A DNA stretch of 64,000 bases from a virus (IMGVR_UViG_3300032516_000007:51042-115041); one strand, 5' to 3'; positions 1 through 64,000 are shown, counted from the stretch's first letter. Notes: generated by a model not told the origin, from the letters alone. Numbers and translations: made by a program.

Positions 1-2
1 AC

Positions 3-359
3 TTTCAGGGTCATGAATTATCTTTTCATAAGCACTGGGAAGCAGCTCGTCAGTTGATCAAGCAGGGTGCTGATCCAAAATCTGAGCATTTTGATAAGGT
101 TGGTAGGCACTACTATGGTAAGTACGTGGGCCTGAGACTTCGGGGGACCCGCAGGCTAGCAAGTCATGGTGAGAGGTATCCGGGCCGCCTGCCACTCCCA
201 GGGTCTGATGGCTCTGGGGGTCAGAGGTTGCTGGGTAGGCTATCCTCCATGGCTGATCATCTGTACCACACACCATCAGCAGTGAGGAGACTGAGAAACC
301 GAATTGCAAACTCTTCTGGTACTCCCAATTTCAGAAGAGAACGTGGTGCTTGGGAGTAG
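3..359 (+). CDS. 3' end of a hypothetical protein (truncated by window start)
   Basis: Frame is open from base 3 (FQGHELSFHKHWEAARQLIKQG...) to TAG at 357-359. Confidence 0.6.
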   Translation, partial: FQGHELSFHKHWEAARQLIKQGADPKSEHFDKVGRHYYGKYVGLRLRGTRRLASHGERYPGRLPLPGSDGSGGQRLLGRLSSMADHLYHTPSAVRRLRNRIANSSGTPNFRRERGAWE

Positions 360-381
360 ATAGAGAAGGAGTCTGATCAAC

Positions 382-852
382 ATGGCAAACAATCCATACG
401 CTGGTGCAGTTCCCCTCAATCTTCGTCCTGAGGAGACAAGTGAGGTGGTGGCCAAGTCCACCAGTTATCGTCCTGGGGAGGTCCATCCGATGACCTATCG
501 CCATCCTGCCCAGAATCCATCTTTGGGTCGAGAGGATGGGAACACTCCTCTTCGTCGCTACCCAAATGGTCTGCTGGATGTGGGCTATGTGGCGAGCTTC
601 ATCATTGAAGTGATCCACAAAGCTGAGTTGGGTGGCAATCTGACCAACTTCGAGAAGGCACTGCTGACCCTCATCCTGCCTGGTCATTTCCAGTTGATCG
701 ATGCTCAGATTGCTGCATCCTTCGCTCACCTGACTGATGAGGAGAAGCTTCTTCTGTCAGTCAAGGTCATGCGGCACTTCAATGAGGAGCTGAATTACAA
801 CGCTGGAGCGGGAGGCGGTAGTGTGCCCTTCCGTCATGTCACAAAAAGTTAG
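382..852 (+). CDS. hypothetical protein
   Basis: 156 aa ORF preceded by an AAGGAG RBS. Confidence 0.75.
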   Translation: MANNPYAGAVPLNLRPEETSEVVAKSTSYRPGEVHPMTYRHPAQNPSLGREDGNTPLRRYPNGLLDVGYVASFIIEVIHKAELGGNLTNFEKALLTLILPGHFQLIDAQIAASFAHLTDEEKLLLSVKVMRHFNEELNYNAGAGGGSVPFRHVTKS

Positions 853-1066
853 GCTTCAGATCCCTGACGATGTTCCTCTTGAGGAAGTCGTCAAGGCTCT
901 AGAGTCTGCCGCACGGGGGCTTCGCCAGGAACAGGAGGCGAAGCCCCTGTCAGGTATTGAAGATCGGAATCCAGCATCCAAGCACATGATGGAGTTCATC
1001 GATAGTTCCTACTTGACCATGGTGGATAGCTTGGCAAAGGAGATTGGGAAGGTTCTAGAATCATGA
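836..1066 (+). CDS. hypothetical protein
   Basis: Track ORF 821..1066; ATG 836 is the more likely start; ATGA overlap with the next ORF. Confidence 0.6.
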   Translation: MSQKVRLQIPDDVPLEEVVKALESAARGLRQEQEAKPLSGIEDRNPASKHMMEFIDSSYLTMVDSLAKEIGKVLES

Positions 1067-1236
1067 TCAGGAAGTTGCCATTGCGTCCCATCATGAAGTC
1101 CAAGCTCACCTCTGATGGTGAGCGGGTACTTCAGATTCTCCAGAGGGAATATCAGATGGAGCGTGAGGCGGCGGTTCGTTTGATGAGAGATGGCGGGGCC
1201 ATGTTGGCCCTGGCTATTGTGACTCGGAGTCGATGA
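1063..1236 (+). CDS. small hypothetical protein (57 aa)
   Basis: MIRKLPLRPIMKSKL...TRSR*; exactly fills the gap with ATGA overlaps at both ends; below the track size cut-off. Confidence 0.6.
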   Translation: MIRKLPLRPIMKSKLTSDGERVLQILQREYQMEREAAVRLMRDGGAMLALAIVTRSR

Positions 1237-1958
1237 TGTTTCTTTTCGTAGCTATTCACAAAAGTATCTATCCTGAGAGTTTGTTCATCAGGAAGGGAGA
1301 AGAGGAGGGAACTCTTAACCTGCGTGTTTCCAAACCTCAGAAGGTAGCCACACCCCCAAAGGTTAAGCAGCCTCGTGCTCCGACTGTGGGTGTTCCCTCT
1401 CAGGAAGTTCAGAAGCCATCAGCATCCCATCTGGAGAAGGTGTCAACGCCTCACCATCAGGCTGCCCAAGCTGAAGCTCTCATGAGGATGTCAACTCATG
1501 AGTACCAACGAACGGGACGTATGCAACATGCTTTGAAGGCACAGCGTTCCCAGGCGACTCTAGATCATTTTGCTTCCCAAGGTGTTGTACCAACACCCCA
1601 GCATCATGCTGATTGGGTTGATCACTATGGGGAGCATTCAGATAAATATGCAGGATCAAAAGTTCCTGTTATGTCCCGGTCCCGGTGGCACAAGATTTCT
1701 GGTGGGATTGAGTTTTCAGGACATGAACACGAACAGAAGCCAGCTTGGACAGAAGCTCAGCTACAGGCGGCTACTGCTCCTAAGCCTGAACCCCTACCCG
1801 CTTCTGATATTGGATTTGAGAGACCTGAGAAGGTATCTCGTCCGGAGGTTCAGGAAACCATTGGGTACATGAAGAAGATTCACAGTTTCAAGAAGAGTCT
1901 CATCAATGCTTTGCTGTTAAAGGCATTGAACCTGAGAAGGAGCATTTTGAGTTATTGA
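1233..1958 (+). CDS. putative internal head protein, His/Pro-rich
   Basis: 241 aa; N-terminal SLFIRK|G and C-terminal FKK|S and LLK|A motifs. Confidence 0.55.
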   Translation: MMFLFVAIHKSIYPESLFIRKGEEEGTLNLRVSKPQKVATPPKVKQPRAPTVGVPSQEVQKPSASHLEKVSTPHHQAAQAEALMRMSTHEYQRTGRMQHALKAQRSQATLDHFASQGVVPTPQHHADWVDHYGEHSDKYAGSKVPVMSRSRWHKISGGIEFSGHEHEQKPAWTEAQLQAATAPKPEPLPASDIGFERPEKVSRPEVQETIGYMKKIHSFKKSLINALLLKALNLRRSILSY

Positions 1959-1971
1959 ACAGGAGTGGAAC

Positions 1972-2607
1972 ATGAGACCCGACATGATTAGCCCCCGACG
2001 GCTTCGTCCTGCTAGTGACGGTTCACACAGTGAGCCCTTGTTTCGGATGACCAGGGAAGATCCCCATCGAGTGCTCAAAGGGATTGTGATTCCCCAGACA
2101 GTGCGTGGTCAGGTCAATGGAGTGATGCCTGGGGCGTCGGCTCCCCCGAAACCTCAGCCCTCTCTGTGGGTGATGAGGAAAGCGGATCCATCTCAACAGG
2201 AGATGATCCCTGGGGGTCTGGCTTCTGGGAAGGCTGATACAGCTTTCGATCCTGAAGCTCTCAAGGTGGGGATGAAGGTTGAGCTGGAGCATTCAGGCAA
2301 CGCCAAGCTGGCTCGGGAGATTGCCAAAGATCATCTGACCGAGGACCCTGATTACTACAAGAAGCTGGCCAAGATGGAAGCCAAGAAGGCTATGGGTGGG
2401 TTGGTGACGAAGTCCAAGGAAATGGAGGGCAAGAAGAGAAGTTGGATGCCCCCCACCGAGTACAGTCCCGAAGCCTATGGGAAGCCTCCTCATCCAGAGG
2501 GTCATGGGTTCATCAGTGGTGAGCCAATCGAGAAGATCAAGGAAAGGTTGGCAAAGTTGCAACCTCACCGTCCGAAGGGTACAGGGCAATTCAACCTCGA
2601 CGATTAG
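1972..2607 (+). CDS. DUF5661-like domain protein
   Basis: FDPEALKVGMKVELEH...AREIAKDHLTEDPDYYKKLAKME matches the DUF5661 pattern; AGGAG RBS. Confidence 0.75.
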   Translation: MRPDMISPRRLRPASDGSHSEPLFRMTREDPHRVLKGIVIPQTVRGQVNGVMPGASAPPKPQPSLWVMRKADPSQQEMIPGGLASGKADTAFDPEALKVGMKVELEHSGNAKLAREIAKDHLTEDPDYYKKLAKMEAKKAMGGLVTKSKEMEGKKRSWMPPTEYSPEAYGKPPHPEGHGFISGEPIEKIKERLAKLQPHRPKGTGQFNLDD

Positions 2608-2624
2608 GATGTTGGTTCTAGAAC

Positions 2625-3533
2625 ATGCCGATTCTGACGAGGCAGCAAGTTGAGAAGCTTGCTGAGATCATTGACCAGCACACCACCTGGTTCGTCTGGC
2701 GAGCTTTCGGTTCCCAGTACGTCAAGAAAGAAGATCTAGACAAGCTGAAGGCTAGTGGACTCCTGCCTATGGATGTGCAGGTGTCCACGATCAAGAATGC
2801 CTACGTTTTGGGTCGGCTGGAATCTCTGCTCAAGGAAAACGATTTCAGGAAGTTGACCTGGGTTCAGCTCCAAGAGGCAGCCAAGGGTCGCTTTACCTCT
2901 GTTGACAAGTTCCAGATCGAAGCGGCTGAGATGAGTGCCTTTACGAAGTTTCGTGGATTGGCTGACGACATCAAGAGTCGTCTCTACGATCGTTTGGCTC
3001 AGGCGACGAACAGCACTGTGACTGAAGCTCATGTGCGAGGGACGATCAAGGACATTGTTAAGGTTGGGGTTGAACTCAGCCAATCCTTCCAGAAGGTGGC
3101 CAGAGAGTTGGTGGAGGAGCTGAAGGAACCAACTCGAAATTGGACTCGTGTGGCTGCCACGGAGCTTCACACAGCGTGGCAACGGGGTGTGGTCAACACG
3201 ATCATTCAGAAGGTAGATCTGTACGAGGATTCTGAGGGCATTGATAGCAACGTCTTTGTTGATCATGACGATGATGCCTGTGAGGACTGCAAGAGGATCT
3301 ACAACGATCCCAAGACTGGTCATCCCAAGATCATGAAGTTGAGAGACCTTCTCGAGAACGAGGGATCCAACTATCAACGGCCATGGCGTCAGAATGCTAA
3401 GCCGGTTGTCCCTCCTCTGCATCCCCACTGCTATGGGCGTGTGATCTATGTTCCCCCAGGTTGGGGGTTCAAGGATGATGGTACGTTCACTCTGATCGAT
3501 CCCAAGGAAGCTTACCCGGAGCTGAACGAATGA
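2625..3533 (+). CDS. MuF / SPP1 gp7-like minor head protein
   Basis: RVAATELHTAWQRG, DDDACEDC and PPLHPHC motifs typical of MuF. Confidence 0.8.
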   Translation: MPILTRQQVEKLAEIIDQHTTWFVWRAFGSQYVKKEDLDKLKASGLLPMDVQVSTIKNAYVLGRLESLLKENDFRKLTWVQLQEAAKGRFTSVDKFQIEAAEMSAFTKFRGLADDIKSRLYDRLAQATNSTVTEAHVRGTIKDIVKVGVELSQSFQKVARELVEELKEPTRNWTRVAATELHTAWQRGVVNTIIQKVDLYEDSEGIDSNVFVDHDDDACEDCKRIYNDPKTGHPKIMKLRDLLENEGSNYQRPWRQNAKPVVPPLHPHCYGRVIYVPPGWGFKDDGTFTLIDPKEAYPELNE

Positions 3534-6346
3534 ATCACTTCATCAGCAAGACTATTAGGTACTATCATCCTTACTTACCAACTCACACCCTTCGTAAGGC
3601 TGAAGAGCCCGGTGAGTTCCGTGGTGGGGACCCCGAGGAGATGCGTCTGAAGAAGGAAGAAAAGCAAACTGAGCTAGGTGAATCTGGGGATGCTGGAGAA
3701 GATCAGGGTGGGGAAGAGCCAGATCCTGCCGATGTGGAGGAGGCTCAGCAGGCAGATCAGGATAAGTCAGAAGGGAAATCTGTCAGTATTGGGAAAGCGA
3801 TTACCACAGCCATGGGTGCGGTTGAGGCTTCTCCATGGCCACCCAACACAACGGATTATCCTTCCAAGGATCGGAATGGTAATCCAGTTCATGACAATGT
3901 GGACTTTCACTTTCGTGGGGTCAAACAGCCCTGGATTGAAGTGGGTCCCCCTCGTCAGGGTCCCAATCAGAAGAAGCCCTGGTCAGAGGTTCTGGGTCTT
4001 CCCCCATTGATGGCTCCTTCTGGACCTCCCTATTGGCGTCAGAAGCTTCTACAGGAACGAAGGGATGAGCTTGGGATGAGTCCCAGACCCAGGCTCATCG
4101 AACCTACTGATATGTACGCTATGCAGTCTGTGGCAAAGGCTTTCGATGATCTTCTAGAGAAGGCAAAGGCGACGCTTGGCGGGGAGTCTGCTGAACACCA
4201 CCCATATATTCCTGGATATAAGGATAAGATCAAAACACCTGTTTCTTTGAATGTTGATAGCTTAGATCATGTTCCTGAGCATATAAATAAACATGTCTCT
4301 AAGATTGTTGGTCCTCATTGGAAAGATCATATTCATAGATATGTCAAAGAAGTTAACAGTGGGGAGGGTTTAAGTTTTACTCCTTCTCCTGTTCTTCGAG
4401 CTATGGAAGATTGGATGGGAGGTGGTGGTAAGTTTCCACATAAACGAGGGGCAGGGCAGGCTATTGTGTCCAATGATGTAAAAGCTTTGAATCATCTGAC
4501 ACAACGTGCAGGTCATGCTGGGTGGCATCGGTCTGGTGTAGTTGCTGGAGTTTTATCCAGGATGCCTTTGAATCATGAAGCTATCAAACATCAAACTGGT
4601 GGTAGTATTCCAACGCATCTTTATCGTGGTAGTATGTATGTTCCCCATGCGGCAAAGGTTGGTGATGTTTTTCATCTTTCTCCATCTTCATTTAGTTCCG
4701 GTAAACTTGTGGAGCCATTCAAAGACTATCCAGGGCTTATGAAGATGAGGTTACCGTCCAGAGGATTTAGTTTGGGTAATCACAGTTTGTGGCCAGAACG
4801 GGAGGTACTTGTTTCTGGTCATTATAGAATCCATAATATATCTTATCCTCGTGGTCGTACTATGTTTCATGTTGAAGAGATTCCTCATGGTGAAGTTAAT
4901 AAAGCTATTGAGAATCAATCTCAGCATGAAATGAACCAATTTATAGCTTCTCATCCTTCTGAGATGGTGTCTGCTAAAGGAGCAGAGGATATTGAGCATG
5001 TGGGGAGGGGACTTGGAAAGAGAATGGCTCCCTGTCCCTACGGAGGGGGAATCGAATGCCTTCGGCATGGTGGAGATGGTGCTGATGCTCATTACCCATC
5101 ATTCCACCATAAACATGAAGATCAATCCCTGAGTCACGAAGATGTTCTCCATCAGGAAGCTGGAAAAGATCCTGGGGAACGAACACATAGCCTTAACCAG
5201 ATGCAGAAGAAGGCTCTTGTTGGGCATGTGATGTCCAGGTACGAAAGTGAAGGTACAGATCTAGATAACCCTGATACAAGATCGAAGTACATGAAGACAC
5301 TTCGGCATATTCACGGTTATTTGGGTAAAGACGCAGAGTCAAACGCATGGAGAAAGAAAGCCATTTCGGAGTGGAAGTCCAAGATTAGTCAGTATCATGG
5401 TTCAGAGGATCAAAAGCCAGAGGGTCACCTGGCCATGGAAGCTGCTGAGAAGCAGATCGATGTGACTTGTGATTTTTCAAGGGAAGTCGGTTGGGGTTCT
5501 ACAGATAGTAAAGAGTCAGATCTTCCAGAGAAGATGTTGGAGCAAGCATTTGGTAGGCAAATGAGGATTAGTGACTTTGAGAGGGCGTATACTGTCGATG
5601 ATGATAATCTAAAACTTCCAACTCCTGATGGTGGATATGGGGCAAATATTCATCACATCAACATTGTCGAAAAGGAACAGGGCCAGTACGAGATCAATGT
5701 GATGGGGTCTATTGATTATAGTTATGGTGAGGGTAGTGAGCGGGCAGCTACATTCGTTCGAGTGATTCACTGTTCTGTTGGTGGTAAGAAGAAGCAAGAT
5801 CGTTTCATTATGGTTCACCATGACAAGATATTTGTGCTAGATGCTGATCATAGTAAGGTTGGTGGGCATCAGAACTCTGGATTGAGTACGGATTTTCTCA
5901 AGCATAGTGTTATTGAATACCAGAAATGGGGGGTTAATCAGATCACAACAAGTCCGCACTGGGTGGGTAAGTACACTTGGGCTCGAATGGGATTCCAGTG
6001 GAATGAGGAGGCTGCTGCCACTGTGGGTCGCCATATGACCAAATTTTTGATCAGTCATTATGGGATGGAGAAGAAGGCTGCTGCAAAATTGGCGGCTAAA
6101 TTTGCTGATATGCCATCCAGATTTGCTGTCAAGACGCTTTCTAATCCTCAATTGACTGAAGATGGTCAGGCATTGTTTAGATCTTTCGAGAAGAGCGAGT
6201 ACAGATGCAAGCCAGAGGAGGTTGGGAAGGCATTCCTTCTTAGTGATGGTGGTAACCAAGTTTGGATGAATGGGGGCATGGTGGACATGTCTCGGAAAAC
6301 CAGTCCTAGTTACCGTCAATTGAGGAAGTATCTGGGTTTGAAGTAG
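3530..6346 (+). CDS. polyvalent protein: R-S-E ADP-ribosyltransferase domain plus C-terminal GNAT acetyltransferase
   Basis: LYRG (~4619), SSFSS (~4685) and EREVL (~4796) form an ART triad; HQNSGLSTDFLK...WGVNQI...VGKYTWARMGF is GNAT-like. Confidence 0.7.
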   Translation: MNHFISKTIRYYHPYLPTHTLRKAEEPGEFRGGDPEEMRLKKEEKQTELGESGDAGEDQGGEEPDPADVEEAQQADQDKSEGKSVSIGKAITTAMGAVEASPWPPNTTDYPSKDRNGNPVHDNVDFHFRGVKQPWIEVGPPRQGPNQKKPWSEVLGLPPLMAPSGPPYWRQKLLQERRDELGMSPRPRLIEPTDMYAMQSVAKAFDDLLEKAKATLGGESAEHHPYIPGYKDKIKTPVSLNVDSLDHVPEHINKHVSKIVGPHWKDHIHRYVKEVNSGEGLSFTPSPVLRAMEDWMGGGGKFPHKRGAGQAIVSNDVKALNHLTQRAGHAGWHRSGVVAGVLSRMPLNHEAIKHQTGGSIPTHLYRGSMYVPHAAKVGDVFHLSPSSFSSGKLVEPFKDYPGLMKMRLPSRGFSLGNHSLWPEREVLVSGHYRIHNISYPRGRTMFHVEEIPHGEVNKAIENQSQHEMNQFIASHPSEMVSAKGAEDIEHVGRGLGKRMAPCPYGGGIECLRHGGDGADAHYPSFHHKHEDQSLSHEDVLHQEAGKDPGERTHSLNQMQKKALVGHVMSRYESEGTDLDNPDTRSKYMKTLRHIHGYLGKDAESNAWRKKAISEWKSKISQYHGSEDQKPEGHLAMEAAEKQIDVTCDFSREVGWGSTDSKESDLPEKMLEQAFGRQMRISDFERAYTVDDDNLKLPTPDGGYGANIHHINIVEKEQGQYEINVMGSIDYSYGEGSERAATFVRVIHCSVGGKKKQDRFIMVHHDKIFVLDADHSKVGGHQNSGLSTDFLKHSVIEYQKWGVNQITTSPHWVGKYTWARMGFQWNEEAAATVGRHMTKFLISHYGMEKKAAAKLAAKFADMPSRFAVKTLSNPQLTEDGQALFRSFEKSEYRCKPEEVGKAFLLSDGGNQVWMNGGMVDMSRKTSPSYRQLRKYLGLK

Positions 6347-6354
6347 GGTGATCT

Positions 6355-7647
6355 ATGCTTAATTTGTTCGATGATCTAATGAAGGCGGCCCGTCGGGTAT
6401 CTCCATTCCCCGTTCCTCAAGGAATGACCCATGGAGATGTGCTTCGTCATCAAGCAATACATGTTCACCGTGCCGGGGGTCTTCCATCCTCCAGGGAGCA
6501 TCGATTAGCTCTACAGGCGAAACCATCACCTCTTACATCGGAGCATGTGGCAGAAACAGTATCAAAGAATAAACTTCTTCATCCTAAACATGTAACAGCA
6601 TTGATTGATCATGCTCATGATCATTTTAGTAGATTGTTGAGGACGCCTGGAAGGATGAATGAAGAATCTTACCATAAGGTAATGGAAACTCTTGGTGATG
6701 CTGTTAATGTTGCTCATGAGACTAAGCACCCAAAAAGAAATTCATTAAGGAACTTGCAGGCCAAAGCAATTAGGAATCATGTTGGTTCTTATTCTTATCC
6801 AGTAGTAAATACTAGATTCAAAAATATGGAAGGTGTTGTTTCGCATGTTACTCCAAATGGTTGGGCAGAAGCTAGAGAGAATACTCCAGCACACAAGTCA
6901 ACTCTTGGTCATTACACTTTGCATAATGTATTCAAAGATAAAGTAAATGATGCTGATCATTATTTACATGATTCTTTTAAGATGGATCATCCAGACTATA
7001 CGTCTAAGGTTAACGATTCTGCTTTGGAATTTGAATCAGATATTAGTTCAAAAGAACATCAAAGACGGAGTATTCAAAGTACACATTCTTGGCCACATAG
7101 GGTAACTGTATCGGGGGATATCGTTCACCATAGTGGAGGTTTGATTGGTCAATTTAGTAGAACTTTTGGAAGAGATGTCAATGGTGATCTTCGTGTAAAT
7201 CATGATGGTCTGAGCTTAGATAAAGAACATCAGGGATATGGTATTTCTAAGGCTCTTATGAAATCATCATTGGAGCACTATAGACAGATGGGAGTTAAGA
7301 CTGTTCACGTTGGGCCAGCCGATGTTGGAAGATACACGTGGGCCAAGATGGGATTCCATTGGGGTGAAGATGGGACAAGGCATGTCAAAAGGACGTTACC
7401 AAAGTTCTTAGTGGAGCATGGAGAGGATCCCAAGTCTGCTCAAGAGATTACTGATAGGCATGCTGACAAGCCATGGGAGATAGCTTCTCTTCATATCGGC
7501 GGGAGGCATGTTGGGAAGAAGTATTTGTTAAGAGGAGATGTTTCTGGGCAGAGTGGACCATGGGGGTACACTGGAGGTTCTTTGGAGTTGCATCCCGATA
7601 ACCCTGGATACCAACATATCAGCAAATACGTTGGATTGAATAGGTGA
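6355..7647 (+). CDS. His-rich protein with C-terminal GNAT acetyltransferase
   Basis: EHQGYGISKALM (QxxGxG-type acetyl-CoA loop), then MGVKTVHV and VGRYTWAKMGF; paralogous to the preceding gene's C-terminus. Confidence 0.75.
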   Translation: MLNLFDDLMKAARRVSPFPVPQGMTHGDVLRHQAIHVHRAGGLPSSREHRLALQAKPSPLTSEHVAETVSKNKLLHPKHVTALIDHAHDHFSRLLRTPGRMNEESYHKVMETLGDAVNVAHETKHPKRNSLRNLQAKAIRNHVGSYSYPVVNTRFKNMEGVVSHVTPNGWAEARENTPAHKSTLGHYTLHNVFKDKVNDADHYLHDSFKMDHPDYTSKVNDSALEFESDISSKEHQRRSIQSTHSWPHRVTVSGDIVHHSGGLIGQFSRTFGRDVNGDLRVNHDGLSLDKEHQGYGISKALMKSSLEHYRQMGVKTVHVGPADVGRYTWAKMGFHWGEDGTRHVKRTLPKFLVEHGEDPKSAQEITDRHADKPWEIASLHIGGRHVGKKYLLRGDVSGQSGPWGYTGGSLELHPDNPGYQHISKYVGLNR

Positions 7648-7652
7648 ATTGA

Positions 7653-8408
7653 ATGAAACGTCCAATGAAAGAATCGGCTTACGATTTAACTGATCTTGTT
7701 GATCAGGATAAATCTGGTGATATTCACTATTCTACTGATGGTACTAGAACCATGAATCATGAAGGGATGATTGATTGGGATCAAAGTACCGAAGCGATGG
7801 ACCTTGGTGACAGTCATCCAGAGGACAAAGTTGTTTTCGATTACGATGGCAATGTGATTCATGATCCTGAAATGGAGGGTCAGGTAGATGGTGGAGACGA
7901 GGAGCCGGAAGCTTCACCAGAAGAGGAGCTTCCTGGTGATTCTAGAACCACGGGAGAACCCACCAAGGAGCCTGCCATGGGAACTGAATCTCCAAATCCC
8001 CAGCCTACTCAACCGTTAATGGGGATAGCCGCTCAGGGGGGCCAAGAGGAGCCTCAGGAAGCTCAGGGGGAGCCCCAAGGGGGCCAGGAGACAACTCAGG
8101 GGGCTCAGGAAGAAGAGCAGACCCAGGAGGGTCAGGAGCCATCCCAGGAGGGTTCTGAGGAGCAGGGAGACCTTCTCTCAGTGGATGACCCTGCCCAGGC
8201 CCAGCAGCTCCTCCAGAACGCCGATAAGATGGACCGGCCTCACATGCTTCAGGTGGCTAAACTCATCTGGGGGGATGACTACGAGTTTGAGGACTGGATG
8301 ACGGACGATTACGTGCGAGCAGACCTGAAGGGGTCACTCGAGGATGTTCTCGAGAGCCATGAAGAGGGAGTTGCTCCTGTCGAAGGGGAAGACGAGGAAG
8401 AGGAGTAG
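7653..8408 (+). CDS. highly acidic hypothetical protein
   Basis: 251 aa, D/E/Q-rich low complexity with a folded-looking C-terminal segment. Confidence 0.7.
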   Translation: MKRPMKESAYDLTDLVDQDKSGDIHYSTDGTRTMNHEGMIDWDQSTEAMDLGDSHPEDKVVFDYDGNVIHDPEMEGQVDGGDEEPEASPEEELPGDSRTTGEPTKEPAMGTESPNPQPTQPLMGIAAQGGQEEPQEAQGEPQGGQETTQGAQEEEQTQEGQEPSQEGSEEQGDLLSVDDPAQAQQLLQNADKMDRPHMLQVAKLIWGDDYEFEDWMTDDYVRADLKGSLEDVLESHEEGVAPVEGEDEEEE

Positions 8409-8415
8409 ACCGAAG

Positions 8416-11400
8416 ATGATGCTTCCTCTGTGGATCGATCTTGTCAAGGCACGCAAAGGTGAGCGTGTTGGGGGAAAGTATATCCACAGATGGTGGAACT
8501 CTGGTCAGAACAAGTGGAACTACAAGTATTCTGATAAGCCTCACCCCCAGCATGGAATTCCCTATGTGGCTACTTCCAGCCACACGATTGAGGTTCACCC
8601 ATCAGTGAAATCTGAAGCCTCACCAGAAGAGGCGTTCCACCAGTCGGCCAGGGCAGAGCTGAAGCATGGGGAGGAGCAGAAGGCCACATTCAAAAACCCC
8701 AGTGGGGAGGTTCTGTTCACGGTCCACGTCAAGCCTGGGCTCGACAATCCTATCCATGTTGCCCCTCCTGGAACCCAATCAGCTCGGGGGGCTCAGAGGA
8801 TGGGCAGTTTGCGCCGATTCGAGAATTGGTTTCGTCGGCGTATGACCACACAGACAGTTTATGATGCTCATGGTGATCCTTGGTTTGATGTGCGGCTTCG
8901 TGGTCAGAGTGGTGAGTATCATCGTGAGGGTAAGATTCTGAATCCCAGCGATCGTTTGTCAGTTCGCTACTACCCTGACAGTCCCTACAATCCCTATCCG
9001 AAAGAAGAGACAGCCTGGGTTCCAGGCCCATTTCGTCAGGGCAGCATGAATGAGTGGGTCAGAGGGGAACATCGAAAACAAAGAGTATCTGGGCAGCGTG
9101 TGAAACCTGCCAAAGTTTTTTCAAAGGATGCAAAGCGGCCAGCCACCACGATGCTGGAGCAGGGGACCATCACTTGGAAGCAGGTTTTTCAACCTAAGAA
9201 GGGAAGGGGTGGAAAGTGGTGGAAACGAGTTGCGACGAATCTTAGGAGTAAAGATCAATTCTATTCTCGCATTATTCAGGAGCACTTTGGGTTGATTGTG
9301 AATCAGGCTATTCGTCAGTTGAAGATCTACTACATCACTGACAAAGATGGTCATCCAGATCGAAGAGCAGTGGCTCAGCTACTTGGATACTATGGGGGAC
9401 CTGGACGCAAGATGAAGGTTCAGGTTGATTCGGATTCTCCTACTCATCGGGCTGTTGAGAGAGCAGTCAATTCTTATGATCCTGAGAAGGGATGGAGATT
9501 CAATACCTACTTGGGTCACTGTGTGTGGTGGGAGCAATTCAAAGAGACCAAGAGGATTCTGGATCAGATAACTGCCCATAGAAAGCTGATCTCTAGAACT
9601 TCAGACAATGCTGGAAACATTCTGGATGAGATTAGTCTGACCCAGGCTGCTCCCGGTCATGAAGCGATCATTGGGGCTGGGGTTCATTACCAGACAGCCG
9701 AGGAGCACGTATCCCAAGATCAGGAAGTAGTTCAGAATTGGTTGAATCGGCAAGAGGATAAGTTGTCACGCTACGTTGTGGCTGAAGATGATCCTGATCG
9801 TCAGATGATAGCGTTCAATGCACTTCAGCATCTTGATGCAGTCAAGAACATCCAGCAGGCCATGGCTTTTGTGGTTCACTATCAGTCCTCGGGTGGTGAT
9901 GGGTTCGCAGAGCCATTAGAGTCTCCTGAGGATCGCTCAGTGGAGATTGCAACGCCTAGGCTGACCAAGCAGGAGAAGCTTAACTGGGTGAATCTTGTCA
10001 CTGAGCACCCAACTCTCACGAATCGAGAGAGGCATGCCCTCCTGGTGCTGGCTCCTACTGGTGATCTAACTGACATGGTTCCGTTCGATGAAGTTGCATC
10101 GAAACTAAACAAAGATCATCCAAAGGAGTTCCCGAGGGAGCCTAGGGTGAATGAGGTGGTGGACCTTTTCTTGGATGCCTACACGAAACTGGTTGGCTCA
10201 CCGGAGTTTGAAGCCATGCAGAGGAAGCTGTTCGCTGTTGCCAAGGCTATTGGTATCCTGAGCAAGGGGATCAAACGGGGAGGGAAGGCTCAGGACTATG
10301 AGTACCTTCGCAGAGAGGGCCTGCCTGGTGGCTACAAGTATTTCTACAAGGAGCCTGGAACCGAAAACATCATTCGGGGCACAAATGCTCCAGTGGATCA
10401 TCCTCACCACGATGCGTCCCTTGGGGTGTCTCAAAAGCATCCTCGTGAGCCTGACCCCGTGAAAGACCCTCAGTATTTTGATCCTCGTAATGGCAGAAAA
10501 CTCCACCGAGCTGCCCCTGAACATGCTGAGTGGAACAAGAACTACGGTCTGGAGCGTCCCCTTTCTGCGTGGGTAGCAAAGTGGCCCAAGGCAGATCCGA
10601 ACAATCCTGATCCCGAATACGCCTACTACCATTCAGATCAGGAAGGTAGAGGGGATCTGAAGTTCCACGTTAGCAATCGTCATTTCGCTGTGCAGTTGCC
10701 CAAGGTGAGGAAACTCTATAGTACCTTGATGAAGAGTAAGGAATTCTCAAGTCGAGTTCTGGGATTGATGATCTCTCTTCTGGATCAGGTGTATATGCGT
10801 CCTGGTAAGAAACAGCATGAGGAGAAGACTGGACATGTTGGGCTGGTTACATTGAAAGTATCCAACGTTGTGATGAAGGGTAATGTAGCTACTTTCTCTT
10901 ATGTGGGTAAGAGGGGAGTGAACATTGTTCACAGTATCACTCTAGATCATCCAACTGCAAAGATCATGAAGGATCTGATCAAAGCTCCCGGTAAATCACC
11001 CAAGGACTATTTGTTCTCTGTTCCGGTCCAAGTTGGTAGGAGAGTCAAATTCCGGGATGTTGGTTACAACAAGTTGTCCAGGACCCTTGATGAGGCGGTT
11101 GGTGTCACTCCCAAGCAATTCAGGATCTATCATGGGACAGAGGCGTTCTCGAGGACGTTTGAGCAGCTCCTCGAGGGGGTCAAGGGAAGAGTAACCCCCA
11201 AGGTTCTAGAAGCACTCACTGAGCAGTCGGCCCTCGAGGTGGCAAGGATGCTGGATCATTATGTTGGCAAGGGGGCAGAACAGAAACTTCACAGTCAGAC
11301 GGCTTTGAAGAGCTATATTGATCCTGTAGTGGTGAGGTCTCTTTATCTCAATGCCCTTACTCCAGATGTGAGCAAGGCATTCAAGCTTCAGGGAACTACA

Positions 11401-11832
11401 GAATTCCAGGGTCTCCCCATCAGCATTGAAAACAAGAAAGGATCAATTCGTAGGTGGTATGATCCCCACGAGAAGAGGAATGGGGTTACTCCCATGCACT
11501 TTGATTATGGGTACATTCGTAGGACAGAGGGCATGGATGGAGATCATGTGGATGTCTATATTGGCCCCCACCCTGAGTCCACAATAGCGTTTGTGGTGCA
11601 TCAGATGAAGGGTCCAGATTTCTTCGAGTTTGATGAAGATAAGGTGATGTTGGGATTCTCCTCTGCTGATGAGGCCCGATTGGCATACCTCAAACAGTAC
11701 GACAAGCCTGGGTTCTTTGGTGGGATCACTGCTATTCCGATGGATCAATTCAAGGAGAAGCTGGCTCAAACCAAAGATCATCCGATGATGCTGAAATCGT
11801 TTGTGTGGTTTGGGAATGAGGTGCTTCAGTGA
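8416..11832 (+). CDS. polyvalent protein: sigma70-like domain + type IB topoisomerase + InPase
   Basis: RAVNSYDPEKGWRFNTY (sigma region 2.3), LTNRERHAL..FDEVASKL (region 4); TopIB residues MRPG, VGKRG, KQFRIYHGT, LDH, KSYIDP; InPase ISIEN..GSIR, DYGYIRRTEGMDGDHVDVYIGP, FDEDKVMLGF. Start placed after the GAGGAG RBS. Confidence 0.8.
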   Translation: MMLPLWIDLVKARKGERVGGKYIHRWWNSGQNKWNYKYSDKPHPQHGIPYVATSSHTIEVHPSVKSEASPEEAFHQSARAELKHGEEQKATFKNPSGEVLFTVHVKPGLDNPIHVAPPGTQSARGAQRMGSLRRFENWFRRRMTTQTVYDAHGDPWFDVRLRGQSGEYHREGKILNPSDRLSVRYYPDSPYNPYPKEETAWVPGPFRQGSMNEWVRGEHRKQRVSGQRVKPAKVFSKDAKRPATTMLEQGTITWKQVFQPKKGRGGKWWKRVATNLRSKDQFYSRIIQEHFGLIVNQAIRQLKIYYITDKDGHPDRRAVAQLLGYYGGPGRKMKVQVDSDSPTHRAVERAVNSYDPEKGWRFNTYLGHCVWWEQFKETKRILDQITAHRKLISRTSDNAGNILDEISLTQAAPGHEAIIGAGVHYQTAEEHVSQDQEVVQNWLNRQEDKLSRYVVAEDDPDRQMIAFNALQHLDAVKNIQQAMAFVVHYQSSGGDGFAEPLESPEDRSVEIATPRLTKQEKLNWVNLVTEHPTLTNRERHALLVLAPTGDLTDMVPFDEVASKLNKDHPKEFPREPRVNEVVDLFLDAYTKLVGSPEFEAMQRKLFAVAKAIGILSKGIKRGGKAQDYEYLRREGLPGGYKYFYKEPGTENIIRGTNAPVDHPHHDASLGVSQKHPREPDPVKDPQYFDPRNGRKLHRAAPEHAEWNKNYGLERPLSAWVAKWPKADPNNPDPEYAYYHSDQEGRGDLKFHVSNRHFAVQLPKVRKLYSTLMKSKEFSSRVLGLMISLLDQVYMRPGKKQHEEKTGHVGLVTLKVSNVVMKGNVATFSYVGKRGVNIVHSITLDHPTAKIMKDLIKAPGKSPKDYLFSVPVQVGRRVKFRDVGYNKLSRTLDEAVGVTPKQFRIYHGTEAFSRTFEQLLEGVKGRVTPKVLEALTEQSALEVARMLDHYVGKGAEQKLHSQTALKSYIDPVVVRSLYLNALTPDVSKAFKLQGTTEFQGLPISIENKKGSIRRWYDPHEKRNGVTPMHFDYGYIRRTEGMDGDHVDVYIGPHPESTIAFVVHQMKGPDFFEFDEDKVMLGFSSADEARLAYLKQYDKPGFFGGITAIPMDQFKEKLAQTKDHPMMLKSFVWFGNEVLQ

Positions 11833-12824
11833 TCACCACAACTTCAGTTGGAGAGAAGTTTCAGAAGCCAATCCGAAGATTTGGCAGGTACGTTGCTCTG
11901 ACTCCAAGTCATCTACATCGGAAGTTGAAGAATGGCCACTACTCAATCATCTCTGCTGGTGCGAATAGATCTGATCCCAAAGAGAAAGATTTGCCCTGGG
12001 ATCATCCCATGTTCAAGGAGCGACACGAGAAGCTGAGGCAAGATTTGATCCATCATGGGCTTGATCACACAGAAGGGATGGGTCACTACGAGGGGAAAGA
12101 GCATTCGTTTGTTGTGTACCATGGTCCAGGTGGGAGGACTCCACCGGATGTTTCTGGAACCAAATCCTTTATGGTGCATCACGAACATCCCAGTGAGCAT
12201 GCAACAGTCAGGGACCTTGGGAAAAAGTACAATCAGCAGAGTGTGATTCATTCCTTGGGTGGTAAGCATGAACTTCATTTTGTGACAGGTGATCATGCAG
12301 GGACTCACCACAAGGGAGTGGGCCACGAGATCAAGCCCCATGCCGAAGACTACTATACTGAGATCAAACACAAGGAACCTCGCTCAACTAAGTTCTCTCT
12401 GAACTTAAATTGGGGTACCCATCATCCAGAGCATGAGGCAGTGCTGAAGGCTATGGTTCCAGAATCAGGAGAGGAAGGGGATGGGGAAGAAGAAGGGAGT
12501 TCTCACATCCACCACGTGACTGCTGATCCTCCCGATCAGTTCCCTCATGAGATAGAGTTTAACCGATGGTTGCACTCTCATCCAATCCATGAGAGTGATC
12601 ATGAGTGGAATTCAGTCAAGACAATGGGGGGCTTCAAAGATCTCCACATCCCAAGTCCCGAAGGGGAAGATGATGAGCAATCGTCTGCCGAGTCTGATCG
12701 TGCTGGATTCCAAGGTGGTGAACCTGATCAAGGGTCTGATGGGGAGCCCGAGTCCGCAGAGCCTGAGGACTACTCCTACCTCGACTCTTACCAGCATGGA
12801 GATCGAAAGCCTGCTGAAAAGTGA
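11829..12824 (+). CDS. SAM lyase (T3 SAMase)/DUF3293-like protein with acidic tail
   Basis: IISA..R, RHEKLRQDL, GHYEGKEHSFVV and LGKKYNQQSVI follow the T3 SAMase pattern. Confidence 0.55.
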   Translation: MITTTSVGEKFQKPIRRFGRYVALTPSHLHRKLKNGHYSIISAGANRSDPKEKDLPWDHPMFKERHEKLRQDLIHHGLDHTEGMGHYEGKEHSFVVYHGPGGRTPPDVSGTKSFMVHHEHPSEHATVRDLGKKYNQQSVIHSLGGKHELHFVTGDHAGTHHKGVGHEIKPHAEDYYTEIKHKEPRSTKFSLNLNWGTHHPEHEAVLKAMVPESGEEGDGEEEGSSHIHHVTADPPDQFPHEIEFNRWLHSHPIHESDHEWNSVKTMGGFKDLHIPSPEGEDDEQSSAESDRAGFQGGEPDQGSDGEPESAEPEDYSYLDSYQHGDRKPAEK

Positions 12825-15800
12825 CCAGCTTGGTTTTGACTACCCCATCCCTGTAGGGGATGAGCTGATCAAGGGAAGTCGGCATTCCAAGACTCAACAG
12901 CATGCTTGGCAGAAACTTGTTCAAGCTGTGGCCAATATAAAAGGTGCTCCCAATATCGTAAGACTGAAGGCGGGTGAGGGAGGGTCTATCGACCTGGATG
13001 AGCTTGGTGCAGGTGAGGGGGCCTGGGTCACTCCTCATAGCGGTCCTGCTGCTGGTAGACACATTCTGGTAGTGAAGAGACCAAATGGTGATCTTGTTCT
13101 GCTGGGTGGTCTCAACAAGCCCAACACCAGGATCGATGACAAGACGGACAAAGAGTATCTGGTTGACGATCAAGGTCGTGATATCCGTGAGGCGTCTCCC
13201 GAGGACTACCTCTCAAATCTGGCTAAGAGACACTTTCCATTCAAAGCCAAAGAAAAGCCTACTTATGAGACTAAGAAAGAGAAGGAGCGTAAAGCAGAAG
13301 CTCAGGTTTTCGCTGAGCGAAAGGCGAAAGTTCGAGTTGAGTATAAGGGGGCTCGAAAAGTAGCTCGTAAGCTAGTCAAGGAGCATCACAAGAATCTTCG
13401 TGAAACTCTTGGTCTGGCTGAGGGAACAACTCTCAGCCAAAAGTCGGAAAACAAGATCAAAGATTCATTTGAAAAGGCTGCTGGGGACACCCTCAAAAGT
13501 CTTGGGGTTGAGATCGACAAGGATACCAAGAAGTACATTTCCGAATTTGCAAACCGTGCGACGGGTAGTTTCCGTCGAGAGCGAAGAAAGAAGATTGATA
13601 GAGTCGAGGAGACTATTCTTGACGCTGCCAAGAAGGGTGGGCAGGGCAAGGACATTGCAGGTCATTTGCAAAAGATTCGTCAGATTGCCAAACAGATCAA
13701 GATCAGTGCAGCTCCGGTTCAGGATATGCTCGAGGAGGGTCTTGACGCATTTCGGACTGGGGACATGGAGAAGGCCAATGAGATTCTCAAAAAGGCTGCT
13801 GATGCTGCGGTAGCTGCTTCCTTTGACCATGCAGAACAGGAGGCCATGAAAGAGGTTGAGGTCCCGTCTGAGGATGCCACATTGGGCAATCAGGGTAACG
13901 TACCCAGTGGTGGTACCGCTCCAGAAATGATCGATATGATCGACAAAGATCCTAATGCCACCACAGCTCCTTCTGGAATGGATTTCACAAAGGCTCTTTC
14001 TAGACTCAAGGGATCACATGAGCGGGAGAAGGAACGGAAGCGACAAGAGAAGGAGAAGAAGGTAACTCAGGTTCCTCAGTACGCTCAGGTGGATGCTGAG
14101 CCCGACTTCGAGACGGAGGCCGATCAGAAGGCTTTCTACGATCAGGTGGGTGAGGCTCAGAAGACTTTTGCGGCGGCTCGTGTTGCTCAAGATCGCGCCA
14201 GGGAGATGATCAACAAGATCTCTGAGGAGGCAGCCGCAGCCGGTGTTGAGGATCGTCCCAGGACGGCTGTGTCTCCAGAGGAGTTTGCTGTTTCGCTTCA
14301 GGATATCGAGACAGCAATGGCTTCAACTGGAGTGACCCCGAAAGAGATCAAGAAGGAGATGGCGCTTCTGGAAACGGCTCAGAACTACACTACTCCCAAT
14401 CAGCCTGGGATGTACACGGTCATCAATGAGTTTTGGAATGATCATTCTGGCAATCTTCTTGATCCCTACATGAGGATGGGTTCTGAGTATGCTTTGGCTG
14501 GTTTGCTGTCAACTCATCTACCCAAGGAGGTTTTGGAGACTCCAGAAGTGAGTGGACTTCTTGGTAAGATTGCTACCAAGGTTAAGCTGAATGAGAGGAC
14601 AAATCAGTTTGAGATTCCTGGTGGCAAATCATTGGTTCGGGTCAACTATGGAGGGCTTGTCCAGAGAACCTCTGCATCTGTTGCTCCGGTGATTGTGGCA
14701 CGTCGGCTGGCTCAACTGGCTAGCCGTGGGGAAATGGAGAAGGAGAAGATTGCGGAGATTGAAAGACGGCAGAAAGAAGAGAAGCTTTCTGTTCGTGAGC
14801 GAATGGAGTTAGGCAAGGAAGTGAAGCGGCTTCGGAATAGTCCATTTGCCAAGCATTTTGGCAATGAGGAATTTAGGAATCTGATCAACTCCGTTGAGAA
14901 GAATAACGCTGGGTGGTGGGAGGTAGACCCCTCTGGCCAGCAGATTCATCATCCATCGTCTCTCCTCTCCACAGAAGAAAAGGCAATGGAGGCTGATCGG
15001 AAGATTGCTACGCAGATTGAGTTGATTGAGGCACAAACAAAAACTGGTGAAATGCTGTCTTCAGAGGACAAATTGGGCATGGAGGGGGAGATCAATCCTC
15101 GTAGTAAACTTGGTAGAATGGTTCAGAAGGCAGAGGTTCTTGAGTCTCTGCGTCAGCGGCGTCAGGAGAACCTGGGTTTGGCTTTGGGATCTCTAGAAAC
15201 ATCAGCTACTCTCGCTGTAGCTCTGCATGAAGCCCATTTGAAAACCAGTGCTGCCAGGGCTGGCCTTACCAGGGTTCCGGAAGAGACCAGGACAGCTCAT
15301 CAGCTCAATACCGAAATCAACGATCTGAAATCTCAGATTATTGATCCTAAGCTTTCCTATAATGAGCAAAAGGCTTTGGGTAGGAGGGTGAGGGATCTAG
15401 AGAGCAGACTTGGGACTATTGTCAGCTCACCAACTATCCCTACCCATGATGATGTGAGGATCGATATTCCTGGACCTGTGAGTCATCCTGATCCAGATCA
15501 GCAATTACTTCTGAGGCAGACTCAGACGATTGCTGCACGAGATTATGCTCGGAATCAGTTGGGCCTCGATGAGTCTGAGATTCATGAAGCTGAGGGATCT
15601 GCTGTTGCAATACCAAGAGGTAAGCTAGCAGCTATTGGTATTGATAAAAATGGGGCTCATGTGAGGTTGCGGATCGGTGGTCCTCTTACCCCTGAAGATG
15701 TAGAGCGTGAAGCATCTGAAGCATCTGGGGGGAAGAAAAAGAAGAGGAAGGCACGGGGTATCATGGATAAGCTTCCTCGTATGGAAGCCCATCAGGTTTC

Positions 15801-18288
15801 TCAGGATCTATATTCTGAGATCAAAAAGAATAGAGAATTGCCCACTGAAAAAGATCATCCAAAGCTCATGAGGTCTGTTCGTAGATCAGACCCAGATATG
15901 CCACTTAGAATGAGGTTGTCTCAGTTCAATTCGTTCAACTTCATGCGAAAACCAAAGATGTTTGATGAGAATGGAAAACCCATCAGAGGATCAAAGGGTG
16001 GGTTGAATACGATGGTTACGGGTGGTGGCAAGACATTGGCTGCGTTTCTCAACATCGCTGACAATGTTCAGCGTGGAGAACACATGAATTATGTGCTCTC
16101 TGTTCCCAACGACAAAGTTCAGGACTGGGTGAGAGAAGCTTGGGACAAGACTGAGTTCCACACAGTTGGCAAGCTTGAAGAGAGGGTGAATAAGGACACT
16201 GGTAAGAAGGAGAAGATCCCTCCGAAGCGAGATGCTTTGACCAGGGAGTTAGAGACTGCTCTCAAAGAACAAGGTGGTGGCAAGAATCCAACCCCAATCG
16301 TGATTGCTGTTCCTGATGGTATCTCGATGGCTCATGGCTATGGTATTAAGGGGTGGGGTAAGGAACAACAGCATGAGTTTTTCAAGAAGATTAGAGATCT
16401 TATTCGGGACAACGGTGGGATTGAAAAGAGAAACATCATCTTTGTGACGAACCATAACACGGATGGCAACATCCATGCAGAACTGACCAAAACACAGGTG
16501 AAACTTCGTACGGGTTGGGGTCATCAGTACGCTCAAGGGGGCTTTATGGCAGGTGGTCCAAGAGACCAAGCGAAAGAAGGAGATCGTATAGATCATCTTT
16601 CTCAGTTGGGAGTTCGTGGTCGGATTGTGGATGAGCCCCAGGTTTTGCTCTCAACGGGAGAGACAAGTAACCGAGGAGCAGAGGGTAAGCGGATTCTCTC
16701 TAGTAGCCATCCAATGGAATACCGACAATTACTGACAGCAACTCCCGCTCGTCGTCAGCTTGTGGAGGCTTATGATGCAGTGAAGTGGGTTGCCAGCACT
16801 CCTCAGATGGATGAAAAGGGAAACTACCTAAGACATATCAAGAAGGATGGAAGTTCAGGTGCCCATTTATATCACAAGATTGATGGGCTACCCACTAGAG
16901 GGGATTTCATGTCCCAGATGGGCGGTCTTGGGCGTGGTACTTTTACGCATGAGCATCTTCTGGAGGAGGAAGCTCGAAACATGATCGCCAATTGGAATAT
17001 TGGCGATGAACAACGTGAGCGGCACTTTGCACAACATGTGTTTGATCATTCGGCCCCAAGATCTGAGACTCAGAAGCAACGACAAATAGAGATTGAACAT
17101 AATGCTCGTAATATTGTGCGGAGAGAGCTGGAGAAAGAAGCCATTGATCAAAAGAAGCCAGTCGATAAGCTTGGCAAGATAGAAGAAGCCAATGCTAAAG
17201 CACGAGCCCTTCAATACATAGAGGCAGAGCACCGACAGAACATTCATGGACCGGGAGTGGTTCGCGGTGAGGGTGGAGAGGTCGTGAGGAGGACTACGAA
17301 GGAGGCTGGTGTTACTCAGTTGCCTAGAGTCAATGTTGCCGATTGGAAGCACAATTCTAAGATCAATTCTATGATTCACCAATTGAAGCAATCTGTGGAG
17401 GAAGCTCAGAAGAAAGGTAAAACACATCAGACAGTGATTGTGGTGGATGGTCCCGATCAAGCTGCGGCTGCCAGGGAAGCTTTGAGGACCGTCTACCCAC
17501 CTCTCGATATTATTGATCCTAAAACTGGGAGGAAAGATCCTTTGCACAAGAAGGCACAGATTGGTTGGTTGGGAGCAATGTTGTCAGGACAGGGATCGAA
17601 GCGGCCTTCTCCCACTGAGATCGATATCGCAAAGAAGAAGTTCGAGGAGGGTGATCTGCAAGCTCTGATCATTGATAAGAAAACAATTCAGGGTCACGAT
17701 CTTCAGATGGCAGACTCCCTTCACATGCTCACACACCTTGATGATGCAGGTACGTTGAAGCAGGCTCATGGGCGTGTGGATCGTTCTCCCAGAAAAGTAA
17801 GAGACGAATCAGAGATCAACAAAGATCTCCTTCACATCATCCGTTCTGACCCCCGTGGCAAGCCTTCGGCTTTGGTGAGGAGATCTATCAGGGATGCCTT
17901 CAATGATGCCCACAAGAAACATCCTGACATATTCCCAGAAGGGCAGGATGTGGGAACTCTTCCGAATGGGGAGATCAAAAAGCTCCTTAATGCTTATCGC
18001 CAGTACGATCACAATGAGTGGCAAGATCTAATGTTGCATTCGGGAGTGTTCACCGAGACTCCCATGGATCTGCACAACTACACCACTTCAGATTCTCCTC
18101 ACGATCAAAAGTTGGAGGAGGATATTGCTCGTGGGTTGGGAACCCAGAGGGTGACATCTCCAGAGTTGATGAAGCCCCCAACCACCCAGCAGGCTGTCAA
18201 GCATGAACCATCTGGGGAGGTGAGCAAAGGTTTGCTCCCCATGTACATTCCATGGAATGAGCCTCTCTCTTTGTTTGTGAGGGACTAA
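12670..18288 (+). CDS. giant polyvalent protein with SF2/SNF2-like helicase
   Basis: Walker A TGGGKT, motif II IVDEPQ, III LTATP, V GHDLQMAD, VI QAHGRVDR; long charged N-terminal half; start uncertain (12670 or 12796). Confidence 0.75.
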   Translation: MMSNRLPSLIVLDSKVVNLIKGLMGSPSPQSLRTTPTSTLTSMEIESLLKSDQLGFDYPIPVGDELIKGSRHSKTQQHAWQKLVQAVANIKGAPNIVRLKAGEGGSIDLDELGAGEGAWVTPHSGPAAGRHILVVKRPNGDLVLLGGLNKPNTRIDDKTDKEYLVDDQGRDIREASPEDYLSNLAKRHFPFKAKEKPTYETKKEKERKAEAQVFAERKAKVRVEYKGARKVARKLVKEHHKNLRETLGLAEGTTLSQKSENKIKDSFEKAAGDTLKSLGVEIDKDTKKYISEFANRATGSFRRERRKKIDRVEETILDAAKKGGQGKDIAGHLQKIRQIAKQIKISAAPVQDMLEEGLDAFRTGDMEKANEILKKAADAAVAASFDHAEQEAMKEVEVPSEDATLGNQGNVPSGGTAPEMIDMIDKDPNATTAPSGMDFTKALSRLKGSHEREKERKRQEKEKKVTQVPQYAQVDAEPDFETEADQKAFYDQVGEAQKTFAAARVAQDRAREMINKISEEAAAAGVEDRPRTAVSPEEFAVSLQDIETAMASTGVTPKEIKKEMALLETAQNYTTPNQPGMYTVINEFWNDHSGNLLDPYMRMGSEYALAGLLSTHLPKEVLETPEVSGLLGKIATKVKLNERTNQFEIPGGKSLVRVNYGGLVQRTSASVAPVIVARRLAQLASRGEMEKEKIAEIERRQKEEKLSVRERMELGKEVKRLRNSPFAKHFGNEEFRNLINSVEKNNAGWWEVDPSGQQIHHPSSLLSTEEKAMEADRKIATQIELIEAQTKTGEMLSSEDKLGMEGEINPRSKLGRMVQKAEVLESLRQRRQENLGLALGSLETSATLAVALHEAHLKTSAARAGLTRVPEETRTAHQLNTEINDLKSQIIDPKLSYNEQKALGRRVRDLESRLGTIVSSPTIPTHDDVRIDIPGPVSHPDPDQQLLLRQTQTIAARDYARNQLGLDESEIHEAEGSAVAIPRGKLAAIGIDKNGAHVRLRIGGPLTPEDVEREASEASGGKKKKRKARGIMDKLPRMEAHQVSQDLYSEIKKNRELPTEKDHPKLMRSVRRSDPDMPLRMRLSQFNSFNFMRKPKMFDENGKPIRGSKGGLNTMVTGGGKTLAAFLNIADNVQRGEHMNYVLSVPNDKVQDWVREAWDKTEFHTVGKLEERVNKDTGKKEKIPPKRDALTRELETALKEQGGGKNPTPIVIAVPDGISMAHGYGIKGWGKEQQHEFFKKIRDLIRDNGGIEKRNIIFVTNHNTDGNIHAELTKTQVKLRTGWGHQYAQGGFMAGGPRDQAKEGDRIDHLSQLGVRGRIVDEPQVLLSTGETSNRGAEGKRILSSSHPMEYRQLLTATPARRQLVEAYDAVKWVASTPQMDEKGNYLRHIKKDGSSGAHLYHKIDGLPTRGDFMSQMGGLGRGTFTHEHLLEEEARNMIANWNIGDEQRERHFAQHVFDHSAPRSETQKQRQIEIEHNARNIVRRELEKEAIDQKKPVDKLGKIEEANAKARALQYIEAEHRQNIHGPGVVRGEGGEVVRRTTKEAGVTQLPRVNVADWKHNSKINSMIHQLKQSVEEAQKKGKTHQTVIVVDGPDQAAAAREALRTVYPPLDIIDPKTGRKDPLHKKAQIGWLGAMLSGQGSKRPSPTEIDIAKKKFEEGDLQALIIDKKTIQGHDLQMADSLHMLTHLDDAGTLKQAHGRVDRSPRKVRDESEINKDLLHIIRSDPRGKPSALVRRSIRDAFNDAHKKHPDIFPEGQDVGTLPNGEIKKLLNAYRQYDHNEWQDLMLHSGVFTETPMDLHNYTTSDSPHDQKLEEDIARGLGTQRVTSPELMKPPTTQQAVKHEPSGEVSKGLLPMYIPWNEPLSLFVRD

Positions 18289-18530
18289 TGGCACACGAAA
18301 AAGTCAAAGAGGCTCTCGCGGAGAACACAGCGCAGATGAAGGTGCTGGCTGATCGGTATGTGGCGATTTGGGCTAGGGCAGGACGAGAGATCGAGGCTGA
18401 AAAAGAAAAGCCAGTTCCATCTCAGTGGAAGATCGAAGCTATGAAGAGGATGCAGGAAAGGGTTGAGGAGAAGATTGCACAGTTCAAGGGAGCAGATCGA
18501 CTTGCCGATGACCAGCCAAAGGAGTTTTAG
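18288..18530 (+). CDS. hypothetical protein
   Basis: 80 aa helical ORF translationally coupled to the upstream gene. Confidence 0.7.
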   Translation: MAHEKVKEALAENTAQMKVLADRYVAIWARAGREIEAEKEKPVPSQWKIEAMKRMQERVEEKIAQFKGADRLADDQPKEF

Positions 18531-18775
18531 TGGATCATCTCCTGTCGTGCCGGTGTGGTGAAGTGCTGGTCAAATCCATGAGTGATGGCACCACAAAGGT
18601 AAGGTCCAAGATTATCATTTTTCGAGGTGGGGAAGCCTTTGCTGTCTGCAAAGGGTGTGGGGCTGAGAGGTTAGTTCCTCTTCAATTAGTCCCCGATGCC
18701 TTGGAGAAGGGATCTCGCCGACCCAAGCTTTTTGTGAGTGAAAACAAGAAGCTGGACCCCACAGACCTTCCGTAG
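18530..18775 (+). CDS. small zinc-ribbon protein
   Basis: CRCG ... CKGCG; AAGGAG RBS; contains LVK|S and LEK|G motifs. Confidence 0.65.
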   Translation: MDHLLSCRCGEVLVKSMSDGTTKVRSKIIIFRGGEAFAVCKGCGAERLVPLQLVPDALEKGSRRPKLFVSENKKLDPTDLP

Positions 18776-18808
18776 TCGATCCACCGCTACCCCCCTGATC
18801 GAACATGC

Positions 18809-18837
18809 TTGACACTTGATTCTAGAACCAGTAGTTT
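18809..18837 (+). promoter_or_regulatory. sigma70-type promoter with TTCTAGAA in the spacer
   Basis: TTGACA-17 nt-TAGTTT, intergenic, upstream of the protease gene. Confidence 0.6.
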
Positions 18838-18868
18838 CATCCTGACGATCAACCTGAAGGAACTCCAC

Positions 18869-18902
18869 AAAGGGAGATGGGCATGAGCCCCTCTCCCTTT
18901 TT
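18869..18902 (+). terminator. intrinsic terminator-like hairpin in the protease gene leader
   Basis: AGGGAGATGGGC-ATGA-GCCCCTCTCCCT followed by a T run. Confidence 0.6.
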
Positions 18903-18914
18903 GCGTTTGGGACT

Positions 18915-19796
18915 ATGATCTTAGATCTCCTCAAAAGCAACGAGTTTGAGTTCTGGCTTCCCCTGGACATTTGCAAGTCCAATGGGAAGGCTGATCCAAC
19001 GAAGCGTTGGGTCCAGGGACTTGCCTCTACAGAAGATCGAGATCTTCAGGATGAGGAAGTCTTTCAGCGTGGGATCGACTTCAGTTACTTCCTAGAGCAT
19101 GGCTACTACAACAATGATCATAAGCTTGGGTTCGAGAACAAAGTTGGCCAGCCTGTAGAAGCTAAGATCACTCCTGAGGGTTTTTGGACCAAGGGGTTCT
19201 TGTTCCAGAACCACAAAGTAGCTGATGCGATTTGGGAGCTGGCTCACGCACTGATCACCTCAGGTGCGATTCGTCGTCTTGGCTTCTCTATTCAGGGGAA
19301 GGTTCTGAGACGAGCAGGAAAGCGCATTCTGAAGTGTTGGGTTCAAGATGTTGCGATCACCGCTGCTCCGATCAATACCCACACCTGGTTGGACGTTGTG
19401 AAGTCCCTCTCAGCCGTTCCGGCTGAGATGTGGTGTGAGAGTGAGAGCGGGCTACTGATGCCTGAGGATGTGGCTACTTCGATCCCCTGTGTCAAGTCTT
19501 GTGGGGGTGGTTGCTGCAAGAGCGAAAATAAAGCTCTCCGTCAGGAAGATCTTAACCTCTTCAAGAAGAGAGATGAGGAAGAGGAAGAAGCCAAGGCTCT
19601 GTCCATTGGGTATGGACATCCCATGGCTCCAGAGAGCTTGGACAGCGAAGTCAAGCGGCAGACGTTTGGCAAGTCGATCCCGGAAATTCTCAACTTCCGT
19701 GACTGCGTGTACCTTCTTCAGGACACACGGGGTCTTTCAAAATCTGAAGCAACAACGTTGACTGAGGCGATCTTCGCAATGAACGAAGTGAACTGA
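18915..19796 (+). CDS. prohead (capsid maturation) protease
   Basis: VQGLASTEDRDLQDE, GIDFSYFLEHGYYNNDH, LGFSIQG, VAITAAPIN motifs; located before scaffold and capsid genes. Confidence 0.9.
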   Translation: MILDLLKSNEFEFWLPLDICKSNGKADPTKRWVQGLASTEDRDLQDEEVFQRGIDFSYFLEHGYYNNDHKLGFENKVGQPVEAKITPEGFWTKGFLFQNHKVADAIWELAHALITSGAIRRLGFSIQGKVLRRAGKRILKCWVQDVAITAAPINTHTWLDVVKSLSAVPAEMWCESESGLLMPEDVATSIPCVKSCGGGCCKSENKALRQEDLNLFKKRDEEEEEAKALSIGYGHPMAPESLDSEVKRQTFGKSIPEILNFRDCVYLLQDTRGLSKSEATTLTEAIFAMNEVN

Positions 19797-19833
19797 TGGT
19801 CATCAACCGAAACTCAACCGGAGGGAACTGAAG

Positions 19834-20778
19834 ATGTCGAAGATGACGAAGCATGACTTCTTCAAGTCTCTGGAAAGGTTGGAGGCACTTGCCGGTGGCA
19901 GCGGTGACGAAATGCGGAAGTCGCAGATTGTCACTGGTGGCAACAGTGAGGTCTCCTCCTGGCCAGGTGGCGAGAAGGAAAAGATCGGGGACAACTGGGA
20001 CGACAGCATCGGTGAGGACGGAACCGACTACAAGGCCCAGAAGGTTCGGAAGAGCATCATCGAGAAGGTTGCGAAGGGTATTGCTCTGTCCCCCTCCGAG
20101 GTGGAGATCCTCAAGGGTGACATGGACCGAGCTGAGCCCTTCGGTGGCAAAGAGTCTCCTGAGGAAGAGGAGGCCGAAGAGGAAGCCAAGGAGAAGACCA
20201 AGGGCAAGCGTCGTCCTCCCCCCAAGGAAGAGGAGGACGAGGACGAGGGAGCCAAGGGCAAGCTTTTTGGCAAGTCATTCACCGACGTTCTCTCTGAGAA
20301 CGATACGGTCCAGAAGGGTGTCGAGGTGTCGGACTTCCTCACTGAGTTTGCCAAGTCCTTTGGGCATGGTCTCGATCACCTGGAGTCCCGGATCACGGAG
20401 CGAGTGGTTGGGACCGTCATGGGTGCCCTTCAGCAGTTTGCTGGGGAGCAGGGGAACTTCAACAAGTCCCTCGCCGAGGCGGTGGTGAACATCGGTCATG
20501 GTCTCGCTGGCTACATTCAGCAGGATGCAGCTCGGAGCGAGGAGCCTGCGGGTCCCCCGAAGTCTCAGCTTCGGACGGTTCCTGGTCAGGTGAATGTGCT
20601 TCAGAAGAGCCAGGGTGGTGGTCCGTTCGAGGGCATGAGCAAGGCTCAGGTTCTTGATCGGATGACTGATCTGGTGGAGAAGGGCGGTCTCAATCCCCTG
20701 GAGGTGGTGAAGTACGAGTCCACGGGAGAGATGTCGCCTCACATCGAACAGAAGCTCATGAAGAGCATGGGGCAGTAG
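19834..20778 (+). CDS. capsid scaffolding protein
   Basis: Between protease and capsid genes; charged and helical; 13 hydrophobic-x-K|[AGS] motifs. Confidence 0.75.
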   Translation: MSKMTKHDFFKSLERLEALAGGSGDEMRKSQIVTGGNSEVSSWPGGEKEKIGDNWDDSIGEDGTDYKAQKVRKSIIEKVAKGIALSPSEVEILKGDMDRAEPFGGKESPEEEEAEEEAKEKTKGKRRPPPKEEEDEDEGAKGKLFGKSFTDVLSENDTVQKGVEVSDFLTEFAKSFGHGLDHLESRITERVVGTVMGALQQFAGEQGNFNKSLAEAVVNIGHGLAGYIQQDAARSEEPAGPPKSQLRTVPGQVNVLQKSQGGGPFEGMSKAQVLDRMTDLVEKGGLNPLEVVKYESTGEMSPHIEQKLMKSMGQ

Positions 20779-20808
20779 CCCCTCAACCCCAGACACAGGA
20801 GAAAGATC

Positions 20809-22257
20809 ATGTTTGGACAGATCAGCCTGCGTCACTACGAGGGGCTCAACGGTTTCGGGACTGCTCCCGCCCAGGACGTGTCAGAGTTGCACAAGGCGTT
20901 GGAGGCTGGCTATCAGGTGACTGGCCAGACCGGCGGCTCTGCACTCAGGGTGGAAAGTCTTGAGGCCAGCCTCAAGGTGGTGACGTGGACAAACCATCAC
21001 ATCAAGTTCTGGAAGAAGATTCCGAAATCGCCAGCATTTTCGACGGTTGAGGAATACAATGAGCTAGTTTCCTACGGAGGAACGAATTTCGCCTTTACGC
21101 AAGAAGGCGAACTTCCTCCTTCGACGGATACGAACTACGCTCGTCGTACCCAGCTCGTGAAATTCCTTGGGACCACTCGTGAAGTGAGCCACCCGGCCAC
21201 GATGATTCATCCCGCCCACGGGGATGTGATCGCACTCGAAAACTCGAACGGCATTCTCTGGCTGCTCGAGAGGGTTGAAACGGCTCTCTTCACCGCTGAT
21301 TCCGCGCTCGCTTTCGATGGTGAGGCTGAGCAGTGGGATGGTCTCGATGCTCTGATCGATGGCACCTCCTACGTCGATCTGGAGGGACAGCCTCTCCAGG
21401 AAGCGGACGTGGAAGAGGCCAGCAACATCCTTGTCGAGCACTTTGGTTACCCGACGGATCTGTTCTTGGGAACCCGTGAGCTGAGTGATCTTGTCAAGAC
21501 GATGTATCCTCGCGAGCGCGTGGCTCTGCCCGCTCCCGTGAATGGGGTCATCGGACAGGCAATCAACTCCATGGCAACCCAGGCTGGTACCATCGAGTTC
21601 AACCCCAACGTCTTCGTCAAGCGTCTTCCTCGTCCGCCCGCGTCGGCAACGCACGCCAATGCTCCTGCGACTCCGCAGGTCGTGGCGGGTCTTTCCAGTG
21701 CTGGTGGTACGGCTCTTGATGGTGACTTCAATAAGGGAGCCCCAGCGGGGACCAACTACCTCTGCTACGTTTGCACAGCGTGCAATCGTTTCGGAGAGTC
21801 GTCTCCTTCTCCGGTCATGGGCGCAGCGGTGACGATGATTCAGGCAAACAAGGACGCCAACGAGCACATCGATCTCACGCTGACCAACGCTGCAACCATC
21901 GGAGCTTTCCCTCCCGAGTTCTTCCGTGTGTACCGTACCGTCTCCAGGACTGCGGCTGCGGTTCCTGCTGATCTGGCACTGTACAGCATGATCATGCAGG
22001 TGCCTGCTGCTCTCCAGGGTGGTGGTCAGGTTACCACTCCTGATGACGTGAACTTCCTGCTGCCCTTCACCAGCCTTGCTTACATGGGAGAGCTGACTCC
22101 GCAGGTGATCACGTTCCGGCAGCTTGCTCCGATGATGCGTCTAGATCTCGCGGTGCTTGCTCCTGCCTACAGGTGGATGATCATGCTTTACGGAACGCCC
22201 ATCCTGTTCGCTCGGAAGAAGTGGCTGCGTATGATCAACATCGGTCGTCTCACGTAG
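20809..22257 (+). CDS. major capsid protein (Herelleviridae-like)
   Basis: ELHKALEAGY...GSALRVESLEASLKVVTW, STVEEY, QLAPMMRLDLA, ILFARKKWLRMINI resemble Twort/A511 capsid proteins; strong codon bias. Confidence 0.92.
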   Translation: MFGQISLRHYEGLNGFGTAPAQDVSELHKALEAGYQVTGQTGGSALRVESLEASLKVVTWTNHHIKFWKKIPKSPAFSTVEEYNELVSYGGTNFAFTQEGELPPSTDTNYARRTQLVKFLGTTREVSHPATMIHPAHGDVIALENSNGILWLLERVETALFTADSALAFDGEAEQWDGLDALIDGTSYVDLEGQPLQEADVEEASNILVEHFGYPTDLFLGTRELSDLVKTMYPRERVALPAPVNGVIGQAINSMATQAGTIEFNPNVFVKRLPRPPASATHANAPATPQVVAGLSSAGGTALDGDFNKGAPAGTNYLCYVCTACNRFGESSPSPVMGAAVTMIQANKDANEHIDLTLTNAATIGAFPPEFFRVYRTVSRTAAAVPADLALYSMIMQVPAALQGGGQVTTPDDVNFLLPFTSLAYMGELTPQVITFRQLAPMMRLDLAVLAPAYRWMIMLYGTPILFARKKWLRMINIGRLT

Positions 22258-22294
22258 AGGCGCATTTCCGGTGAAGGTCAGAATCTGACCTTGT

Positions 22295-22340
22295 GAGAGT
22301 CTGGGGAGTGTTTTTGGATGCTCCCCAGACTCTCCTTTTT
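22295..22340 (+). terminator. intrinsic terminator after the capsid gene
   Basis: GAGAGTCTGGGGAG...CTCCCCAGACTCTC followed by CTTTTT. Confidence 0.8.
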
Positions 22341-22383
22341 GAGACCATGAACCTGGTATTCAGGTAGAGAGACAAGATCCATA

Positions 22384-22968
22384 ATGGATTGCATTGTTTG
22401 TGGGAAACCAGTTCAGATTGTCGGAGCAGATACATGTAGCACCCGTTGCATGCTTCGACCTAGGGGAAATGCAGGTGAGAAGAAAGGACTGGCACCCAGT
22501 TCTGTTTTTTCGATCATGGGGAAGCTGACTCAGGCGTCTCTTAGGCAGCCCCCACTAGAATCGGAGGTTCCAATGCTGAAGGTAGCTCACCCTTGGATCA
22601 AGAATCGTAACGTCATTGAGGGGGAGACGGTCTTCTCGTTCAATGGGGATGGAATCGCTGTGGTGAAGGATCTTGGGAATGCTCGCGTGGATCTTCAGCG
22701 GTTGATGAAGAAACCAACGAGTAAGTTCTCCATTCTTGAGGACCCGAGGGAAGTTCCCAAGGTTGAAGTTCCTGTTCTCAAGGTTGAGGCTCCCAAAGTT
22801 CCCGTTTCCAAGATCGAAGTTCCCTCTACCGAGATCGAAGCTCCTGCTTCCGAGGTGTTCACTTCGACGGTTCTAGAATTAACAGAGCCAGAGGAGGAAA
22901 CCACATCGGAGGTTGAGGACAAGGCAACCAAACGAACCCCCACCAAGAAGAAGAGTGGCGGCAAGTAA
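22384..22968 (+). CDS. hypothetical protein with (K/E)(V/I)E(V/A)P repeats
   Basis: True start may be ATG 22573 (GGAGG RBS). Confidence 0.6.
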   Translation: MDCIVCGKPVQIVGADTCSTRCMLRPRGNAGEKKGLAPSSVFSIMGKLTQASLRQPPLESEVPMLKVAHPWIKNRNVIEGETVFSFNGDGIAVVKDLGNARVDLQRLMKKPTSKFSILEDPREVPKVEVPVLKVEAPKVPVSKIEVPSTEIEAPASEVFTSTVLELTEPEEETTSEVEDKATKRTPTKKKSGGK

Positions 22969-22980
22969 AGGAGAACAGTC

Positions 22981-23250
22981 ATGGCGACCATCAAGACTCG
23001 ACCCGTCATCGGCGACAACGGATCTCAAGAGCTGGCTCAGCTTCGTGAGAGCTATAACGCTCTGGTGCAGGTGGTTGGTGATCTGATCACCTCCCTCAAG
23101 GGCTCAACTGACGTGCCCTCCATCGTTGTCATCGTCACGGCTGCGGAGCTGGTGATTCAGAACACCGTGGAGAAGATTGGCACCCAGCCAAATCTGGGCC
23201 TGAATCCTCTCAGACCCGATCTGCTTCCTAGCACGCTCAGGATTCCGTAG
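22981..23250 (+). CDS. hypothetical virion protein
   Basis: AAGGAG RBS; position after the capsid gene. Confidence 0.65.
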   Translation: MATIKTRPVIGDNGSQELAQLRESYNALVQVVGDLITSLKGSTDVPSIVVIVTAAELVIQNTVEKIGTQPNLGLNPLRPDLLPSTLRIP

Positions 23251-23369
23251 AGGAGAGATCAAGTTCGATTGTTTTGCTTCAAGATCCCAACGCTGTCATG
23301 TAGCGTTCGGCCATGTGAAAACTTCAATGTGCCCCTCCTACCTATGGGGGCTTTGATGAGGAGAATCAA

Positions 23370-23696
23370 ATGTTCAAGCCAGGCATTCCCGTGCATCCTT
23401 CCAGTGGGATTGGAACAGCTCCGAATGCAGCCACGACCCCTCAGGGGATCGAGATATCATTCGACAAGGGTTCCAATCGAAACCGGCAGAGCACTTCCCA
23501 GGTGATCATTTCCAATCTTGAGGCGGCGGTAGGGGGCAATGCTCTCGAGGTGAGCTTTGCCAACGGTCAGGACGGGAAGTGGTTCAGCATTCCTCCGGGG
23601 CAGACGGTACCCATCAATGTGATGACGCATCGCTGCAATGTGAGAGGGAAAACTGGAGCGACAACTGCCTACTCCATCATGGGGATCATATCCTGA
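23370..23696 (+). CDS. hypothetical beta-rich virion protein
   Basis: GAGGAG RBS, 108 aa. Confidence 0.65.
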   Translation: MFKPGIPVHPSSGIGTAPNAATTPQGIEISFDKGSNRNRQSTSQVIISNLEAAVGGNALEVSFANGQDGKWFSIPPGQTVPINVMTHRCNVRGKTGATTAYSIMGIIS

Positions 23697-23714
23697 TGAT
23701 GAGGGAGGGCAGAT

Positions 23715-24020
23715 ATGATCCTCCAACCTGTCGGAAGAGGAACGTCGATCAATGTTCTGCTGGGGAAGTTCCGGTGGAACAAGGAGCTGATTGGACCAAA
23801 GAACGGAGTCAATGTCATATTCACAACGCCTGAAGTTTTCATTCAGAGCGGAGAGACTGTGATCAGGGTGTACCGCAACGGACAAAGGTCGTACCTGGGA
23901 GTGTCTAATGACTACACCGTATCAGAGAGCGGTGGTCCTGGTACAGGGTTTGACACCATTACGCTGGCTGTAGCCCCATTGGGTTACGAGATCATAACCA
24001 CCGATTACTTGATCAATTAA
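23715..24020 (+). CDS. small beta-sandwich virion protein
   Basis: VYRNGQR...NDYTV...TITL motif, similar to the C-terminus of the next gene (VYLNGELL). Confidence 0.6.
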   Translation: MILQPVGRGTSINVLLGKFRWNKELIGPKNGVNVIFTTPEVFIQSGETVIRVYRNGQRSYLGVSNDYTVSESGGPGTGFDTITLAVAPLGYEIITTDYLIN

Positions 24021-24036
24021 CCCGAAGGAGAGAGAA

Positions 24037-26052
24037 ATGGGACGCACCTTCATCCGTCAAGCAGTACAGATCGCACCGTCGGACTACGCCGCAACACCCA
24101 GTGGGTACAACGATAGTGTCGCCCCAACGCTGGCCAACTACGAGAGCACCCGTCCAGCCAATCTGGAGGATGACCTCAACTCGCTCCGGTCGCAGCTCAA
24201 CAACCTGTTGAACCGAAATGGGGCAAGCTTCCCCAGCGGCCCCAAGTGGTACGAAGATCTCGTGCAGCCCACCGCACTCGAAAACGGCACCATCCGTGGT
24301 GTGGATGCCACCAACGCTGCTTTGCATGCAGTCGAGAAGAAGCGCGTTCTGCGTGATGTCTGGAAGCTCCTGGACATCTACCCTGGACTCGATCTGTCGA
24401 TCTTGCTCGTCAACGATCTCAGGACCAAGTACGAGGCCCACCGAGTTCTGGTCGGTGGTGGTCCTGTTCACGGCTCTGCTGACGCAACCAACACCATCGC
24501 GGCACCTGCGGCGACCAACCTCGCCACCGCGATCACGCTGGCGAACGACATCAAGGCCAAGTACAACGCGCACCGCGTGGACGTGTCTGGGGCTCCTGCG
24601 ATCCACGGTCTGGCCGACACCACCAACGTCGTCTCCTCGGCAAATGCGACCAACCTGGCCACGCTGATCACCCTCATCAACGAGATCAGGGTTGACTACG
24701 AGGCGCACCGGCAGCTCATCGCTGGTGGTGTCCACACCGTTGCGGACGGAACGAACATCGTGACGGCACTGACCGTCGGTTCGACCACACAGGTCCACAT
24801 CTTCACAGCAGCTCAGCTTCCTCTTCAGACCCTCGCGGCCATTGGAGCAGTCACGACGCTGGGTACGGTTGCTGCGCAGGCCACTGCCTTCGGCACTGCT
24901 GGGCTGGATGAGGTCGTCAGCACTTCGGACGTGAACCCGAAGAACATGATGCAGCTCGTCGATGCCGCGAACCACCTCGACCCGATCCTGGTCGGTGGCA
25001 AGCAGTTGTTCGCGCTGTTCCAGACGGAGAGTGCCACCGACGGATCCACCATGACGGGAACTACGCCCAACAGGGCGCAGCTCTCGTTCGTCGTGCGCAA
25101 CAACACAGGCGATGATCTGGAGCTGGTGTCGGTGCCCATCGGGCAGGGCATCAACTTCGCAACGCGCGAGCGCATGCGCCTTGAGGGACTCGACGAGCAG
25201 GACTTCTTGAAGGGAGCCACCGTTGAGTTCCCGGCCTCGACCACCGTCACTCGCCAGATCGGGTATGACAACCAGGGTGTCACTCCGGTTGAGATGGCGA
25301 CCAACAGCTACCTCGATCTCGGAACCGGGCTTGAGTGGACCCTCCGCGATGTCCTCAACGCCGCGCTGCTTCGTGTCATTGAGGGTTCGCCGTCTGCCAA
25401 CACCATTCAGCTCACCAGTGAGGTCGATGTTTTCGACATCAACGCTGTGCTGAATGACTTCCTCAACGGTGCCAGCTTCGACACTGGTGCTGCGGGCACC
25501 ACGATCAACGTCGGTGTCACTCCCAACCAGATCGACGCGGGTGGTCCTCTCACTGTGGCCTCGGGTGGCTCTGGTGATCTGAAGCTCGACGCGGCGAACG
25601 AGGTTCTGTTCGACGACGTGAACCGGACTGGTGCTGGCTGGACGGCTACCTCGGTCAAGCTCTCCGACACCACGCAGGAGTGGATCGACTATCGCACCGA
25701 GTTTGGCGAGGTCTCGATCTTCAACGCGCTCTACCAGGCGAAGACGACAGCGAAGCGTGTCAAGGGTCAGGCCAAGCTCGTTGCCAACCGCGCTGCGGGC
25801 CTCGATGTTGACAAGACCACGACGAGCATTCTCGATGTCGATCTGCCGAACTTCGCTGCTGTCGGCACCTTCGTCGATGACGTCGATGTCTACCTCAACG
25901 GCGAGCTGCTGCGCAACGAAGCCTCGTACCCTGGAACCGAGGACGTGGCTCCTGGATCGACTCCTGCGCAGGGCATGCTCAAGTTCGAGTTCGCACTCAG
26001 GGGCACTGGAAGCAAGCCCGATCAGTTGTCGATGATCGTGTGGGGTAGCTAG
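24037..26052 (+). CDS. virion structural/fibre protein with His-pair repeats
   Basis: 671 aa, A/T/G/V-rich, strong codon bias; three Y(E/N)AHR...H..AD.TN repeats. Confidence 0.7.
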   Translation: MGRTFIRQAVQIAPSDYAATPSGYNDSVAPTLANYESTRPANLEDDLNSLRSQLNNLLNRNGASFPSGPKWYEDLVQPTALENGTIRGVDATNAALHAVEKKRVLRDVWKLLDIYPGLDLSILLVNDLRTKYEAHRVLVGGGPVHGSADATNTIAAPAATNLATAITLANDIKAKYNAHRVDVSGAPAIHGLADTTNVVSSANATNLATLITLINEIRVDYEAHRQLIAGGVHTVADGTNIVTALTVGSTTQVHIFTAAQLPLQTLAAIGAVTTLGTVAAQATAFGTAGLDEVVSTSDVNPKNMMQLVDAANHLDPILVGGKQLFALFQTESATDGSTMTGTTPNRAQLSFVVRNNTGDDLELVSVPIGQGINFATRERMRLEGLDEQDFLKGATVEFPASTTVTRQIGYDNQGVTPVEMATNSYLDLGTGLEWTLRDVLNAALLRVIEGSPSANTIQLTSEVDVFDINAVLNDFLNGASFDTGAAGTTINVGVTPNQIDAGGPLTVASGGSGDLKLDAANEVLFDDVNRTGAGWTATSVKLSDTTQEWIDYRTEFGEVSIFNALYQAKTTAKRVKGQAKLVANRAAGLDVDKTTTSILDVDLPNFAAVGTFVDDVDVYLNGELLRNEASYPGTEDVAPGSTPAQGMLKFEFALRGTGSKPDQLSMIVWGS

Positions 26053-26058
26053 TTCATC

Positions 26059-26099
26059 TGGGGGGTCGTTTTCAGTCTGAAAGCTGGGGACGGCCCCCC
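26059..26099 (+). terminator. GC-rich hairpin after the 671 aa gene
   Basis: GGGGGTCGTTTTCAG...CTGGGGACGGCCCCC with G-U pairs; weak U-tail. Confidence 0.4.
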
Positions 26100-26120
26100 T
26101 CCCTTAAACAGGAATGAGCG

Positions 26121-26699
26121 ATGAGTTTCCTCGACAAGTCACAGCTCACGATCACTGTAGCCACCGAACTTGGTGCTGATCTTGAGGATCGTCTCGATGG
26201 CGAACGCAAAGCCATGAACGAGCTGACTGGGGCACAGCAGGCGTTGAAGCAGGCGGCTAAGAAGGTGCCTGTTGATCTCGTAGCAGCCCTTGAGGCGTCC
26301 TTGGAGAAGGGTGAAGAGATCAAGGATGGGATGGAGAGCATCGAGGTCGCGCAGCTCATCCGAAAGTACCTGACGCGGGTCGGGGACTATCTTACACACC
26401 TGGGAGAGGTGGAGCAGCAGAAAGCGATCATCCAGGGAGGGCGCGTAGCTGGACTTGCAGACGCCATGAAGGTAGTCCAGAAGCGGCGTGAGGATGAGGT
26501 CACGAAGCTTCAGCGCATGATCGAAGCAGCCAAGCAAATCCAGAACGACGAGGTAGTGGCCGATGTCCGAACGACGGGAGAAGCTGCCCGCTCCGAACAT
26601 GGCACAGTTGCTGAGCGAAGAGCGGCTGAACACGTTGCGGCCCCTACTTTGTCTCAGGTCGAGAAGCCCAAGAAAAAAGGGCGAAAGAGCCGTGCCTGA
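26121..26699 (+). CDS. coiled-coil hypothetical protein
   Basis: 192 aa, helical, basic C-terminus. Confidence 0.7.
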   Translation: MSFLDKSQLTITVATELGADLEDRLDGERKAMNELTGAQQALKQAAKKVPVDLVAALEASLEKGEEIKDGMESIEVAQLIRKYLTRVGDYLTHLGEVEQQKAIIQGGRVAGLADAMKVVQKRREDEVTKLQRMIEAAKQIQNDEVVADVRTTGEAARSEHGTVAERRAAEHVAAPTLSQVEKPKKKGRKSRA

Positions 26700-27163
26700 T
26701 GACCGACCACGACGGCAGCGGTATCAGAGGAGAGACCGTCGATGAGATCCTCTGGTTAGACCAGACGGAAGACCCATCCGAGTTGGGTATGACTCGGATG
26801 GTGAGCGGCTCCTTCAAGTTCGTTGACGGGCTCGGCGTCTTCAATCCTCGTACTGGTGGTTCTGGAATCACAGAGGGTCAGCACGAGATTCTCGATACCC
26901 TCACCCACTGGATCGACGAGACTAACTGGCAAGAGTTGATCCGCAGTGGTGGAAAAGTCACCAACGCTATCCACTGGGAGACAAGCGCCAAACTGAAGAA
27001 GATTCGTGAGGTGCTTGTCACCAGGGCCGGAGGCAAGGTTTCCCAGATCGATATCATCCAGTACAACAGTGCTGGTACGGAGAGCCAGCGACAGGTTGGT
27101 GTGATCACCAGGGCCGGTGGGAAGGTCGAGTCCATTCAGTGGACAAAGACGGGGAGTCCCTAA
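26699..27163 (+). CDS. hypothetical virion protein
   Basis: Three R(S/A)GGKV repeats. Confidence 0.65.
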   Translation: MTDHDGSGIRGETVDEILWLDQTEDPSELGMTRMVSGSFKFVDGLGVFNPRTGGSGITEGQHEILDTLTHWIDETNWQELIRSGGKVTNAIHWETSAKLKKIREVLVTRAGGKVSQIDIIQYNSAGTESQRQVGVITRAGGKVESIQWTKTGSP

Positions 27164-28453
27164 ATGGCGTTCTATGTCGTCGAAGTAGACAACGACGGGT
27201 TCAAGGTCTACGACAGCGCAGGCAACGCCATCGATCCAGCCAAGGATGCCTCAGTAACAGCTCTCGGCACAATCCTCACTGCCATCAAGGACACTGACGG
27301 CATCAAGAAGATCGTAGACGCGCTGCCTGCTGGTACCAACACCATCGGGAAGGTGGATCAAGGCACCGCTGGAGCTACAGCGTGGAAGACTGATGGTTCA
27401 GGGGTCACTCAGCCCATCTCTGCCTCCTCTCTTCCGCTCCCGGCTGGCGCTGCCACTGAAACGACCCTCGCTCTGATCAAGTCCACGGATGGGATTAAGA
27501 AGATCGTCGATCCCCTTCCGGCAGGGACCAATACGCTTGGCAAAGTAGACCAAGGTGCCGCTGGAGCTTCTGCGTGGCTGGTTGTAGGGAGTGGTGGAGG
27601 TGGGAGTACACAGGTCGAGGGTCGTGCTGCCGACGGAGCCACGCCAGTAGGCAACCCTGTCCTAGTTGGAGGTCAAGACGGCACGAACGTCCAGTCGCTC
27701 CTGACGGACACACTTGGTCGTCTCGTCATGGCTCCGCAAGGAGCGTCTACTATCTATCGTGGGTTCTCTGATGGGAAGGTGGTCCTGCATCCACCGGAGA
27801 CCGCTTTGGCACCAGTCCGATTTACGACTTACACAGAGCAGACCTCGAATGCTCAGCGATCTATCACCAGCTCCAACGTAGCGGATGCCGCTGCTGGGAC
27901 TGGGGCTCGAACAGTCAAGATCACTTACTACTCGGTGAGCGGCGGAGCGATCACTGGTCCGTTCTATGAGACTGTAACTCTCGACGGAACGTCCTACGTC
28001 GACACTGTTTCGACGACCATTGCGTTCATCGAGAAGCTCGAAGTCCTGACCGTTGGTTCTGGCTTGACCAACGCAGGCACGTTGACATTGAAGGCAAACA
28101 CAGCAGGTGGTGGCGCGACCATCGTGACCATCGGAATCGGTGATGGGCAGACTTTCTTGGGCCTGCACTATGTTGCTTCCGGTCGCACGATGAAGTTGAC
28201 CTCTGTCGCTGCCGGGATCAAGGGCGTTGATGCTGCGGGATTCATGGTGAGGACGAAAGATCCCTCGAGTGCTAATGCGTTCGAAATGCAAACCTCCGAT
28301 CTGATCAGAATCGGCGCAAACCAAAGTACAGTGCCAAGAGCTTACGGCACTCCAATCGAGATCGCAGGACCGGCGAGAGTGCAGCTTTATGTACTCCCCG
28401 ACTCCACCAGCTCGCGCACGTACTATGCGAGCATGGACTACTTTGAGGAATAG
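27164..28453 (+). CDS. virion fibre/collar-like protein
   Basis: Duplicated IK.TDGIKKIVD.LPAGTNT.GKVDQG.AGA.AW unit; C-terminal domain paralogous to the next gene. Confidence 0.65.
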   Translation: MAFYVVEVDNDGFKVYDSAGNAIDPAKDASVTALGTILTAIKDTDGIKKIVDALPAGTNTIGKVDQGTAGATAWKTDGSGVTQPISASSLPLPAGAATETTLALIKSTDGIKKIVDPLPAGTNTLGKVDQGAAGASAWLVVGSGGGGSTQVEGRAADGATPVGNPVLVGGQDGTNVQSLLTDTLGRLVMAPQGASTIYRGFSDGKVVLHPPETALAPVRFTTYTEQTSNAQRSITSSNVADAAAGTGARTVKITYYSVSGGAITGPFYETVTLDGTSYVDTVSTTIAFIEKLEVLTVGSGLTNAGTLTLKANTAGGGATIVTIGIGDGQTFLGLHYVASGRTMKLTSVAAGIKGVDAAGFMVRTKDPSSANAFEMQTSDLIRIGANQSTVPRAYGTPIEIAGPARVQLYVLPDSTSSRTYYASMDYFEE

Positions 28454-28456
28454 CCG

Positions 28457-29161
28457 ATGAGTCAGCTAGAACAAGACGCCCCCTTCCGGCTGCACCTATT
28501 CGGCAACCTCACTGCCGTCGCCACGGCTGAGGTGCTGGTCAGCAATCGAGGCTACGTGGAACCAGCGGCACAGGCGCAACGCTCGCTGGTTTCCACCTCG
28601 GTGCAGGACAAACCCAGTGGATCTGGAGCAGCGGCGGTCAGGGTAGATTTCCTCAACTCTGACTACGAGTTGAAATCAGAGGACGTGACCCTCAACGGTA
28701 CTGTCGCTGTGAACATGATCGCAACGGACCTTCGCTTCGTGCAGGACATGCGAGTCATCCAGGGATCCTTCGCTGTTGGTGCGGTCAAGCTCATGACCGC
28801 TACGGCTGGTGGAGGGACGGAGATCACGGGTATCGGAGCTGGGACCACTGAGGCGTTCCTCTGTCATCACTACGTGCCTGCTGGCAAGAAAGCGTGGATC
28901 AAGGGTTGGGGCGCTGTGATCGACGACGAGTGCTCCCTCAAGCTGAACGGTCGAACGTGGTACGGTGCCAACCTCGTGGACGACGTGCGTGACCTCTATA
29001 AGCTCTTCATGAGCAACCCTACGCCTCCTCGCACGATGGAGTTCAACCGAGTGATGCCAGATATGCCACTCGGGGAGAAGACCTATGTACGTGTGACGGT
29101 CACGCCCAATCAGAGCACGAGCACAGTGATCCGCACCTATGTCGATTTGTGGGAGGAGTAG
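28457..29161 (+). CDS. virion protein, paralogue of the preceding C-terminal domain
   Basis: Shares AQRS..S, VTL(D/N)GT, TAGGG..I..IG.G and HYV..G motifs. Confidence 0.65.
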   Translation: MSQLEQDAPFRLHLFGNLTAVATAEVLVSNRGYVEPAAQAQRSLVSTSVQDKPSGSGAAAVRVDFLNSDYELKSEDVTLNGTVAVNMIATDLRFVQDMRVIQGSFAVGAVKLMTATAGGGTEITGIGAGTTEAFLCHHYVPAGKKAWIKGWGAVIDDECSLKLNGRTWYGANLVDDVRDLYKLFMSNPTPPRTMEFNRVMPDMPLGEKTYVRVTVTPNQSTSTVIRTYVDLWEE

Positions 29162-29353
29162 ATGGCCGCTCACACAGCAGAAGAGACGTTGGACAAGGCT
29201 CAGACTGAGTACCTGGCCAAGGCGCACGAAGTGCAACCGACCCACCCAGGAGAAGACCTGGAGTGGTGGGTCGCCGATGAGAACCACGACGTGTTTGCTG
29301 TCGGAACGTGGGACAGCGACACGACGATGACGTTTCGTGACTACAAGCCGTAG
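29162..29353 (+). CDS. small hypothetical protein
   Basis: 63 aa, GGAGGAG RBS, abuts the upstream stop. Confidence 0.55.
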   Translation: MAAHTAEETLDKAQTEYLAKAHEVQPTHPGEDLEWWVADENHDVFAVGTWDSDTTMTFRDYKP

Positions 29354-29374
29354 AGCGTTGGTGGAGGTGGGGGC

Positions 29375-29560
29375 TTGGAGAGGGATTGCACGGTCTGTCC
29401 GGATAGGATCGAGTGTGTGGTCTGCAAGAGGAAGCTCTGCCATATACATGAGCCAGAACCGAAGCTGGTGAAGATGATTGAAGGGCACTACATCACACGC
29501 GAAGGCACGATCTGCATGGAGTGCGAAGCGAACCAAATGAGACCTAGGAGAAGTCAATGA
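29375..29560 (+). CDS. small Cys-rich (zinc-binding) protein
   Basis: CxxC, CxxC, CxxH, CxxC; GGAGG RBS, TTG start. Confidence 0.5.
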   Translation: MERDCTVCPDRIECVVCKRKLCHIHEPEPKLVKMIEGHYITREGTICMECEANQMRPRRSQ

Positions 29561-30690
29561 AGTCGCTGTTGATCTCAATCGCCCTGCTGTTAGCAGCCTG
29601 GACCGTCCAGGCCCAGACCTGCCCTACCCCTGCCCAGCTCGTGACCGACCTGACTGCCGCTTCACAGGGAACCATCATCAATCTGAGCGGGGTGCTCTCG
29701 CTCACCTGTCCAGAAGTGTCCATGAGTCACGTCTGGGATGGTGGCAAGCTACTCTTCAGCGATGCACCGGAGACTGTGAGTCTGCGCGGTAAGCTTTACG
29801 AGGACACAACGCTCGGCTTCACCTCCGGCACTGTCTACAACCGAGTGCATGCGCATCACGTCAACGGGCGCGCTGCCAAGATGAAGTTCGCGATCTTGCT
29901 CAAGAACAACGGCACGAGTAGTGGTTCGCTCATCGTGCAGCAGAAGGGTGTTGCAGGACCCACCGCCGACTTCCTCTATGCGGGCAAGCTGGCCTTCTTG
30001 CGATGGCTCCAGTCAGTCAACAGCGCACCAGTGAGTGTGCCTGCGGGTAGCATCGTGCGCCTGGCTATGGACTTTGAGACACAGACGAGTACCGGCAATC
30101 TGATGACGATCCTCGTGGACTATAGCTTCACGCAGAACCATACCCTAACTGTGTGTGCTCTGGACACAGGCGACAACCCTGTGACTGCATGCCCTGGTCT
30201 GGCTGTGCTCCCCAGAGATACTCATCAACGTGGGACGTTCCCAAACAACGCGAAGGTCTACGACACGGCAGTTGGAACTGTCATCGACACCGCCCAAGGC
30301 ATCATGCAGCTTCCCCTAGCCGGAAACACGACCAACGATCCTGATGCCGTCGGCGTGGACAAGACCGATGGCAGCCCTCAGCAGTTGAAGGGGAACTACG
30401 GGGTGCTCTACAAGATGCATCTGAACACGTCGGCATCGGACTCAAAGAAGCTCGGCTTCCTCTTCAATCCGCGCGGAGGCGTGTGGGGTGGTGCAGAGTA
30501 CGCATTGGTTGGGATCACTCCAGGTGGCAAGTTCCTGAACCCGACGGGCACAGGAGGATTCTCTGACAACACCAAGGGCGCAGTCAGTGCAAAGTACAAT
30601 CCTGGCACAGGTGGCCTCAGCGTCTGGATGCAGTGGATGCCAACGTCGGCATCGAACTACCCGTTGCGCTACATTGCAGTGCCACACTGA
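29557..30690 (+). CDS. secreted bacterial-type protein (signal peptide; possibly DUF3370-related)
   Basis: MKSLLISIALLLAAWTVQA signal peptide; LLFSDAPE, HQRGTFP, GNYGVLY, NPRGG motifs. Confidence 0.6.
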   Translation: MKSLLISIALLLAAWTVQAQTCPTPAQLVTDLTAASQGTIINLSGVLSLTCPEVSMSHVWDGGKLLFSDAPETVSLRGKLYEDTTLGFTSGTVYNRVHAHHVNGRAAKMKFAILLKNNGTSSGSLIVQQKGVAGPTADFLYAGKLAFLRWLQSVNSAPVSVPAGSIVRLAMDFETQTSTGNLMTILVDYSFTQNHTLTVCALDTGDNPVTACPGLAVLPRDTHQRGTFPNNAKVYDTAVGTVIDTAQGIMQLPLAGNTTNDPDAVGVDKTDGSPQQLKGNYGVLYKMHLNTSASDSKKLGFLFNPRGGVWGGAEYALVGITPGGKFLNPTGTGGFSDNTKGAVSAKYNPGTGGLSVWMQWMPTSASNYPLRYIAVPH

Positions 30691-30926
30691 TGACCGAAAC
30701 ACCCAAGAAGAGGAAGCTCAATCCGACTCGGGAATTGCTGTTGGAGGTATTGGCAGGTCAGCGTAGGCAGGACGAGAGGTTGGCCAACCTTGAGATGCAG
30801 CAGACGCTGGCCAATCAGGCGTGGCAGCGTCAGGGCAAGGTGGTTGAGGAGATCAACCAGCGGTGCTTGGGCAAGTTGGGTTTGAAATGCCCGTTGGTTG
30901 AGGCCGAAGATCAGAATGGTGATTAG
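30690..30926 (+). CDS. small coiled-coil protein
   Basis: MTETPKKRK..., TGATG overlap with the upstream gene. Confidence 0.55.
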   Translation: MTETPKKRKLNPTRELLLEVLAGQRRQDERLANLEMQQTLANQAWQRQGKVVEEINQRCLGKLGLKCPLVEAEDQNGD

Positions 30927-30927
30927 G

Positions 30928-30956
30928 AGAGGGTGGTTCTAGAATCATGGTATACT
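30928..30956 (+). promoter_or_regulatory. extended -10 promoter with TTCTAGAA upstream
   Basis: GGTTCTAGAATCA-TGG-TATACT, intergenic. Confidence 0.5.
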
Positions 30957-30974
30957 GGGAGATGAGGTTCGTGG

Positions 30975-31271
30975 ATGGAAGCTGCCCTGGCAAAACTTCT
31001 GGAAATGCTTGCCAAACATGGCCCAGGGTTCCTGGTGGCGGCGATCTTCATTGCCCTGTACGTTCTGGAACGAAGGGACTCTAGGAAGGAACTGGAAACT
31101 ATTTGGGAAGGACATCGCAAGGGGATTGAGTCGGAGAGGGTAATCTCAAAGGACTTGACAATTAAACTGTTTGAATTGAGCAGTGAGTCTATTAAATCAG
31201 ATACGGAACACACGGAGGCGATCAAATCCATGACTAAGGTTTTGGATAGTATTGATCGGAGACTAGGATGA
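30975..31271 (+). CDS. single-TM protein, BhlA/UviB holin-like
   Basis: HGPGFLVAAIFIALYVL transmembrane segment followed by a charged coiled coil. Confidence 0.5.
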   Translation: MEAALAKLLEMLAKHGPGFLVAAIFIALYVLERRDSRKELETIWEGHRKGIESERVISKDLTIKLFELSSESIKSDTEHTEAIKSMTKVLDSIDRRLG

Positions 31272-31681
31272 ATCCAAAGGATGATCCTACTTCTGTTGGG
31301 TTGATCTTAATCAAAATGGGAGTAATCACCAAGGAGGATTTGGTTGCTGCTATTGATGAGCAGGACAATTCTAGTATTGAGTACCTTTTAGGTAAGTTAT
31401 TGGTTGCTAATGGGGTGTGCTCCAAGGAGCAAGTTGAGATTGCTTTGGCAGCTCAACAAGGAATGAGAAGCAATGAAGATCATAAGAAGGCTGTGGCTAT
31501 AGCTTCCATTGCCACAGCTCGGAAAAAGATGATGCGTCAGGCAGGTCAGCACATGATCGAAAGAACTGATGCTTTGGCTATTAAAACAGGAAGTGATATT
31601 TATCCTGTGGTAGTTATGAAAATGAATCTAGTAGGTGGCGGGAAGAAGGGATCAGATTCAGGTAATGGAGCGGGTGCGTGA
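31268..31681 (+). CDS. MshEN-like domain protein
   Basis: Tandem VGLILIKMGVITKEDLVAAIDEQ and LGKLLVANGVCSKEQVEIALAAQ match RLGxxLxxxGxxxxxxLxxxLxxQ except for the Arg. Confidence 0.7.
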   Translation: MNPKDDPTSVGLILIKMGVITKEDLVAAIDEQDNSSIEYLLGKLLVANGVCSKEQVEIALAAQQGMRSNEDHKKAVAIASIATARKKMMRQAGQHMIERTDALAIKTGSDIYPVVVMKMNLVGGGKKGSDSGNGAGA

Positions 31682-32106
31682 CGTTCTCTATTCGCATCCA
31701 GTCTGGAAAGAAGGAGCCTATTGCTGTTCTGATTCTAAATCAGAGCGGGCAGGAGTTAACTGGAAAGACTGATATCAAGATTAAGATTCGTCGTATTAGT
31801 GATGGGTTCTACCTCGACTGGTCAGATAACACATTCAAGTCGGCTGTCTCAGTGGTGATATTGCTTCAGGTGTTGCAGGAGATCTCAGCATTATACAGCC
31901 CAGGGGAATACCAACTTAACAAACCAGGTCACATAAACGGATTTGATACTTTAACGATCACCAATCCCAACAGTGATGATACTTACTACGTTACGGGTAT
32001 CCAGGATGGTGGGGTTGATGCAAGCAACGTTCCGATGGTAGGTGAGCTGAAGGTTGGCGACTACGTTGATGACATCGTGGAAGATCGACTGCCAGTGGTT
32101 TGGTAG
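31678..32106 (+). CDS. hypothetical virion protein
   Basis: 142 aa beta-rich; PGEYQL resembles AGVYEI in the next gene. Confidence 0.6.
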   Translation: MTFSIRIQSGKKEPIAVLILNQSGQELTGKTDIKIKIRRISDGFYLDWSDNTFKSAVSVVILLQVLQEISALYSPGEYQLNKPGHINGFDTLTITNPNSDDTYYVTGIQDGGVDASNVPMVGELKVGDYVDDIVEDRLPVVW

Positions 32107-32121
32107 CTGAAGGAGTGAGCC

Positions 32122-32757
32122 ATGGCGTGCATTGAAGTCCTCCAAGGAACCCCAACGTGGCTTCCCTTCATTGCCACGAACATCAACACGGGTGCTCCTC
32201 GAACTGGGATCACTTTCAACCAGGTGGATGTCTCCTACAAGAAGAGCAGCCAGGCGACCTTCAATCTCAAGACACTCCTGGTCACCGACTTCCGTGAAAA
32301 CGGTGCTGGGGTCTACGAGATTCTGTTCTCCAACACGGAACTGAATGTTCTGGGATCATTCCTCTATGTGGTGATCGGGAATGGAGCCCTCCCAAGCCCC
32401 AACATCCGTCAGTTTGTGGGGCAGGCTTTCGTTGAGACAGCTTCTTCCTACACCCCAGGCACGATCAGTCTTGACACCAACATCATCACAGGCAACCTGA
32501 TTGATCTTCATGGAGACCCTCTCCCTGGGGTGGCTGTGAGTGCCCGTGTGCTCTCGGCTCCAACGATCTTGGGCGTTACCCCCAACATTGGTGGAGTGGG
32601 AGTGGATATCTACAGTGCCAAGACAGATGAGGCTGGATTCTTTGCCTTGGAATTGCTTCAGAAGGCTGTGGTGGATGTGTCGATCCCAAGGGTGAACTAC
32701 CGTCGAACTTTGACCGTGCCTGTGAACTCAACGGACAAGCTGTTCGATATTCCATAG
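32122..32757 (+). CDS. Ig/prealbumin-like beta-sandwich virion protein
   Basis: ITGNLIDLHGDPLPGVAVSA...KTDEAGFFALEL pattern. Confidence 0.65.
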   Translation: MACIEVLQGTPTWLPFIATNINTGAPRTGITFNQVDVSYKKSSQATFNLKTLLVTDFRENGAGVYEILFSNTELNVLGSFLYVVIGNGALPSPNIRQFVGQAFVETASSYTPGTISLDTNIITGNLIDLHGDPLPGVAVSARVLSAPTILGVTPNIGGVGVDIYSAKTDEAGFFALELLQKAVVDVSIPRVNYRRTLTVPVNSTDKLFDIP

Positions 32758-32766
32758 AGGAAGACC

Positions 32767-34167
32767 ATGGCAGCTCCAACCTCCATTGTTGTGACTACTG
32801 ATCTCGACGAGTACAGCAAGTTCGAGATTGATCGGAACACCATTCAGGTGTTCTGGACCGCTACAGGTCCATCCAGCATGGCTGGGGAAGTATTGACCTT
32901 GAAGCTGGTCAAGGCGAGAAGGCTTCGGGATGCAGTCGCCTACACCAAGTCCATCACCATTGTTGGTTCTGGAACTACAGATACCGGATCAGTCTCCATC
33001 CACCTTCCAGATGTGACTAGTACAGATAGCATCAACCTGATTCGCAGAGGTAGTTACTTTATTGAGGTGGTTTCTGTCAGTGCTCCGTTGGTCAAGGGAG
33101 TGACGGCTGATTTCTCTATCAGCATTGTCACCTCTCAGGAACTTCGGAAGAGCTACCTGTGGGGTTTGGATTTGAAGGCCAACGATATTCGAATGGTGGT
33201 GTTTCAGCCCAAGCAGATCACTGGAATTGAAGTGGTCTCCATGAGTGCCAACCATCCGGCCATATTTGCTCCGCTGACCTATGTGTACAACGGGACAAGT
33301 GGAAGCCGTCAAATCTCATGGGGGGCAGGCCCCCTTATTACGATCACTGCCCCTGGCCGATACATGCTTCGTTTTGATTGCACAGGTACTCACTATATGG
33401 TCATTCAGGTGAGGACTCTAAGTTTGCTTCCTATAGTAAATGCCACTGATGATCTTCTGGTTGAAAAAGACCAGATGACGGATGCCATGCTTCAACGTTG
33501 GATCAGCCAAGCTTGTGACTGGTGGGAGAACGACAAGATCTCAGTGTTTCTGGAACCAACCAAGATCGTCACGGACACTGATCCTTCTCTCAACAGTGAC
33601 CCTGATTGGGATTTCATTGTTCCTACCATCACGTTCTACCCCACTGTTTCGGCAAAGTGGATCGATATCCTATTCCCACATCCTAGTTTGTTGAGAGTTG
33701 ATCAGCTCTTCGGTCAGGTTGGTAGTACTAGGATCGTGGATATTGATCTTAATTGGTTGCAGGTGAGCGAGAAGAATGGTTTTTGCCAGCTTGTTCCCTT
33801 CAACACCATACTAGGCTTCAAGTTCATTGGCCTGGTCTGGGTGGAGTCTATTCGAGGGGTTATCGAGCTGCCTGGGTTCTGGCACTTCAACGCTGTGGCT
33901 GGCCTCAGGAACGTTGACGCAGTGGTCCTGGAGATCCTGGCCAAGAAGGCTGCCATCGATGCTCTGACGGTCGCTGGGCACGCCTATAGAGGGGGTTTCT
34001 CGTCCCAGAGTGTGAGCAAGGATGGTGTCAGTGAGTCGGTGAGCTACACAGCTTCGGCCATCTATGGCATCTACAGCGCAACTATCGAGGATTACAACAA
34101 GTTCATCAATCGAGAGATCAAGAACCTTCGAGGAAGGTACCGAGGGCTGAACATGTTGACGGTTTGA
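32767..34167 (+). CDS. head-tail adaptor (neck) protein
   Basis: C-terminal GFSSQSVSKDGVSESVSYTASAIYGIYSATI resembles Herelleviridae adaptors; synteny. Confidence 0.7.
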   Translation: MAAPTSIVVTTDLDEYSKFEIDRNTIQVFWTATGPSSMAGEVLTLKLVKARRLRDAVAYTKSITIVGSGTTDTGSVSIHLPDVTSTDSINLIRRGSYFIEVVSVSAPLVKGVTADFSISIVTSQELRKSYLWGLDLKANDIRMVVFQPKQITGIEVVSMSANHPAIFAPLTYVYNGTSGSRQISWGAGPLITITAPGRYMLRFDCTGTHYMVIQVRTLSLLPIVNATDDLLVEKDQMTDAMLQRWISQACDWWENDKISVFLEPTKIVTDTDPSLNSDPDWDFIVPTITFYPTVSAKWIDILFPHPSLLRVDQLFGQVGSTRIVDIDLNWLQVSEKNGFCQLVPFNTILGFKFIGLVWVESIRGVIELPGFWHFNAVAGLRNVDAVVLEILAKKAAIDALTVAGHAYRGGFSSQSVSKDGVSESVSYTASAIYGIYSATIEDYNKFINREIKNLRGRYRGLNMLTV

Positions 34168-34175
34168 TCAAGGGC

Positions 34176-34204
34176 TAGCCGTGGTTCTAGAACTGACATA
34201 TAAT
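34176..34204 (+). promoter_or_regulatory. promoter with TTCTAGAA in the spacer
   Basis: TAGCCG-17 nt (TGGTTCTAGAACTGACA)-TATAAT, intergenic. Confidence 0.55.
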
Positions 34205-34224
34205 ACGGGGCTTAGAAGCCAGCC

Positions 34225-35061
34225 ATGACCAAGACCAGGGACGAAGGAACTCAGCTTTTCAGTGCTCCCCGTGGGAGGAACGTGGGGCTGGGTATTGACT
34301 TCTCTCCCGGATTTGGGGCTCACGAAGGATTGATCAACAATCGTGGAGAGGATGTGATCCACGATGTTGGTATGCGCTGCCCATGTAGTGCTGAGGATGT
34401 CCACGCTGGTCAGATTGAACAGAACCAGGTCCCTCGTCGGCGAAGTATGATTGGCTGTTCTCTATGTCGAGGTGAGGGTTACATTTTTCGTCGTCCTCAG
34501 AAGATCTGCGCCCTGATCACCGGCATTTCAGAATCTAAGACCAGGATCGAGGGAGGATGGGCTCAGCCTGGCGATTGCATGATGTCCCCTCATGCTGGTT
34601 ACATGATAGCTTCTCACGACATGATCACTTTCCTTTGGCCTCAGCCAGTAGGGGATGGGCAAGTGATCGTGAGGGGTGCAGGAACCGCTAGCGACAACAG
34701 CCAGAGGGAAACATTCCTTCAAACTAATGAAGATCGACTTTGGTACAGCGCAACTGAGGGGATCTGGTGTGAGGGAGATGACGGTGTGCGTTACTATCCA
34801 GAGGGAGATTTCCTTTTGGATGGAAGCAAGATCATAAAGTGGGTGGGGAATCAACCACAGGTGGGTCAGTCATATGTTCTCAAATATGCTGCCTACCTGG
34901 AGTGGATTGTTTTTGATCCTCCGGCTACACGAAGAGATCGTAATCGTGATCTTGGTTCTAGAGTCGCTCTGCGAAAGAGGCATGTGGCGTTGGTCAACAA
35001 TGACCCAAGGCCCAGAGTGGGGGACAACATTCCCTTCTGTGCCAGAATTCAGAACTGCTGA
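34225..35061 (+). CDS. head closure/stopper neck protein
   Basis: MRCPC ... CSLCRGEGYIF signature; synteny. Confidence 0.7.
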   Translation: MTKTRDEGTQLFSAPRGRNVGLGIDFSPGFGAHEGLINNRGEDVIHDVGMRCPCSAEDVHAGQIEQNQVPRRRSMIGCSLCRGEGYIFRRPQKICALITGISESKTRIEGGWAQPGDCMMSPHAGYMIASHDMITFLWPQPVGDGQVIVRGAGTASDNSQRETFLQTNEDRLWYSATEGIWCEGDDGVRYYPEGDFLLDGSKIIKWVGNQPQVGQSYVLKYAAYLEWIVFDPPATRRDRNRDLGSRVALRKRHVALVNNDPRPRVGDNIPFCARIQNC

Positions 35062-35645
35062 TGGTTCGAATTGACGTGACAGTTAACATGGCTGCGGTGA
35101 CCAACCTGGAGGAGAAGATCTCCAAGGCAATGGAACGTGGTCTGCGTGATCTCACCGTTGGAGCCCACCGTGTGTGGATGAGAGCTGCGGGTGGTCATCT
35201 TCACAAGACGAAGCGAAACTACATGATGGCTTTGAGTCATCACAAGGTGGATGCTCACTCCACAGAGATTGTTCTTCATCATCCGGACAATAAAGTCAAT
35301 TGGTTGGTAACTGCTCTTGAGGTTGGGTATGGAGCAATTGATGTGAAGAAAGCTTTGCTGGCTTCTTCAGCAGCAAAGAGTTGGTCTCAGTACAGTAGCA
35401 AACCTGGTCAGAAAAAGATCGGGGCTCCTTTTCTGGATGTTCCCTTCAAGAAGGGTCAGTCCAATAATCCTACTCATTTCAGAAGAGTGAATCCCGCATC
35501 AACAGGGTGGCAGCATCCTGGATTCCTTCCTGTAGGAAAAGGAGGAAAGGGAACTCCATATCGGGAAGAGGCCAAGAAATATCTTCATGAGGAGGGTCCC
35601 AGGGTTTTGAAAGCGATCTTTGATGCAATTGGGAAAAGTAAATGA
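35061..35645 (+). CDS. neck/tail completion protein
   Basis: LEVGYGAIDVKKALL, FRRVN...GWQHPG; synteny. Confidence 0.6.
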   Translation: MVRIDVTVNMAAVTNLEEKISKAMERGLRDLTVGAHRVWMRAAGGHLHKTKRNYMMALSHHKVDAHSTEIVLHHPDNKVNWLVTALEVGYGAIDVKKALLASSAAKSWSQYSSKPGQKKIGAPFLDVPFKKGQSNNPTHFRRVNPASTGWQHPGFLPVGKGGKGTPYREEAKKYLHEEGPRVLKAIFDAIGKSK

Positions 35646-36700
35646 GTATCGTTCCCGAATACATCATTCAGCAGGTACTTGTGAAAGGTTTCCGCGCCAT
35701 TCGCGATGATGGTCGTATTGTGGATATGCTCTTTCGTAATCTTCGTCAAGATGATCTTGACAAGTTGCGTACCTTTTTTCAAGAGTCCACTATCGATATC
35801 AACTTGAACTATCCTGATCAAGATCTTCATCTTCCAGCAATAGTGATCCTGCTGAAATCCGAAGCTGAGAGCCAAGCCTTTGTTGGCAATTTGATGGAAG
35901 GCCCCCAGATGGTGCGTTCACTGGGGCATCCTTTCCCTAAGGATGAATTGCGAGGGGATGCCACGGTTCTGGGAGCTGGTTCTGTGTCAACCACGGGTGG
36001 GGGCTACAGGACCTATCTTTCTCCCACCAAAGCCACAAAGGGAGAAGATGCAGCGGTTCACATCGCTGAGGGTTTGATCAAAGTGGTAGATCCTTTCGAG
36101 GAGGATGTGTTTGTTGTCATCCTTGAGGGAACAGGAGCTGGGCAGACTCGTCAGATCATCATGATTGATCCTGTGGGAAGTGGGTTTGATTCTAAGATCA
36201 CTGTCACTCCTTCTTGGGCTACGAATCCGGATAACACCTCTGTGATTGAAGTTCGAACAGCTCCAGATCAGTCTGGAGTAACAGGAGAACCATCCAAGCT
36301 GTTCACGTCTCAGGATATCATTGAGCGGAGGGGTGTTATCTATCAGACTACCTACGATCTTTTGATTGTGGGCTCAAACCCAGAAACAACAGTCTTTCTT
36401 TACAGTGTAGTGAAGGCTCTTATCTTCCTTAACGAACATTTCTTGATCAAACAAGGATTCATGAATCTGGCCATGTCAGGAACGGACTTCTCTCCACGCA
36501 CGGAGTTCTACCCTGATTTGGCATATCAACGGGCTTTGTCTTTAACGTTTAGCTACTCTTTCGATATTTACCAGAAGGCGTCGGAGGCATCCCTCATTGA
36601 TAAGATCACAGTGGGGTTGGCAGTTCATGATCCTGATGTTGATGACTCGGAAGATCCAGGTCGCACAGTGATCGAAACCACTTTGGACCTGACACCATAG
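35642..36700 (+). CDS. tail terminator protein
   Basis: INLNYP...LPAIVILL, LYSVVKALI, AYQRALSLTF; insert domain shared with the sheath. Confidence 0.6.
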   Translation: MSIVPEYIIQQVLVKGFRAIRDDGRIVDMLFRNLRQDDLDKLRTFFQESTIDINLNYPDQDLHLPAIVILLKSEAESQAFVGNLMEGPQMVRSLGHPFPKDELRGDATVLGAGSVSTTGGGYRTYLSPTKATKGEDAAVHIAEGLIKVVDPFEEDVFVVILEGTGAGQTRQIIMIDPVGSGFDSKITVTPSWATNPDNTSVIEVRTAPDQSGVTGEPSKLFTSQDIIERRGVIYQTTYDLLIVGSNPETTVFLYSVVKALIFLNEHFLIKQGFMNLAMSGTDFSPRTEFYPDLAYQRALSLTFSYSFDIYQKASEASLIDKITVGLAVHDPDVDDSEDPGRTVIETTLDLTP

Positions 36701-36710
36701 GAGAACTGCA

Positions 36711-36947
36711 ATGGCAAAGACACCAAGTAAAGATTTGACCAATGCTGGTCCTCCCGTGGCCAGCGTCGAGGAGAAGGTTGAGGCAGTGGCTGAGCCTGTT
36801 CTGGAGACAGAGCAGCCAGTGTCATTCAGTCGGTGGTTCGCAGCTAAGGGTTTTCGGGCTCACTGGAAGGATGGAATGGCAGCGTTCACCAACACCACCA
36901 TCAAACGAACCATGTCCGATTGGGACAGGACGTTCAAAAGCTACTAA
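36711..36947 (+). CDS. small hypothetical protein before the sheath
   Basis: AGGAG RBS, 78 aa. Confidence 0.65.
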   Translation: MAKTPSKDLTNAGPPVASVEEKVEAVAEPVLETEQPVSFSRWFAAKGFRAHWKDGMAAFTNTTIKRTMSDWDRTFKSY

Positions 36948-36959
36948 GGAGAGGACACC

Positions 36960-39530
36960 ATGGCAAGGTCCGTCACATTCAATGGAATGACCCAGTTTCG
37001 GCCAGGTGGACTCACCAAGGTCGATGCGAGTGCTCTTGCTCAGATCAGTTTGGCGACCAATGGCATCATCGGTCTGATCGGTGAGGCTGATGGTGGGGAA
37101 CCGGGGGTGGTGGTCACCCTTGATGATCCTGCTTTGGCTAAGTCGGCTTTCCGCAGTGGCCCCTTGGCAGATGCCATTCGGGTGGTGTTCGATCCCTCAA
37201 ATGATCCTCGAGTTCCCGGAGGGGCTTTTCGATGCCTCTGTGTGAAGGCCAATCAGGGAACTCAGGCATCCCTGGTTCAGTACAACAAGATCGGAGCAGA
37301 TACGGCTGCGGCTGGTTCTACAACCACGCTCATCAACCTGACCACAGGTGCATTGGTTGCCAGTGAGATGATCGGAAACATCCTTCGGATTGGTGCGGAG
37401 GATAGACCCATCACTGCCAACGCAGTGGCTACGATCACGGTGTCTCCTGCGTTCTCAGCAGCTCCTCTGACAGGAACTGCATTGACCATCTTGGCTCCTG
37501 TGGCGACGGTCAAGTCTAGAGACTACGGACTGCACACGAATCAGATTCAACATGAGTACGAGCCTGGCGCGTCTTCGGGTCAGGCGTGGACTACCATGTT
37601 TGACAAGGTGGCTCAGATTGGGGAGGACATCGGTGGGAAGTCCTATCTCCAACTGGAGTACATTGGTCAGTCTGCTCGCGTGGTGACTGCTTCTGGAACT
37701 GCCTCAGGTGGTTCTGGAACCACCATTGTGGATGCCACAGCCACTTTCACAGGGATGATCAATTTCTTTGTGGAGATCACTTTGGCTGGTGTGATCAACC
37801 TTAGGAAGATCTCACTTACCACTCCAGCTACGACTCTGACTGTTTTGGCAATGAGTGGTACTCCTGTGGCAGAAGCGTACAGCGTCAGGAAGGGCCAAGT
37901 CCGAAACGGAACTGCCACGGCTGGTGGTGCTTCTACGATCACTTTGGAAGTTGCTCTCAACCTGGCTCTCAATGACATGGCTGGGCTGATTGTGGTCATC
38001 ACTGGTGGTACTGGTTCTGGTCAACGACGGTCCATCACTTCCAATACGGCTGGTGTGAGTTCAGTTCTCACGGTAGATCAGCCTTGGACTACCACTCCTG
38101 ATCTCACCTCCACCTATGAGATTCGCTATGCAACAGCGGCTAAGGCGACTCTTGCAGGATCACTAGGGAAGGCAACATCTCTCAAGACCTACGTGGCAGT
38201 TAACGGTGCCGTGTCAGGTCTTGACAAGACCTTCACGTTTGCCACCAACCAGACATTGGAAGAGCTAGTCGCAGCTATCAACGCCAACGTGGACTACAAG
38301 GCAACTGTCCCTGGTGGGATCAATGGCAATACCTTCTTGGTGAAGGATTTTGACTTTGATCTTGGGGATGTGGATGTGGACATTCGCAGCGACAAGGATG
38401 CAGTGGCCACTCCTCCTACTCCCACTGCCAATGTCCCTGTTCCATGGGCCAACAATTTCCGTGCTGATCTGTGGGTGATGATCCGGGACATCAACGAGAG
38501 GAATCAGAATGTCATTGCCACTCGTGCCTCTGGAATCAGCAAGGGAGCTGGCCAGGGTCGTCCCGAGTTCACTGGTGGCAGCATCGGAAACCCAGGGGAC
38601 ACCTTCAAGTACCTCACAGGTGGAACGAGGGGGACCAGTGCCAACTCCAATTGGCAGGATGCCTTTGATCTGTTGCTCAAGCAACGATGCAACTTCGTGA
38701 TTCCCCTCATCGTCCGTGATCTTGTTGAGGAGGACCTTGGATCAACGGCTACCTGGTCCTCAGTGTCTGCCCAGCTTTCAGCACACGTCAAGGCTGCCAA
38801 CGGGATCGAGAAGACAGAGCGTGGTGGTGTCATTGGGTATCGTGGCACCAAGACCAATCTGATCTTGAAAGCCAATGCCCTCAACAACACGGACATCCAG
38901 ATCGTCTCTCAGAAGCCCATGTGTCTGGATGTGGGGGGCACCCTGAAGGTGATGGATGAGTGGGCCATGGCAGCTCTGGCCGTGGGCATGCGAGCTGGAA
39001 TGCCTGAGGTGGGTGAGCCTCTGACCCACAAGTACCCCAAGACCACAGAGATTGCCCAGGACAGCAGTTGGGACCCCTCGGAGAGGACGGATGCCAACCA
39101 GTTCATCCAGGCTGGTATCCTCTTCGCGGAGACGATCAAGGGCAAGGGCATTCGCTGGGTGCGGGACATCACCACGCATGTTCAGGATGACAACCTTGCC
39201 TACATGGAGGGAAGCGTTCGTGATGTGGTTCGCTTCGTGTCCTATGGTCTTCGCACTCTACTGGAAGATCGATTCACGGGCGTCAAGGCCACCCCCACCA
39301 ATGCCACAGGCATCAAGGACACAGCTTCGGAATACCTGGAGCTGGCTCGGTCCCAAAACCTCATCGTGGACAGCACTGACGAGAGAGGTGCTGTCATCAA
39401 GGCATTCCACAATCTGCGGGTGAAGATCAGCGGAGACGTTGCAACCATCCGAGTAGAGATCTTCCCTGTGGTTGGGATCAATTTCCAACTCAATGAAATA
39501 TTCTTGCAGCTACCAACACAGGCTGCATAA
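36960..39530 (+). CDS. contractile tail sheath protein
   Basis: VTFNG..QFRPG, IIGLIGEADGGEPG, FRSGPLADAI, GEPLTHK, IRWVRDITT, PVVGINF. Confidence 0.9.
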   Translation: MARSVTFNGMTQFRPGGLTKVDASALAQISLATNGIIGLIGEADGGEPGVVVTLDDPALAKSAFRSGPLADAIRVVFDPSNDPRVPGGAFRCLCVKANQGTQASLVQYNKIGADTAAAGSTTTLINLTTGALVASEMIGNILRIGAEDRPITANAVATITVSPAFSAAPLTGTALTILAPVATVKSRDYGLHTNQIQHEYEPGASSGQAWTTMFDKVAQIGEDIGGKSYLQLEYIGQSARVVTASGTASGGSGTTIVDATATFTGMINFFVEITLAGVINLRKISLTTPATTLTVLAMSGTPVAEAYSVRKGQVRNGTATAGGASTITLEVALNLALNDMAGLIVVITGGTGSGQRRSITSNTAGVSSVLTVDQPWTTTPDLTSTYEIRYATAAKATLAGSLGKATSLKTYVAVNGAVSGLDKTFTFATNQTLEELVAAINANVDYKATVPGGINGNTFLVKDFDFDLGDVDVDIRSDKDAVATPPTPTANVPVPWANNFRADLWVMIRDINERNQNVIATRASGISKGAGQGRPEFTGGSIGNPGDTFKYLTGGTRGTSANSNWQDAFDLLLKQRCNFVIPLIVRDLVEEDLGSTATWSSVSAQLSAHVKAANGIEKTERGGVIGYRGTKTNLILKANALNNTDIQIVSQKPMCLDVGGTLKVMDEWAMAALAVGMRAGMPEVGEPLTHKYPKTTEIAQDSSWDPSERTDANQFIQAGILFAETIKGKGIRWVRDITTHVQDDNLAYMEGSVRDVVRFVSYGLRTLLEDRFTGVKATPTNATGIKDTASEYLELARSQNLIVDSTDERGAVIKAFHNLRVKISGDVATIRVEIFPVVGINFQLNEIFLQLPTQAA

Positions 39531-39588
39531 GAAATTAGCTACCGACGCAGGCAGCGTAGTTAGCTAGAAACCAAAAGGAGAAGAAGTC

Positions 39589-40659
39589 ATGGCAATCGCG
39601 ATTCCGGCTCTGATCGATACTCAACTGACTGCGTTTCGAACCTCGATGCAACCAAAGCAGGATTCTGTCACGAAGACTGAATCCTTCGTGGTGGCCCCAG
39701 GAGTGCTTGGCAACCGAGCTGCTGATCTTCTGGACATCCTCGCGAATCTGGTTGATGTCACGGGTCTGGTGACGACTGGCACCCATGTGGCTGCTGATGC
39801 AGCCAATGGTGTGTCATCGCCAACCGCAACCAACCAGGCCACCGCAGACACGATGGCTGATGAGATGAAGGGTGACTACAATGCCCACCGTGTTGTGACC
39901 CCTGCGGTCCATGGGGCAGCGGACGCCACCAATGTGGTGACAGCTCTGGGCAGTGATGGGAGCGAGGCCAGGCTGGTTCTGCTGGCCAACGACATTCGAG
40001 TCCAGGTGCTTGCTCACATGGCTCGTGTGACCACTGCTACGCATGGTGTGGCTGATCCAAATGTGGTCACGGTGGCAGCCTGTACCAACACTGCGACGGC
40101 AGTCACTCTCATGAATCACCTGAAGCTGATCTACAATGCTCACATCGCGAACATCAACGGTGTGAGTGCCACTGGCGTTGCTGATCTTGGTGCCTACACG
40201 GGGGTGAATGCTCTCGTGGGAGCCAAGGTGACGTTCACGGGGAACATCACGACAGCTTTGACTGGGAAGTACGCCTTTGTGATCTCCAACACGACGGGCG
40301 TTCTTTACTTCGCTCCTGGATCACTTCCCGCCTCGCCCAGAACTGGTGACACCTATTCGGTGGAGTTCGCAGCCATCGATAAGGATCTGGCGGCACTGAG
40401 GGGTGGCAAGGGTCTTGGGGACAGCGCATCGAATCCCTACGGTCCTGGTCCCTCGCTCATCAACGCTCTGATGGTCATGATCGCCCAGCTTGGGGGAGCG
40501 GTTCCCTCCTACCTGACTGCCGTGGCAGCTCAGCCGTTCGGGATTGGGAGTCCCCATGCAGCCAACCCGTCGGGTCGTGGGTCAGCAGCCATGATCCTCA
40601 TGGCTGAGGCCATGCTGGCGGCTAGAGACACGGTGGCTGCCTACACCAAGCCTGCGTAG
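39589..40659 (+). CDS. virion structural protein with His-pair repeats
   Basis: YNAHR..VHGAADATN repeats shared with the 24037..26052 protein; AAGGAG RBS. Confidence 0.65.
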   Translation: MAIAIPALIDTQLTAFRTSMQPKQDSVTKTESFVVAPGVLGNRAADLLDILANLVDVTGLVTTGTHVAADAANGVSSPTATNQATADTMADEMKGDYNAHRVVTPAVHGAADATNVVTALGSDGSEARLVLLANDIRVQVLAHMARVTTATHGVADPNVVTVAACTNTATAVTLMNHLKLIYNAHIANINGVSATGVADLGAYTGVNALVGAKVTFTGNITTALTGKYAFVISNTTGVLYFAPGSLPASPRTGDTYSVEFAAIDKDLAALRGGKGLGDSASNPYGPGPSLINALMVMIAQLGGAVPSYLTAVAAQPFGIGSPHAANPSGRGSAAMILMAEAMLAARDTVAAYTKPA

Positions 40660-40699
40660 TTCCTGATAAACTTCAAGCTGATACTCTTTGTTCGCCAGC

Positions 40700-40729
40700 T
40701 TGACAGTGGTTCTAGAACTAACGTAGACT
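40700..40729 (+). promoter_or_regulatory. sigma70-type promoter with TTCTAGAA in the spacer
   Basis: TTGACA-18 nt-TAGACT upstream of the tail tube gene. Confidence 0.65.
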
Positions 40730-40761
40730 CGATCTACCTGTTGTCCACCAGGCCACAGGCT

Positions 40762-40801
40762 TGGCCCCCCAGCGGTCCTCGACTTCTGGGGGGCCATCTT
40801 T
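40762..40801 (+). terminator. terminator-like hairpin in the tail tube leader
   Basis: 11-bp perfect stem TGGCCCCCCAG/CTGGGGGGCCA followed by TCTTT. Confidence 0.5.
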
Positions 40802-40904
40802 CCAGAAACGTGCTCTGGTTCTGACCAGACCTCACGGTCAACCTTCGGCACGTTCGAAGTTCACAGATCGAAATCAACAACAACTTTGAATAGGAGCTAC
40901 GTTC

Positions 40905-41035
40905 ATGCCGATCATCGCACCAGATCAATCCAACGTGAAGGGTCCCGGTCAGGTCTTCACAGGTCCACGAGCCCTCTTCAAGATCGGAAAAGATCCCGTG
41001 GGCTACGCTGGCAATGTCTCTGGTGAGGAAACCAT
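40905..41035 (+). CDS. tail tube protein, exon 1
   Basis: AGGAG RBS; MPIIAPDQ...VFTGPRALFKIG..VGYAGNVSGEET; stops at TAA just inside the intron if unspliced. Confidence 0.8.
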
Positions 41036-42041
41036 CAAGTAAGGTGGCCCAGGAGAGAGATCTCTTGAGGAGAACCGCGTGAATTGCTGGAACCCTACAG
41101 TGTGTGGCAACACCATGGGAATCAGCAGCCAAGCTCCTGGGGAAACCTGGGAGAAGGTTCAACGACTACCCGATGGGGAAGTCTTAGTAGAGGGCTCTAT
41201 GAGTCCATCGAAGCTGTACGAAAAGTTGACGCGACATGAGCTTCGCTCAGCAGTGATCGGAATGACCTTGGGTGATTTCAATCTTCAACTCCATGGTGTG
41301 AATGTGAGAGCACAAACCTCACATTCGCCCAACGTGCGTGATTATGTGGAGCTGAAAGGAACCATCCTGAGGCAGATTCCGGGTCTTGGATACTCTTTCA
41401 AGGATGTGGTTCAGGTGAATCGCAAGCTTGGCAAGAGTTATCCTCAGATCAAGATCTGGACCACCACTCATCCATTTCTAACCAAGATCAGAGAGAGGAT
41501 GTACAGACCTGAGAAGCAGCTCAATAAAGGGCTTCTGGAAAGTCTTACTCCTCTTGGTCTGGCCTTGTGGTTCATGGATGATGGTCACTTGTCCCTTCAT
41601 CATAATGTGAAGAGATACAGTACCGACACAGATCGATCACCTTCCGAGAGAAGCATCAGTTCGAGACCATTGATCATGAATACTCATTCATTCTCAGAGG
41701 AAGAGAATGAAGTGATCTGTTCATGGTTGATGTCTAGATGGGGTATCGAAAGCCAAGTGAAGTGGTCTAAAGGATTCTTCGTGTATATGAACACGGAGAA
41801 TGCACGCAGGTTCGTGGACATTGTTCGTCCTTACGTTCTTGCTGTGCCTTCGATGCACTACAAGATCAACTTTAAGTACAAGAATGCTTCCCCAGAACTC
41901 CTTCGGTTCAATATTGAATACTGGACCATGGAGGAAGGGCACGAGCGCGCGGCATCCTGTGTGCGACAGGATGGTGATATAGTCTGAGCCTCTGGGAAAC
42001 CAGAGGAAGTGGAGTCTAAACAACTCCACGGTAACAAGCTG
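41036..42041 (+). mobile_element. group I self-splicing intron (1006 nt)
   Basis: P1 CCAU|C-AAGUAA-GGUGG with U.G at the splice site; P3 CCGCGU/GCGCGG; P GAAUUGCUGG; Q AAUCAGCAG; R GUUCAACGACUA; S GAUAUAGUC; P8, P9 GAAA tetraloop; terminal G. Confidence 0.9.
41199..41987 (+). CDS. intron-encoded LAGLIDADG homing endonuclease
   Basis: SAVIGMTLGDFNL and PLGLALWFMDDGHL motifs, HSFSEEE; lies between R and the 3' strand of P3; its stop follows S directly. Confidence 0.85.
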   Translation: MSPSKLYEKLTRHELRSAVIGMTLGDFNLQLHGVNVRAQTSHSPNVRDYVELKGTILRQIPGLGYSFKDVVQVNRKLGKSYPQIKIWTTTHPFLTKIRERMYRPEKQLNKGLLESLTPLGLALWFMDDGHLSLHHNVKRYSTDTDRSPSERSISSRPLIMNTHSFSEEENEVICSWLMSRWGIESQVKWSKGFFVYMNTENARRFVDIVRPYVLAVPSMHYKINFKYKNASPELLRFNIEYWTMEEGHERAASCVRQDGDIV

Positions 42042-42375
42042 CGATTACGAGCCAGTTGACTGCCTTGATCTTCTGGAAGTGAAGGAGCATGTGCCAGTGG
42101 CATATCGCTGCTCCCTCAATGCCACGGTGTTTCGGATCATTGGGCAGTCGCTCAAGAAGGTGGGAATCTTCCCCACGATCCAAAGCATCATCACCGCTGA
42201 GTCACTGACAGCTTCCATCGAAGATGCCAAGCCCGTTGAGGGTGGACGTAGGACCATGGCGTTCTTCCAGGGCGTGCGGGCCAGTGGCCATTCTTGGGAT
42301 GTCACATCTCGAGGACTGACTGCTGACAACGTGACCTTTGTCGCGATCAGAGTCGAGGATGAGTCAGAACGGTAA
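42042..42375 (+). CDS. tail tube protein, exon 2
   Basis: Splicing gives AT|C GAT = EETI-DYEPVDCLDLLEVKEHVPVAY; 154 aa product at the tube position after the sheath. Confidence 0.8.
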
Positions 42376-42430
42376 CCCAGTGAAATCATTGGGTTAAGTA
42401 GAGGTCTGGTGGAAAACAGGAGAAGATCAG

Positions 42431-42922
42431 ATGGATCAAGGAATGATGACCGCAGTACCCATGCCTCGGATTTTGGATTTCTTCATCAAGCACACGACCC
42501 ATGATGGGAGAGTGCTCGAGGGAACCTTCACCACCAAGAAGCTCAGCATCAAAGGCATGGCTGGGATTCAGGTTCGCAAGGTTCAGCTCAACGGAGGCTA
42601 CTACTTCGATGAGAAGAAGCCTGGGATGGGGATTGATGAGGAGACGGACTGGACCAACTACATGATTGCTCATCTTGAGCAATCATTGATCAGAAAGCCC
42701 ACGTGGTGGAACCTGGATGAGCTTGATGACCTTGATCTCATCCTATCTGTGTTCAAGAAGGTCGCTACGTTCGAGAACTCATTTGCCTCCCCTCTCCGAG
42801 GAGCCGCTGTCATTGTTCAAGGCAGCCCGGTTGATAGCGGCGGCTCGAGTGAAGGATCCGGGGCTGCTGGACGTGTTGCGGCGGTGGGTGGAGGACAAGT
42901 TCAAGCTTCCCTGGACCCATGA
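42431..42922 (+). CDS. tail assembly chaperone (G-like)
   Basis: Between tube and tape measure genes; KPTWWNLDELDD...VATFENSF. Confidence 0.7.
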   Translation: MDQGMMTAVPMPRILDFFIKHTTHDGRVLEGTFTTKKLSIKGMAGIQVRKVQLNGGYYFDEKKPGMGIDEETDWTNYMIAHLEQSLIRKPTWWNLDELDDLDLILSVFKKVATFENSFASPLRGAAVIVQGSPVDSGGSSEGSGAAGRVAAVGGGQVQASLDP

Positions 42923-43220
42923 GGCTATCCAAAGTCAGACGCTTCTAGAACTACTGACTTCGTACTGGGAGGATTACTACGAGGAACACAGGCTCGAAGC
43001 CAGTCGAGATGAGAAGGGTGAGGTCACTTTTGGTACTGGTGATCCTTACATCGATAAGTGGGAACAAGAGATAGCTATGGGTCTCGAACCTGATCTTCTG
43101 GAGGACTTGCCATCCTGGCATCGCGATAAAGCAAACCCCAAAGAAGAGAAATCAGAAGATCAGAGTGATGTCTCCAAGGATGGCTTCAAGGACGACTACA
43201 GCCGGTTGGCCTCTGGTTGA
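42780..43220 (+). CDS. tail assembly chaperone T-like frame (probable frameshift extension)
   Basis: +1 frame overlapping the previous ORF; LRRWVEDKFKLPWTH...TLLELL..YWEDYY; start coordinate approximate. Confidence 0.55.
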   Translation, partial: HLPPLSEEPLSLFKAARLIAAARVKDPGLLDVLRRWVEDKFKLPWTHEAIQSQTLLELLTSYWEDYYEEHRLEASRDEKGEVTFGTGDPYIDKWEQEIAMGLEPDLLEDLPSWHRDKANPKEEKSEDQSDVSKDGFKDDYSRLASG

Positions 43221-43235
43221 CGGAGCGTAGCCCTA

Positions 43236-45473
43236 ATGCCCAGTGCAGATGACAAAGTAGTCCTCAGTCTTCAAATAGAAGTTGCTGACGCAGCAAAAGA
43301 GATCAAAAAAGTCAAAGCTCAATTGGAGGAAGTTCGCCGAATTGAGGGGCGAACTAAAACCAATGAGACGAGAGATCTTCGCACCAGGCAAAGGACTGCT
43401 GAAACTGATCATAAGACTAAACTGAGGAATCTGAAGGATCTTGAGGCTCTTCGTAAGAAGGGATTAGGAAGTGTTGCAGGAATTACTAAAGAACATGGGA
43501 AGCAAAATGTCCTATTGAAGTCTTTGGATTCAATTCAGACACGAATCCAAACTAAATACCAAAAGTGGTTGAAGCAAAACCAACAGTGGGGACCTGCTGG
43601 TGTTGTGGCGAAGCCTGCTCTTCGTGCAGGACGTGCAGCTTTTAATGTTGGATCTACAGTTGTTTCAGGGCTTCTGGGGATGCTTATTGGGGGTATCCAG
43701 CAGGGCTATCAGACTCATCTTCAGGTGGGTCAGGCCATGGCTCCTCTTGCAGGGATGGGGGCTCGGCCTGGGCAGATAGGAATCGGAAAAGGAATAGGGA
43801 TGGGATATGGCCCATCTCAAACCTATCGGCATGCCGCTGGTGTGGGACGGGCAACTGGAGACCCTGGAGCGGTTACGCTGGCCCAGCAGTTTGCCATGGG
43901 TGGGGGTGGAATGGATGTTGGAGAAGCTACTGGGATCATGGGTAGCCTTCGCCAAGCTGGGGTGGGTTTTTCGGGGAAGGAAAATCAAGAGTCTGCTGCC
44001 AAGCTCCTGGGCCAGATGGTTGAGGGTGGGATCATTACTGGTCTGGAGAAAGCTCGTCTCCCTGAATATCTAAAGGGGGTCGCATCCATGGCTCAGACCA
44101 TGGGTGGGCGACAGACGGGCAAAGTGGATGTGGGTTCCATTGCCAACACGTTGTCCTACCTGGGTCGGATTCCGGGTATGCAAGGTCAACGTGGTGTGAA
44201 TCTCATGCAAACCCTAGATCAGTCGATTCGATCTCCCGGAGGAGGCGAGGCTGGTCAACAGGTAATGCTGCAAGCTTTTGGTTTTGGAAAGCCAGGTGGG
44301 GAGACTTCCTATTACGATGCTATGAAGCGTCAGCAGCGAGGGGCTCAAGGGGCTGGTGGTGCCCAAAATATCATGGATGTGTTCAAGGAACTCTACTCTC
44401 AGTATGGGGTGGTCGGAGGAGGAGGATCAACTCAGCAGCAACAAGAAGCAAACCTCGCGATCAATACTGCAATGCCAGGTTTGAACCTCGATATGATCGA
44501 GGGAATTGGGGACATGATCAATAACGGTGAGAATCAGGAGGAAATCCTCAAGAAGATCGCAGAGGCGACCAAGGCATTCAAACCCATTGAAGATCGAGTG
44601 GTAGATGCTATCAATGAAGGTTTCTCTAGTGTAGCAAAGCGAATAGCTGGTCAAGAGGCCAAAAGTGCAGGAATAGGAGCTAAAGCAGCCAAGTTAGTTG
44701 AGGATGTACAGGATTTACAGTATAAGATTTTGCAAGAGCTTGTCAAGATTATGAAGGAAAACCTACCTGAGATCAAACTAGTTTTGGGTGTAATATCAGA
44801 TACAATTACTAGTTGGCTCGGTGGGAGGGGGGAAAAAAATAAAGTTAGTGCTAAAAGTCCAGCTTCAATTGCTGCTGCTGCTCATCTTGCTCTTCCGATC
44901 GAGGGTGAAACACAGCAGGAAACGTTGATGAGGCAAAGAGGGAATGTTGGAAAGCTTAAGGCATTCCGTAAACAGGTATCCGGTGCTCTTCCGGGATCAA
45001 TTTCAGGTGAGATGCTCAAAGAGGCATTAAGCACCGTATTTGGCGGTGAGAAGGCTATTGAGAAGTTTGGTGATGTTGCTCGCATGTCATCTGAGAGAAA
45101 GAAGAATTTACTACTTGGAGCTATTGATAAGATGATCACTGAGGAGGAGGGAATTCCATCACTTAAGAAACTGGCTCCCTACATCATCAAAGGTAAACAC
45201 GATCCTAATGCTCCAATGCAAGCAGCCCCAGGGGTAGGAGATATTCCCACATGGCAAAAGGACATAACAAAGGGTGAAAAGACTAAGGGTTCGGACATTG
45301 CTGCGGCGGCAACAAGAGCTGGATCGTTTTTTGGAGCATCTGTTGCAGTTCCTGTTACTGGTCCTGCTACTTCTAAAAAGGTTACAGTTCCGGTTGAGTT
45401 CACTATACAATCCGCGAATCCATCCATAAATCCAGCTCAACCAGGTGGTGGTGCTAGCCCACTAAAGCCATAA
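43236..45473 (+). CDS. tape measure protein
   Basis: 745 aa, helical and G/A/Q-rich with an internal hydrophobic stretch; synteny. Confidence 0.75.
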   Translation: MPSADDKVVLSLQIEVADAAKEIKKVKAQLEEVRRIEGRTKTNETRDLRTRQRTAETDHKTKLRNLKDLEALRKKGLGSVAGITKEHGKQNVLLKSLDSIQTRIQTKYQKWLKQNQQWGPAGVVAKPALRAGRAAFNVGSTVVSGLLGMLIGGIQQGYQTHLQVGQAMAPLAGMGARPGQIGIGKGIGMGYGPSQTYRHAAGVGRATGDPGAVTLAQQFAMGGGGMDVGEATGIMGSLRQAGVGFSGKENQESAAKLLGQMVEGGIITGLEKARLPEYLKGVASMAQTMGGRQTGKVDVGSIANTLSYLGRIPGMQGQRGVNLMQTLDQSIRSPGGGEAGQQVMLQAFGFGKPGGETSYYDAMKRQQRGAQGAGGAQNIMDVFKELYSQYGVVGGGGSTQQQQEANLAINTAMPGLNLDMIEGIGDMINNGENQEEILKKIAEATKAFKPIEDRVVDAINEGFSSVAKRIAGQEAKSAGIGAKAAKLVEDVQDLQYKILQELVKIMKENLPEIKLVLGVISDTITSWLGGRGEKNKVSAKSPASIAAAAHLALPIEGETQQETLMRQRGNVGKLKAFRKQVSGALPGSISGEMLKEALSTVFGGEKAIEKFGDVARMSSERKKNLLLGAIDKMITEEEGIPSLKKLAPYIIKGKHDPNAPMQAAPGVGDIPTWQKDITKGEKTKGSDIAAAATRAGSFFGASVAVPVTGPATSKKVTVPVEFTIQSANPSINPAQPGGGASPLKP

Positions 45474-45488
45474 ATAGGAAGATAATCA

Positions 45489-47819
45489 TTGGCTGATATT
45501 CAGACCACTTTTGCTGATCCATTTGGTAGTGAGATTATTGATGGGATTCCCCGTCAACAAACCAGATGCAAGATCATTGTGTTTTCCCACATTGATGACA
45601 ATGAGTTTCAGGGGAGGATCAACCTTAGTAAAGATGTAACCCAGTGTGACACCAGCAAGACCATCAAGGGTGGGGGGCACGCTTCCTTTACCATGGTGCC
45701 TCGTCTCAACTACATGAACTACATCTTCCCCAATGACTATGTGTATATCTATTTTGATCCAGGGGATGGGAGAGGGTTCATCAAGAACTTCTTTGGTTTC
45801 GTAGATCGAATCAGTAGAACCATCAGAGTTGATCCTGGCACTGGTAGCACAACAACTCAGTTTCAGGTTTCCTGTTCTGACTTCACGAAAGCATTTGACA
45901 AGACCAACCTGTATTTCAACCCTTTCATTGGTAACAGGGAAGACATCATTGGCGAGTTCGCCGGGACAGCAAATCTAGGAGGATTTGCGCTCAGGACAAG
46001 AGGGCTTGCGATGTATGGCTCTCCTGCCGATCTAGTGATGTCGCTTCTAGAACTGACATGTGGGTTTGGTGGGCAGTTCCTGCTCCCTCGAAGTCTACAA
46101 AAGGTGCTTCAGGGTGGTTTTATTAAGACAGCCAGGAGAGAGAGAGTGAAGTGGGCGCGGAACAGGCTCTCTGAGTCCGTGCGGAATGCTCTGGTTCCTG
46201 GATGGGAATTAGGGAAAACATCTGAAGACTTTCAGAAGAAGATCGAAGCCGAAGCCGCAAAGATGGTTGAAGATTCCTATCCGGATTCCTTTCCGGGTCC
46301 CTATAGTCCTACTAAGGTTGATAAACGGAAGCTTCAAGATGAGTTCGTGCAGCAACTTCTTGAGCAAAGGGGGGCTCCAAAAGGTACCTTCTCCACACAG
46401 AAGTGGAGATCATTAACCACAATAGAAGCAGGTGCTAACCCACAAAATCCTCCACATCTCCTGGACATGATCGATTTTAGATTCGTGGAGTGGGAAGGTA
46501 TTGATGGGCACTGCACATCTATCTCAATCACCTGGGAAGAGGGGTCGTTGTGGTCACTTGCAAATGGGCACTCCAACGAATTCCTTAACGAGCTATTTTG
46601 TGATCTACGACCTGTAGGGTCCGGTACCGATTACTCCAGAGAACCGGATGAGATTGATGGGAATGATGGTGCAGTGAGTTACGCCCCATGTCTGGTGATG
46701 AGGGAGTACCCCTTCAGCACCATTGAGGGCATTGCCCCGCCCGAATCTGTCAAGGTTCTGAATAAATCTTTGGGTCTGATCTACTTCGGAGCGATCTTCT
46801 CCAAGGAGCCCAACAAACCAGGTCGGAAGGTAGTCCAGATTCCGGCCATGAATCTTGGTCTTTTGGTGGAGGGCAAAGGGAAGGCTCTTGCGACGAAGTA
46901 TCTAGATGTCTCAGTGATCTCTATCACTGACATCATTCAGGAGAACATCGGTAGGAGTGATGCAACCCATTTCAATCTGCTGGAGATTTACAGTGATGTG
47001 ACCAGCGGGACTATCTACCACTCTCGGTATTTGACTCAAGAGATCCAACCTATCACTACTGCCGTTGGCGTGGCCCGCCATGGGCTTCGAGTCAGAAAGC
47101 ATTCGTCCAAGTATGGACGATTTGGGATGTTCGCTACTCGAGGAGGTGTGGATCAAGGTGTCAATAGGAGGGTGCTGGCTCGGTGGGCGTTGATGGTTGA
47201 TCATTGGTATCAGCATGAGATTGAATACCTCACTGGGACCATCACCACAAGGGCATTTCCAGAGATCAGAGTTGGTACCAGGTTGGATATTCTCGAGCGA
47301 CGTGAATCCTACTATGTGGAGGGAGTGAACCAGAGCTGGTCGTATCCACAGTCCATCACCACAACACTGACCCTCAGTCGTGGACAGAGGAACGATCCTT
47401 TCCCTGTGTACGTCTACCCCCAGAGGAAGGGCTTCGAGGGGGTTCGAAATGACAAGGGGAGATTGGCAGACTACTTTGTCCAGATGGATTCCTCAGCTAC
47501 ATCCAGAGCATCCATTCTTCTTTGGGGGGAGACTGTAAAGATCAAACAGGATGCTAACTACGTAGATGATCCTAAGTGTCATAAGAAGACATGGGCAAAG
47601 AATACAGAAGGATATCTTGCAGCAGATTCATTTGCCCCAACAGAGTTCAAAAATAGCTTTTCCTATAAGTTAGATGAACTTGTTGATAAAGTTCTTAAGG
47701 AAGATAAGAGCCTTGCTTTGGATCCCTCCATTCATGGTCTAAAAGGTGGTGGAGGTGGTGGCGCTGGGATACCAGGTGGTGGCGCCGGGATACCAGGTGG
47801 TTTTGGAAAGAAGGACTAA
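45489..47819 (+). CDS. baseplate hub protein
   Basis: FFGFVDRISR, LNELFCD, GTITT...PEIRVGTRL...YYVEGVNQSW...TTLTLSRG. Confidence 0.7.
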   Translation: MADIQTTFADPFGSEIIDGIPRQQTRCKIIVFSHIDDNEFQGRINLSKDVTQCDTSKTIKGGGHASFTMVPRLNYMNYIFPNDYVYIYFDPGDGRGFIKNFFGFVDRISRTIRVDPGTGSTTTQFQVSCSDFTKAFDKTNLYFNPFIGNREDIIGEFAGTANLGGFALRTRGLAMYGSPADLVMSLLELTCGFGGQFLLPRSLQKVLQGGFIKTARRERVKWARNRLSESVRNALVPGWELGKTSEDFQKKIEAEAAKMVEDSYPDSFPGPYSPTKVDKRKLQDEFVQQLLEQRGAPKGTFSTQKWRSLTTIEAGANPQNPPHLLDMIDFRFVEWEGIDGHCTSISITWEEGSLWSLANGHSNEFLNELFCDLRPVGSGTDYSREPDEIDGNDGAVSYAPCLVMREYPFSTIEGIAPPESVKVLNKSLGLIYFGAIFSKEPNKPGRKVVQIPAMNLGLLVEGKGKALATKYLDVSVISITDIIQENIGRSDATHFNLLEIYSDVTSGTIYHSRYLTQEIQPITTAVGVARHGLRVRKHSSKYGRFGMFATRGGVDQGVNRRVLARWALMVDHWYQHEIEYLTGTITTRAFPEIRVGTRLDILERRESYYVEGVNQSWSYPQSITTTLTLSRGQRNDPFPVYVYPQRKGFEGVRNDKGRLADYFVQMDSSATSRASILLWGETVKIKQDANYVDDPKCHKKTWAKNTEGYLAADSFAPTEFKNSFSYKLDELVDKVLKEDKSLALDPSIHGLKGGGGGGAGIPGGGAGIPGGFGKKD

Positions 47820-47821
47820 TC

Positions 47822-49384
47822 ATGATTCTTCCAGATGATACTGTTTATCCTTCTTCTCAACTATCACATCCTGCCCATAGTTCTATTGGTATGGGTGTGT
47901 TTCCAAAGATTGGGATTATCCTCACGGTTCAACCATCAGACGCACAGGGAAACCAGACAGCAGATACTCATCCTCAATTGAGGGGTTCCCACCAGGAATG
48001 TACTGTCCTCGTCTGTAGTGATTACGGGACTCCTGATACCCCTATTTACAATGTGATCATCCCCCCTCAGCGGCACAGTGGGATGGACAACTTCGAGGAG
48101 GACTTGCCGAGGGGAAGCAGCCAGTTTCTGGACGGCTCTGCCTATAATATGGACTTCAGTGGTGTGGATACCACCAAGCTGGATGGGGAGTGGTGTGTGG
48201 TGAGCTTCATTGGGGGAAACCAACAGCAACCCTTTCTGTCTCACTACTGGCCCCACCCCCTCAACAACATTGATCCCGCAACTAGTGGTAATACCCCCGC
48301 CGAGGGAGGGGCACTTGCTCGTATTGTAGAATCTCCTCCCAAACCGAATCTGGTTCAGTATGATCTCAAGAAGAATCGCTCTCGGCAGATTCATCGGAAG
48401 AATGGTGTCCTCACTATGATCAATAGGGAGGGTAGTGTCTACCTGGACACCACAGAGGCAGGTAGGACCGTCAAATTGGAGGGGATAGGTCCAACTCAAT
48501 GGGTTGCCGTTAACCCCATTAGTGTGACCAAAAGGATTGCTTCTCACGTAGCAAAGGGTGGTCACATCCAAGTAGATGTGAAACCCACTGCCCAGCTAGA
48601 GATCAATTTCAACCTGAGGAAGGGTCCAGAATTTGATCCTAGTGAACTTTTTCTAGGTGTAGAGAAAGGTCCCCGTATTGGAGCTGGCAGCAACTCTAAG
48701 AATCCAGTTCATGATCCTGATCTTCCTCATGACGATCAGCCATTCACTGAAACCAAACCAAGACCTAGAGATACTACTCGATCATTTAGCCGTAGGAAGG
48801 AATTTGAAGTTCTAGAGAAGACCTCTAGCTATAATCTACGTGCTGAGAACACAACCCTTCTCGTCCCCAGTGGAGGTAAGAAGGGGGAAATTATCCTCAT
48901 GGCTGATGATGTTATCAATCTCACAGTTGCTGGAACTAAAGCTACGTCAGTCTCTATGTCTGGTGGTAAGATCATAATCTCCAACAACGATGGTTCTCAG
49001 ATCAATGTTACCAAAGACAAAGTTCAGATGTTTACTGCTAGTGGTGGGTTTATTACTATCACTGGCAACGATGTGATTGTGGGGGCTACTGCCGTTGCCA
49101 TCAGTGGGTCTGTATCTGTGGCCCCAGGTCCCTTAGCACAACCAGTTATCAAAGCTACAAACTATTTAGGAGCTGAGGAGACTTGGCTGAAATTGTTTCA
49201 ATATTTCCTAGCAGCAGAAATAGACGCATGGAAGGCTGTGGCTGCTCTTCTTCCTGGTCCTCCAGTAGTAGATGCAGTAGCAAGTGGTGAGACTGCACTT
49301 GATGCTCTTAAGATTTTCGTGGCGGGACTAAAGTCAGAGCCCATTCCTAGTCCATTCGCAACGAAAAGCTTCACGACGAGCTAG
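47822..49384 (+). CDS. baseplate central spike (OB-fold N-terminus, beta-strand C-terminus)
   Basis: LDGEWCVVSFIGGNQQQPF; short beta repeats; follows the hub gene. Confidence 0.6.
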   Translation: MILPDDTVYPSSQLSHPAHSSIGMGVFPKIGIILTVQPSDAQGNQTADTHPQLRGSHQECTVLVCSDYGTPDTPIYNVIIPPQRHSGMDNFEEDLPRGSSQFLDGSAYNMDFSGVDTTKLDGEWCVVSFIGGNQQQPFLSHYWPHPLNNIDPATSGNTPAEGGALARIVESPPKPNLVQYDLKKNRSRQIHRKNGVLTMINREGSVYLDTTEAGRTVKLEGIGPTQWVAVNPISVTKRIASHVAKGGHIQVDVKPTAQLEINFNLRKGPEFDPSELFLGVEKGPRIGAGSNSKNPVHDPDLPHDDQPFTETKPRPRDTTRSFSRRKEFEVLEKTSSYNLRAENTTLLVPSGGKKGEIILMADDVINLTVAGTKATSVSMSGGKIIISNNDGSQINVTKDKVQMFTASGGFITITGNDVIVGATAVAISGSVSVAPGPLAQPVIKATNYLGAEETWLKLFQYFLAAEIDAWKAVAALLPGPPVVDAVASGETALDALKIFVAGLKSEPIPSPFATKSFTTS

Positions 49385-49387
49385 ACC

Positions 49388-49813
49388 ATGGCCACGCTTC
49401 CTTCACTGCCGTCCTGTGTGCCTCCGCTTCCGATCCCTAAGTTTGCGATCGTTATCCCAGTGATTCCTCCTCTGCCATCTATACCTTCGTTGCCTACAAT
49501 TCCGATCCCATATATTCCAACGTTGAATTTGGAGATGCCAGCTCTCAATCTACCACCCATTCCGATCCCCAAGTTTGCGATCGTTATCCCAGTGATTCCT
49601 CCTCTGCCATCTATACCTTCGTTGCCTACAATTCCGATCCCATATATTCCAACGTTGAATTTGGAGATGCCAGCTCTCAATCTACCACCCATTCCGATCC
49701 CCAAGTTTGCGATCGTTATCCCAGTGATTCCACCCATCCCCTCTATTCCATCCTTGCCCACGATTTCAATTCCAGACATTACCTGTCCTGACCAAGTGAA
49801 GGAGAGGTTCTGA
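49388..49813 (+). CDS. Pro/Ile-rich repeat protein
   Basis: 141 aa built from a 44-aa unit; terminal Cys residues. Confidence 0.6.
   Translation: MATLPSLPSCVPPLPIPKFAIVIPVIPPLPSIPSLPTIPIPYIPTLNLEMPALNLPPIPIPKFAIVIPVIPPLPSIPSLPTIPIPYIPTLNLEMPALNLPPIPIPKFAIVIPVIPPIPSIPSLPTISIPDITCPDQVKERF
49439..49730. repeat. 132-bp tandem direct repeat (~2.2 copies)
   Basis: AAGTTTGCGATCGTTATCCCAGTG starts at 49439, 49571 and 49703. Confidence 0.9.
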
Positions 49814-51699
49814 TGCCTCCTCGTGATCTCATTGCAAGGTCCACAACTTCATTCCCAGACCGTAGGTTCTGGTCGGGGCAGGTGGAGTACACCACCAGAA
49901 TATCGGCCATGTACTCCATCGGGATCATTGATGTCAAAACGTTTGAGTTTTGGATATGCAAGATTAACCCATCCGTGAAGGGCTTATCTCGAGCTGTTTA
50001 TCAGTTCACTACTCCACCTCAGAGCATTGAGACTGTAGAGCAGGCAGCAACGACGATTGTCCCGACACAGGGGGGTGGGAAGTTTGTCGAGAGCCAGGGA
50101 AATCTGTTCAAGGACGTTAGAATCTCAGGCACAGTAGGATTTCGGCCAAACATTCCGTCAAAGGAGTTGTTCCCTGGTTTGGCTAAAGCTGGGGGTCCAT
50201 CGATTGGTACACCTACGTCATTTCTTCCAGACTTCTTGACCAAGGATAATAGGGGTCTTGATCCAAAAGAGGTTACCGGGTTTGATGAGATGATGTTCTT
50301 GAGGAACATTTTTAGGGCTTATTTTGATATCAAAAGTAGTGATGTTGATGCCAATCGTGTAGCACTAGTTTGGCTATATGATAAGGAGAGTGAAGCCTAT
50401 GTAGTGGAGCCAATCTCCTTTACTACTAACAGGGACAAAGGAAACCCATTAGGTTGGACCTACAATATCCAGCTTCGAACTCTATATAAGTTGGATGTTG
50501 TCCGTCCCTATGAAACAGATTCAGTGAACCTTTTCTCAGCTATTGGTAATGCTCTTAATATGCTTGGATCGATTGTCAATGGTATCGTTAGGGCTCTCAA
50601 GACAATTGCTAATTTCATGGATTATCTAAAGAACTTTCCAGCGAATCTTATTCAATCAGTTTTCTCTGGATGGACTGATATCCTTGGTGGGATTGCAGCA
50701 ATCCGTACTGCTGGAGGTGGATTTGATGATTATGTTACAGAGTCTATAGTTCGCACTATGAAATCTCAGACAACGCAACTCCTTTCTGCTCTCGATGACA
50801 AATACAATCAGCAGCAGCAACCGGCATTTGGCCATAGTGTTCCCTACATGATGGAAGGGGAACTCGGATTGGTTCGGCATAGCCTGAGGCAACTTGATCG
50901 GTTTGCCACAGCGATTCTGACCAACGATGGGCTCTGGAAAGAGAACAAGAACATCCAGGTCTCGGATTACAGTCGATCCTATTTGACGGAGACCGGAGAG
51001 GCTTCACCCACAGCGGGATCGCCTCTGAATCCAACCAACATCAACATGCCAGATACGGCTGTTGAGCAAGAAGTGACAGGTGGGGACACTATTCGCACTT
51101 TGGCTCTGAAGTACCTGGGGGATGAGGCACAGTGGAAGAAGCTGGCACTCATGAACAACCTGAAGCCTCCGTACATTTCGGCTGTGGGGGGTGATGGGGT
51201 TCTAAAACCAGGAGGTACCATTCTCATCCCTCGGACCACTGCTTCAACAGTGGCACTGTCTGTTTCTAGAACCGTGAATCCGGATGCTTCCTCTGAAGCG
51301 TTGCGCCCAATGATGAAGAGATATGGACGTGACTTGAGATTGCTAGAAGCTGGGGGTGAGTTGAGGGACTTCACAACAACATCAGGTGGGGACATCGATG
51401 TTGTTGAGGGTATCGACAACGTGATTCAGGCAATCAAGATCAAGTTCTCTACGGAGGTGGGCGAGCTTCCAACCCATCCTAGTTTTGGTGCCAAGTATTC
51501 AGTGGGAACGAAACTTGGGATGGCAACAGTCCAAGAGTTTGCTCTCAACACCAGACGAACATTCTTTCAAGACCCACGAATTGAAGAGATCAACTCTATG
51601 GAGATCTTTGCAGTTGGAGATCAGCTTTTCAACAAGACTCGCCTCAAGTTGATTGGAGCTGATGCAGAGATTCCCTTCACGTTCTCAGTGAGGAGATAG
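49813..51699 (+). CDS. baseplate protein: tube-initiator-like + LysM + gp25-like
   Basis: VRISGTVGF; GDTIRTLALKYLGD...WKKLALMNNL..PY (LysM); GIDNVIQAI...GELPTHPSFG...DPRI (gp25-like). Confidence 0.75.
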   Translation: MPPRDLIARSTTSFPDRRFWSGQVEYTTRISAMYSIGIIDVKTFEFWICKINPSVKGLSRAVYQFTTPPQSIETVEQAATTIVPTQGGGKFVESQGNLFKDVRISGTVGFRPNIPSKELFPGLAKAGGPSIGTPTSFLPDFLTKDNRGLDPKEVTGFDEMMFLRNIFRAYFDIKSSDVDANRVALVWLYDKESEAYVVEPISFTTNRDKGNPLGWTYNIQLRTLYKLDVVRPYETDSVNLFSAIGNALNMLGSIVNGIVRALKTIANFMDYLKNFPANLIQSVFSGWTDILGGIAAIRTAGGGFDDYVTESIVRTMKSQTTQLLSALDDKYNQQQQPAFGHSVPYMMEGELGLVRHSLRQLDRFATAILTNDGLWKENKNIQVSDYSRSYLTETGEASPTAGSPLNPTNINMPDTAVEQEVTGGDTIRTLALKYLGDEAQWKKLALMNNLKPPYISAVGGDGVLKPGGTILIPRTTASTVALSVSRTVNPDASSEALRPMMKRYGRDLRLLEAGGELRDFTTTSGGDIDVVEGIDNVIQAIKIKFSTEVGELPTHPSFGAKYSVGTKLGMATVQEFALNTRRTFFQDPRIEEINSMEIFAVGDQLFNKTRLKLIGADAEIPFTFSVRR

Positions 51700-51701
51700 T
51701 C

Positions 51702-53522
51702 ATGGCCTTTGTACCTCGCTCATATGAGCAGATTCTCAATGACATGATTGCTCATGTGAAAGCTACGACTACCCTCACTGACTTCACGGTAGGCTCCAAC
51801 ATCAGAACGATCTTGGAAGCCGCAGCCCTGGAGGATGACGAGCAGTATTATCAGTTGGTGCAGTTGCTTGATGCCTTCAGGATTGCCACGGGGACTGGAG
51901 CTGATCTGGATGAGAGAGCGGCTGACCTGAACCTGGAAAGGTTGGGCACCAAAGAGGCATATGGATCAGCCTCCTTTCGGGATGGTGGTCTCACTACGAC
52001 CGAGGCAGCCTTCAATGTCCCACTTGGGGCAACGATCCTGAAGGTCTTGGATAGTAGTGATTTTTCGATCACATATCCTTACAACATCCGAGTGGGAGAG
52101 GACACTCCCCAGGTTGAGGATGTCATAGTCTCCAACAACAATACGGCTTTTAACACCCTCACGATCACTCCCCTGATCAATAACCACTTTGTTGGGGAAC
52201 GAGTGTCCCACATCACGGGATCAGACAAGACGATTCCATCCAACATCCAAATCCAAACCAAGGCAACCACCACCACTTCTCCGATCAAGTTCATGACGGT
52301 GGAGCCTGCCTACCTCCCCGCAGGGGACTACGAATCTCATCCCGTGGACATCACGGCTGTTGGAGCAGGGAGTGATGGGAACATCGCTGCTGGTCGGATT
52401 ATCCAATTCACTTCATCTCCCCCCTTTACGGGATGCGAGGTTTCCAATCCAACAGCAACCACAGGGGGACGTGACATAGAGACCGACACAGAATTTCGAA
52501 GTCGTCTACTGAGGAGGTACGATGAACTGTCCCGAGGGGTTCCGTCGGCGATTGAGCAGATGGTGGTTGGGGTGGAGGACACCAAGACTGGAAAGAGAAT
52601 TGTCACAGCAAAGCTGAAGGAGAACTTCATTACTGGAGATCATGTTCTCTATGTGGATGATGGAACCGGGTTTATCCCCACTGCAACGATCTTTGCACAG
52701 ACGACGTTTGCTTCTTTGACGTTGCCAGGTGTTTCGGCCATCCCAGCAGTTGATGTCACATCGTTTCCATCCAGTGGTTACATTCTTCTCAGTGCTGGAA
52801 TTCCATCTGTTGCAGAGCTGGTTTACTACTCATCCAAGACGGACGCAACCAACACGTTGAATCTGGATGTAGCCACATCTTTTGGCCATAGCAGCACCGA
52901 TGAGGTGGTTCTGGTTGACATTCTGGGGGCGGCTGAAGAGGGTCAGAACTACTTCCGGTTGCACAACTATCCGGTCAAACTGAGTAGCTTCGAAATCTAT
53001 GATGATCGAAGTGGCGAGTTTGTGTTGAAGACGAATGGTACAGACTTCTTTCTCAACCTCACCAATGGTGAGATTCAGTTTGTCGGATCAGGATTGCCTG
53101 CTGGGACAATCGTGCTGGCTTCCTACACTTTCTACACAGGATTGATCCAGAGAGCACAAAGGGTTCTCAATGGAGATCCAAATAATCGAACCAACTACCC
53201 AGGTGTGGTGGCTGGTGGAATCATCATCCGTGTGGATACTCCGACGTTGCGTGAGATTCCAGTGATGATTTCGATCTCGGTGGAGGTGGGGTTCGACGAG
53301 TTGGATGTGTCACCTCAGGTTGAACAAGCAATCATAAGTTACATTGATGGGAGGGGCATTGGGGAAAACATCATCCTCGCAGCTATCATTGAAAGGGTGA
53401 TGGGGATCATTGGAGTTTCCAACGCGATAATTCAGGAGCCCCTGTCTGATGTGGTGATTCTAGAAGATGAGCTTCCTGTTTCCTACGATTCCAATGGGAA
53501 CAGCCTGGTCACGGTGCTCTGA
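51702..53522 (+). CDS. baseplate J-like wedge protein
   Basis: LTDFTVGSNIRTILEA, GADLDERA, AGSDGNI, TGGRDIETDTEFRSR. Confidence 0.85.
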   Translation: MAFVPRSYEQILNDMIAHVKATTTLTDFTVGSNIRTILEAAALEDDEQYYQLVQLLDAFRIATGTGADLDERAADLNLERLGTKEAYGSASFRDGGLTTTEAAFNVPLGATILKVLDSSDFSITYPYNIRVGEDTPQVEDVIVSNNNTAFNTLTITPLINNHFVGERVSHITGSDKTIPSNIQIQTKATTTTSPIKFMTVEPAYLPAGDYESHPVDITAVGAGSDGNIAAGRIIQFTSSPPFTGCEVSNPTATTGGRDIETDTEFRSRLLRRYDELSRGVPSAIEQMVVGVEDTKTGKRIVTAKLKENFITGDHVLYVDDGTGFIPTATIFAQTTFASLTLPGVSAIPAVDVTSFPSSGYILLSAGIPSVAELVYYSSKTDATNTLNLDVATSFGHSSTDEVVLVDILGAAEEGQNYFRLHNYPVKLSSFEIYDDRSGEFVLKTNGTDFFLNLTNGEIQFVGSGLPAGTIVLASYTFYTGLIQRAQRVLNGDPNNRTNYPGVVAGGIIIRVDTPTLREIPVMISISVEVGFDELDVSPQVEQAIISYIDGRGIGENIILAAIIERVMGIIGVSNAIIQEPLSDVVILEDELPVSYDSNGNSLVTVL

Positions 53523-56500
53523 TGGCTGACATCAAATCTTCCATTCGAGAGGTTAGAGATCAGTTCTTTCTTGATCGAGCTGTCAGTAAATACCTCTCGA
53601 ATGTGACTTCCAACTTGAGCTTCGAACGTCCTGTACTTTGGTTCAGTGATGACAGTTTGTGGCGAGCTGTCATTCGTCGCATCAGTCTTGACTACCGACA
53701 GATTGCCAACCTATTCTATGATCTTCTAACAGAGATCTTTGGTCCACAGAAGACAGTGGCTACTGTTCTGATCTCTGATGCAGTGATTCTGGATGAGGTA
53801 GTTTCCATTGCTCCTTACCAGCAACAGCATCGTCACGCGATCCCTGTCACTTTCAAAACCCTTCCTCAACGGGGAATCCTGATCATCGATGAGGGGTTGG
53901 CCACAGAAGAAACGGTGCAGTACAGTTTTCGAGATCCACGGACAGGTGTGATCAATCTACTGGCTGAGCTAACCCAGGCACACACAGCGGTTGGAACAAA
54001 TGCTTCTGGGTACGTCCTCTCTGATGTTCCTTCTGCTCTCGGGACAACCACCATTCCGCTTACCCACACGAATGATTTCCCAACTTCAGGATTTCCATAT
54101 CCAATTCTCATCGCTCCAGGAACCTCTCAGGAAGAGGTGACCCTCCTGACGGGTAATGACCCTGTGACCAGCGTTCTGACTGTGGCCAGCTTGGCCAACG
54201 ATCAGTACGGGATGCGAGAAACCCCCACTACATCGAAGCTGGTGTCAATCACGGGAAGCGACGCACATGTGATCAAAATCCAGGACAGCAACCAGTTCCC
54301 AGAGGAGGGCTGGATCAAGGTTCAACAGGATGTGACTGGGGGACTGCCTTCGGAGGTAGTCGAGGTTATTGACAACGATGTCGCAACTGGGACTCTCACT
54401 CTCAGAACAAAGCTGGTCGGCTCGTACACGTTGGGCTCCGTCACAGTCTCGGTTCTAGAACCAAGAACCTCTGTGCAACTTGCCCAGGTGCAGGTGAAGG
54501 GCATTGGGTGGGATGTCTTTCAGACAGAACAGAATGTGCTGAAGCTGTACATTCCCCTTAACCTCTCCCGGAACAGACTTCAGGACGTTTCGTTCCTTCA
54601 TGATCTAGCTTTGCTGCCTCCTCCCACGACGACCCTTGCCTCGTCAGTTTCAATTGGAGATGTAACTCTTGAGGCTGCGGTGGGATCAACCGAGAGGTTT
54701 CCTAAGTCTGGGATCATGATCATCAATTCTGGGGGTGGGAGTGAGGAGAAGGTTAGCTACACAAGGGTAGATGCTCAGTCGTCCACGAAGCTCTATGCGA
54801 CTGACATTGGGGGAACAATCCCAGTCGGGACCACGGAACTATTTGTTGAGGATATCACACCCATTGAGGCATTCGATAAGATCAACAAAGACAAGAAACT
54901 TGTCCTGTCACGAGACCAGGGGAGCCCCAACGAAGAGGTGGTCTACTACGAATCGTTGGACGGTGAGAATAACAAGATCACCCTCACGATTGCGACTCTT
55001 CAGACACATCTTCCAGGGAGTCTAGTTACTCCCATCAGTGGAGATATTTTCTACCTCACCACACCGGCAGTGAATGCCCACAGTATTGGTGAGTCTCTGT
55101 CTCTTCAGCAGATGATTTATGCTGGAACAGGAACTCAGGCTACAGGTAAGATCACTGTCCCCGCTGGGGTAGATATGTCGGACGGTGATTTCTTCACCTT
55201 GCCCAATGGGATCAATAAACCATTTACGTTTGAGTTTGATAACGATGCGACTCTGGGCTACGTTGGGAGAATTCCTGTCACCTTCGTTGGAACAGAAACA
55301 GCCAACCAAATTCGAGATTTGATCATTGCTGCTGTCAACGGAACTTTGATCGACATCACTGCCTCGATTGGGGGTCCAGCTTGGGTAGCCCTTACTCATG
55401 ACTACAAAGGGAAGATCGGGAATCGTCCCATAAAGTGGTCAGTCAACTCCCCAAACTTTACTGCCCTAGGAATGTCAGACGGAACCGATCCTTTGTGGGA
55501 TGGGAAGATCTTTACTCCTGTTGATCATTTGTTCCAGGGTCACTTCCTGTACAGTCCGGGTTCTCAGGCTCCCAATACTGTAAGGACAACTCTCGAATCG
55601 AATGTTGCGGGTCCCCAGCTACTGGAGGTGACCCAGCATGTGACCAGGACCACGCTGGAGGTCGCCACCGCAAACTTCTTTGACGCAACTGGGGAATTCA
55701 GTGTGACAGTTCGAGGGGGCGGTAACTCAGAGACTCTCGATGTTCAAGGGATCACTCTCCGAGGTGCTGGGCCAGTCACAGTGACCAGCAACACTCCTTC
55801 AGGTTCCTATGTGATTCCTCTGACTGGAGCAGGATTGCTTCCAGCTCCTCCTGCGGGTGCTCCCTATGGTTACAGGATCATCATCCATCGAAATGGAGTT
55901 CGCCAAGAGGTTGTGGTGGTGGTCTCCATTGCTGGGGGATCTTGCACCTTGGAGTCTCCTACCACAGTCAATCATCTAACAGGTGATAGTGTCGAGTTGA
56001 TGGCTGATGTGATCAAGTTGAGTCAGCCGCTAACCTACGATCATGATGGTCGTATTCCCTGGAGTAGCCGCCTGAATGTAACTCCCGGTCCTTTGACAAG
56101 CGTGAAGCGGGTCAGCCTTGTTTATGAGGAACGGAAATGGATTGAGGTTGCCTCCCTCACGGGATTCCCACCATTGGGATCAAAGATCATTCTCAATTTT
56201 GGGAATGATAAACTTCCAATAGAGTCTGGATTTCAAACTGATCTTTCTGCTGGAAGTGGGATTTTGATCTTGGATGACACTTCCAAGTTTCCAACTTCAG
56301 GATACCCATACCTGGTGGAGATCGATTCTGATGCCGGATCAATTGCAAGTTTCTGGAAAAAAAGAAACGTGAGAGAGACCATTGATGTTACTCTGAATGA
56401 TCCCTTGACGAATACGATGACCTTGGCGACTCCCTTGAAAGAATCTCATCTGACAGGAAGTTTAGTGAGGTACAAGCCCGGTCCCATGGTAGTTTTCCCC

Positions 56501-56734
56501 TACAACTCTACTCTGACAGGGCCAGCACGTTTGGTCTTTCAAACCAGTCTCAAATTTGAAAGATCTCATGTGAAGGGTGAGTCCGTCATGCTGAGTGAAG
56601 TCACAAGCATCCCCACAGCAAGGGGTACGGACTATGCTTTTTATCTTCCATCTACTTGGGCTGATCGGCTAAAGTACCTCTTTGATCGAGGTCGAGCTGC
56701 TGGGGTCCAGGTAGTTGTGATCAACGAAAAGTGA
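53522..56734 (+). CDS. baseplate wedge/tail fibre attachment protein with repeated beta domains
   Basis: FFLDRA...YLSN N-terminus, RAAGVQV C-terminus; repeated FP.SG...EEV..Y...H..G units. Confidence 0.65.
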   Translation: MADIKSSIREVRDQFFLDRAVSKYLSNVTSNLSFERPVLWFSDDSLWRAVIRRISLDYRQIANLFYDLLTEIFGPQKTVATVLISDAVILDEVVSIAPYQQQHRHAIPVTFKTLPQRGILIIDEGLATEETVQYSFRDPRTGVINLLAELTQAHTAVGTNASGYVLSDVPSALGTTTIPLTHTNDFPTSGFPYPILIAPGTSQEEVTLLTGNDPVTSVLTVASLANDQYGMRETPTTSKLVSITGSDAHVIKIQDSNQFPEEGWIKVQQDVTGGLPSEVVEVIDNDVATGTLTLRTKLVGSYTLGSVTVSVLEPRTSVQLAQVQVKGIGWDVFQTEQNVLKLYIPLNLSRNRLQDVSFLHDLALLPPPTTTLASSVSIGDVTLEAAVGSTERFPKSGIMIINSGGGSEEKVSYTRVDAQSSTKLYATDIGGTIPVGTTELFVEDITPIEAFDKINKDKKLVLSRDQGSPNEEVVYYESLDGENNKITLTIATLQTHLPGSLVTPISGDIFYLTTPAVNAHSIGESLSLQQMIYAGTGTQATGKITVPAGVDMSDGDFFTLPNGINKPFTFEFDNDATLGYVGRIPVTFVGTETANQIRDLIIAAVNGTLIDITASIGGPAWVALTHDYKGKIGNRPIKWSVNSPNFTALGMSDGTDPLWDGKIFTPVDHLFQGHFLYSPGSQAPNTVRTTLESNVAGPQLLEVTQHVTRTTLEVATANFFDATGEFSVTVRGGGNSETLDVQGITLRGAGPVTVTSNTPSGSYVIPLTGAGLLPAPPAGAPYGYRIIIHRNGVRQEVVVVVSIAGGSCTLESPTTVNHLTGDSVELMADVIKLSQPLTYDHDGRIPWSSRLNVTPGPLTSVKRVSLVYEERKWIEVASLTGFPPLGSKIILNFGNDKLPIESGFQTDLSAGSGILILDDTSKFPTSGYPYLVEIDSDAGSIASFWKKRNVRETIDVTLNDPLTNTMTLATPLKESHLTGSLVRYKPGPMVVFPYNSTLTGPARLVFQTSLKFERSHVKGESVMLSEVTSIPTARGTDYAFYLPSTWADRLKYLFDRGRAAGVQVVVINEK

Positions 56735-56743
56735 GGAGCAGTC

Positions 56744-59700
56744 ATGCCGAATTCCGTTCAGATCCAAGCGAGTGAGCGTGTTGATGTTGTTGATCTCAAG
56801 GCATTGACTGAGTACCCTCGTGAACTGACCAAGCTCGTCACAGAGCAAGTTGTTCTGGACCGTCAGTCCAGAATTCTGCGTGGGTTCCGTGTGCAGCTCA
56901 CAGATCAGGATTACACACCTGGACGAATTGTGGTCCACAGTGGCTCAGCCCTTGATCGAGATGGGCAGATTCTCATCAATGAAACCCAATCGAATGCTAC
57001 TCGAACCATCACGCTGGAAGGAGCTACCACCACCTTCTACGTGGAGCTGGAATTCGTTGAGAGCGATGCAGAGGTGGATTCTCGGGCCTTCTGGGATTCT
57101 ACGGTAGATCAGGGATTGGATATCCCCTCTGGGGATGAGCTTCCTGACGGGCAGGAGTTCAACAACAATATCGCAACTAGGAAAACTTCGGACTGGAGAA
57201 TTGTTCAGCCGATCTCTACGACTAGTTTCGAAAGGGACCTTGATCCTAGCTCCACCAAAGTTCCTCTTATCAAGCTCATCACTGATGTTTCCAACAAGAT
57301 CACTGCCGGGGCAAACCCAGATTTGACTACGGAGAAAGCTGCCACCACTCTTCTGGAGCAAATCTCTGCCAATAAGATCAGAGTCCAGAACTCTAGCTAC
57401 ATGCCTCTGGTTGGAAATAGCATCAAGGTGAGTGAAGGAGAGGCAGTTGAGGAGACTGTCACCATTGGTAGTGTAGATCGTAAGTCTGGTGTGATTGGAG
57501 TTTCCATTCTATCCAACACCCACACTCCAGGAGCTATTGTTCGGGCAGCTACTTTCACAGATCCAGACTTCATCACAGAAGCTGATTACGGAAGGTATCA
57601 TCGTCCAGAAGTGATTGCTGGATCTGGAAACGTTATTGACTACCGGGATCGAGTTTTTCAGGGTGATGAGATTCATGGTGGCATTCTATCTCATGGTCAT
57701 GGTTCCATAGATCAGAGATCAAGTACCAATCTTCAGTCTCTCCAGGACTACGTAGATTTCCTGGCAGCACAAATCCAAGAGATGAAGTGGGGAGTCACTG
57801 ATCCTTACATTTCTGATGTGTCCACTAGTCGTGTGCCCCCAGGAGTGGGATCTACTCTGCCCACAACCCCAAGGCACTTTGATCGAGCTGGGAGTCTCCT
57901 GGCGGGCAGAGTGGCTACCATAACAGTGGGGGATGGGGTCAGTTCTTTTGGAGATCTGAATGGGATAACAGAAGTTGCCCTTCAGGCGGCTCATGATGCT
58001 CTCCCTGGATCGGGGCGTATTTTCCTGAAGCGAGGTTCCTATAAGCTCACAGCGGATTTGATGTGGACCAATACCGCTGACGTGGTTCTAGAAGGAGAGA
58101 GTGGAACGATAATTGAGTTGGAAGGGGGATCAATTCATATCACTACCACGGGGTCAGTGACCCTCAAGAATTTGACAATCAGAGAGGGAACGTCCACCCC
58201 TTCCAACATTGGTATTCTTGTGGACACATCGAACCCTATTGGGTTCCATATGGACAATGTTCTAATGTATGATGCAGCGTTTAGGTTGAACGCTGTTCTT
58301 CCTTCTACATCTTCCTTTTTCCGAGTTAATTTCTGGGGTATCACTGCGAGTATGGCGGCAATCCCATTGTTTGCTATTACAGGAACCGCGGGAACTATTG
58401 CTGGAACTTTTCGAGAGTGTGATTTCCTACATTTGTCGATGGTATCTCTTTCATGTTCTTTGATTGATTGTGTTAATGGTGCTCCAACTGCGGCCATGCT
58501 TGTGGCCAATTTTGTTGATTGTAGTTTCACCAGTGTTGGGATTAACTTCGAGAGTGTTCATTTGGGAGCTACTTCCAATGTAGTAAGTTTTGATAGGTGC
58601 ATATTTACATCATTCTCAACACTATGTCATGTTAGAGCCACAGGTGGAAGCAACATCAAGTTTATTAACTGTGTTGGCACTGATGCCAATGCTCAGTTTT
58701 TCCAGGGTATAGGTATAAATCATGTAGTGGTTGATGGTTATGTGAATAATAACATAGTATATTGGCCTGCGGTTGAGTTGTCTAATTGCAACTTTGGGAA
58801 GATCGTTAATTGCGATGTGATGATTGGGGCAGTTACATCCCTAACAGGATCAGCTTTCAGGTTGACCTTTACAGCAGTAGATGAATTCTCTGACTTCTTG
58901 ATCAGTGGCAATACCGTCACTGGTGATGTGCTTTTGGGATTTGGTAAGCCTACTGGAGTCATTTTTGACATCAATGGGGCTACACATTGCAGCGAAGTTC
59001 GAATCACTGACAATGTGTTTAATGCCTGTGAGACAGATATCTACTTTGCCAATTCAGGTTCGGCAGCTACGTATCGGGACATGGTGATCAAGGGTAATAA
59101 TTGCTTTGATCATGTTTCAGGTGGACTTTCTGTACACAAAATTGGAGTGTATTTTGGTCCAACCTCTACTCGGGATAACGTCATAATTAGCAATAATGTG
59201 TTTGCTGATATGCGCCCAGGAAGCACCGCTGTGATCACAGCAGGTGTTACTCGAGCGGCTGTGTGGGTGGCAGGGTCCAACAACACCAATTTCAAGATCT
59301 CTGAAAACGAGATCAAGAATCTTGGTGACAGTAGCTTCACCCTTGCTAACACATGTGGTATTTTTGTTCAGCGTGGATATCGATTCACGATCTCTGGAAA
59401 TCAGATTTATTGGGTAATAGGATCGGCTGCATTTGGCATCAGAATTAGTGATCAGTTAAATCAGTCTTCTATTGTTGGTAACACAATAAATGACATTAGT
59501 ACTGAACCAGGTGGTGGTTCTCTCCAGGAAGATTGCTATGGAATTTATGCAAAACATCTCACAGATGTTGGCATAAATGGCAATCAATTTACCAATATTC
59601 GCACAAATAGTGGCACCGGAAAGTGTGCAGCTATAGGGTGTCATGAGGCTACTTCTGCTTGGGTAAATGTCACAATTACAGGAAACAATTTTGTTCCATC

Positions 59701-60319
59701 TAATGCTTTGACATCTTTCTTCTACCATGCTGGACTAATACTAAGAAGATCTTGTGTTACTGGTAACACTTCTTCTGGTCAAAGTTATACCTTTTTCTTT
59801 TGTCAACTAGTTGCGGGAGGTACTTTTGACAACAATGCCATTACTGGAAATTCAGCATATGGTATGGAGCTTAGTGGTATTCTTGTAAACTGTGTTTCGG
59901 CTACTACACACTTAAATCTCGTAATTTCTGGTAATACATTGAACAATGTTAGTGGGGATAACATTGATGTGTCTGAGGTGGACAATGTTTCTGTTACTGG
60001 TAATGTTCTATGGGTTAATGCCGTTGCCTACACGAATATATATATGATTCATTGTTTGTATGCTATTTGCAGCAATAATGTTTGCCATGCAGCAGATCAT
60101 GCCAGTACGAAAAACATCCATATGTCCACTAATTGCAGATACTACAACATTACTGGTAATATATGTGATCTTGGTGGGGGGACTGCTGGAGTGACTATTG
60201 ATACTATTTCTTCTGCCGTAGTAGCCAGTGGGGAAGGAAGAATTCAGTACAATCTAGTTGACGATGCTATCTTCCCTAATGCTAGTGATGACATCATTGG
60301 AAATACACCCGCGTACTAA
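56744..60319 (+). CDS. tail spike/fibre with parallel beta-helix
   Basis: ITVGDGVSSFGDLNG..ALQAAHDALPGSGRIFLKRGSY then many I(S/T)GN repeats. Confidence 0.8.
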   Translation: MPNSVQIQASERVDVVDLKALTEYPRELTKLVTEQVVLDRQSRILRGFRVQLTDQDYTPGRIVVHSGSALDRDGQILINETQSNATRTITLEGATTTFYVELEFVESDAEVDSRAFWDSTVDQGLDIPSGDELPDGQEFNNNIATRKTSDWRIVQPISTTSFERDLDPSSTKVPLIKLITDVSNKITAGANPDLTTEKAATTLLEQISANKIRVQNSSYMPLVGNSIKVSEGEAVEETVTIGSVDRKSGVIGVSILSNTHTPGAIVRAATFTDPDFITEADYGRYHRPEVIAGSGNVIDYRDRVFQGDEIHGGILSHGHGSIDQRSSTNLQSLQDYVDFLAAQIQEMKWGVTDPYISDVSTSRVPPGVGSTLPTTPRHFDRAGSLLAGRVATITVGDGVSSFGDLNGITEVALQAAHDALPGSGRIFLKRGSYKLTADLMWTNTADVVLEGESGTIIELEGGSIHITTTGSVTLKNLTIREGTSTPSNIGILVDTSNPIGFHMDNVLMYDAAFRLNAVLPSTSSFFRVNFWGITASMAAIPLFAITGTAGTIAGTFRECDFLHLSMVSLSCSLIDCVNGAPTAAMLVANFVDCSFTSVGINFESVHLGATSNVVSFDRCIFTSFSTLCHVRATGGSNIKFINCVGTDANAQFFQGIGINHVVVDGYVNNNIVYWPAVELSNCNFGKIVNCDVMIGAVTSLTGSAFRLTFTAVDEFSDFLISGNTVTGDVLLGFGKPTGVIFDINGATHCSEVRITDNVFNACETDIYFANSGSAATYRDMVIKGNNCFDHVSGGLSVHKIGVYFGPTSTRDNVIISNNVFADMRPGSTAVITAGVTRAAVWVAGSNNTNFKISENEIKNLGDSSFTLANTCGIFVQRGYRFTISGNQIYWVIGSAAFGIRISDQLNQSSIVGNTINDISTEPGGGSLQEDCYGIYAKHLTDVGINGNQFTNIRTNSGTGKCAAIGCHEATSAWVNVTITGNNFVPSNALTSFFYHAGLILRRSCVTGNTSSGQSYTFFFCQLVAGGTFDNNAITGNSAYGMELSGILVNCVSATTHLNLVISGNTLNNVSGDNIDVSEVDNVSVTGNVLWVNAVAYTNIYMIHCLYAICSNNVCHAADHASTKNIHMSTNCRYYNITGNICDLGGGTAGVTIDTISSAVVASGEGRIQYNLVDDAIFPNASDDIIGNTPAY

Positions 60320-60328
60320 GGAGATATC

Positions 60329-60499
60329 ATGTTCACCTTTCCACCAAAGGTTCCTGATAGACTAAAGAACAAGATTACTGTGGAGGTAGTGGATGAGAAT
60401 ACCATCAAGGTAAAACTCAAAGATGGAACGGTTCTTCAAACCGTAACCAAAGCAGAGTACGAAGCTGCTTTCAAGTACCCAACTAAAAGCCAAGGATAG
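60329..60499 (+). CDS. small hypothetical protein (56 aa)
   Basis: AAGGAG RBS; MFTFPPKVPDRLK...; below the track cut-off. Confidence 0.55.
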   Translation: MFTFPPKVPDRLKNKITVEVVDENTIKVKLKDGTVLQTVTKAEYEAAFKYPTKSQG

Positions 60500-60511
60500 A
60501 GGAGAAATCCC

Positions 60512-61099
60512 ATGTTGAAGCACATCAAGCGTTCGTTGCTGGTCCTTGCCCTTCTGGCACCATTGACGGTGGCCATCCCTCAGCAGGCTTTCTCTGCTGA
60601 TGGGGCCTCTGCTGCCAAGGTGGCTGAGAAAGCTGCCCCCAAGGTTGCAGTGGCTACTCCAGCCTCACAGCCTGTGGTTGCCCCCACAGGGGCCTCCACG
60701 GCTGTTGTTCCGAAGACTCTTGAACCAACCCAGCTCGAGGCAAAGTGGTGGCAGTTGCTTCTCAAGCATCTCCTTGAGTTGGTCTTTGTCATTCTGGGCA
60801 TCCTGGCCACAGGTTTCGTGACGGTGCTGATGAAGAAGTATGGCTTCGAGAGCCAGACTGCCCAGGTGAATGATGTTCTAGAACGGGCTCGGGGGTACGC
60901 TGAGCAGCTCTCAATCAAGAAGCTCAAGTTGGATGGGAAGCCTGTTGAACCGGCTCAGAAGATGGAACTAGCCATTCAGTTTGCCCAGAAGCTTGCTGAA
61001 GAGTACAAACTTGGAGACAAGGGCAAGGTGTGGTGGGAGGGGAAGATCGAGAGCTGGATGGGGATGGAGAAGAAGAACGGAACGACTCCTCCAGTCTAG
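60512..61099 (+). CDS. membrane protein, LL-H holin-like with N-terminal signal peptide
   Basis: Signal peptide, A/P linker, transmembrane helix, RARGYAEQ..QKMELAIQF. Confidence 0.5.
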   Translation: MLKHIKRSLLVLALLAPLTVAIPQQAFSADGASAAKVAEKAAPKVAVATPASQPVVAPTGASTAVVPKTLEPTQLEAKWWQLLLKHLLELVFVILGILATGFVTVLMKKYGFESQTAQVNDVLERARGYAEQLSIKKLKLDGKPVEPAQKMELAIQFAQKLAEEYKLGDKGKVWWEGKIESWMGMEKKNGTTPPV

Positions 61100-61131
61100 G
61101 CTGGATTCTAGAATCAGATCGAAGGTGAACC

Positions 61132-62355
61132 ATGGCACAGGATTGGCGATTCCAGAACGGGCTCTATCTCGAAAGCCCCAACGAGACCCTCGGCAACGCG
61201 GCGGTCTGCCGATGGCTGTACGAGTTCGCGACCCAGATCTGCGGCTGGACAGCCTACGACAACAACGACGCCAAATGGACGGCGGTCAACGGTTCTGGAG
61301 TCAGCGGTGCTTCTGTCGTGGGCTTCGTTGATCGCTTCGAGGTGACGGGCGATGCCTACAACTTCGTCCATGCCACCGATGCAGGCCGCTACCTCACGAT
61401 CACAGGGATGACAGGAGCCAACCGCTTTCGAAATGGCATCTACAGAATCCTGTCCGTGATCTCGAGCAAGGTGGTGGTGCTGGACATCAAGCGGGGTGTG
61501 CATGAGGAGGGCATCCCGCTCGCGCAGTCTGGCCTCACCTGGCGGCTGTGGACGGGCATCGTCGCTGGAGTCACGTTGCCCGATGCGAGCACCTGGGCGG
61601 TCATGCGGGGCGCCTACCGGGTGGCCGCAGGAAACTTCGATATCCTGCTCACGGCAGGTCTAGCCGGATACCTGGATCCGAAGTTCACGCTCTCCCCCTA
61701 TGCGACATGGGACGCGGGCGCCAACGCCTGGGCTGCGGCTCCTCCAGGTCCCACTACGCAATCGGTCACGGCAACCGTGGGCTACACCCAGAAGATCAGT
61801 CGGGTGTGGGCGGTGGGTGATCAGAACGTGATCATGGTGAGCTGGATCCCAACGAACCCAGGCTATGGTCAGTTTGTCCACCATTTCTACCTGGGGGAGA
61901 TCACGCCAAACTATCCGTTGGTGGATCCGAAGCCGAGCATCATCGCCTACGGTGGTTCGAACAACATTGACGCCGTGATCGGAGCTGGCGCCACGGGGCA
62001 GGTTGGCGGATCACTGTGGACGCTTGGCGGTGGACGGATGCTGGCCGCAGATCAACTGACCTCGCTTCCGGTCTACCTCTCGATCCCGACGTGCCTGGCA
62101 ACCGACGGAACAAACCGCCTCGCAGGGCTGCTCAATCGATGGAGCGCACGAACCAAGAAGTTCTATCGACACGAGGTGACGGCCCTGTCGATCGCAGCAA
62201 GCAACAATGAGTGGCGAGGGAGGTTGATCGGCTTGCAGGCGTGCGGAGCCGCGAACGTGCGGGCGATGCCGTTTGGCGCCTCGCTCGAGTACCTGCACAC
62301 GTTCGGAGGCATCGTGTTCCCGTGGAACGGATCCAAGTCCCACGTCCAGATCTGA
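61132..62355 (+). CDS. tail fibre/virion protein
   Basis: DAGRYLTITG...NGIYRILSV...VVLD domain; GC-rich. Confidence 0.55.
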   Translation: MAQDWRFQNGLYLESPNETLGNAAVCRWLYEFATQICGWTAYDNNDAKWTAVNGSGVSGASVVGFVDRFEVTGDAYNFVHATDAGRYLTITGMTGANRFRNGIYRILSVISSKVVVLDIKRGVHEEGIPLAQSGLTWRLWTGIVAGVTLPDASTWAVMRGAYRVAAGNFDILLTAGLAGYLDPKFTLSPYATWDAGANAWAAAPPGPTTQSVTATVGYTQKISRVWAVGDQNVIMVSWIPTNPGYGQFVHHFYLGEITPNYPLVDPKPSIIAYGGSNNIDAVIGAGATGQVGGSLWTLGGGRMLAADQLTSLPVYLSIPTCLATDGTNRLAGLLNRWSARTKKFYRHEVTALSIAASNNEWRGRLIGLQACGAANVRAMPFGASLEYLHTFGGIVFPWNGSKSHVQI

Positions 62356-62367
62356 AAGAGGTGGAGC

Positions 62368-63798
62368 ATGGCTAACGTTTGGACTCGCGAGTTGAAGCTG
62401 ATATCGGCCACGACCGGCCAACACGGCGTGACGACCACTGGACTCAAGCTCCTCTATCTGTTTCTCGAAAAGATTCTGGGCTACACGTTCGGCGGTGAGT
62501 TGTCGCAGGCGCCGTCCGGATCAGGGGGCTGGATTGCCTTCACCGGGCCGAGCACCTGCATCCTATCCGGTGTAGCTGGTTTACCGAACGCTCCCGACAA
62601 CCCCTGCGGGAGGATGATCAATATCTCTGGCAACATCATACCCGGCAACAACGGCACATTCCGAATCCTCTCGTCGGCCGGCACCCAGGTCATCTACACA
62701 AATCCGTCGGGTGCCGGTGGTGCCCACGCTGGCGGATGGTCGATTTCCGCAGCCAGCTTTCGGACCACCGAGTTCTCCGGAGCGAACGGCGCGCTCAGCA
62801 ACGCCAACAAGAACTTTGTCGATTCCACGTTCGGAGCGTTCGATGCCGGATACGCCGGGAAGAACATCGTCATCGCCAGCACCACGGGATGGAACGGAGG
62901 GGTGTTCAAGATTCTTAGCTTTGTGGACGCCAACACGGTCACGATCGACACACGAACGGCTGTTGGAGAATTTCCCACAACGCAGACGGGGCTCTCGTGG
63001 TGGGTGCTAGCGGATGAATACGATCGACCGAACATCAGCGGTGACTGGGTTCGCGCGCAAAGTCCCGCCGGATGGGGGATCGAGCTGAAGCTGAATACCG
63101 TAAACTACTACTCCGTGTGGGAGGTGAGCATCAGCCCAAACAACGTTTGGTCAGGGCCTACGGCCAAGGTGATCGGTCCCGTGTGGTTCGGGCACGGAGG
63201 GTTCAACTACTGGGAGACTGTGCCCACGAATTGGAACCTCTACTTCCTCGGCAACACCGAGGGAACGTTCCTCCACATGTGGATTGAGAACGCGAACGGG
63301 GGCAACTGGATCGTTTCGATCGGATCGATCGTGCCGGTTGAGGCTGTCCATTCGGCCGATGAATTGATACTGCTGACCGGCCCGATAATGACCTTTGGTG
63401 CCAACGACAACAGCAAGGCAAGCGTTTGGGCGACCCGAGATACCAATACCTACGGGTGTCTCGGGAACGGGTTCGTGTGGACCGAACCAAAGCGGATCAA
63501 GCGCCAGGTGTGGGCGATGGAAAACGGCTATGCGGGCGTCGGTTCTGGCTTCAGCAAGAAGGGCGGCGAGATCAATCAACGCACGGGCAAGAACGATCTC
63601 ATGATCGGAACGCTCTACATGCTGGATTGGGGCAACACCGCTGAGGAGTATGAGTACCTTGGGTTCGTCAACCACCATCTCTCGGGCCGTTCCAACCTCG
63701 CCCGGCGCTCGGCCATGGACGTGGACTCGAACAAGGACAAGTACCACATTTCGGACGGCATCGTGGTCGAGTGGCCGGGCGTCACGCCGCAATTCTAG
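62368..63798 (+). CDS. tail fibre/virion protein, paralogue of the previous gene
   Basis: Two NNGTFRIL / NGGVFKIL domains; similar C-terminus (GIV..W.G). Confidence 0.55.
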   Translation: MANVWTRELKLISATTGQHGVTTTGLKLLYLFLEKILGYTFGGELSQAPSGSGGWIAFTGPSTCILSGVAGLPNAPDNPCGRMINISGNIIPGNNGTFRILSSAGTQVIYTNPSGAGGAHAGGWSISAASFRTTEFSGANGALSNANKNFVDSTFGAFDAGYAGKNIVIASTTGWNGGVFKILSFVDANTVTIDTRTAVGEFPTTQTGLSWWVLADEYDRPNISGDWVRAQSPAGWGIELKLNTVNYYSVWEVSISPNNVWSGPTAKVIGPVWFGHGGFNYWETVPTNWNLYFLGNTEGTFLHMWIENANGGNWIVSIGSIVPVEAVHSADELILLTGPIMTFGANDNSKASVWATRDTNTYGCLGNGFVWTEPKRIKRQVWAMENGYAGVGSGFSKKGGEINQRTGKNDLMIGTLYMLDWGNTAEEYEYLGFVNHHLSGRSNLARRSAMDVDSNKDKYHISDGIVVEWPGVTPQF

Positions 63799-64000
63799 AT
63801 GCTATCGCCAAGCAAATTCCTGACGGTAAGCGCGGCCGATAGACGACTCTATCAGAGATCTCCGGGCGATGCGGCCTGGTCGCTGTTCCTTGTTCAGCCT
63901 CCATATACCCCCGGTAGCGACCAAAGCCCAATATGCTGCGGACTGCCAAACGGTTCGATCATTGTTTGCGATGCGAGTGGTGGCCGGTTCCTGCACTGGG
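63799..64000 (+). CDS. 5' end of a hypothetical protein (truncated)
   Basis: ATG directly after TAG; frame open to the window end. Confidence 0.5.
   Translation, partial: MLSPSKFLTVSAADRRLYQRSPGDAAWSLFLVQPPYTPGSDQSPICCGLPNGSIIVCDASGGRFLHW

Follow-up and report, generated by a model that had tools for sequence, protein, structure and literature searches.

Upstream of the head genes of an uncultured SPO1-like myovirus lies a promoter that resembles the late-gene switch of lambda Q, with unusual extras. We analysed a 64,000-nt stretch of viral DNA (the window, from whose first letter positions are counted) and the 115-kb contig to which it belongs. Q- and AlpA-dependent promoters have three cis features, and the head locus (18809-18902) shows each of them: a spacer element, a hexamer that resembles a -10, and an intrinsic terminator 3' of both. 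These elements, their geometry and their conservation in relatives are plain in the DNA; the pause, the loading of a factor, whether that factor acts positively, and which protein it is are what we infer from them. Q-like licensing of the head operon is proposed here as a plausible but tentative reading. The timing of late genes in large virulent myoviruses is usually credited to phage sigma factors or co-activators.

The head-operon promoter and its leader

According to the accessible sections of PMC9371919, Q proteins and AlpA depend on an element lying between the -35 and the -10, on a hexamer resembling a -10 within the initially transcribed region, and on an intrinsic terminator further downstream. 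The corresponding features of the head locus are:

18809..18837, + strand: head-operon promoter, with TTGACA at 18809-18814, a 17-nt spacer and the -10 TAGTTT at 18832-18837
18817-18830, + strand: spacer element TGATTCTAGAACCA, between TTGACA and TAGTTT
18844..18849, + strand: GACGAT, a -10-like hexamer at about +1 to +6 and candidate sigma-dependent pause element, invariant in four lineages
18863..18902, + strand: head leader, with CTCC at 18863-18866, an A-rich linker, GGGAG...CTCCC at 18872-18897 and TTTTT at 18898-18902

A promoter scanner omits the site at 18809 because TAGTTT fits only 3/6 positions. The GACGAT hexamer, 6-7 nt past the -10, does not change among the window, L385, L366 and L006, whose sequences vary on both sides of it; it is missing from five of the nine lineages in our sub-clade alignment. 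In position and sequence class it agrees with AACGAT at +1 to +6 of lambda pR' (accessible text of PMC4005639) and with CACGAT at -1 to +5 of PalpB, where the accessible text describes it as required (PMC9371919). It also overlaps CGATCAACCTG (18846-18856), an example of the motif CGATCWACCTG that the initial annotation had placed at both TTGACA promoters. Exact matches to that motif are indeed found in the window only at 18846 and 40730; allowing up to one mismatch gives 6 copies where 2.1 are expected. Elsewhere, hexamers of the form xAxxxT are too common to count as evidence.

The hairpin at 18872-18897 (GGGAGATGGGC/GCCCCTCTCCC) has a predicted energy of -19.3 kcal/mol and runs into TTTTT, so that 18872-18902 is a G/C-rich stem-loop directly before a U run, as an intrinsic terminator is defined. 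The whole leader folds at -30.8 kcal/mol (z -4.0), and the ATG of the protease gene follows at 18915, 12 nt past the terminator. This order of stop codon, promoter, terminator and ATG leaves no other promoter possible for the head genes.

Sampling of the clade covered 64 loci from IMG/VR and 80 from metagenomes, some of them on shared contigs, with a G+C content of 36-62%. Of 65 non-redundant relatives, 40 have the promoter together with a GGGAG...CTC[CT] leader, a promoter-leader-terminator arrangement of which the invariant CTCC...GGGAG word is part. Folding of 51 leaders gave, in 36, a single hairpin at -12 kcal/mol or lower that ends at a T run; the base of the terminator stem is invariant and its inner pair covaries. 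Among 65 non-redundant protease promoters, the spacer element stands at exactly the same place in six lineages with an exact match and in three more with one mismatch, and 38 spacers in this survey were classed as lacking the palindrome. In the nine-lineage alignment, majority fractions average 0.94 over the -35 and 0.83 over the -10, and the spacer element is more conserved than the adjoining transcribed leader (0.80 versus 0.43).

We propose that structural genes of this phage are read from host-type (sigma70-like) promoters whose 17-18-bp spacer would hold the site of a phage-specific DNA-binding factor recognizing the half-site TG[G/A]TTC. The two-fold symmetry of the site suggests that this factor is probably a dimer. 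At the head operon, RNA polymerase would start near 18844 and sigma would rebind the -10-like GACGAT, causing a pause. The factor bound to the spacer element, by then close behind the polymerase, would load onto it, and the modified enzyme could pass the terminator at 18872-18902 and enter the protease, scaffold and capsid genes. Unmodified polymerase, or polymerase arriving from the upstream cargo operon, would halt there. Late-gene control in lytic phages is usually positive, which counts in favor of this reading. In lambda, the Q gene sits directly upstream of the late promoter, and here too a small gene directly precedes the promoter.

To the extent that the available text describes lambda pR'-tR', the two loci share a host-sigma promoter with an embedded factor element, NACGAT at the transcript start, a proximal terminator and late genes beyond it. 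They differ in that this phage is SPO1-like rather than lambdoid, that its element is a perfect palindrome occurring about 46 times, that about 30 nt separate the start from the terminator and 12 nt the terminator from the first gene, and that the leader has an invariant RNA word common to the whole phage family. For AlpA at PalpB of Pseudomonas aeruginosa, the accessible parts of PMC9371919 and PMC7969949, the latter covering the same system, give a comparable picture: the element sits between -35 and -10, a hexamer resembling a -10 comes next, and an intrinsic terminator further on is bypassed (PMC9371919). There one AlpA HTH recognizes the AlpA-binding element (ABE), the asymmetric hexamer GGGACG (same source), whereas the present element is symmetric and spread over the genome, and the contig gave no Phage_AlpA match. 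The symmetric 14-mer, set beside an asymmetric 6-bp ABE bound by one AlpA molecule, counts against a Q-like reading. Six-frame searches of the contig, which is 68% complete, with PF05930, PF06530, PF03589 and PF06323 returned no match at E <= 1, although Q proteins are diverse in sequence and a non-homologous analogue may exist; nor was a palindrome-binding protein identified in the same contig.

Other promoters that carry the palindrome

Beyond the head operon, three further sites place the palindrome core next to a -10:

30937..30956, + strand: promoter-type site without a -35; TTCTAGAA, 6 nt, TATACT (30951-30956)
34185..34204, + strand: promoter-type site; TTCTAGAA, 6 nt, TATAAT (34199-34204), preceding a virion gene at 34225-35061
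40700..40729, + strand: tail-tube promoter; TTGACA, 18-nt spacer with TGGTTCTAGAACTA, -10 TAGACT (40724-40729)
40730..40904, + strand: tail-tube 5'UTR of about 170 nt, with the 5' hairpin word CCTGTTGTCCACCAGGCC, a G/C hairpin at 40762-40796 and a conserved helix set
40905..42375, + strand: tail-tube gene (ATG at 40905) with a group I intron at 41026-42006 and a LAGLIDADG ORF at 41079-41987

The initial annotation had noted these four sites, and its description of them holds: TTCTAGAA lies at 18820-18827, 30937-30944, 34185-34192 and 40710-40717; the palindrome ends 4 nt before the -10 at 18832-18837 and 6 nt before it at the other three; and perfect TTGACA hexamers occur at 18809-18814 (17-nt spacer) and 40700-40705 (18-nt spacer).

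The 30937 site precedes a lineage-specific block of small genes starting at 30975, and a search of the relatives for an orthologue of its downstream gene found none. The 34185 site is unchanged in the 97% twin L068, and the orthologous gap in G006 reads TCGACA-ggt-TTCTAGAA-ccaggc-TACAAT. The tube promoter, which the scanner lists at 10/12 matches, has orthologues of the form TTGACG-taac-TTCTAGAA-ccag(t/c)-TAnnnT in L390 and L392 and one carrying TTCTGGAA in L395; tube promoters of L391, L394, L396-L398 and L401 have different spacers. In relatives, then, three sigma70-type promoters orthologous to those of this phage have the element in their spacers: the promoters of the head protease, the 34225 module and the tail tube. 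Because this holds in phages without dispersal of the element, it is the spacer position, and so the promoter role, that is conserved.

It is improbable, in our view, that late promoters are turned on by a classical initiation activator bound to the palindrome, one that offsets weak or missing core elements and leaves the hairpins outside its control. Such an activator would fit the fixed distance of 4-6 nt from palindrome to -10 at five to seven sites, the position kept at three orthologous promoters, and the near-consensus -10 (TATAAT, TATACT) of the sites without a -35, the TTGACA sites having weaker ones (TAGTTT, TAGACT). However, a 14-bp site can hardly shift within a spacer of 17-18 bp, and its constant distance therefore has no diagnostic value; moreover, the G006 orthologue of the supposedly -35-less 34185 site has TCGACA at 17 nt. 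The intragenic copies and the promoter-then-terminator order would also be left unexplained. Activators of the MerR type bind a dyad in an over-long spacer (19-20 bp). This form of spacer-bound activation was rejected: the spacers here are 17 and 18 bp, and the contig gave no MerR-family hit.

Neither a pause-like hexamer (xAxxxT at the tube promoter) nor a proximal terminator was found at the 30937, 34185 and tube promoters. A GC hairpin plus T run had been reported after both TTGACA promoters. That description is accurate at the head, where TTTTT occupies 18898-18902, and not at the tube, where the hairpin at 40762-40796 (10-11 G/C pairs) has the tail ATCTTTCC; lacking a proper T run, it does not qualify as an intrinsic terminator. 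The tube 5'UTR folds at -67.5 kcal/mol (z -5.0), with a conserved helix set (ACGTGC...GCACGT, TGACC/GGTCA) and compensatory changes at 9 of 23 consensus pairs, and L068 has a compensatory C>G/G>C change within the G/C hairpin. Its leader word is found in 10 tube loci. We read this region as a conserved, structured 5'UTR in preference to a Q target. The insertion in the tube gene is a group I intron: it matches Rfam RF00028 (44.5 bits, E 1.3e-9, under the gathering score of 50), its ORF matches Pfam PF03161 (7.3e-24), and exons 1 and 2 are contiguous in relatives (L391 and others), with a 34-37-nt gap in most loci.

Dispersal and selection of the palindrome

The full element is a 14-bp palindrome, TGR-TTC-YR-GAA-YCA, whose half-sites (TG[G/A]TTC) vary independently of each other. 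Its core TTCTAGAA ranks first among genome 8-mers (z 36.7).

1053..61113, no strand assigned: span of the 17 exact TTCTAGAA copies of the window, starting at 1053, 2616, 7940, 11204, 18820, 22871, 30937, 34185, 40710, 42943, 46045, 51264, 53458, 54453, 58086, 60876 and 61106

These 17 copies compare with 0.77 expected, and none of 100 shuffles reached 17, which rules out a chance origin; the same span holds 28 sites within two mismatches of TGRTTCYRGAAYCA. The contig has 36 exact copies, 11 intergenic and 25 in ORFs, and about 46 with up to two mismatches. Selection acts on the palindrome, intragenic copies included: 22 copies lie inside genes, against 1.32 +/- 1.09 expected from 200 synonymous-codon shuffles. 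Fifteen of the 36 start within 110 nt upstream of a + strand ORF (genome fraction 0.152, P 1e-4), replication-gene junctions (g7344, g10802) among them. In relatives without dispersal there are one to four copies per 17-51 kb. We read the roughly 46 dispersed copies as a secondary expansion in this phage, with titration or roadblock as candidate uses. This lineage-specific growth of a selected site set, many of its members intragenic, offers a clean natural case of how a regulator's sites expand.

The promoter-type sites are a small subset, four among the 17 copies of the window or the 36 of the contig, and the majority are not at promoters. TAnnnT stands exactly 6 nt 3' of the palindrome in 4/36 genomic copies (0.27 expected per offset; one on the mirror side). 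A genome-wide search for the same architecture, suggested by the initial annotation, recovered the 36 copies and a strong hairpin 3' of only four. That annotation had gone on to propose that a factor binding the palindrome licenses structural genes in the manner of Q or AlpA. The cis features of the head promoter support this for that operon; as a general account it falls short, given a symmetric 14-mer in about 46 copies, a tube promoter with neither pause hexamer nor U-tract, and no protein of the Q or AlpA families. The dispersed intragenic copies, which have no -10 and are mostly free of hairpins, likewise count against a Q-like reading, as a Q loader has no need of them.

The main rival to Q-like licensing makes the palindrome the operator of a dimeric repressor that blocks polymerase in spacers or over the -10, with the dispersed copies as roadblocks or a titration sink; the head terminator would then be a separate, family-wide attenuator opened at the RNA level, for example by a zinc-ribbon protein acting on CUCC-(A-rich)-GGGAG. 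We consider this possible but unlikely. A symmetric site with independent half-sites suits a repressor, as do the number of copies, the 22 selected intragenic ones and the enrichment upstream of ORF starts. In L016/L044 the palindrome also covers the -10 of a second, overlapping promoter, with another copy 66 bp upstream, and at g41908 it possibly overlaps a -10; these placements are operator-like, and they count against a Q-like reading. On the other side, no lysogeny or partition genes, repressor and integrase included, were seen in the contig (68% complete), and the capsid is of the SPO1 type, whose phages are usually virulent. In relatives the site is confined to late promoters, and late-gene-specific repressors are, to our knowledge, rare. 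The repressor reading would also leave the invariant GACGAT at +1 without explanation.

A precedent for dispersed operators and 'stoperators' exists in the cluster A mycobacteriophage L5, which, according to the accessible text of PMC9283540, carries a short site more than 20 times in its genome, in promoters and elsewhere, proposed to stop both initiation and elongation. Here too, many copies of one site lie in promoters and between or within genes. The L5 sites are asymmetric 13-mers of temperate phages, bound by a monomer, orientation-dependent and located in short intergenic gaps (same source), whereas the present site is symmetric, with 25 of 36 copies in ORFs and close relatives without dispersal. 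Systems of the L5 type also use a monomeric two-domain repressor. The mismatch in symmetry, binding state and lifestyle counts against membership of the L5 system, not against a similar mode of action.

It is also very unlikely, we think, that there is no coupled switch at all, such that the 18872-18902 hairpin ends the upstream cargo operon, the tube hairpin stabilizes the mRNA 5' end, and the palindrome has a non-transcriptional DNA function (genome organization, packaging, modification or nicking site) and falls in promoters incidentally. Most copies do lie outside promoters, the U-tract is missing at the tube hairpin, a weak DUF1931 hit points to a histone-like protein of the phage, and site g7344, which lacks a -35, is flanked by a stop codon on one side and on the other by a strong terminator (-29 kcal/mol; g7377-7406, a stem-loop with a U run). 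However, the spacer position is conserved at three promoters in phages without dispersal, the spacer is more conserved than the neighboring leader, and neither a methyltransferase nor a nickase was found in the contig. Finally, the promoter is 5' of the terminator in 40/65 relatives, the wrong order for a simple operon boundary.

An RNA-level factor and the zinc-ribbon gene

Whichever protein binds the palindrome, the leader terminator is kept in many relatives whose spacers carry none, and the presence of the terminator and of CTCC...GGGAG in these phages points to an RNA-level factor, which counts against a Q-like reading. Leaders in which a protein stabilizes an antiterminator or terminator are known from the BglG/SacY-RAT type, and N/boxB-type systems also use RNA sites. 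Like both, the head leader has a short conserved RNA element 5' of, and overlapping, a terminator stem, and a small basic protein is encoded adjacent to it. As in the BglG/SacY-RAT type, the upstream CUCC is predicted to pair with GGAG at the terminator base. L037 shows a joint change of the upstream word and of both stem arms, 5' and 3' (CTCT/GAGAG/CTCT), which favors an RNA-level attenuator. Unlike its counterparts, however, the alternative helix has only 4 bp and hardly ever varies, so that covariation supports it in one or two lineages only (L037, L058), and no CAT/PRD or N-like protein was found in this phage.

The adjacent gene is:

18530..18775, + strand: 81-aa zinc-ribbon ORF, candidate leader-binding or antitermination factor, directly 5' of the head promoter

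By tblastn it is present in 50 of 64 MCP-anchored loci, always just 5' of the promoter and leader. C9, K15, C40, C43 and P50 do not vary, and C7, K23, R25 and K27 hardly do; an AF2 model (pLDDT 82.9) predicts an all-beta fold. Searches of Pfam, PDB sequences and folds gave no match. Weak similarities to the RNA-binding zinc ribbons S27e and Rpr2, together with JGI names, are consistent with an RNA binder. The family has 112 metagenomic members and zero matches among 50,697 phage records. The initial annotation had named this gene as a candidate regulator acting through the palindrome. It co-occurs with the invariant leader and not with the variable spacer; persistence of leader and gene without the palindrome is also what a repressor with a separate attenuator would predict. 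The other candidate, a sigma-like domain, is a sub-threshold hit (12.4 bits).

A broader scheme, which we regard as quite doubtful, is that antitermination, and not a phage sigma factor, turns on the head genes throughout a family of uncultured SPO1-like myoviruses, with parts that have no known homologues. The common core would be a strong promoter of host type, a leader terminator with the invariant CUCC-(A-rich)-GGGAG word and, as a new kind of antiterminator, a syntenic RNA-binding zinc-ribbon protein of 70-85 aa; one sub-clade would have added a symmetric, dimer-bound palindromic 'QBE' and a sigma-dependent pause site, and one phage would have multiplied the element about 46-fold as a genome-wide timer or roadblock. 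If the clade does use promoter-proximal antitermination, the logic of lambda Q and AlpA extends to unrelated, environmentally widespread phages with non-homologous parts. Every cis element fits on one 120-bp template, and the small conserved zinc-ribbon protein and the 14-bp palindrome are likewise amenable to test.

Promoters of the structural module

The window spans positions 51042-115041 of a single virus contig of 115,041 bp, 68% complete by the CheckV estimate, and the plausible genes of the window all lie on the + strand. Structural genes were identified from PHROGs and Pfam. The capsid protein is 40-44% identical to the capsid proteins of SPO1-like Bacillus phages, and the palindrome and terminator described here therefore concern the structural module of an uncultured SPO1-like myovirus. 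Plain coordinates refer to the window and those prefixed g to the whole contig.

Structural genes (PHROGs/Pfam) and leader hairpins
18915-19796, + strand: head maturation protease
19834-20778, + strand: scaffold protein
20809-22257, + strand: major capsid protein
36960-39530, + strand: tail sheath
beyond the sheath, + strand: baseplate genes
18872-18897, + strand: stem of the head leader terminator, with TTTTT at 18898-18902 and the protease ATG at 18915
40762-40796, + strand: tube leader hairpin, 10-11-bp G/C, with tail ATCTTTCC

The initial annotation placed a palindrome with the 8-bp core TTCTAGAA (the element) in four promoter spacers. All four cores are present, at 18820, 30937, 34185 and 40710, ending 4, 6, 6 and 6 nt before TAGTTT, TATACT, TATAAT and TAGACT, respectively. 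A perfect TTGACA stands at 18809 (the head promoter, 17-nt spacer) and at 40700 (the tube promoter, 18-nt spacer, 10/12 matches), and CGATCWACCTG occurs exactly within the window only at 18846 and 40730. A GC hairpin with a T run had been described after both TTGACA promoters. This description suits the head leader, which carries a canonical intrinsic terminator, but not the tube leader, where the tail ATCTTTCC is a poor T run.

Further copies of the palindrome lie outside these four sites. TAnnnT lies exactly 6 nt downstream of four copies (g40297, 30937, 34185 and 40710) against 0.27 expected per offset, with one on the mirror side. Looser definitions of the -10 add g7344 and g37722 to this promoter class, as well as 18820 at a gap of 4. 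By the + strand ORF model, promoter-class copies are intergenic except for g37722 and g40297, which fall in nothing but short, doubtful ORFs (about 50 codons); the other ~29 copies have no -10. At g41908, TTGACA-17-GATTCT would use the palindrome itself as the -10 and is only a candidate promoter. Neither this site nor 18809 was listed by the promoter scanner because both -10 hexamers match 3/6.

Extending the search for the same palindrome-promoter-terminator architecture to the whole contig yielded a third instance, at g7344, but an unusually strong hairpin (below the 5th percentile of 400 random sites) follows only 4 of the 36 copies. This excludes a general association of palindromes with downstream hairpins, and the pairing with a terminator is thus limited to two or three sites: g7344, 18820 and 40710. 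At contig 7344-7406 the palindrome is followed after 6 nt by TAGATC and then by a very strong intrinsic terminator (-29 kcal/mol, TTTTTTT). The site lies directly 3' of a stop codon, ahead of a Zn_ribbon_8 ORF and the DNA polymerase gene, and has no recognisable -35.

A dispersed palindromic element

No other 8-mer of the genome comes near the over-representation of TTCTAGAA (z 36.7), which has 36 copies in the contig and 17 in the window, where 0.77 are expected. The full element reads T-G-R-TTCTAGAA-Y-C-A, without conservation further out. Its degenerate form has 12 copies without mismatch (0 expected), 14 with one mismatch (0 expected) and 20 with two (2.1 expected). In a frequent variant the central dinucleotide is TG or CA, so it is the arms TGGTTC and GAACCA that matter. 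Scoring each pair of flanking positions by its left base and the complement of its right base gives G,G in 10 copies, G,A in 6, A,G in 6 and A,A in 3. Such independently varying half-sites would fit a protein dimer on duplex DNA better than an RNA or DNA hairpin, which we do not favour.

In the + strand ORF model, 11 of the 36 copies are intergenic and 25 lie inside ORFs, all of these in the two frames that avoid a TAG stop. Restricting the count to the 97 ORFs of 100 codons or more leaves 22 copies; 200 synonymous-codon shuffles give 1.32 +/- 1.09, with a maximum of 5. Therefore, the intragenic copies are selected at the nucleic-acid level and are not by-products of Leu-Glu or Ser-Arg coding. 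Of the 36 copies, 15 fall in the 110 nt ahead of an ORF start, against 15% of all positions (P about 1e-4).

Upstream of the window, contig 31530-32200 (L066:12530-13200) is a repeat-rich non-coding stretch of ~0.7 kb with runs of CATACATACA and recurring CCCTACCCT(G/A)CCC words. It holds two palindromes 66 bp apart (g31891, g31957), with two more within 1 kb (g30917, g31457), and could be an origin or control region.

Conservation of the element at promoters

Searches anchored on the major capsid protein recovered 64 IMG/VR loci and 80 metagenome loci, which partly represent the same contigs. An exact core, set 5 nt downstream of the -35 and 4 nt upstream of the -10, is found at the head promoter in the window and in the relatives L385, L366, L006, L157 and L016/L044, the last of which our script missed because a second promoter overlaps. 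The spacer element has one mismatch in L014, L036 and L038, reads TAGTCTAGACTA in L017 and is an indel variant in L004. An alignment of nine lineages has majority fractions of 0.94 at the -35, 0.80 in the spacer and 0.83 at the -10; the initially transcribed stretch has 0.43, the leader word 0.90 and the inner stem 0.58. Promoter spacers are normally not conserved, and the head spacer is conserved here. Among the matches listed for collection scans with TTGACA-N4/5-TTCTAGAA and TGGTTCTAGAACCA, L157 was the only true relative; matches were single per contig.

Other late promoters share this arrangement. The tube promoter is TTGACG-taac-TTCTAGAA-ccag(t/c)-TAnnnT in both L390 and L392 and has TTCTGGAA in L395. 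In G006, the 51-kb record of L390, the gap before the orthologue of gene 34225 contains TCGACA-ggt-TTCTAGAA-ccaggc-TACAAT. The tube gene is not present in the L157 and L016 records. Relatives hold few copies: one in 25 kb, three in 32 kb, four in 51 kb and one each in two 18-kb records. Because relatives keep the element at orthologous promoters yet hold so few copies, its conserved, and probably also ancestral, place is the spacer of late promoters. Its genome-wide spread is peculiar to this phage: the degenerate motif occurs 0.55 times per 10 kb over L001-L064, 4.4 times in the window and 6.2 times in L068, a 97%-identical twin contig.

The possibility that every relative has its own dispersed palindrome was discarded: most of the words enriched in relatives are tandem coding repeats, and AGATCT in L071 reaches only 10 copies against 3.8 expected. 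In the 21,974-nt locus L061 an asymmetric word of its own, TAGGAATA, is dispersed over both strands (11 copies, z 17.5), with a near copy, TATTCCTG, in its protease-promoter spacer. L061 may thus have a comparable system that uses another site.

The head leader

A promoter of the form TTGACN-16/18-TAnnnn precedes the protease gene in 46 of 65 non-redundant upstream regions, and 40 of these combine it with a GGGAG...CTC[CT] leader. In 36 of 51 regions there is one hairpin, at -12 kcal/mol or lower, that ends at a T run. The leader runs from a nearly invariant CTCC through an A-rich linker of 4-8 nt to AAAGGGAG...CTCCCTTT, the A-tract/U-tract base of the terminator. Each lineage has a different inner stem, whose one alignable pair is changed on both sides in 13 of 31 rows. 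A phage-sigma promoter of fixed spacing, similar to the SPO1 middle promoters, was also considered for this region. GGGAG and the T run are between 19 and 32 nt apart, so that the leader forms a hairpin; this variation and the covarying stems rule out such a promoter.

In relatives the T run ends 10-25 nt before the protease ATG, and therefore transcription of the head genes must pass the terminator. The order of stop codon, promoter, terminator and gene is the reverse of a plain operon boundary and would call for conditional read-through. We also considered the word CGATCAACCTG from the initial annotation as the 5' arm of a helix hiding the protease start. This helix is seen in the leader fold of this phage but not across 33 leaders (mean z -0.05, none below -2). 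In the distant relatives L024, L025 and L026 the head terminator stem itself contains TGGTTCTAGAAG, probably by coincidence.

The tube leader

The word CCTG(T/C)TG(T/C)CC(A/G)CCAGGC stands downstream of a TTGACN-17/18-TA(G/C)nnT promoter at all ten of the closest tube loci. A G/C hairpin occupies the same place in these leaders with a sequence that differs per lineage, including a compensatory C>G/G>C pair in L068. In the set of helices after it, 9 of 23 pairs show compensatory changes, and the 175-nt leader has a folding energy of -67.5 kcal/mol (z -5.0). None of the tube-leader hairpins is followed by a real U run. We interpret the tube leader not as a terminator of Q type but as a conserved, structured 5'UTR that may act in stability, processing or translation. 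Therefore, the pairing of the head and tube sites in the initial annotation was only partly apt.

A near copy of the tube-leader word, ACCTGTaTGTCCACCAGGCC, lies on the minus strand at contig about 29750-29790 (L066:10750-10790) with a flanking 7-bp inverted repeat. It falls inside a + strand ORF (coding ...FGLVDIQV...) and may be a coincidence.

The Zn-ribbon gene

Fifty of 64 loci carry the Zn-ribbon ORF (18530-18775 in the window), invariably right before the promoter. Its product has four cysteines, a basic patch (K15, K23, R25, K27) and a confidently predicted small beta fold (pLDDT 82.9). Searches returned only generic Zn-ribbon matches in Pfam (E at least 0.0003) and no informative match by PDB profile (best E 0.028), Foldseek (best E 0.23) or VIA-align (best Z 2.8). 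No relatives occur in 50,697 phage records; the 112 metagenomic relatives carry no Pfam domain. Hints of function are limited to weak S27e and Rpr2 similarities and JGI automatic names, which point to RNA-binding zinc ribbons. The presence of the gene tracks the invariant leader and not the variable spacer; the eight loci that lack both gene and leader are kin and so not independent evidence. Because of this distribution and these hints, we think that the protein, which had been named as a nearby candidate for the regulator, may act on the leader at the RNA level, and we do not take it as the palindrome binder.

One lead for such control is an alternative pairing in which the upstream CUCC would pair with GGAG at the terminator base, so that the part of the stem beside the U-tract would not form. 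In L037 three words change together (CTCT, GAGAG, CTCT). The helix would be only 4 bp and almost never varies.

Candidate modes of regulation

Positive control is the commoner solution in lytic phages for a site that relatives have only at late promoters. Classical activation of initiation at the late promoters fits less well than loading of an antiterminator, because near-complete host-type promoters precede the terminator. The antiterminator would load at such a promoter and then read through the leader terminator. We hold this Q-like reading tentatively, at somewhat under even confidence; we infer the starts, pauses, termination and sign of regulation from the sequence.

As described in PMC9371919, Q proteins depend on a promoter binding element together with a -10-like sequence inside the initially transcribed region; a single AlpA molecule recognises GGGACG between the -35 and -10 of PalpB, and CACGAT at -1 to +5 of PalpB is required. 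Lambda pR' has AACGAT at +1 to +6 (PMC4005639). Here GACGAT lies at 18844-18849, starting 6 nt after the -10, and at 6-7 nt after the -10 in L385, L366 and L006, where bases on both sides differ. This candidate pause element overlaps CGATCAACCTG. Like lambda Q and AlpA units, the head promoter thus appears to carry the full cis triad.

The initial annotation proposed that a palindrome-bound factor licenses the structural genes, by Q/AlpA-like antitermination or spacer-bound activation. The triad argues for this proposal at the head promoter, but GACGAT is absent from the other five lineages of the nine-lineage sub-clade alignment, and a similar hexamer is absent from the tube, 30937 and 34185 promoters. 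Moreover, the element is symmetric, unlike the DNA element of AlpA (ABE), and no Q or AlpA family was detectable in six frames of the 68%-complete contig. The suggested sigma-like domain proved to be a sub-threshold match of 12.4 bits inside a 1162-aa polyprotein. The HTH proteins are weak binder candidates: a wHTH protein with a coiled coil (g34019-34414; PHROG_1123, E 2e-16) and an HTH/sigma-r4-like protein (g29050-29718). A search of viral contigs found no relatives of the wHTH protein. Since its homologue in G011 is 51% identical and the promoters of G011 lack the element, we draw no link for it and name no palindrome binder. A 56-aa ORF at 60329-60499 matches PF16805, a phage late-transcription coactivator family, at E 0.043, a chance level among 73 proteins.

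The main rival is a repressor with dispersed operators, for which PMC9283540 describes a precedent in phage L5. A repressor best accounts for a symmetric site with ~46 copies, some of them at replication-gene junctions, and for the possible -10 overlap at g41908. It is also the best account of the arrangement in L016/L044, where two copies stand 66 bp from each other and one additionally overlaps the -10 of a second promoter, and it pairs naturally with RNA-level control of the leader terminator. Like the antiterminator, it leaves the multiplication of sites in this phage only without explanation, and we give it slightly less weight than the Q-like reading. In L044:7070-7165 (= L016) the two TTCTAGAA copies surround the head promoter, and the second, overlapping promoter is TTGACA-18-TATAAT, whose -10 abuts the downstream palindrome.

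New here are the findings that the element keeps its spacer position at three promoters and that its dispersal is specific to the lineage. The candidate pause element, the structured tube 5'UTR and a leader terminator shared across the family, with its syntenic Zn-ribbon gene, are also new.

The tail-tube region

The tail-tube gene (40905-42375) is split by a group I intron at 41026-42006 (RF00028, 44.5 bits, E 1.3e-9), inside which lies a LAGLIDADG homing-endonuclease ORF (41079-41987). The exons adjoin in most relatives; the gap between exon matches is 366 nt in L392 and 1909 nt in L425, which may reflect other insertions. Following the tube gene, overlapping ORFs at 42431-42922 and 42717-43220 (weak PHROG 25000 match) look like a tail-assembly-chaperone pair made by frameshifting, and a palindrome copy at 42943 lies within the extension of this putative pair. 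Between the sheath gene and the next gene (window 39529-39554), the twin contig has ~690 nt extra (L068:8485-9198).
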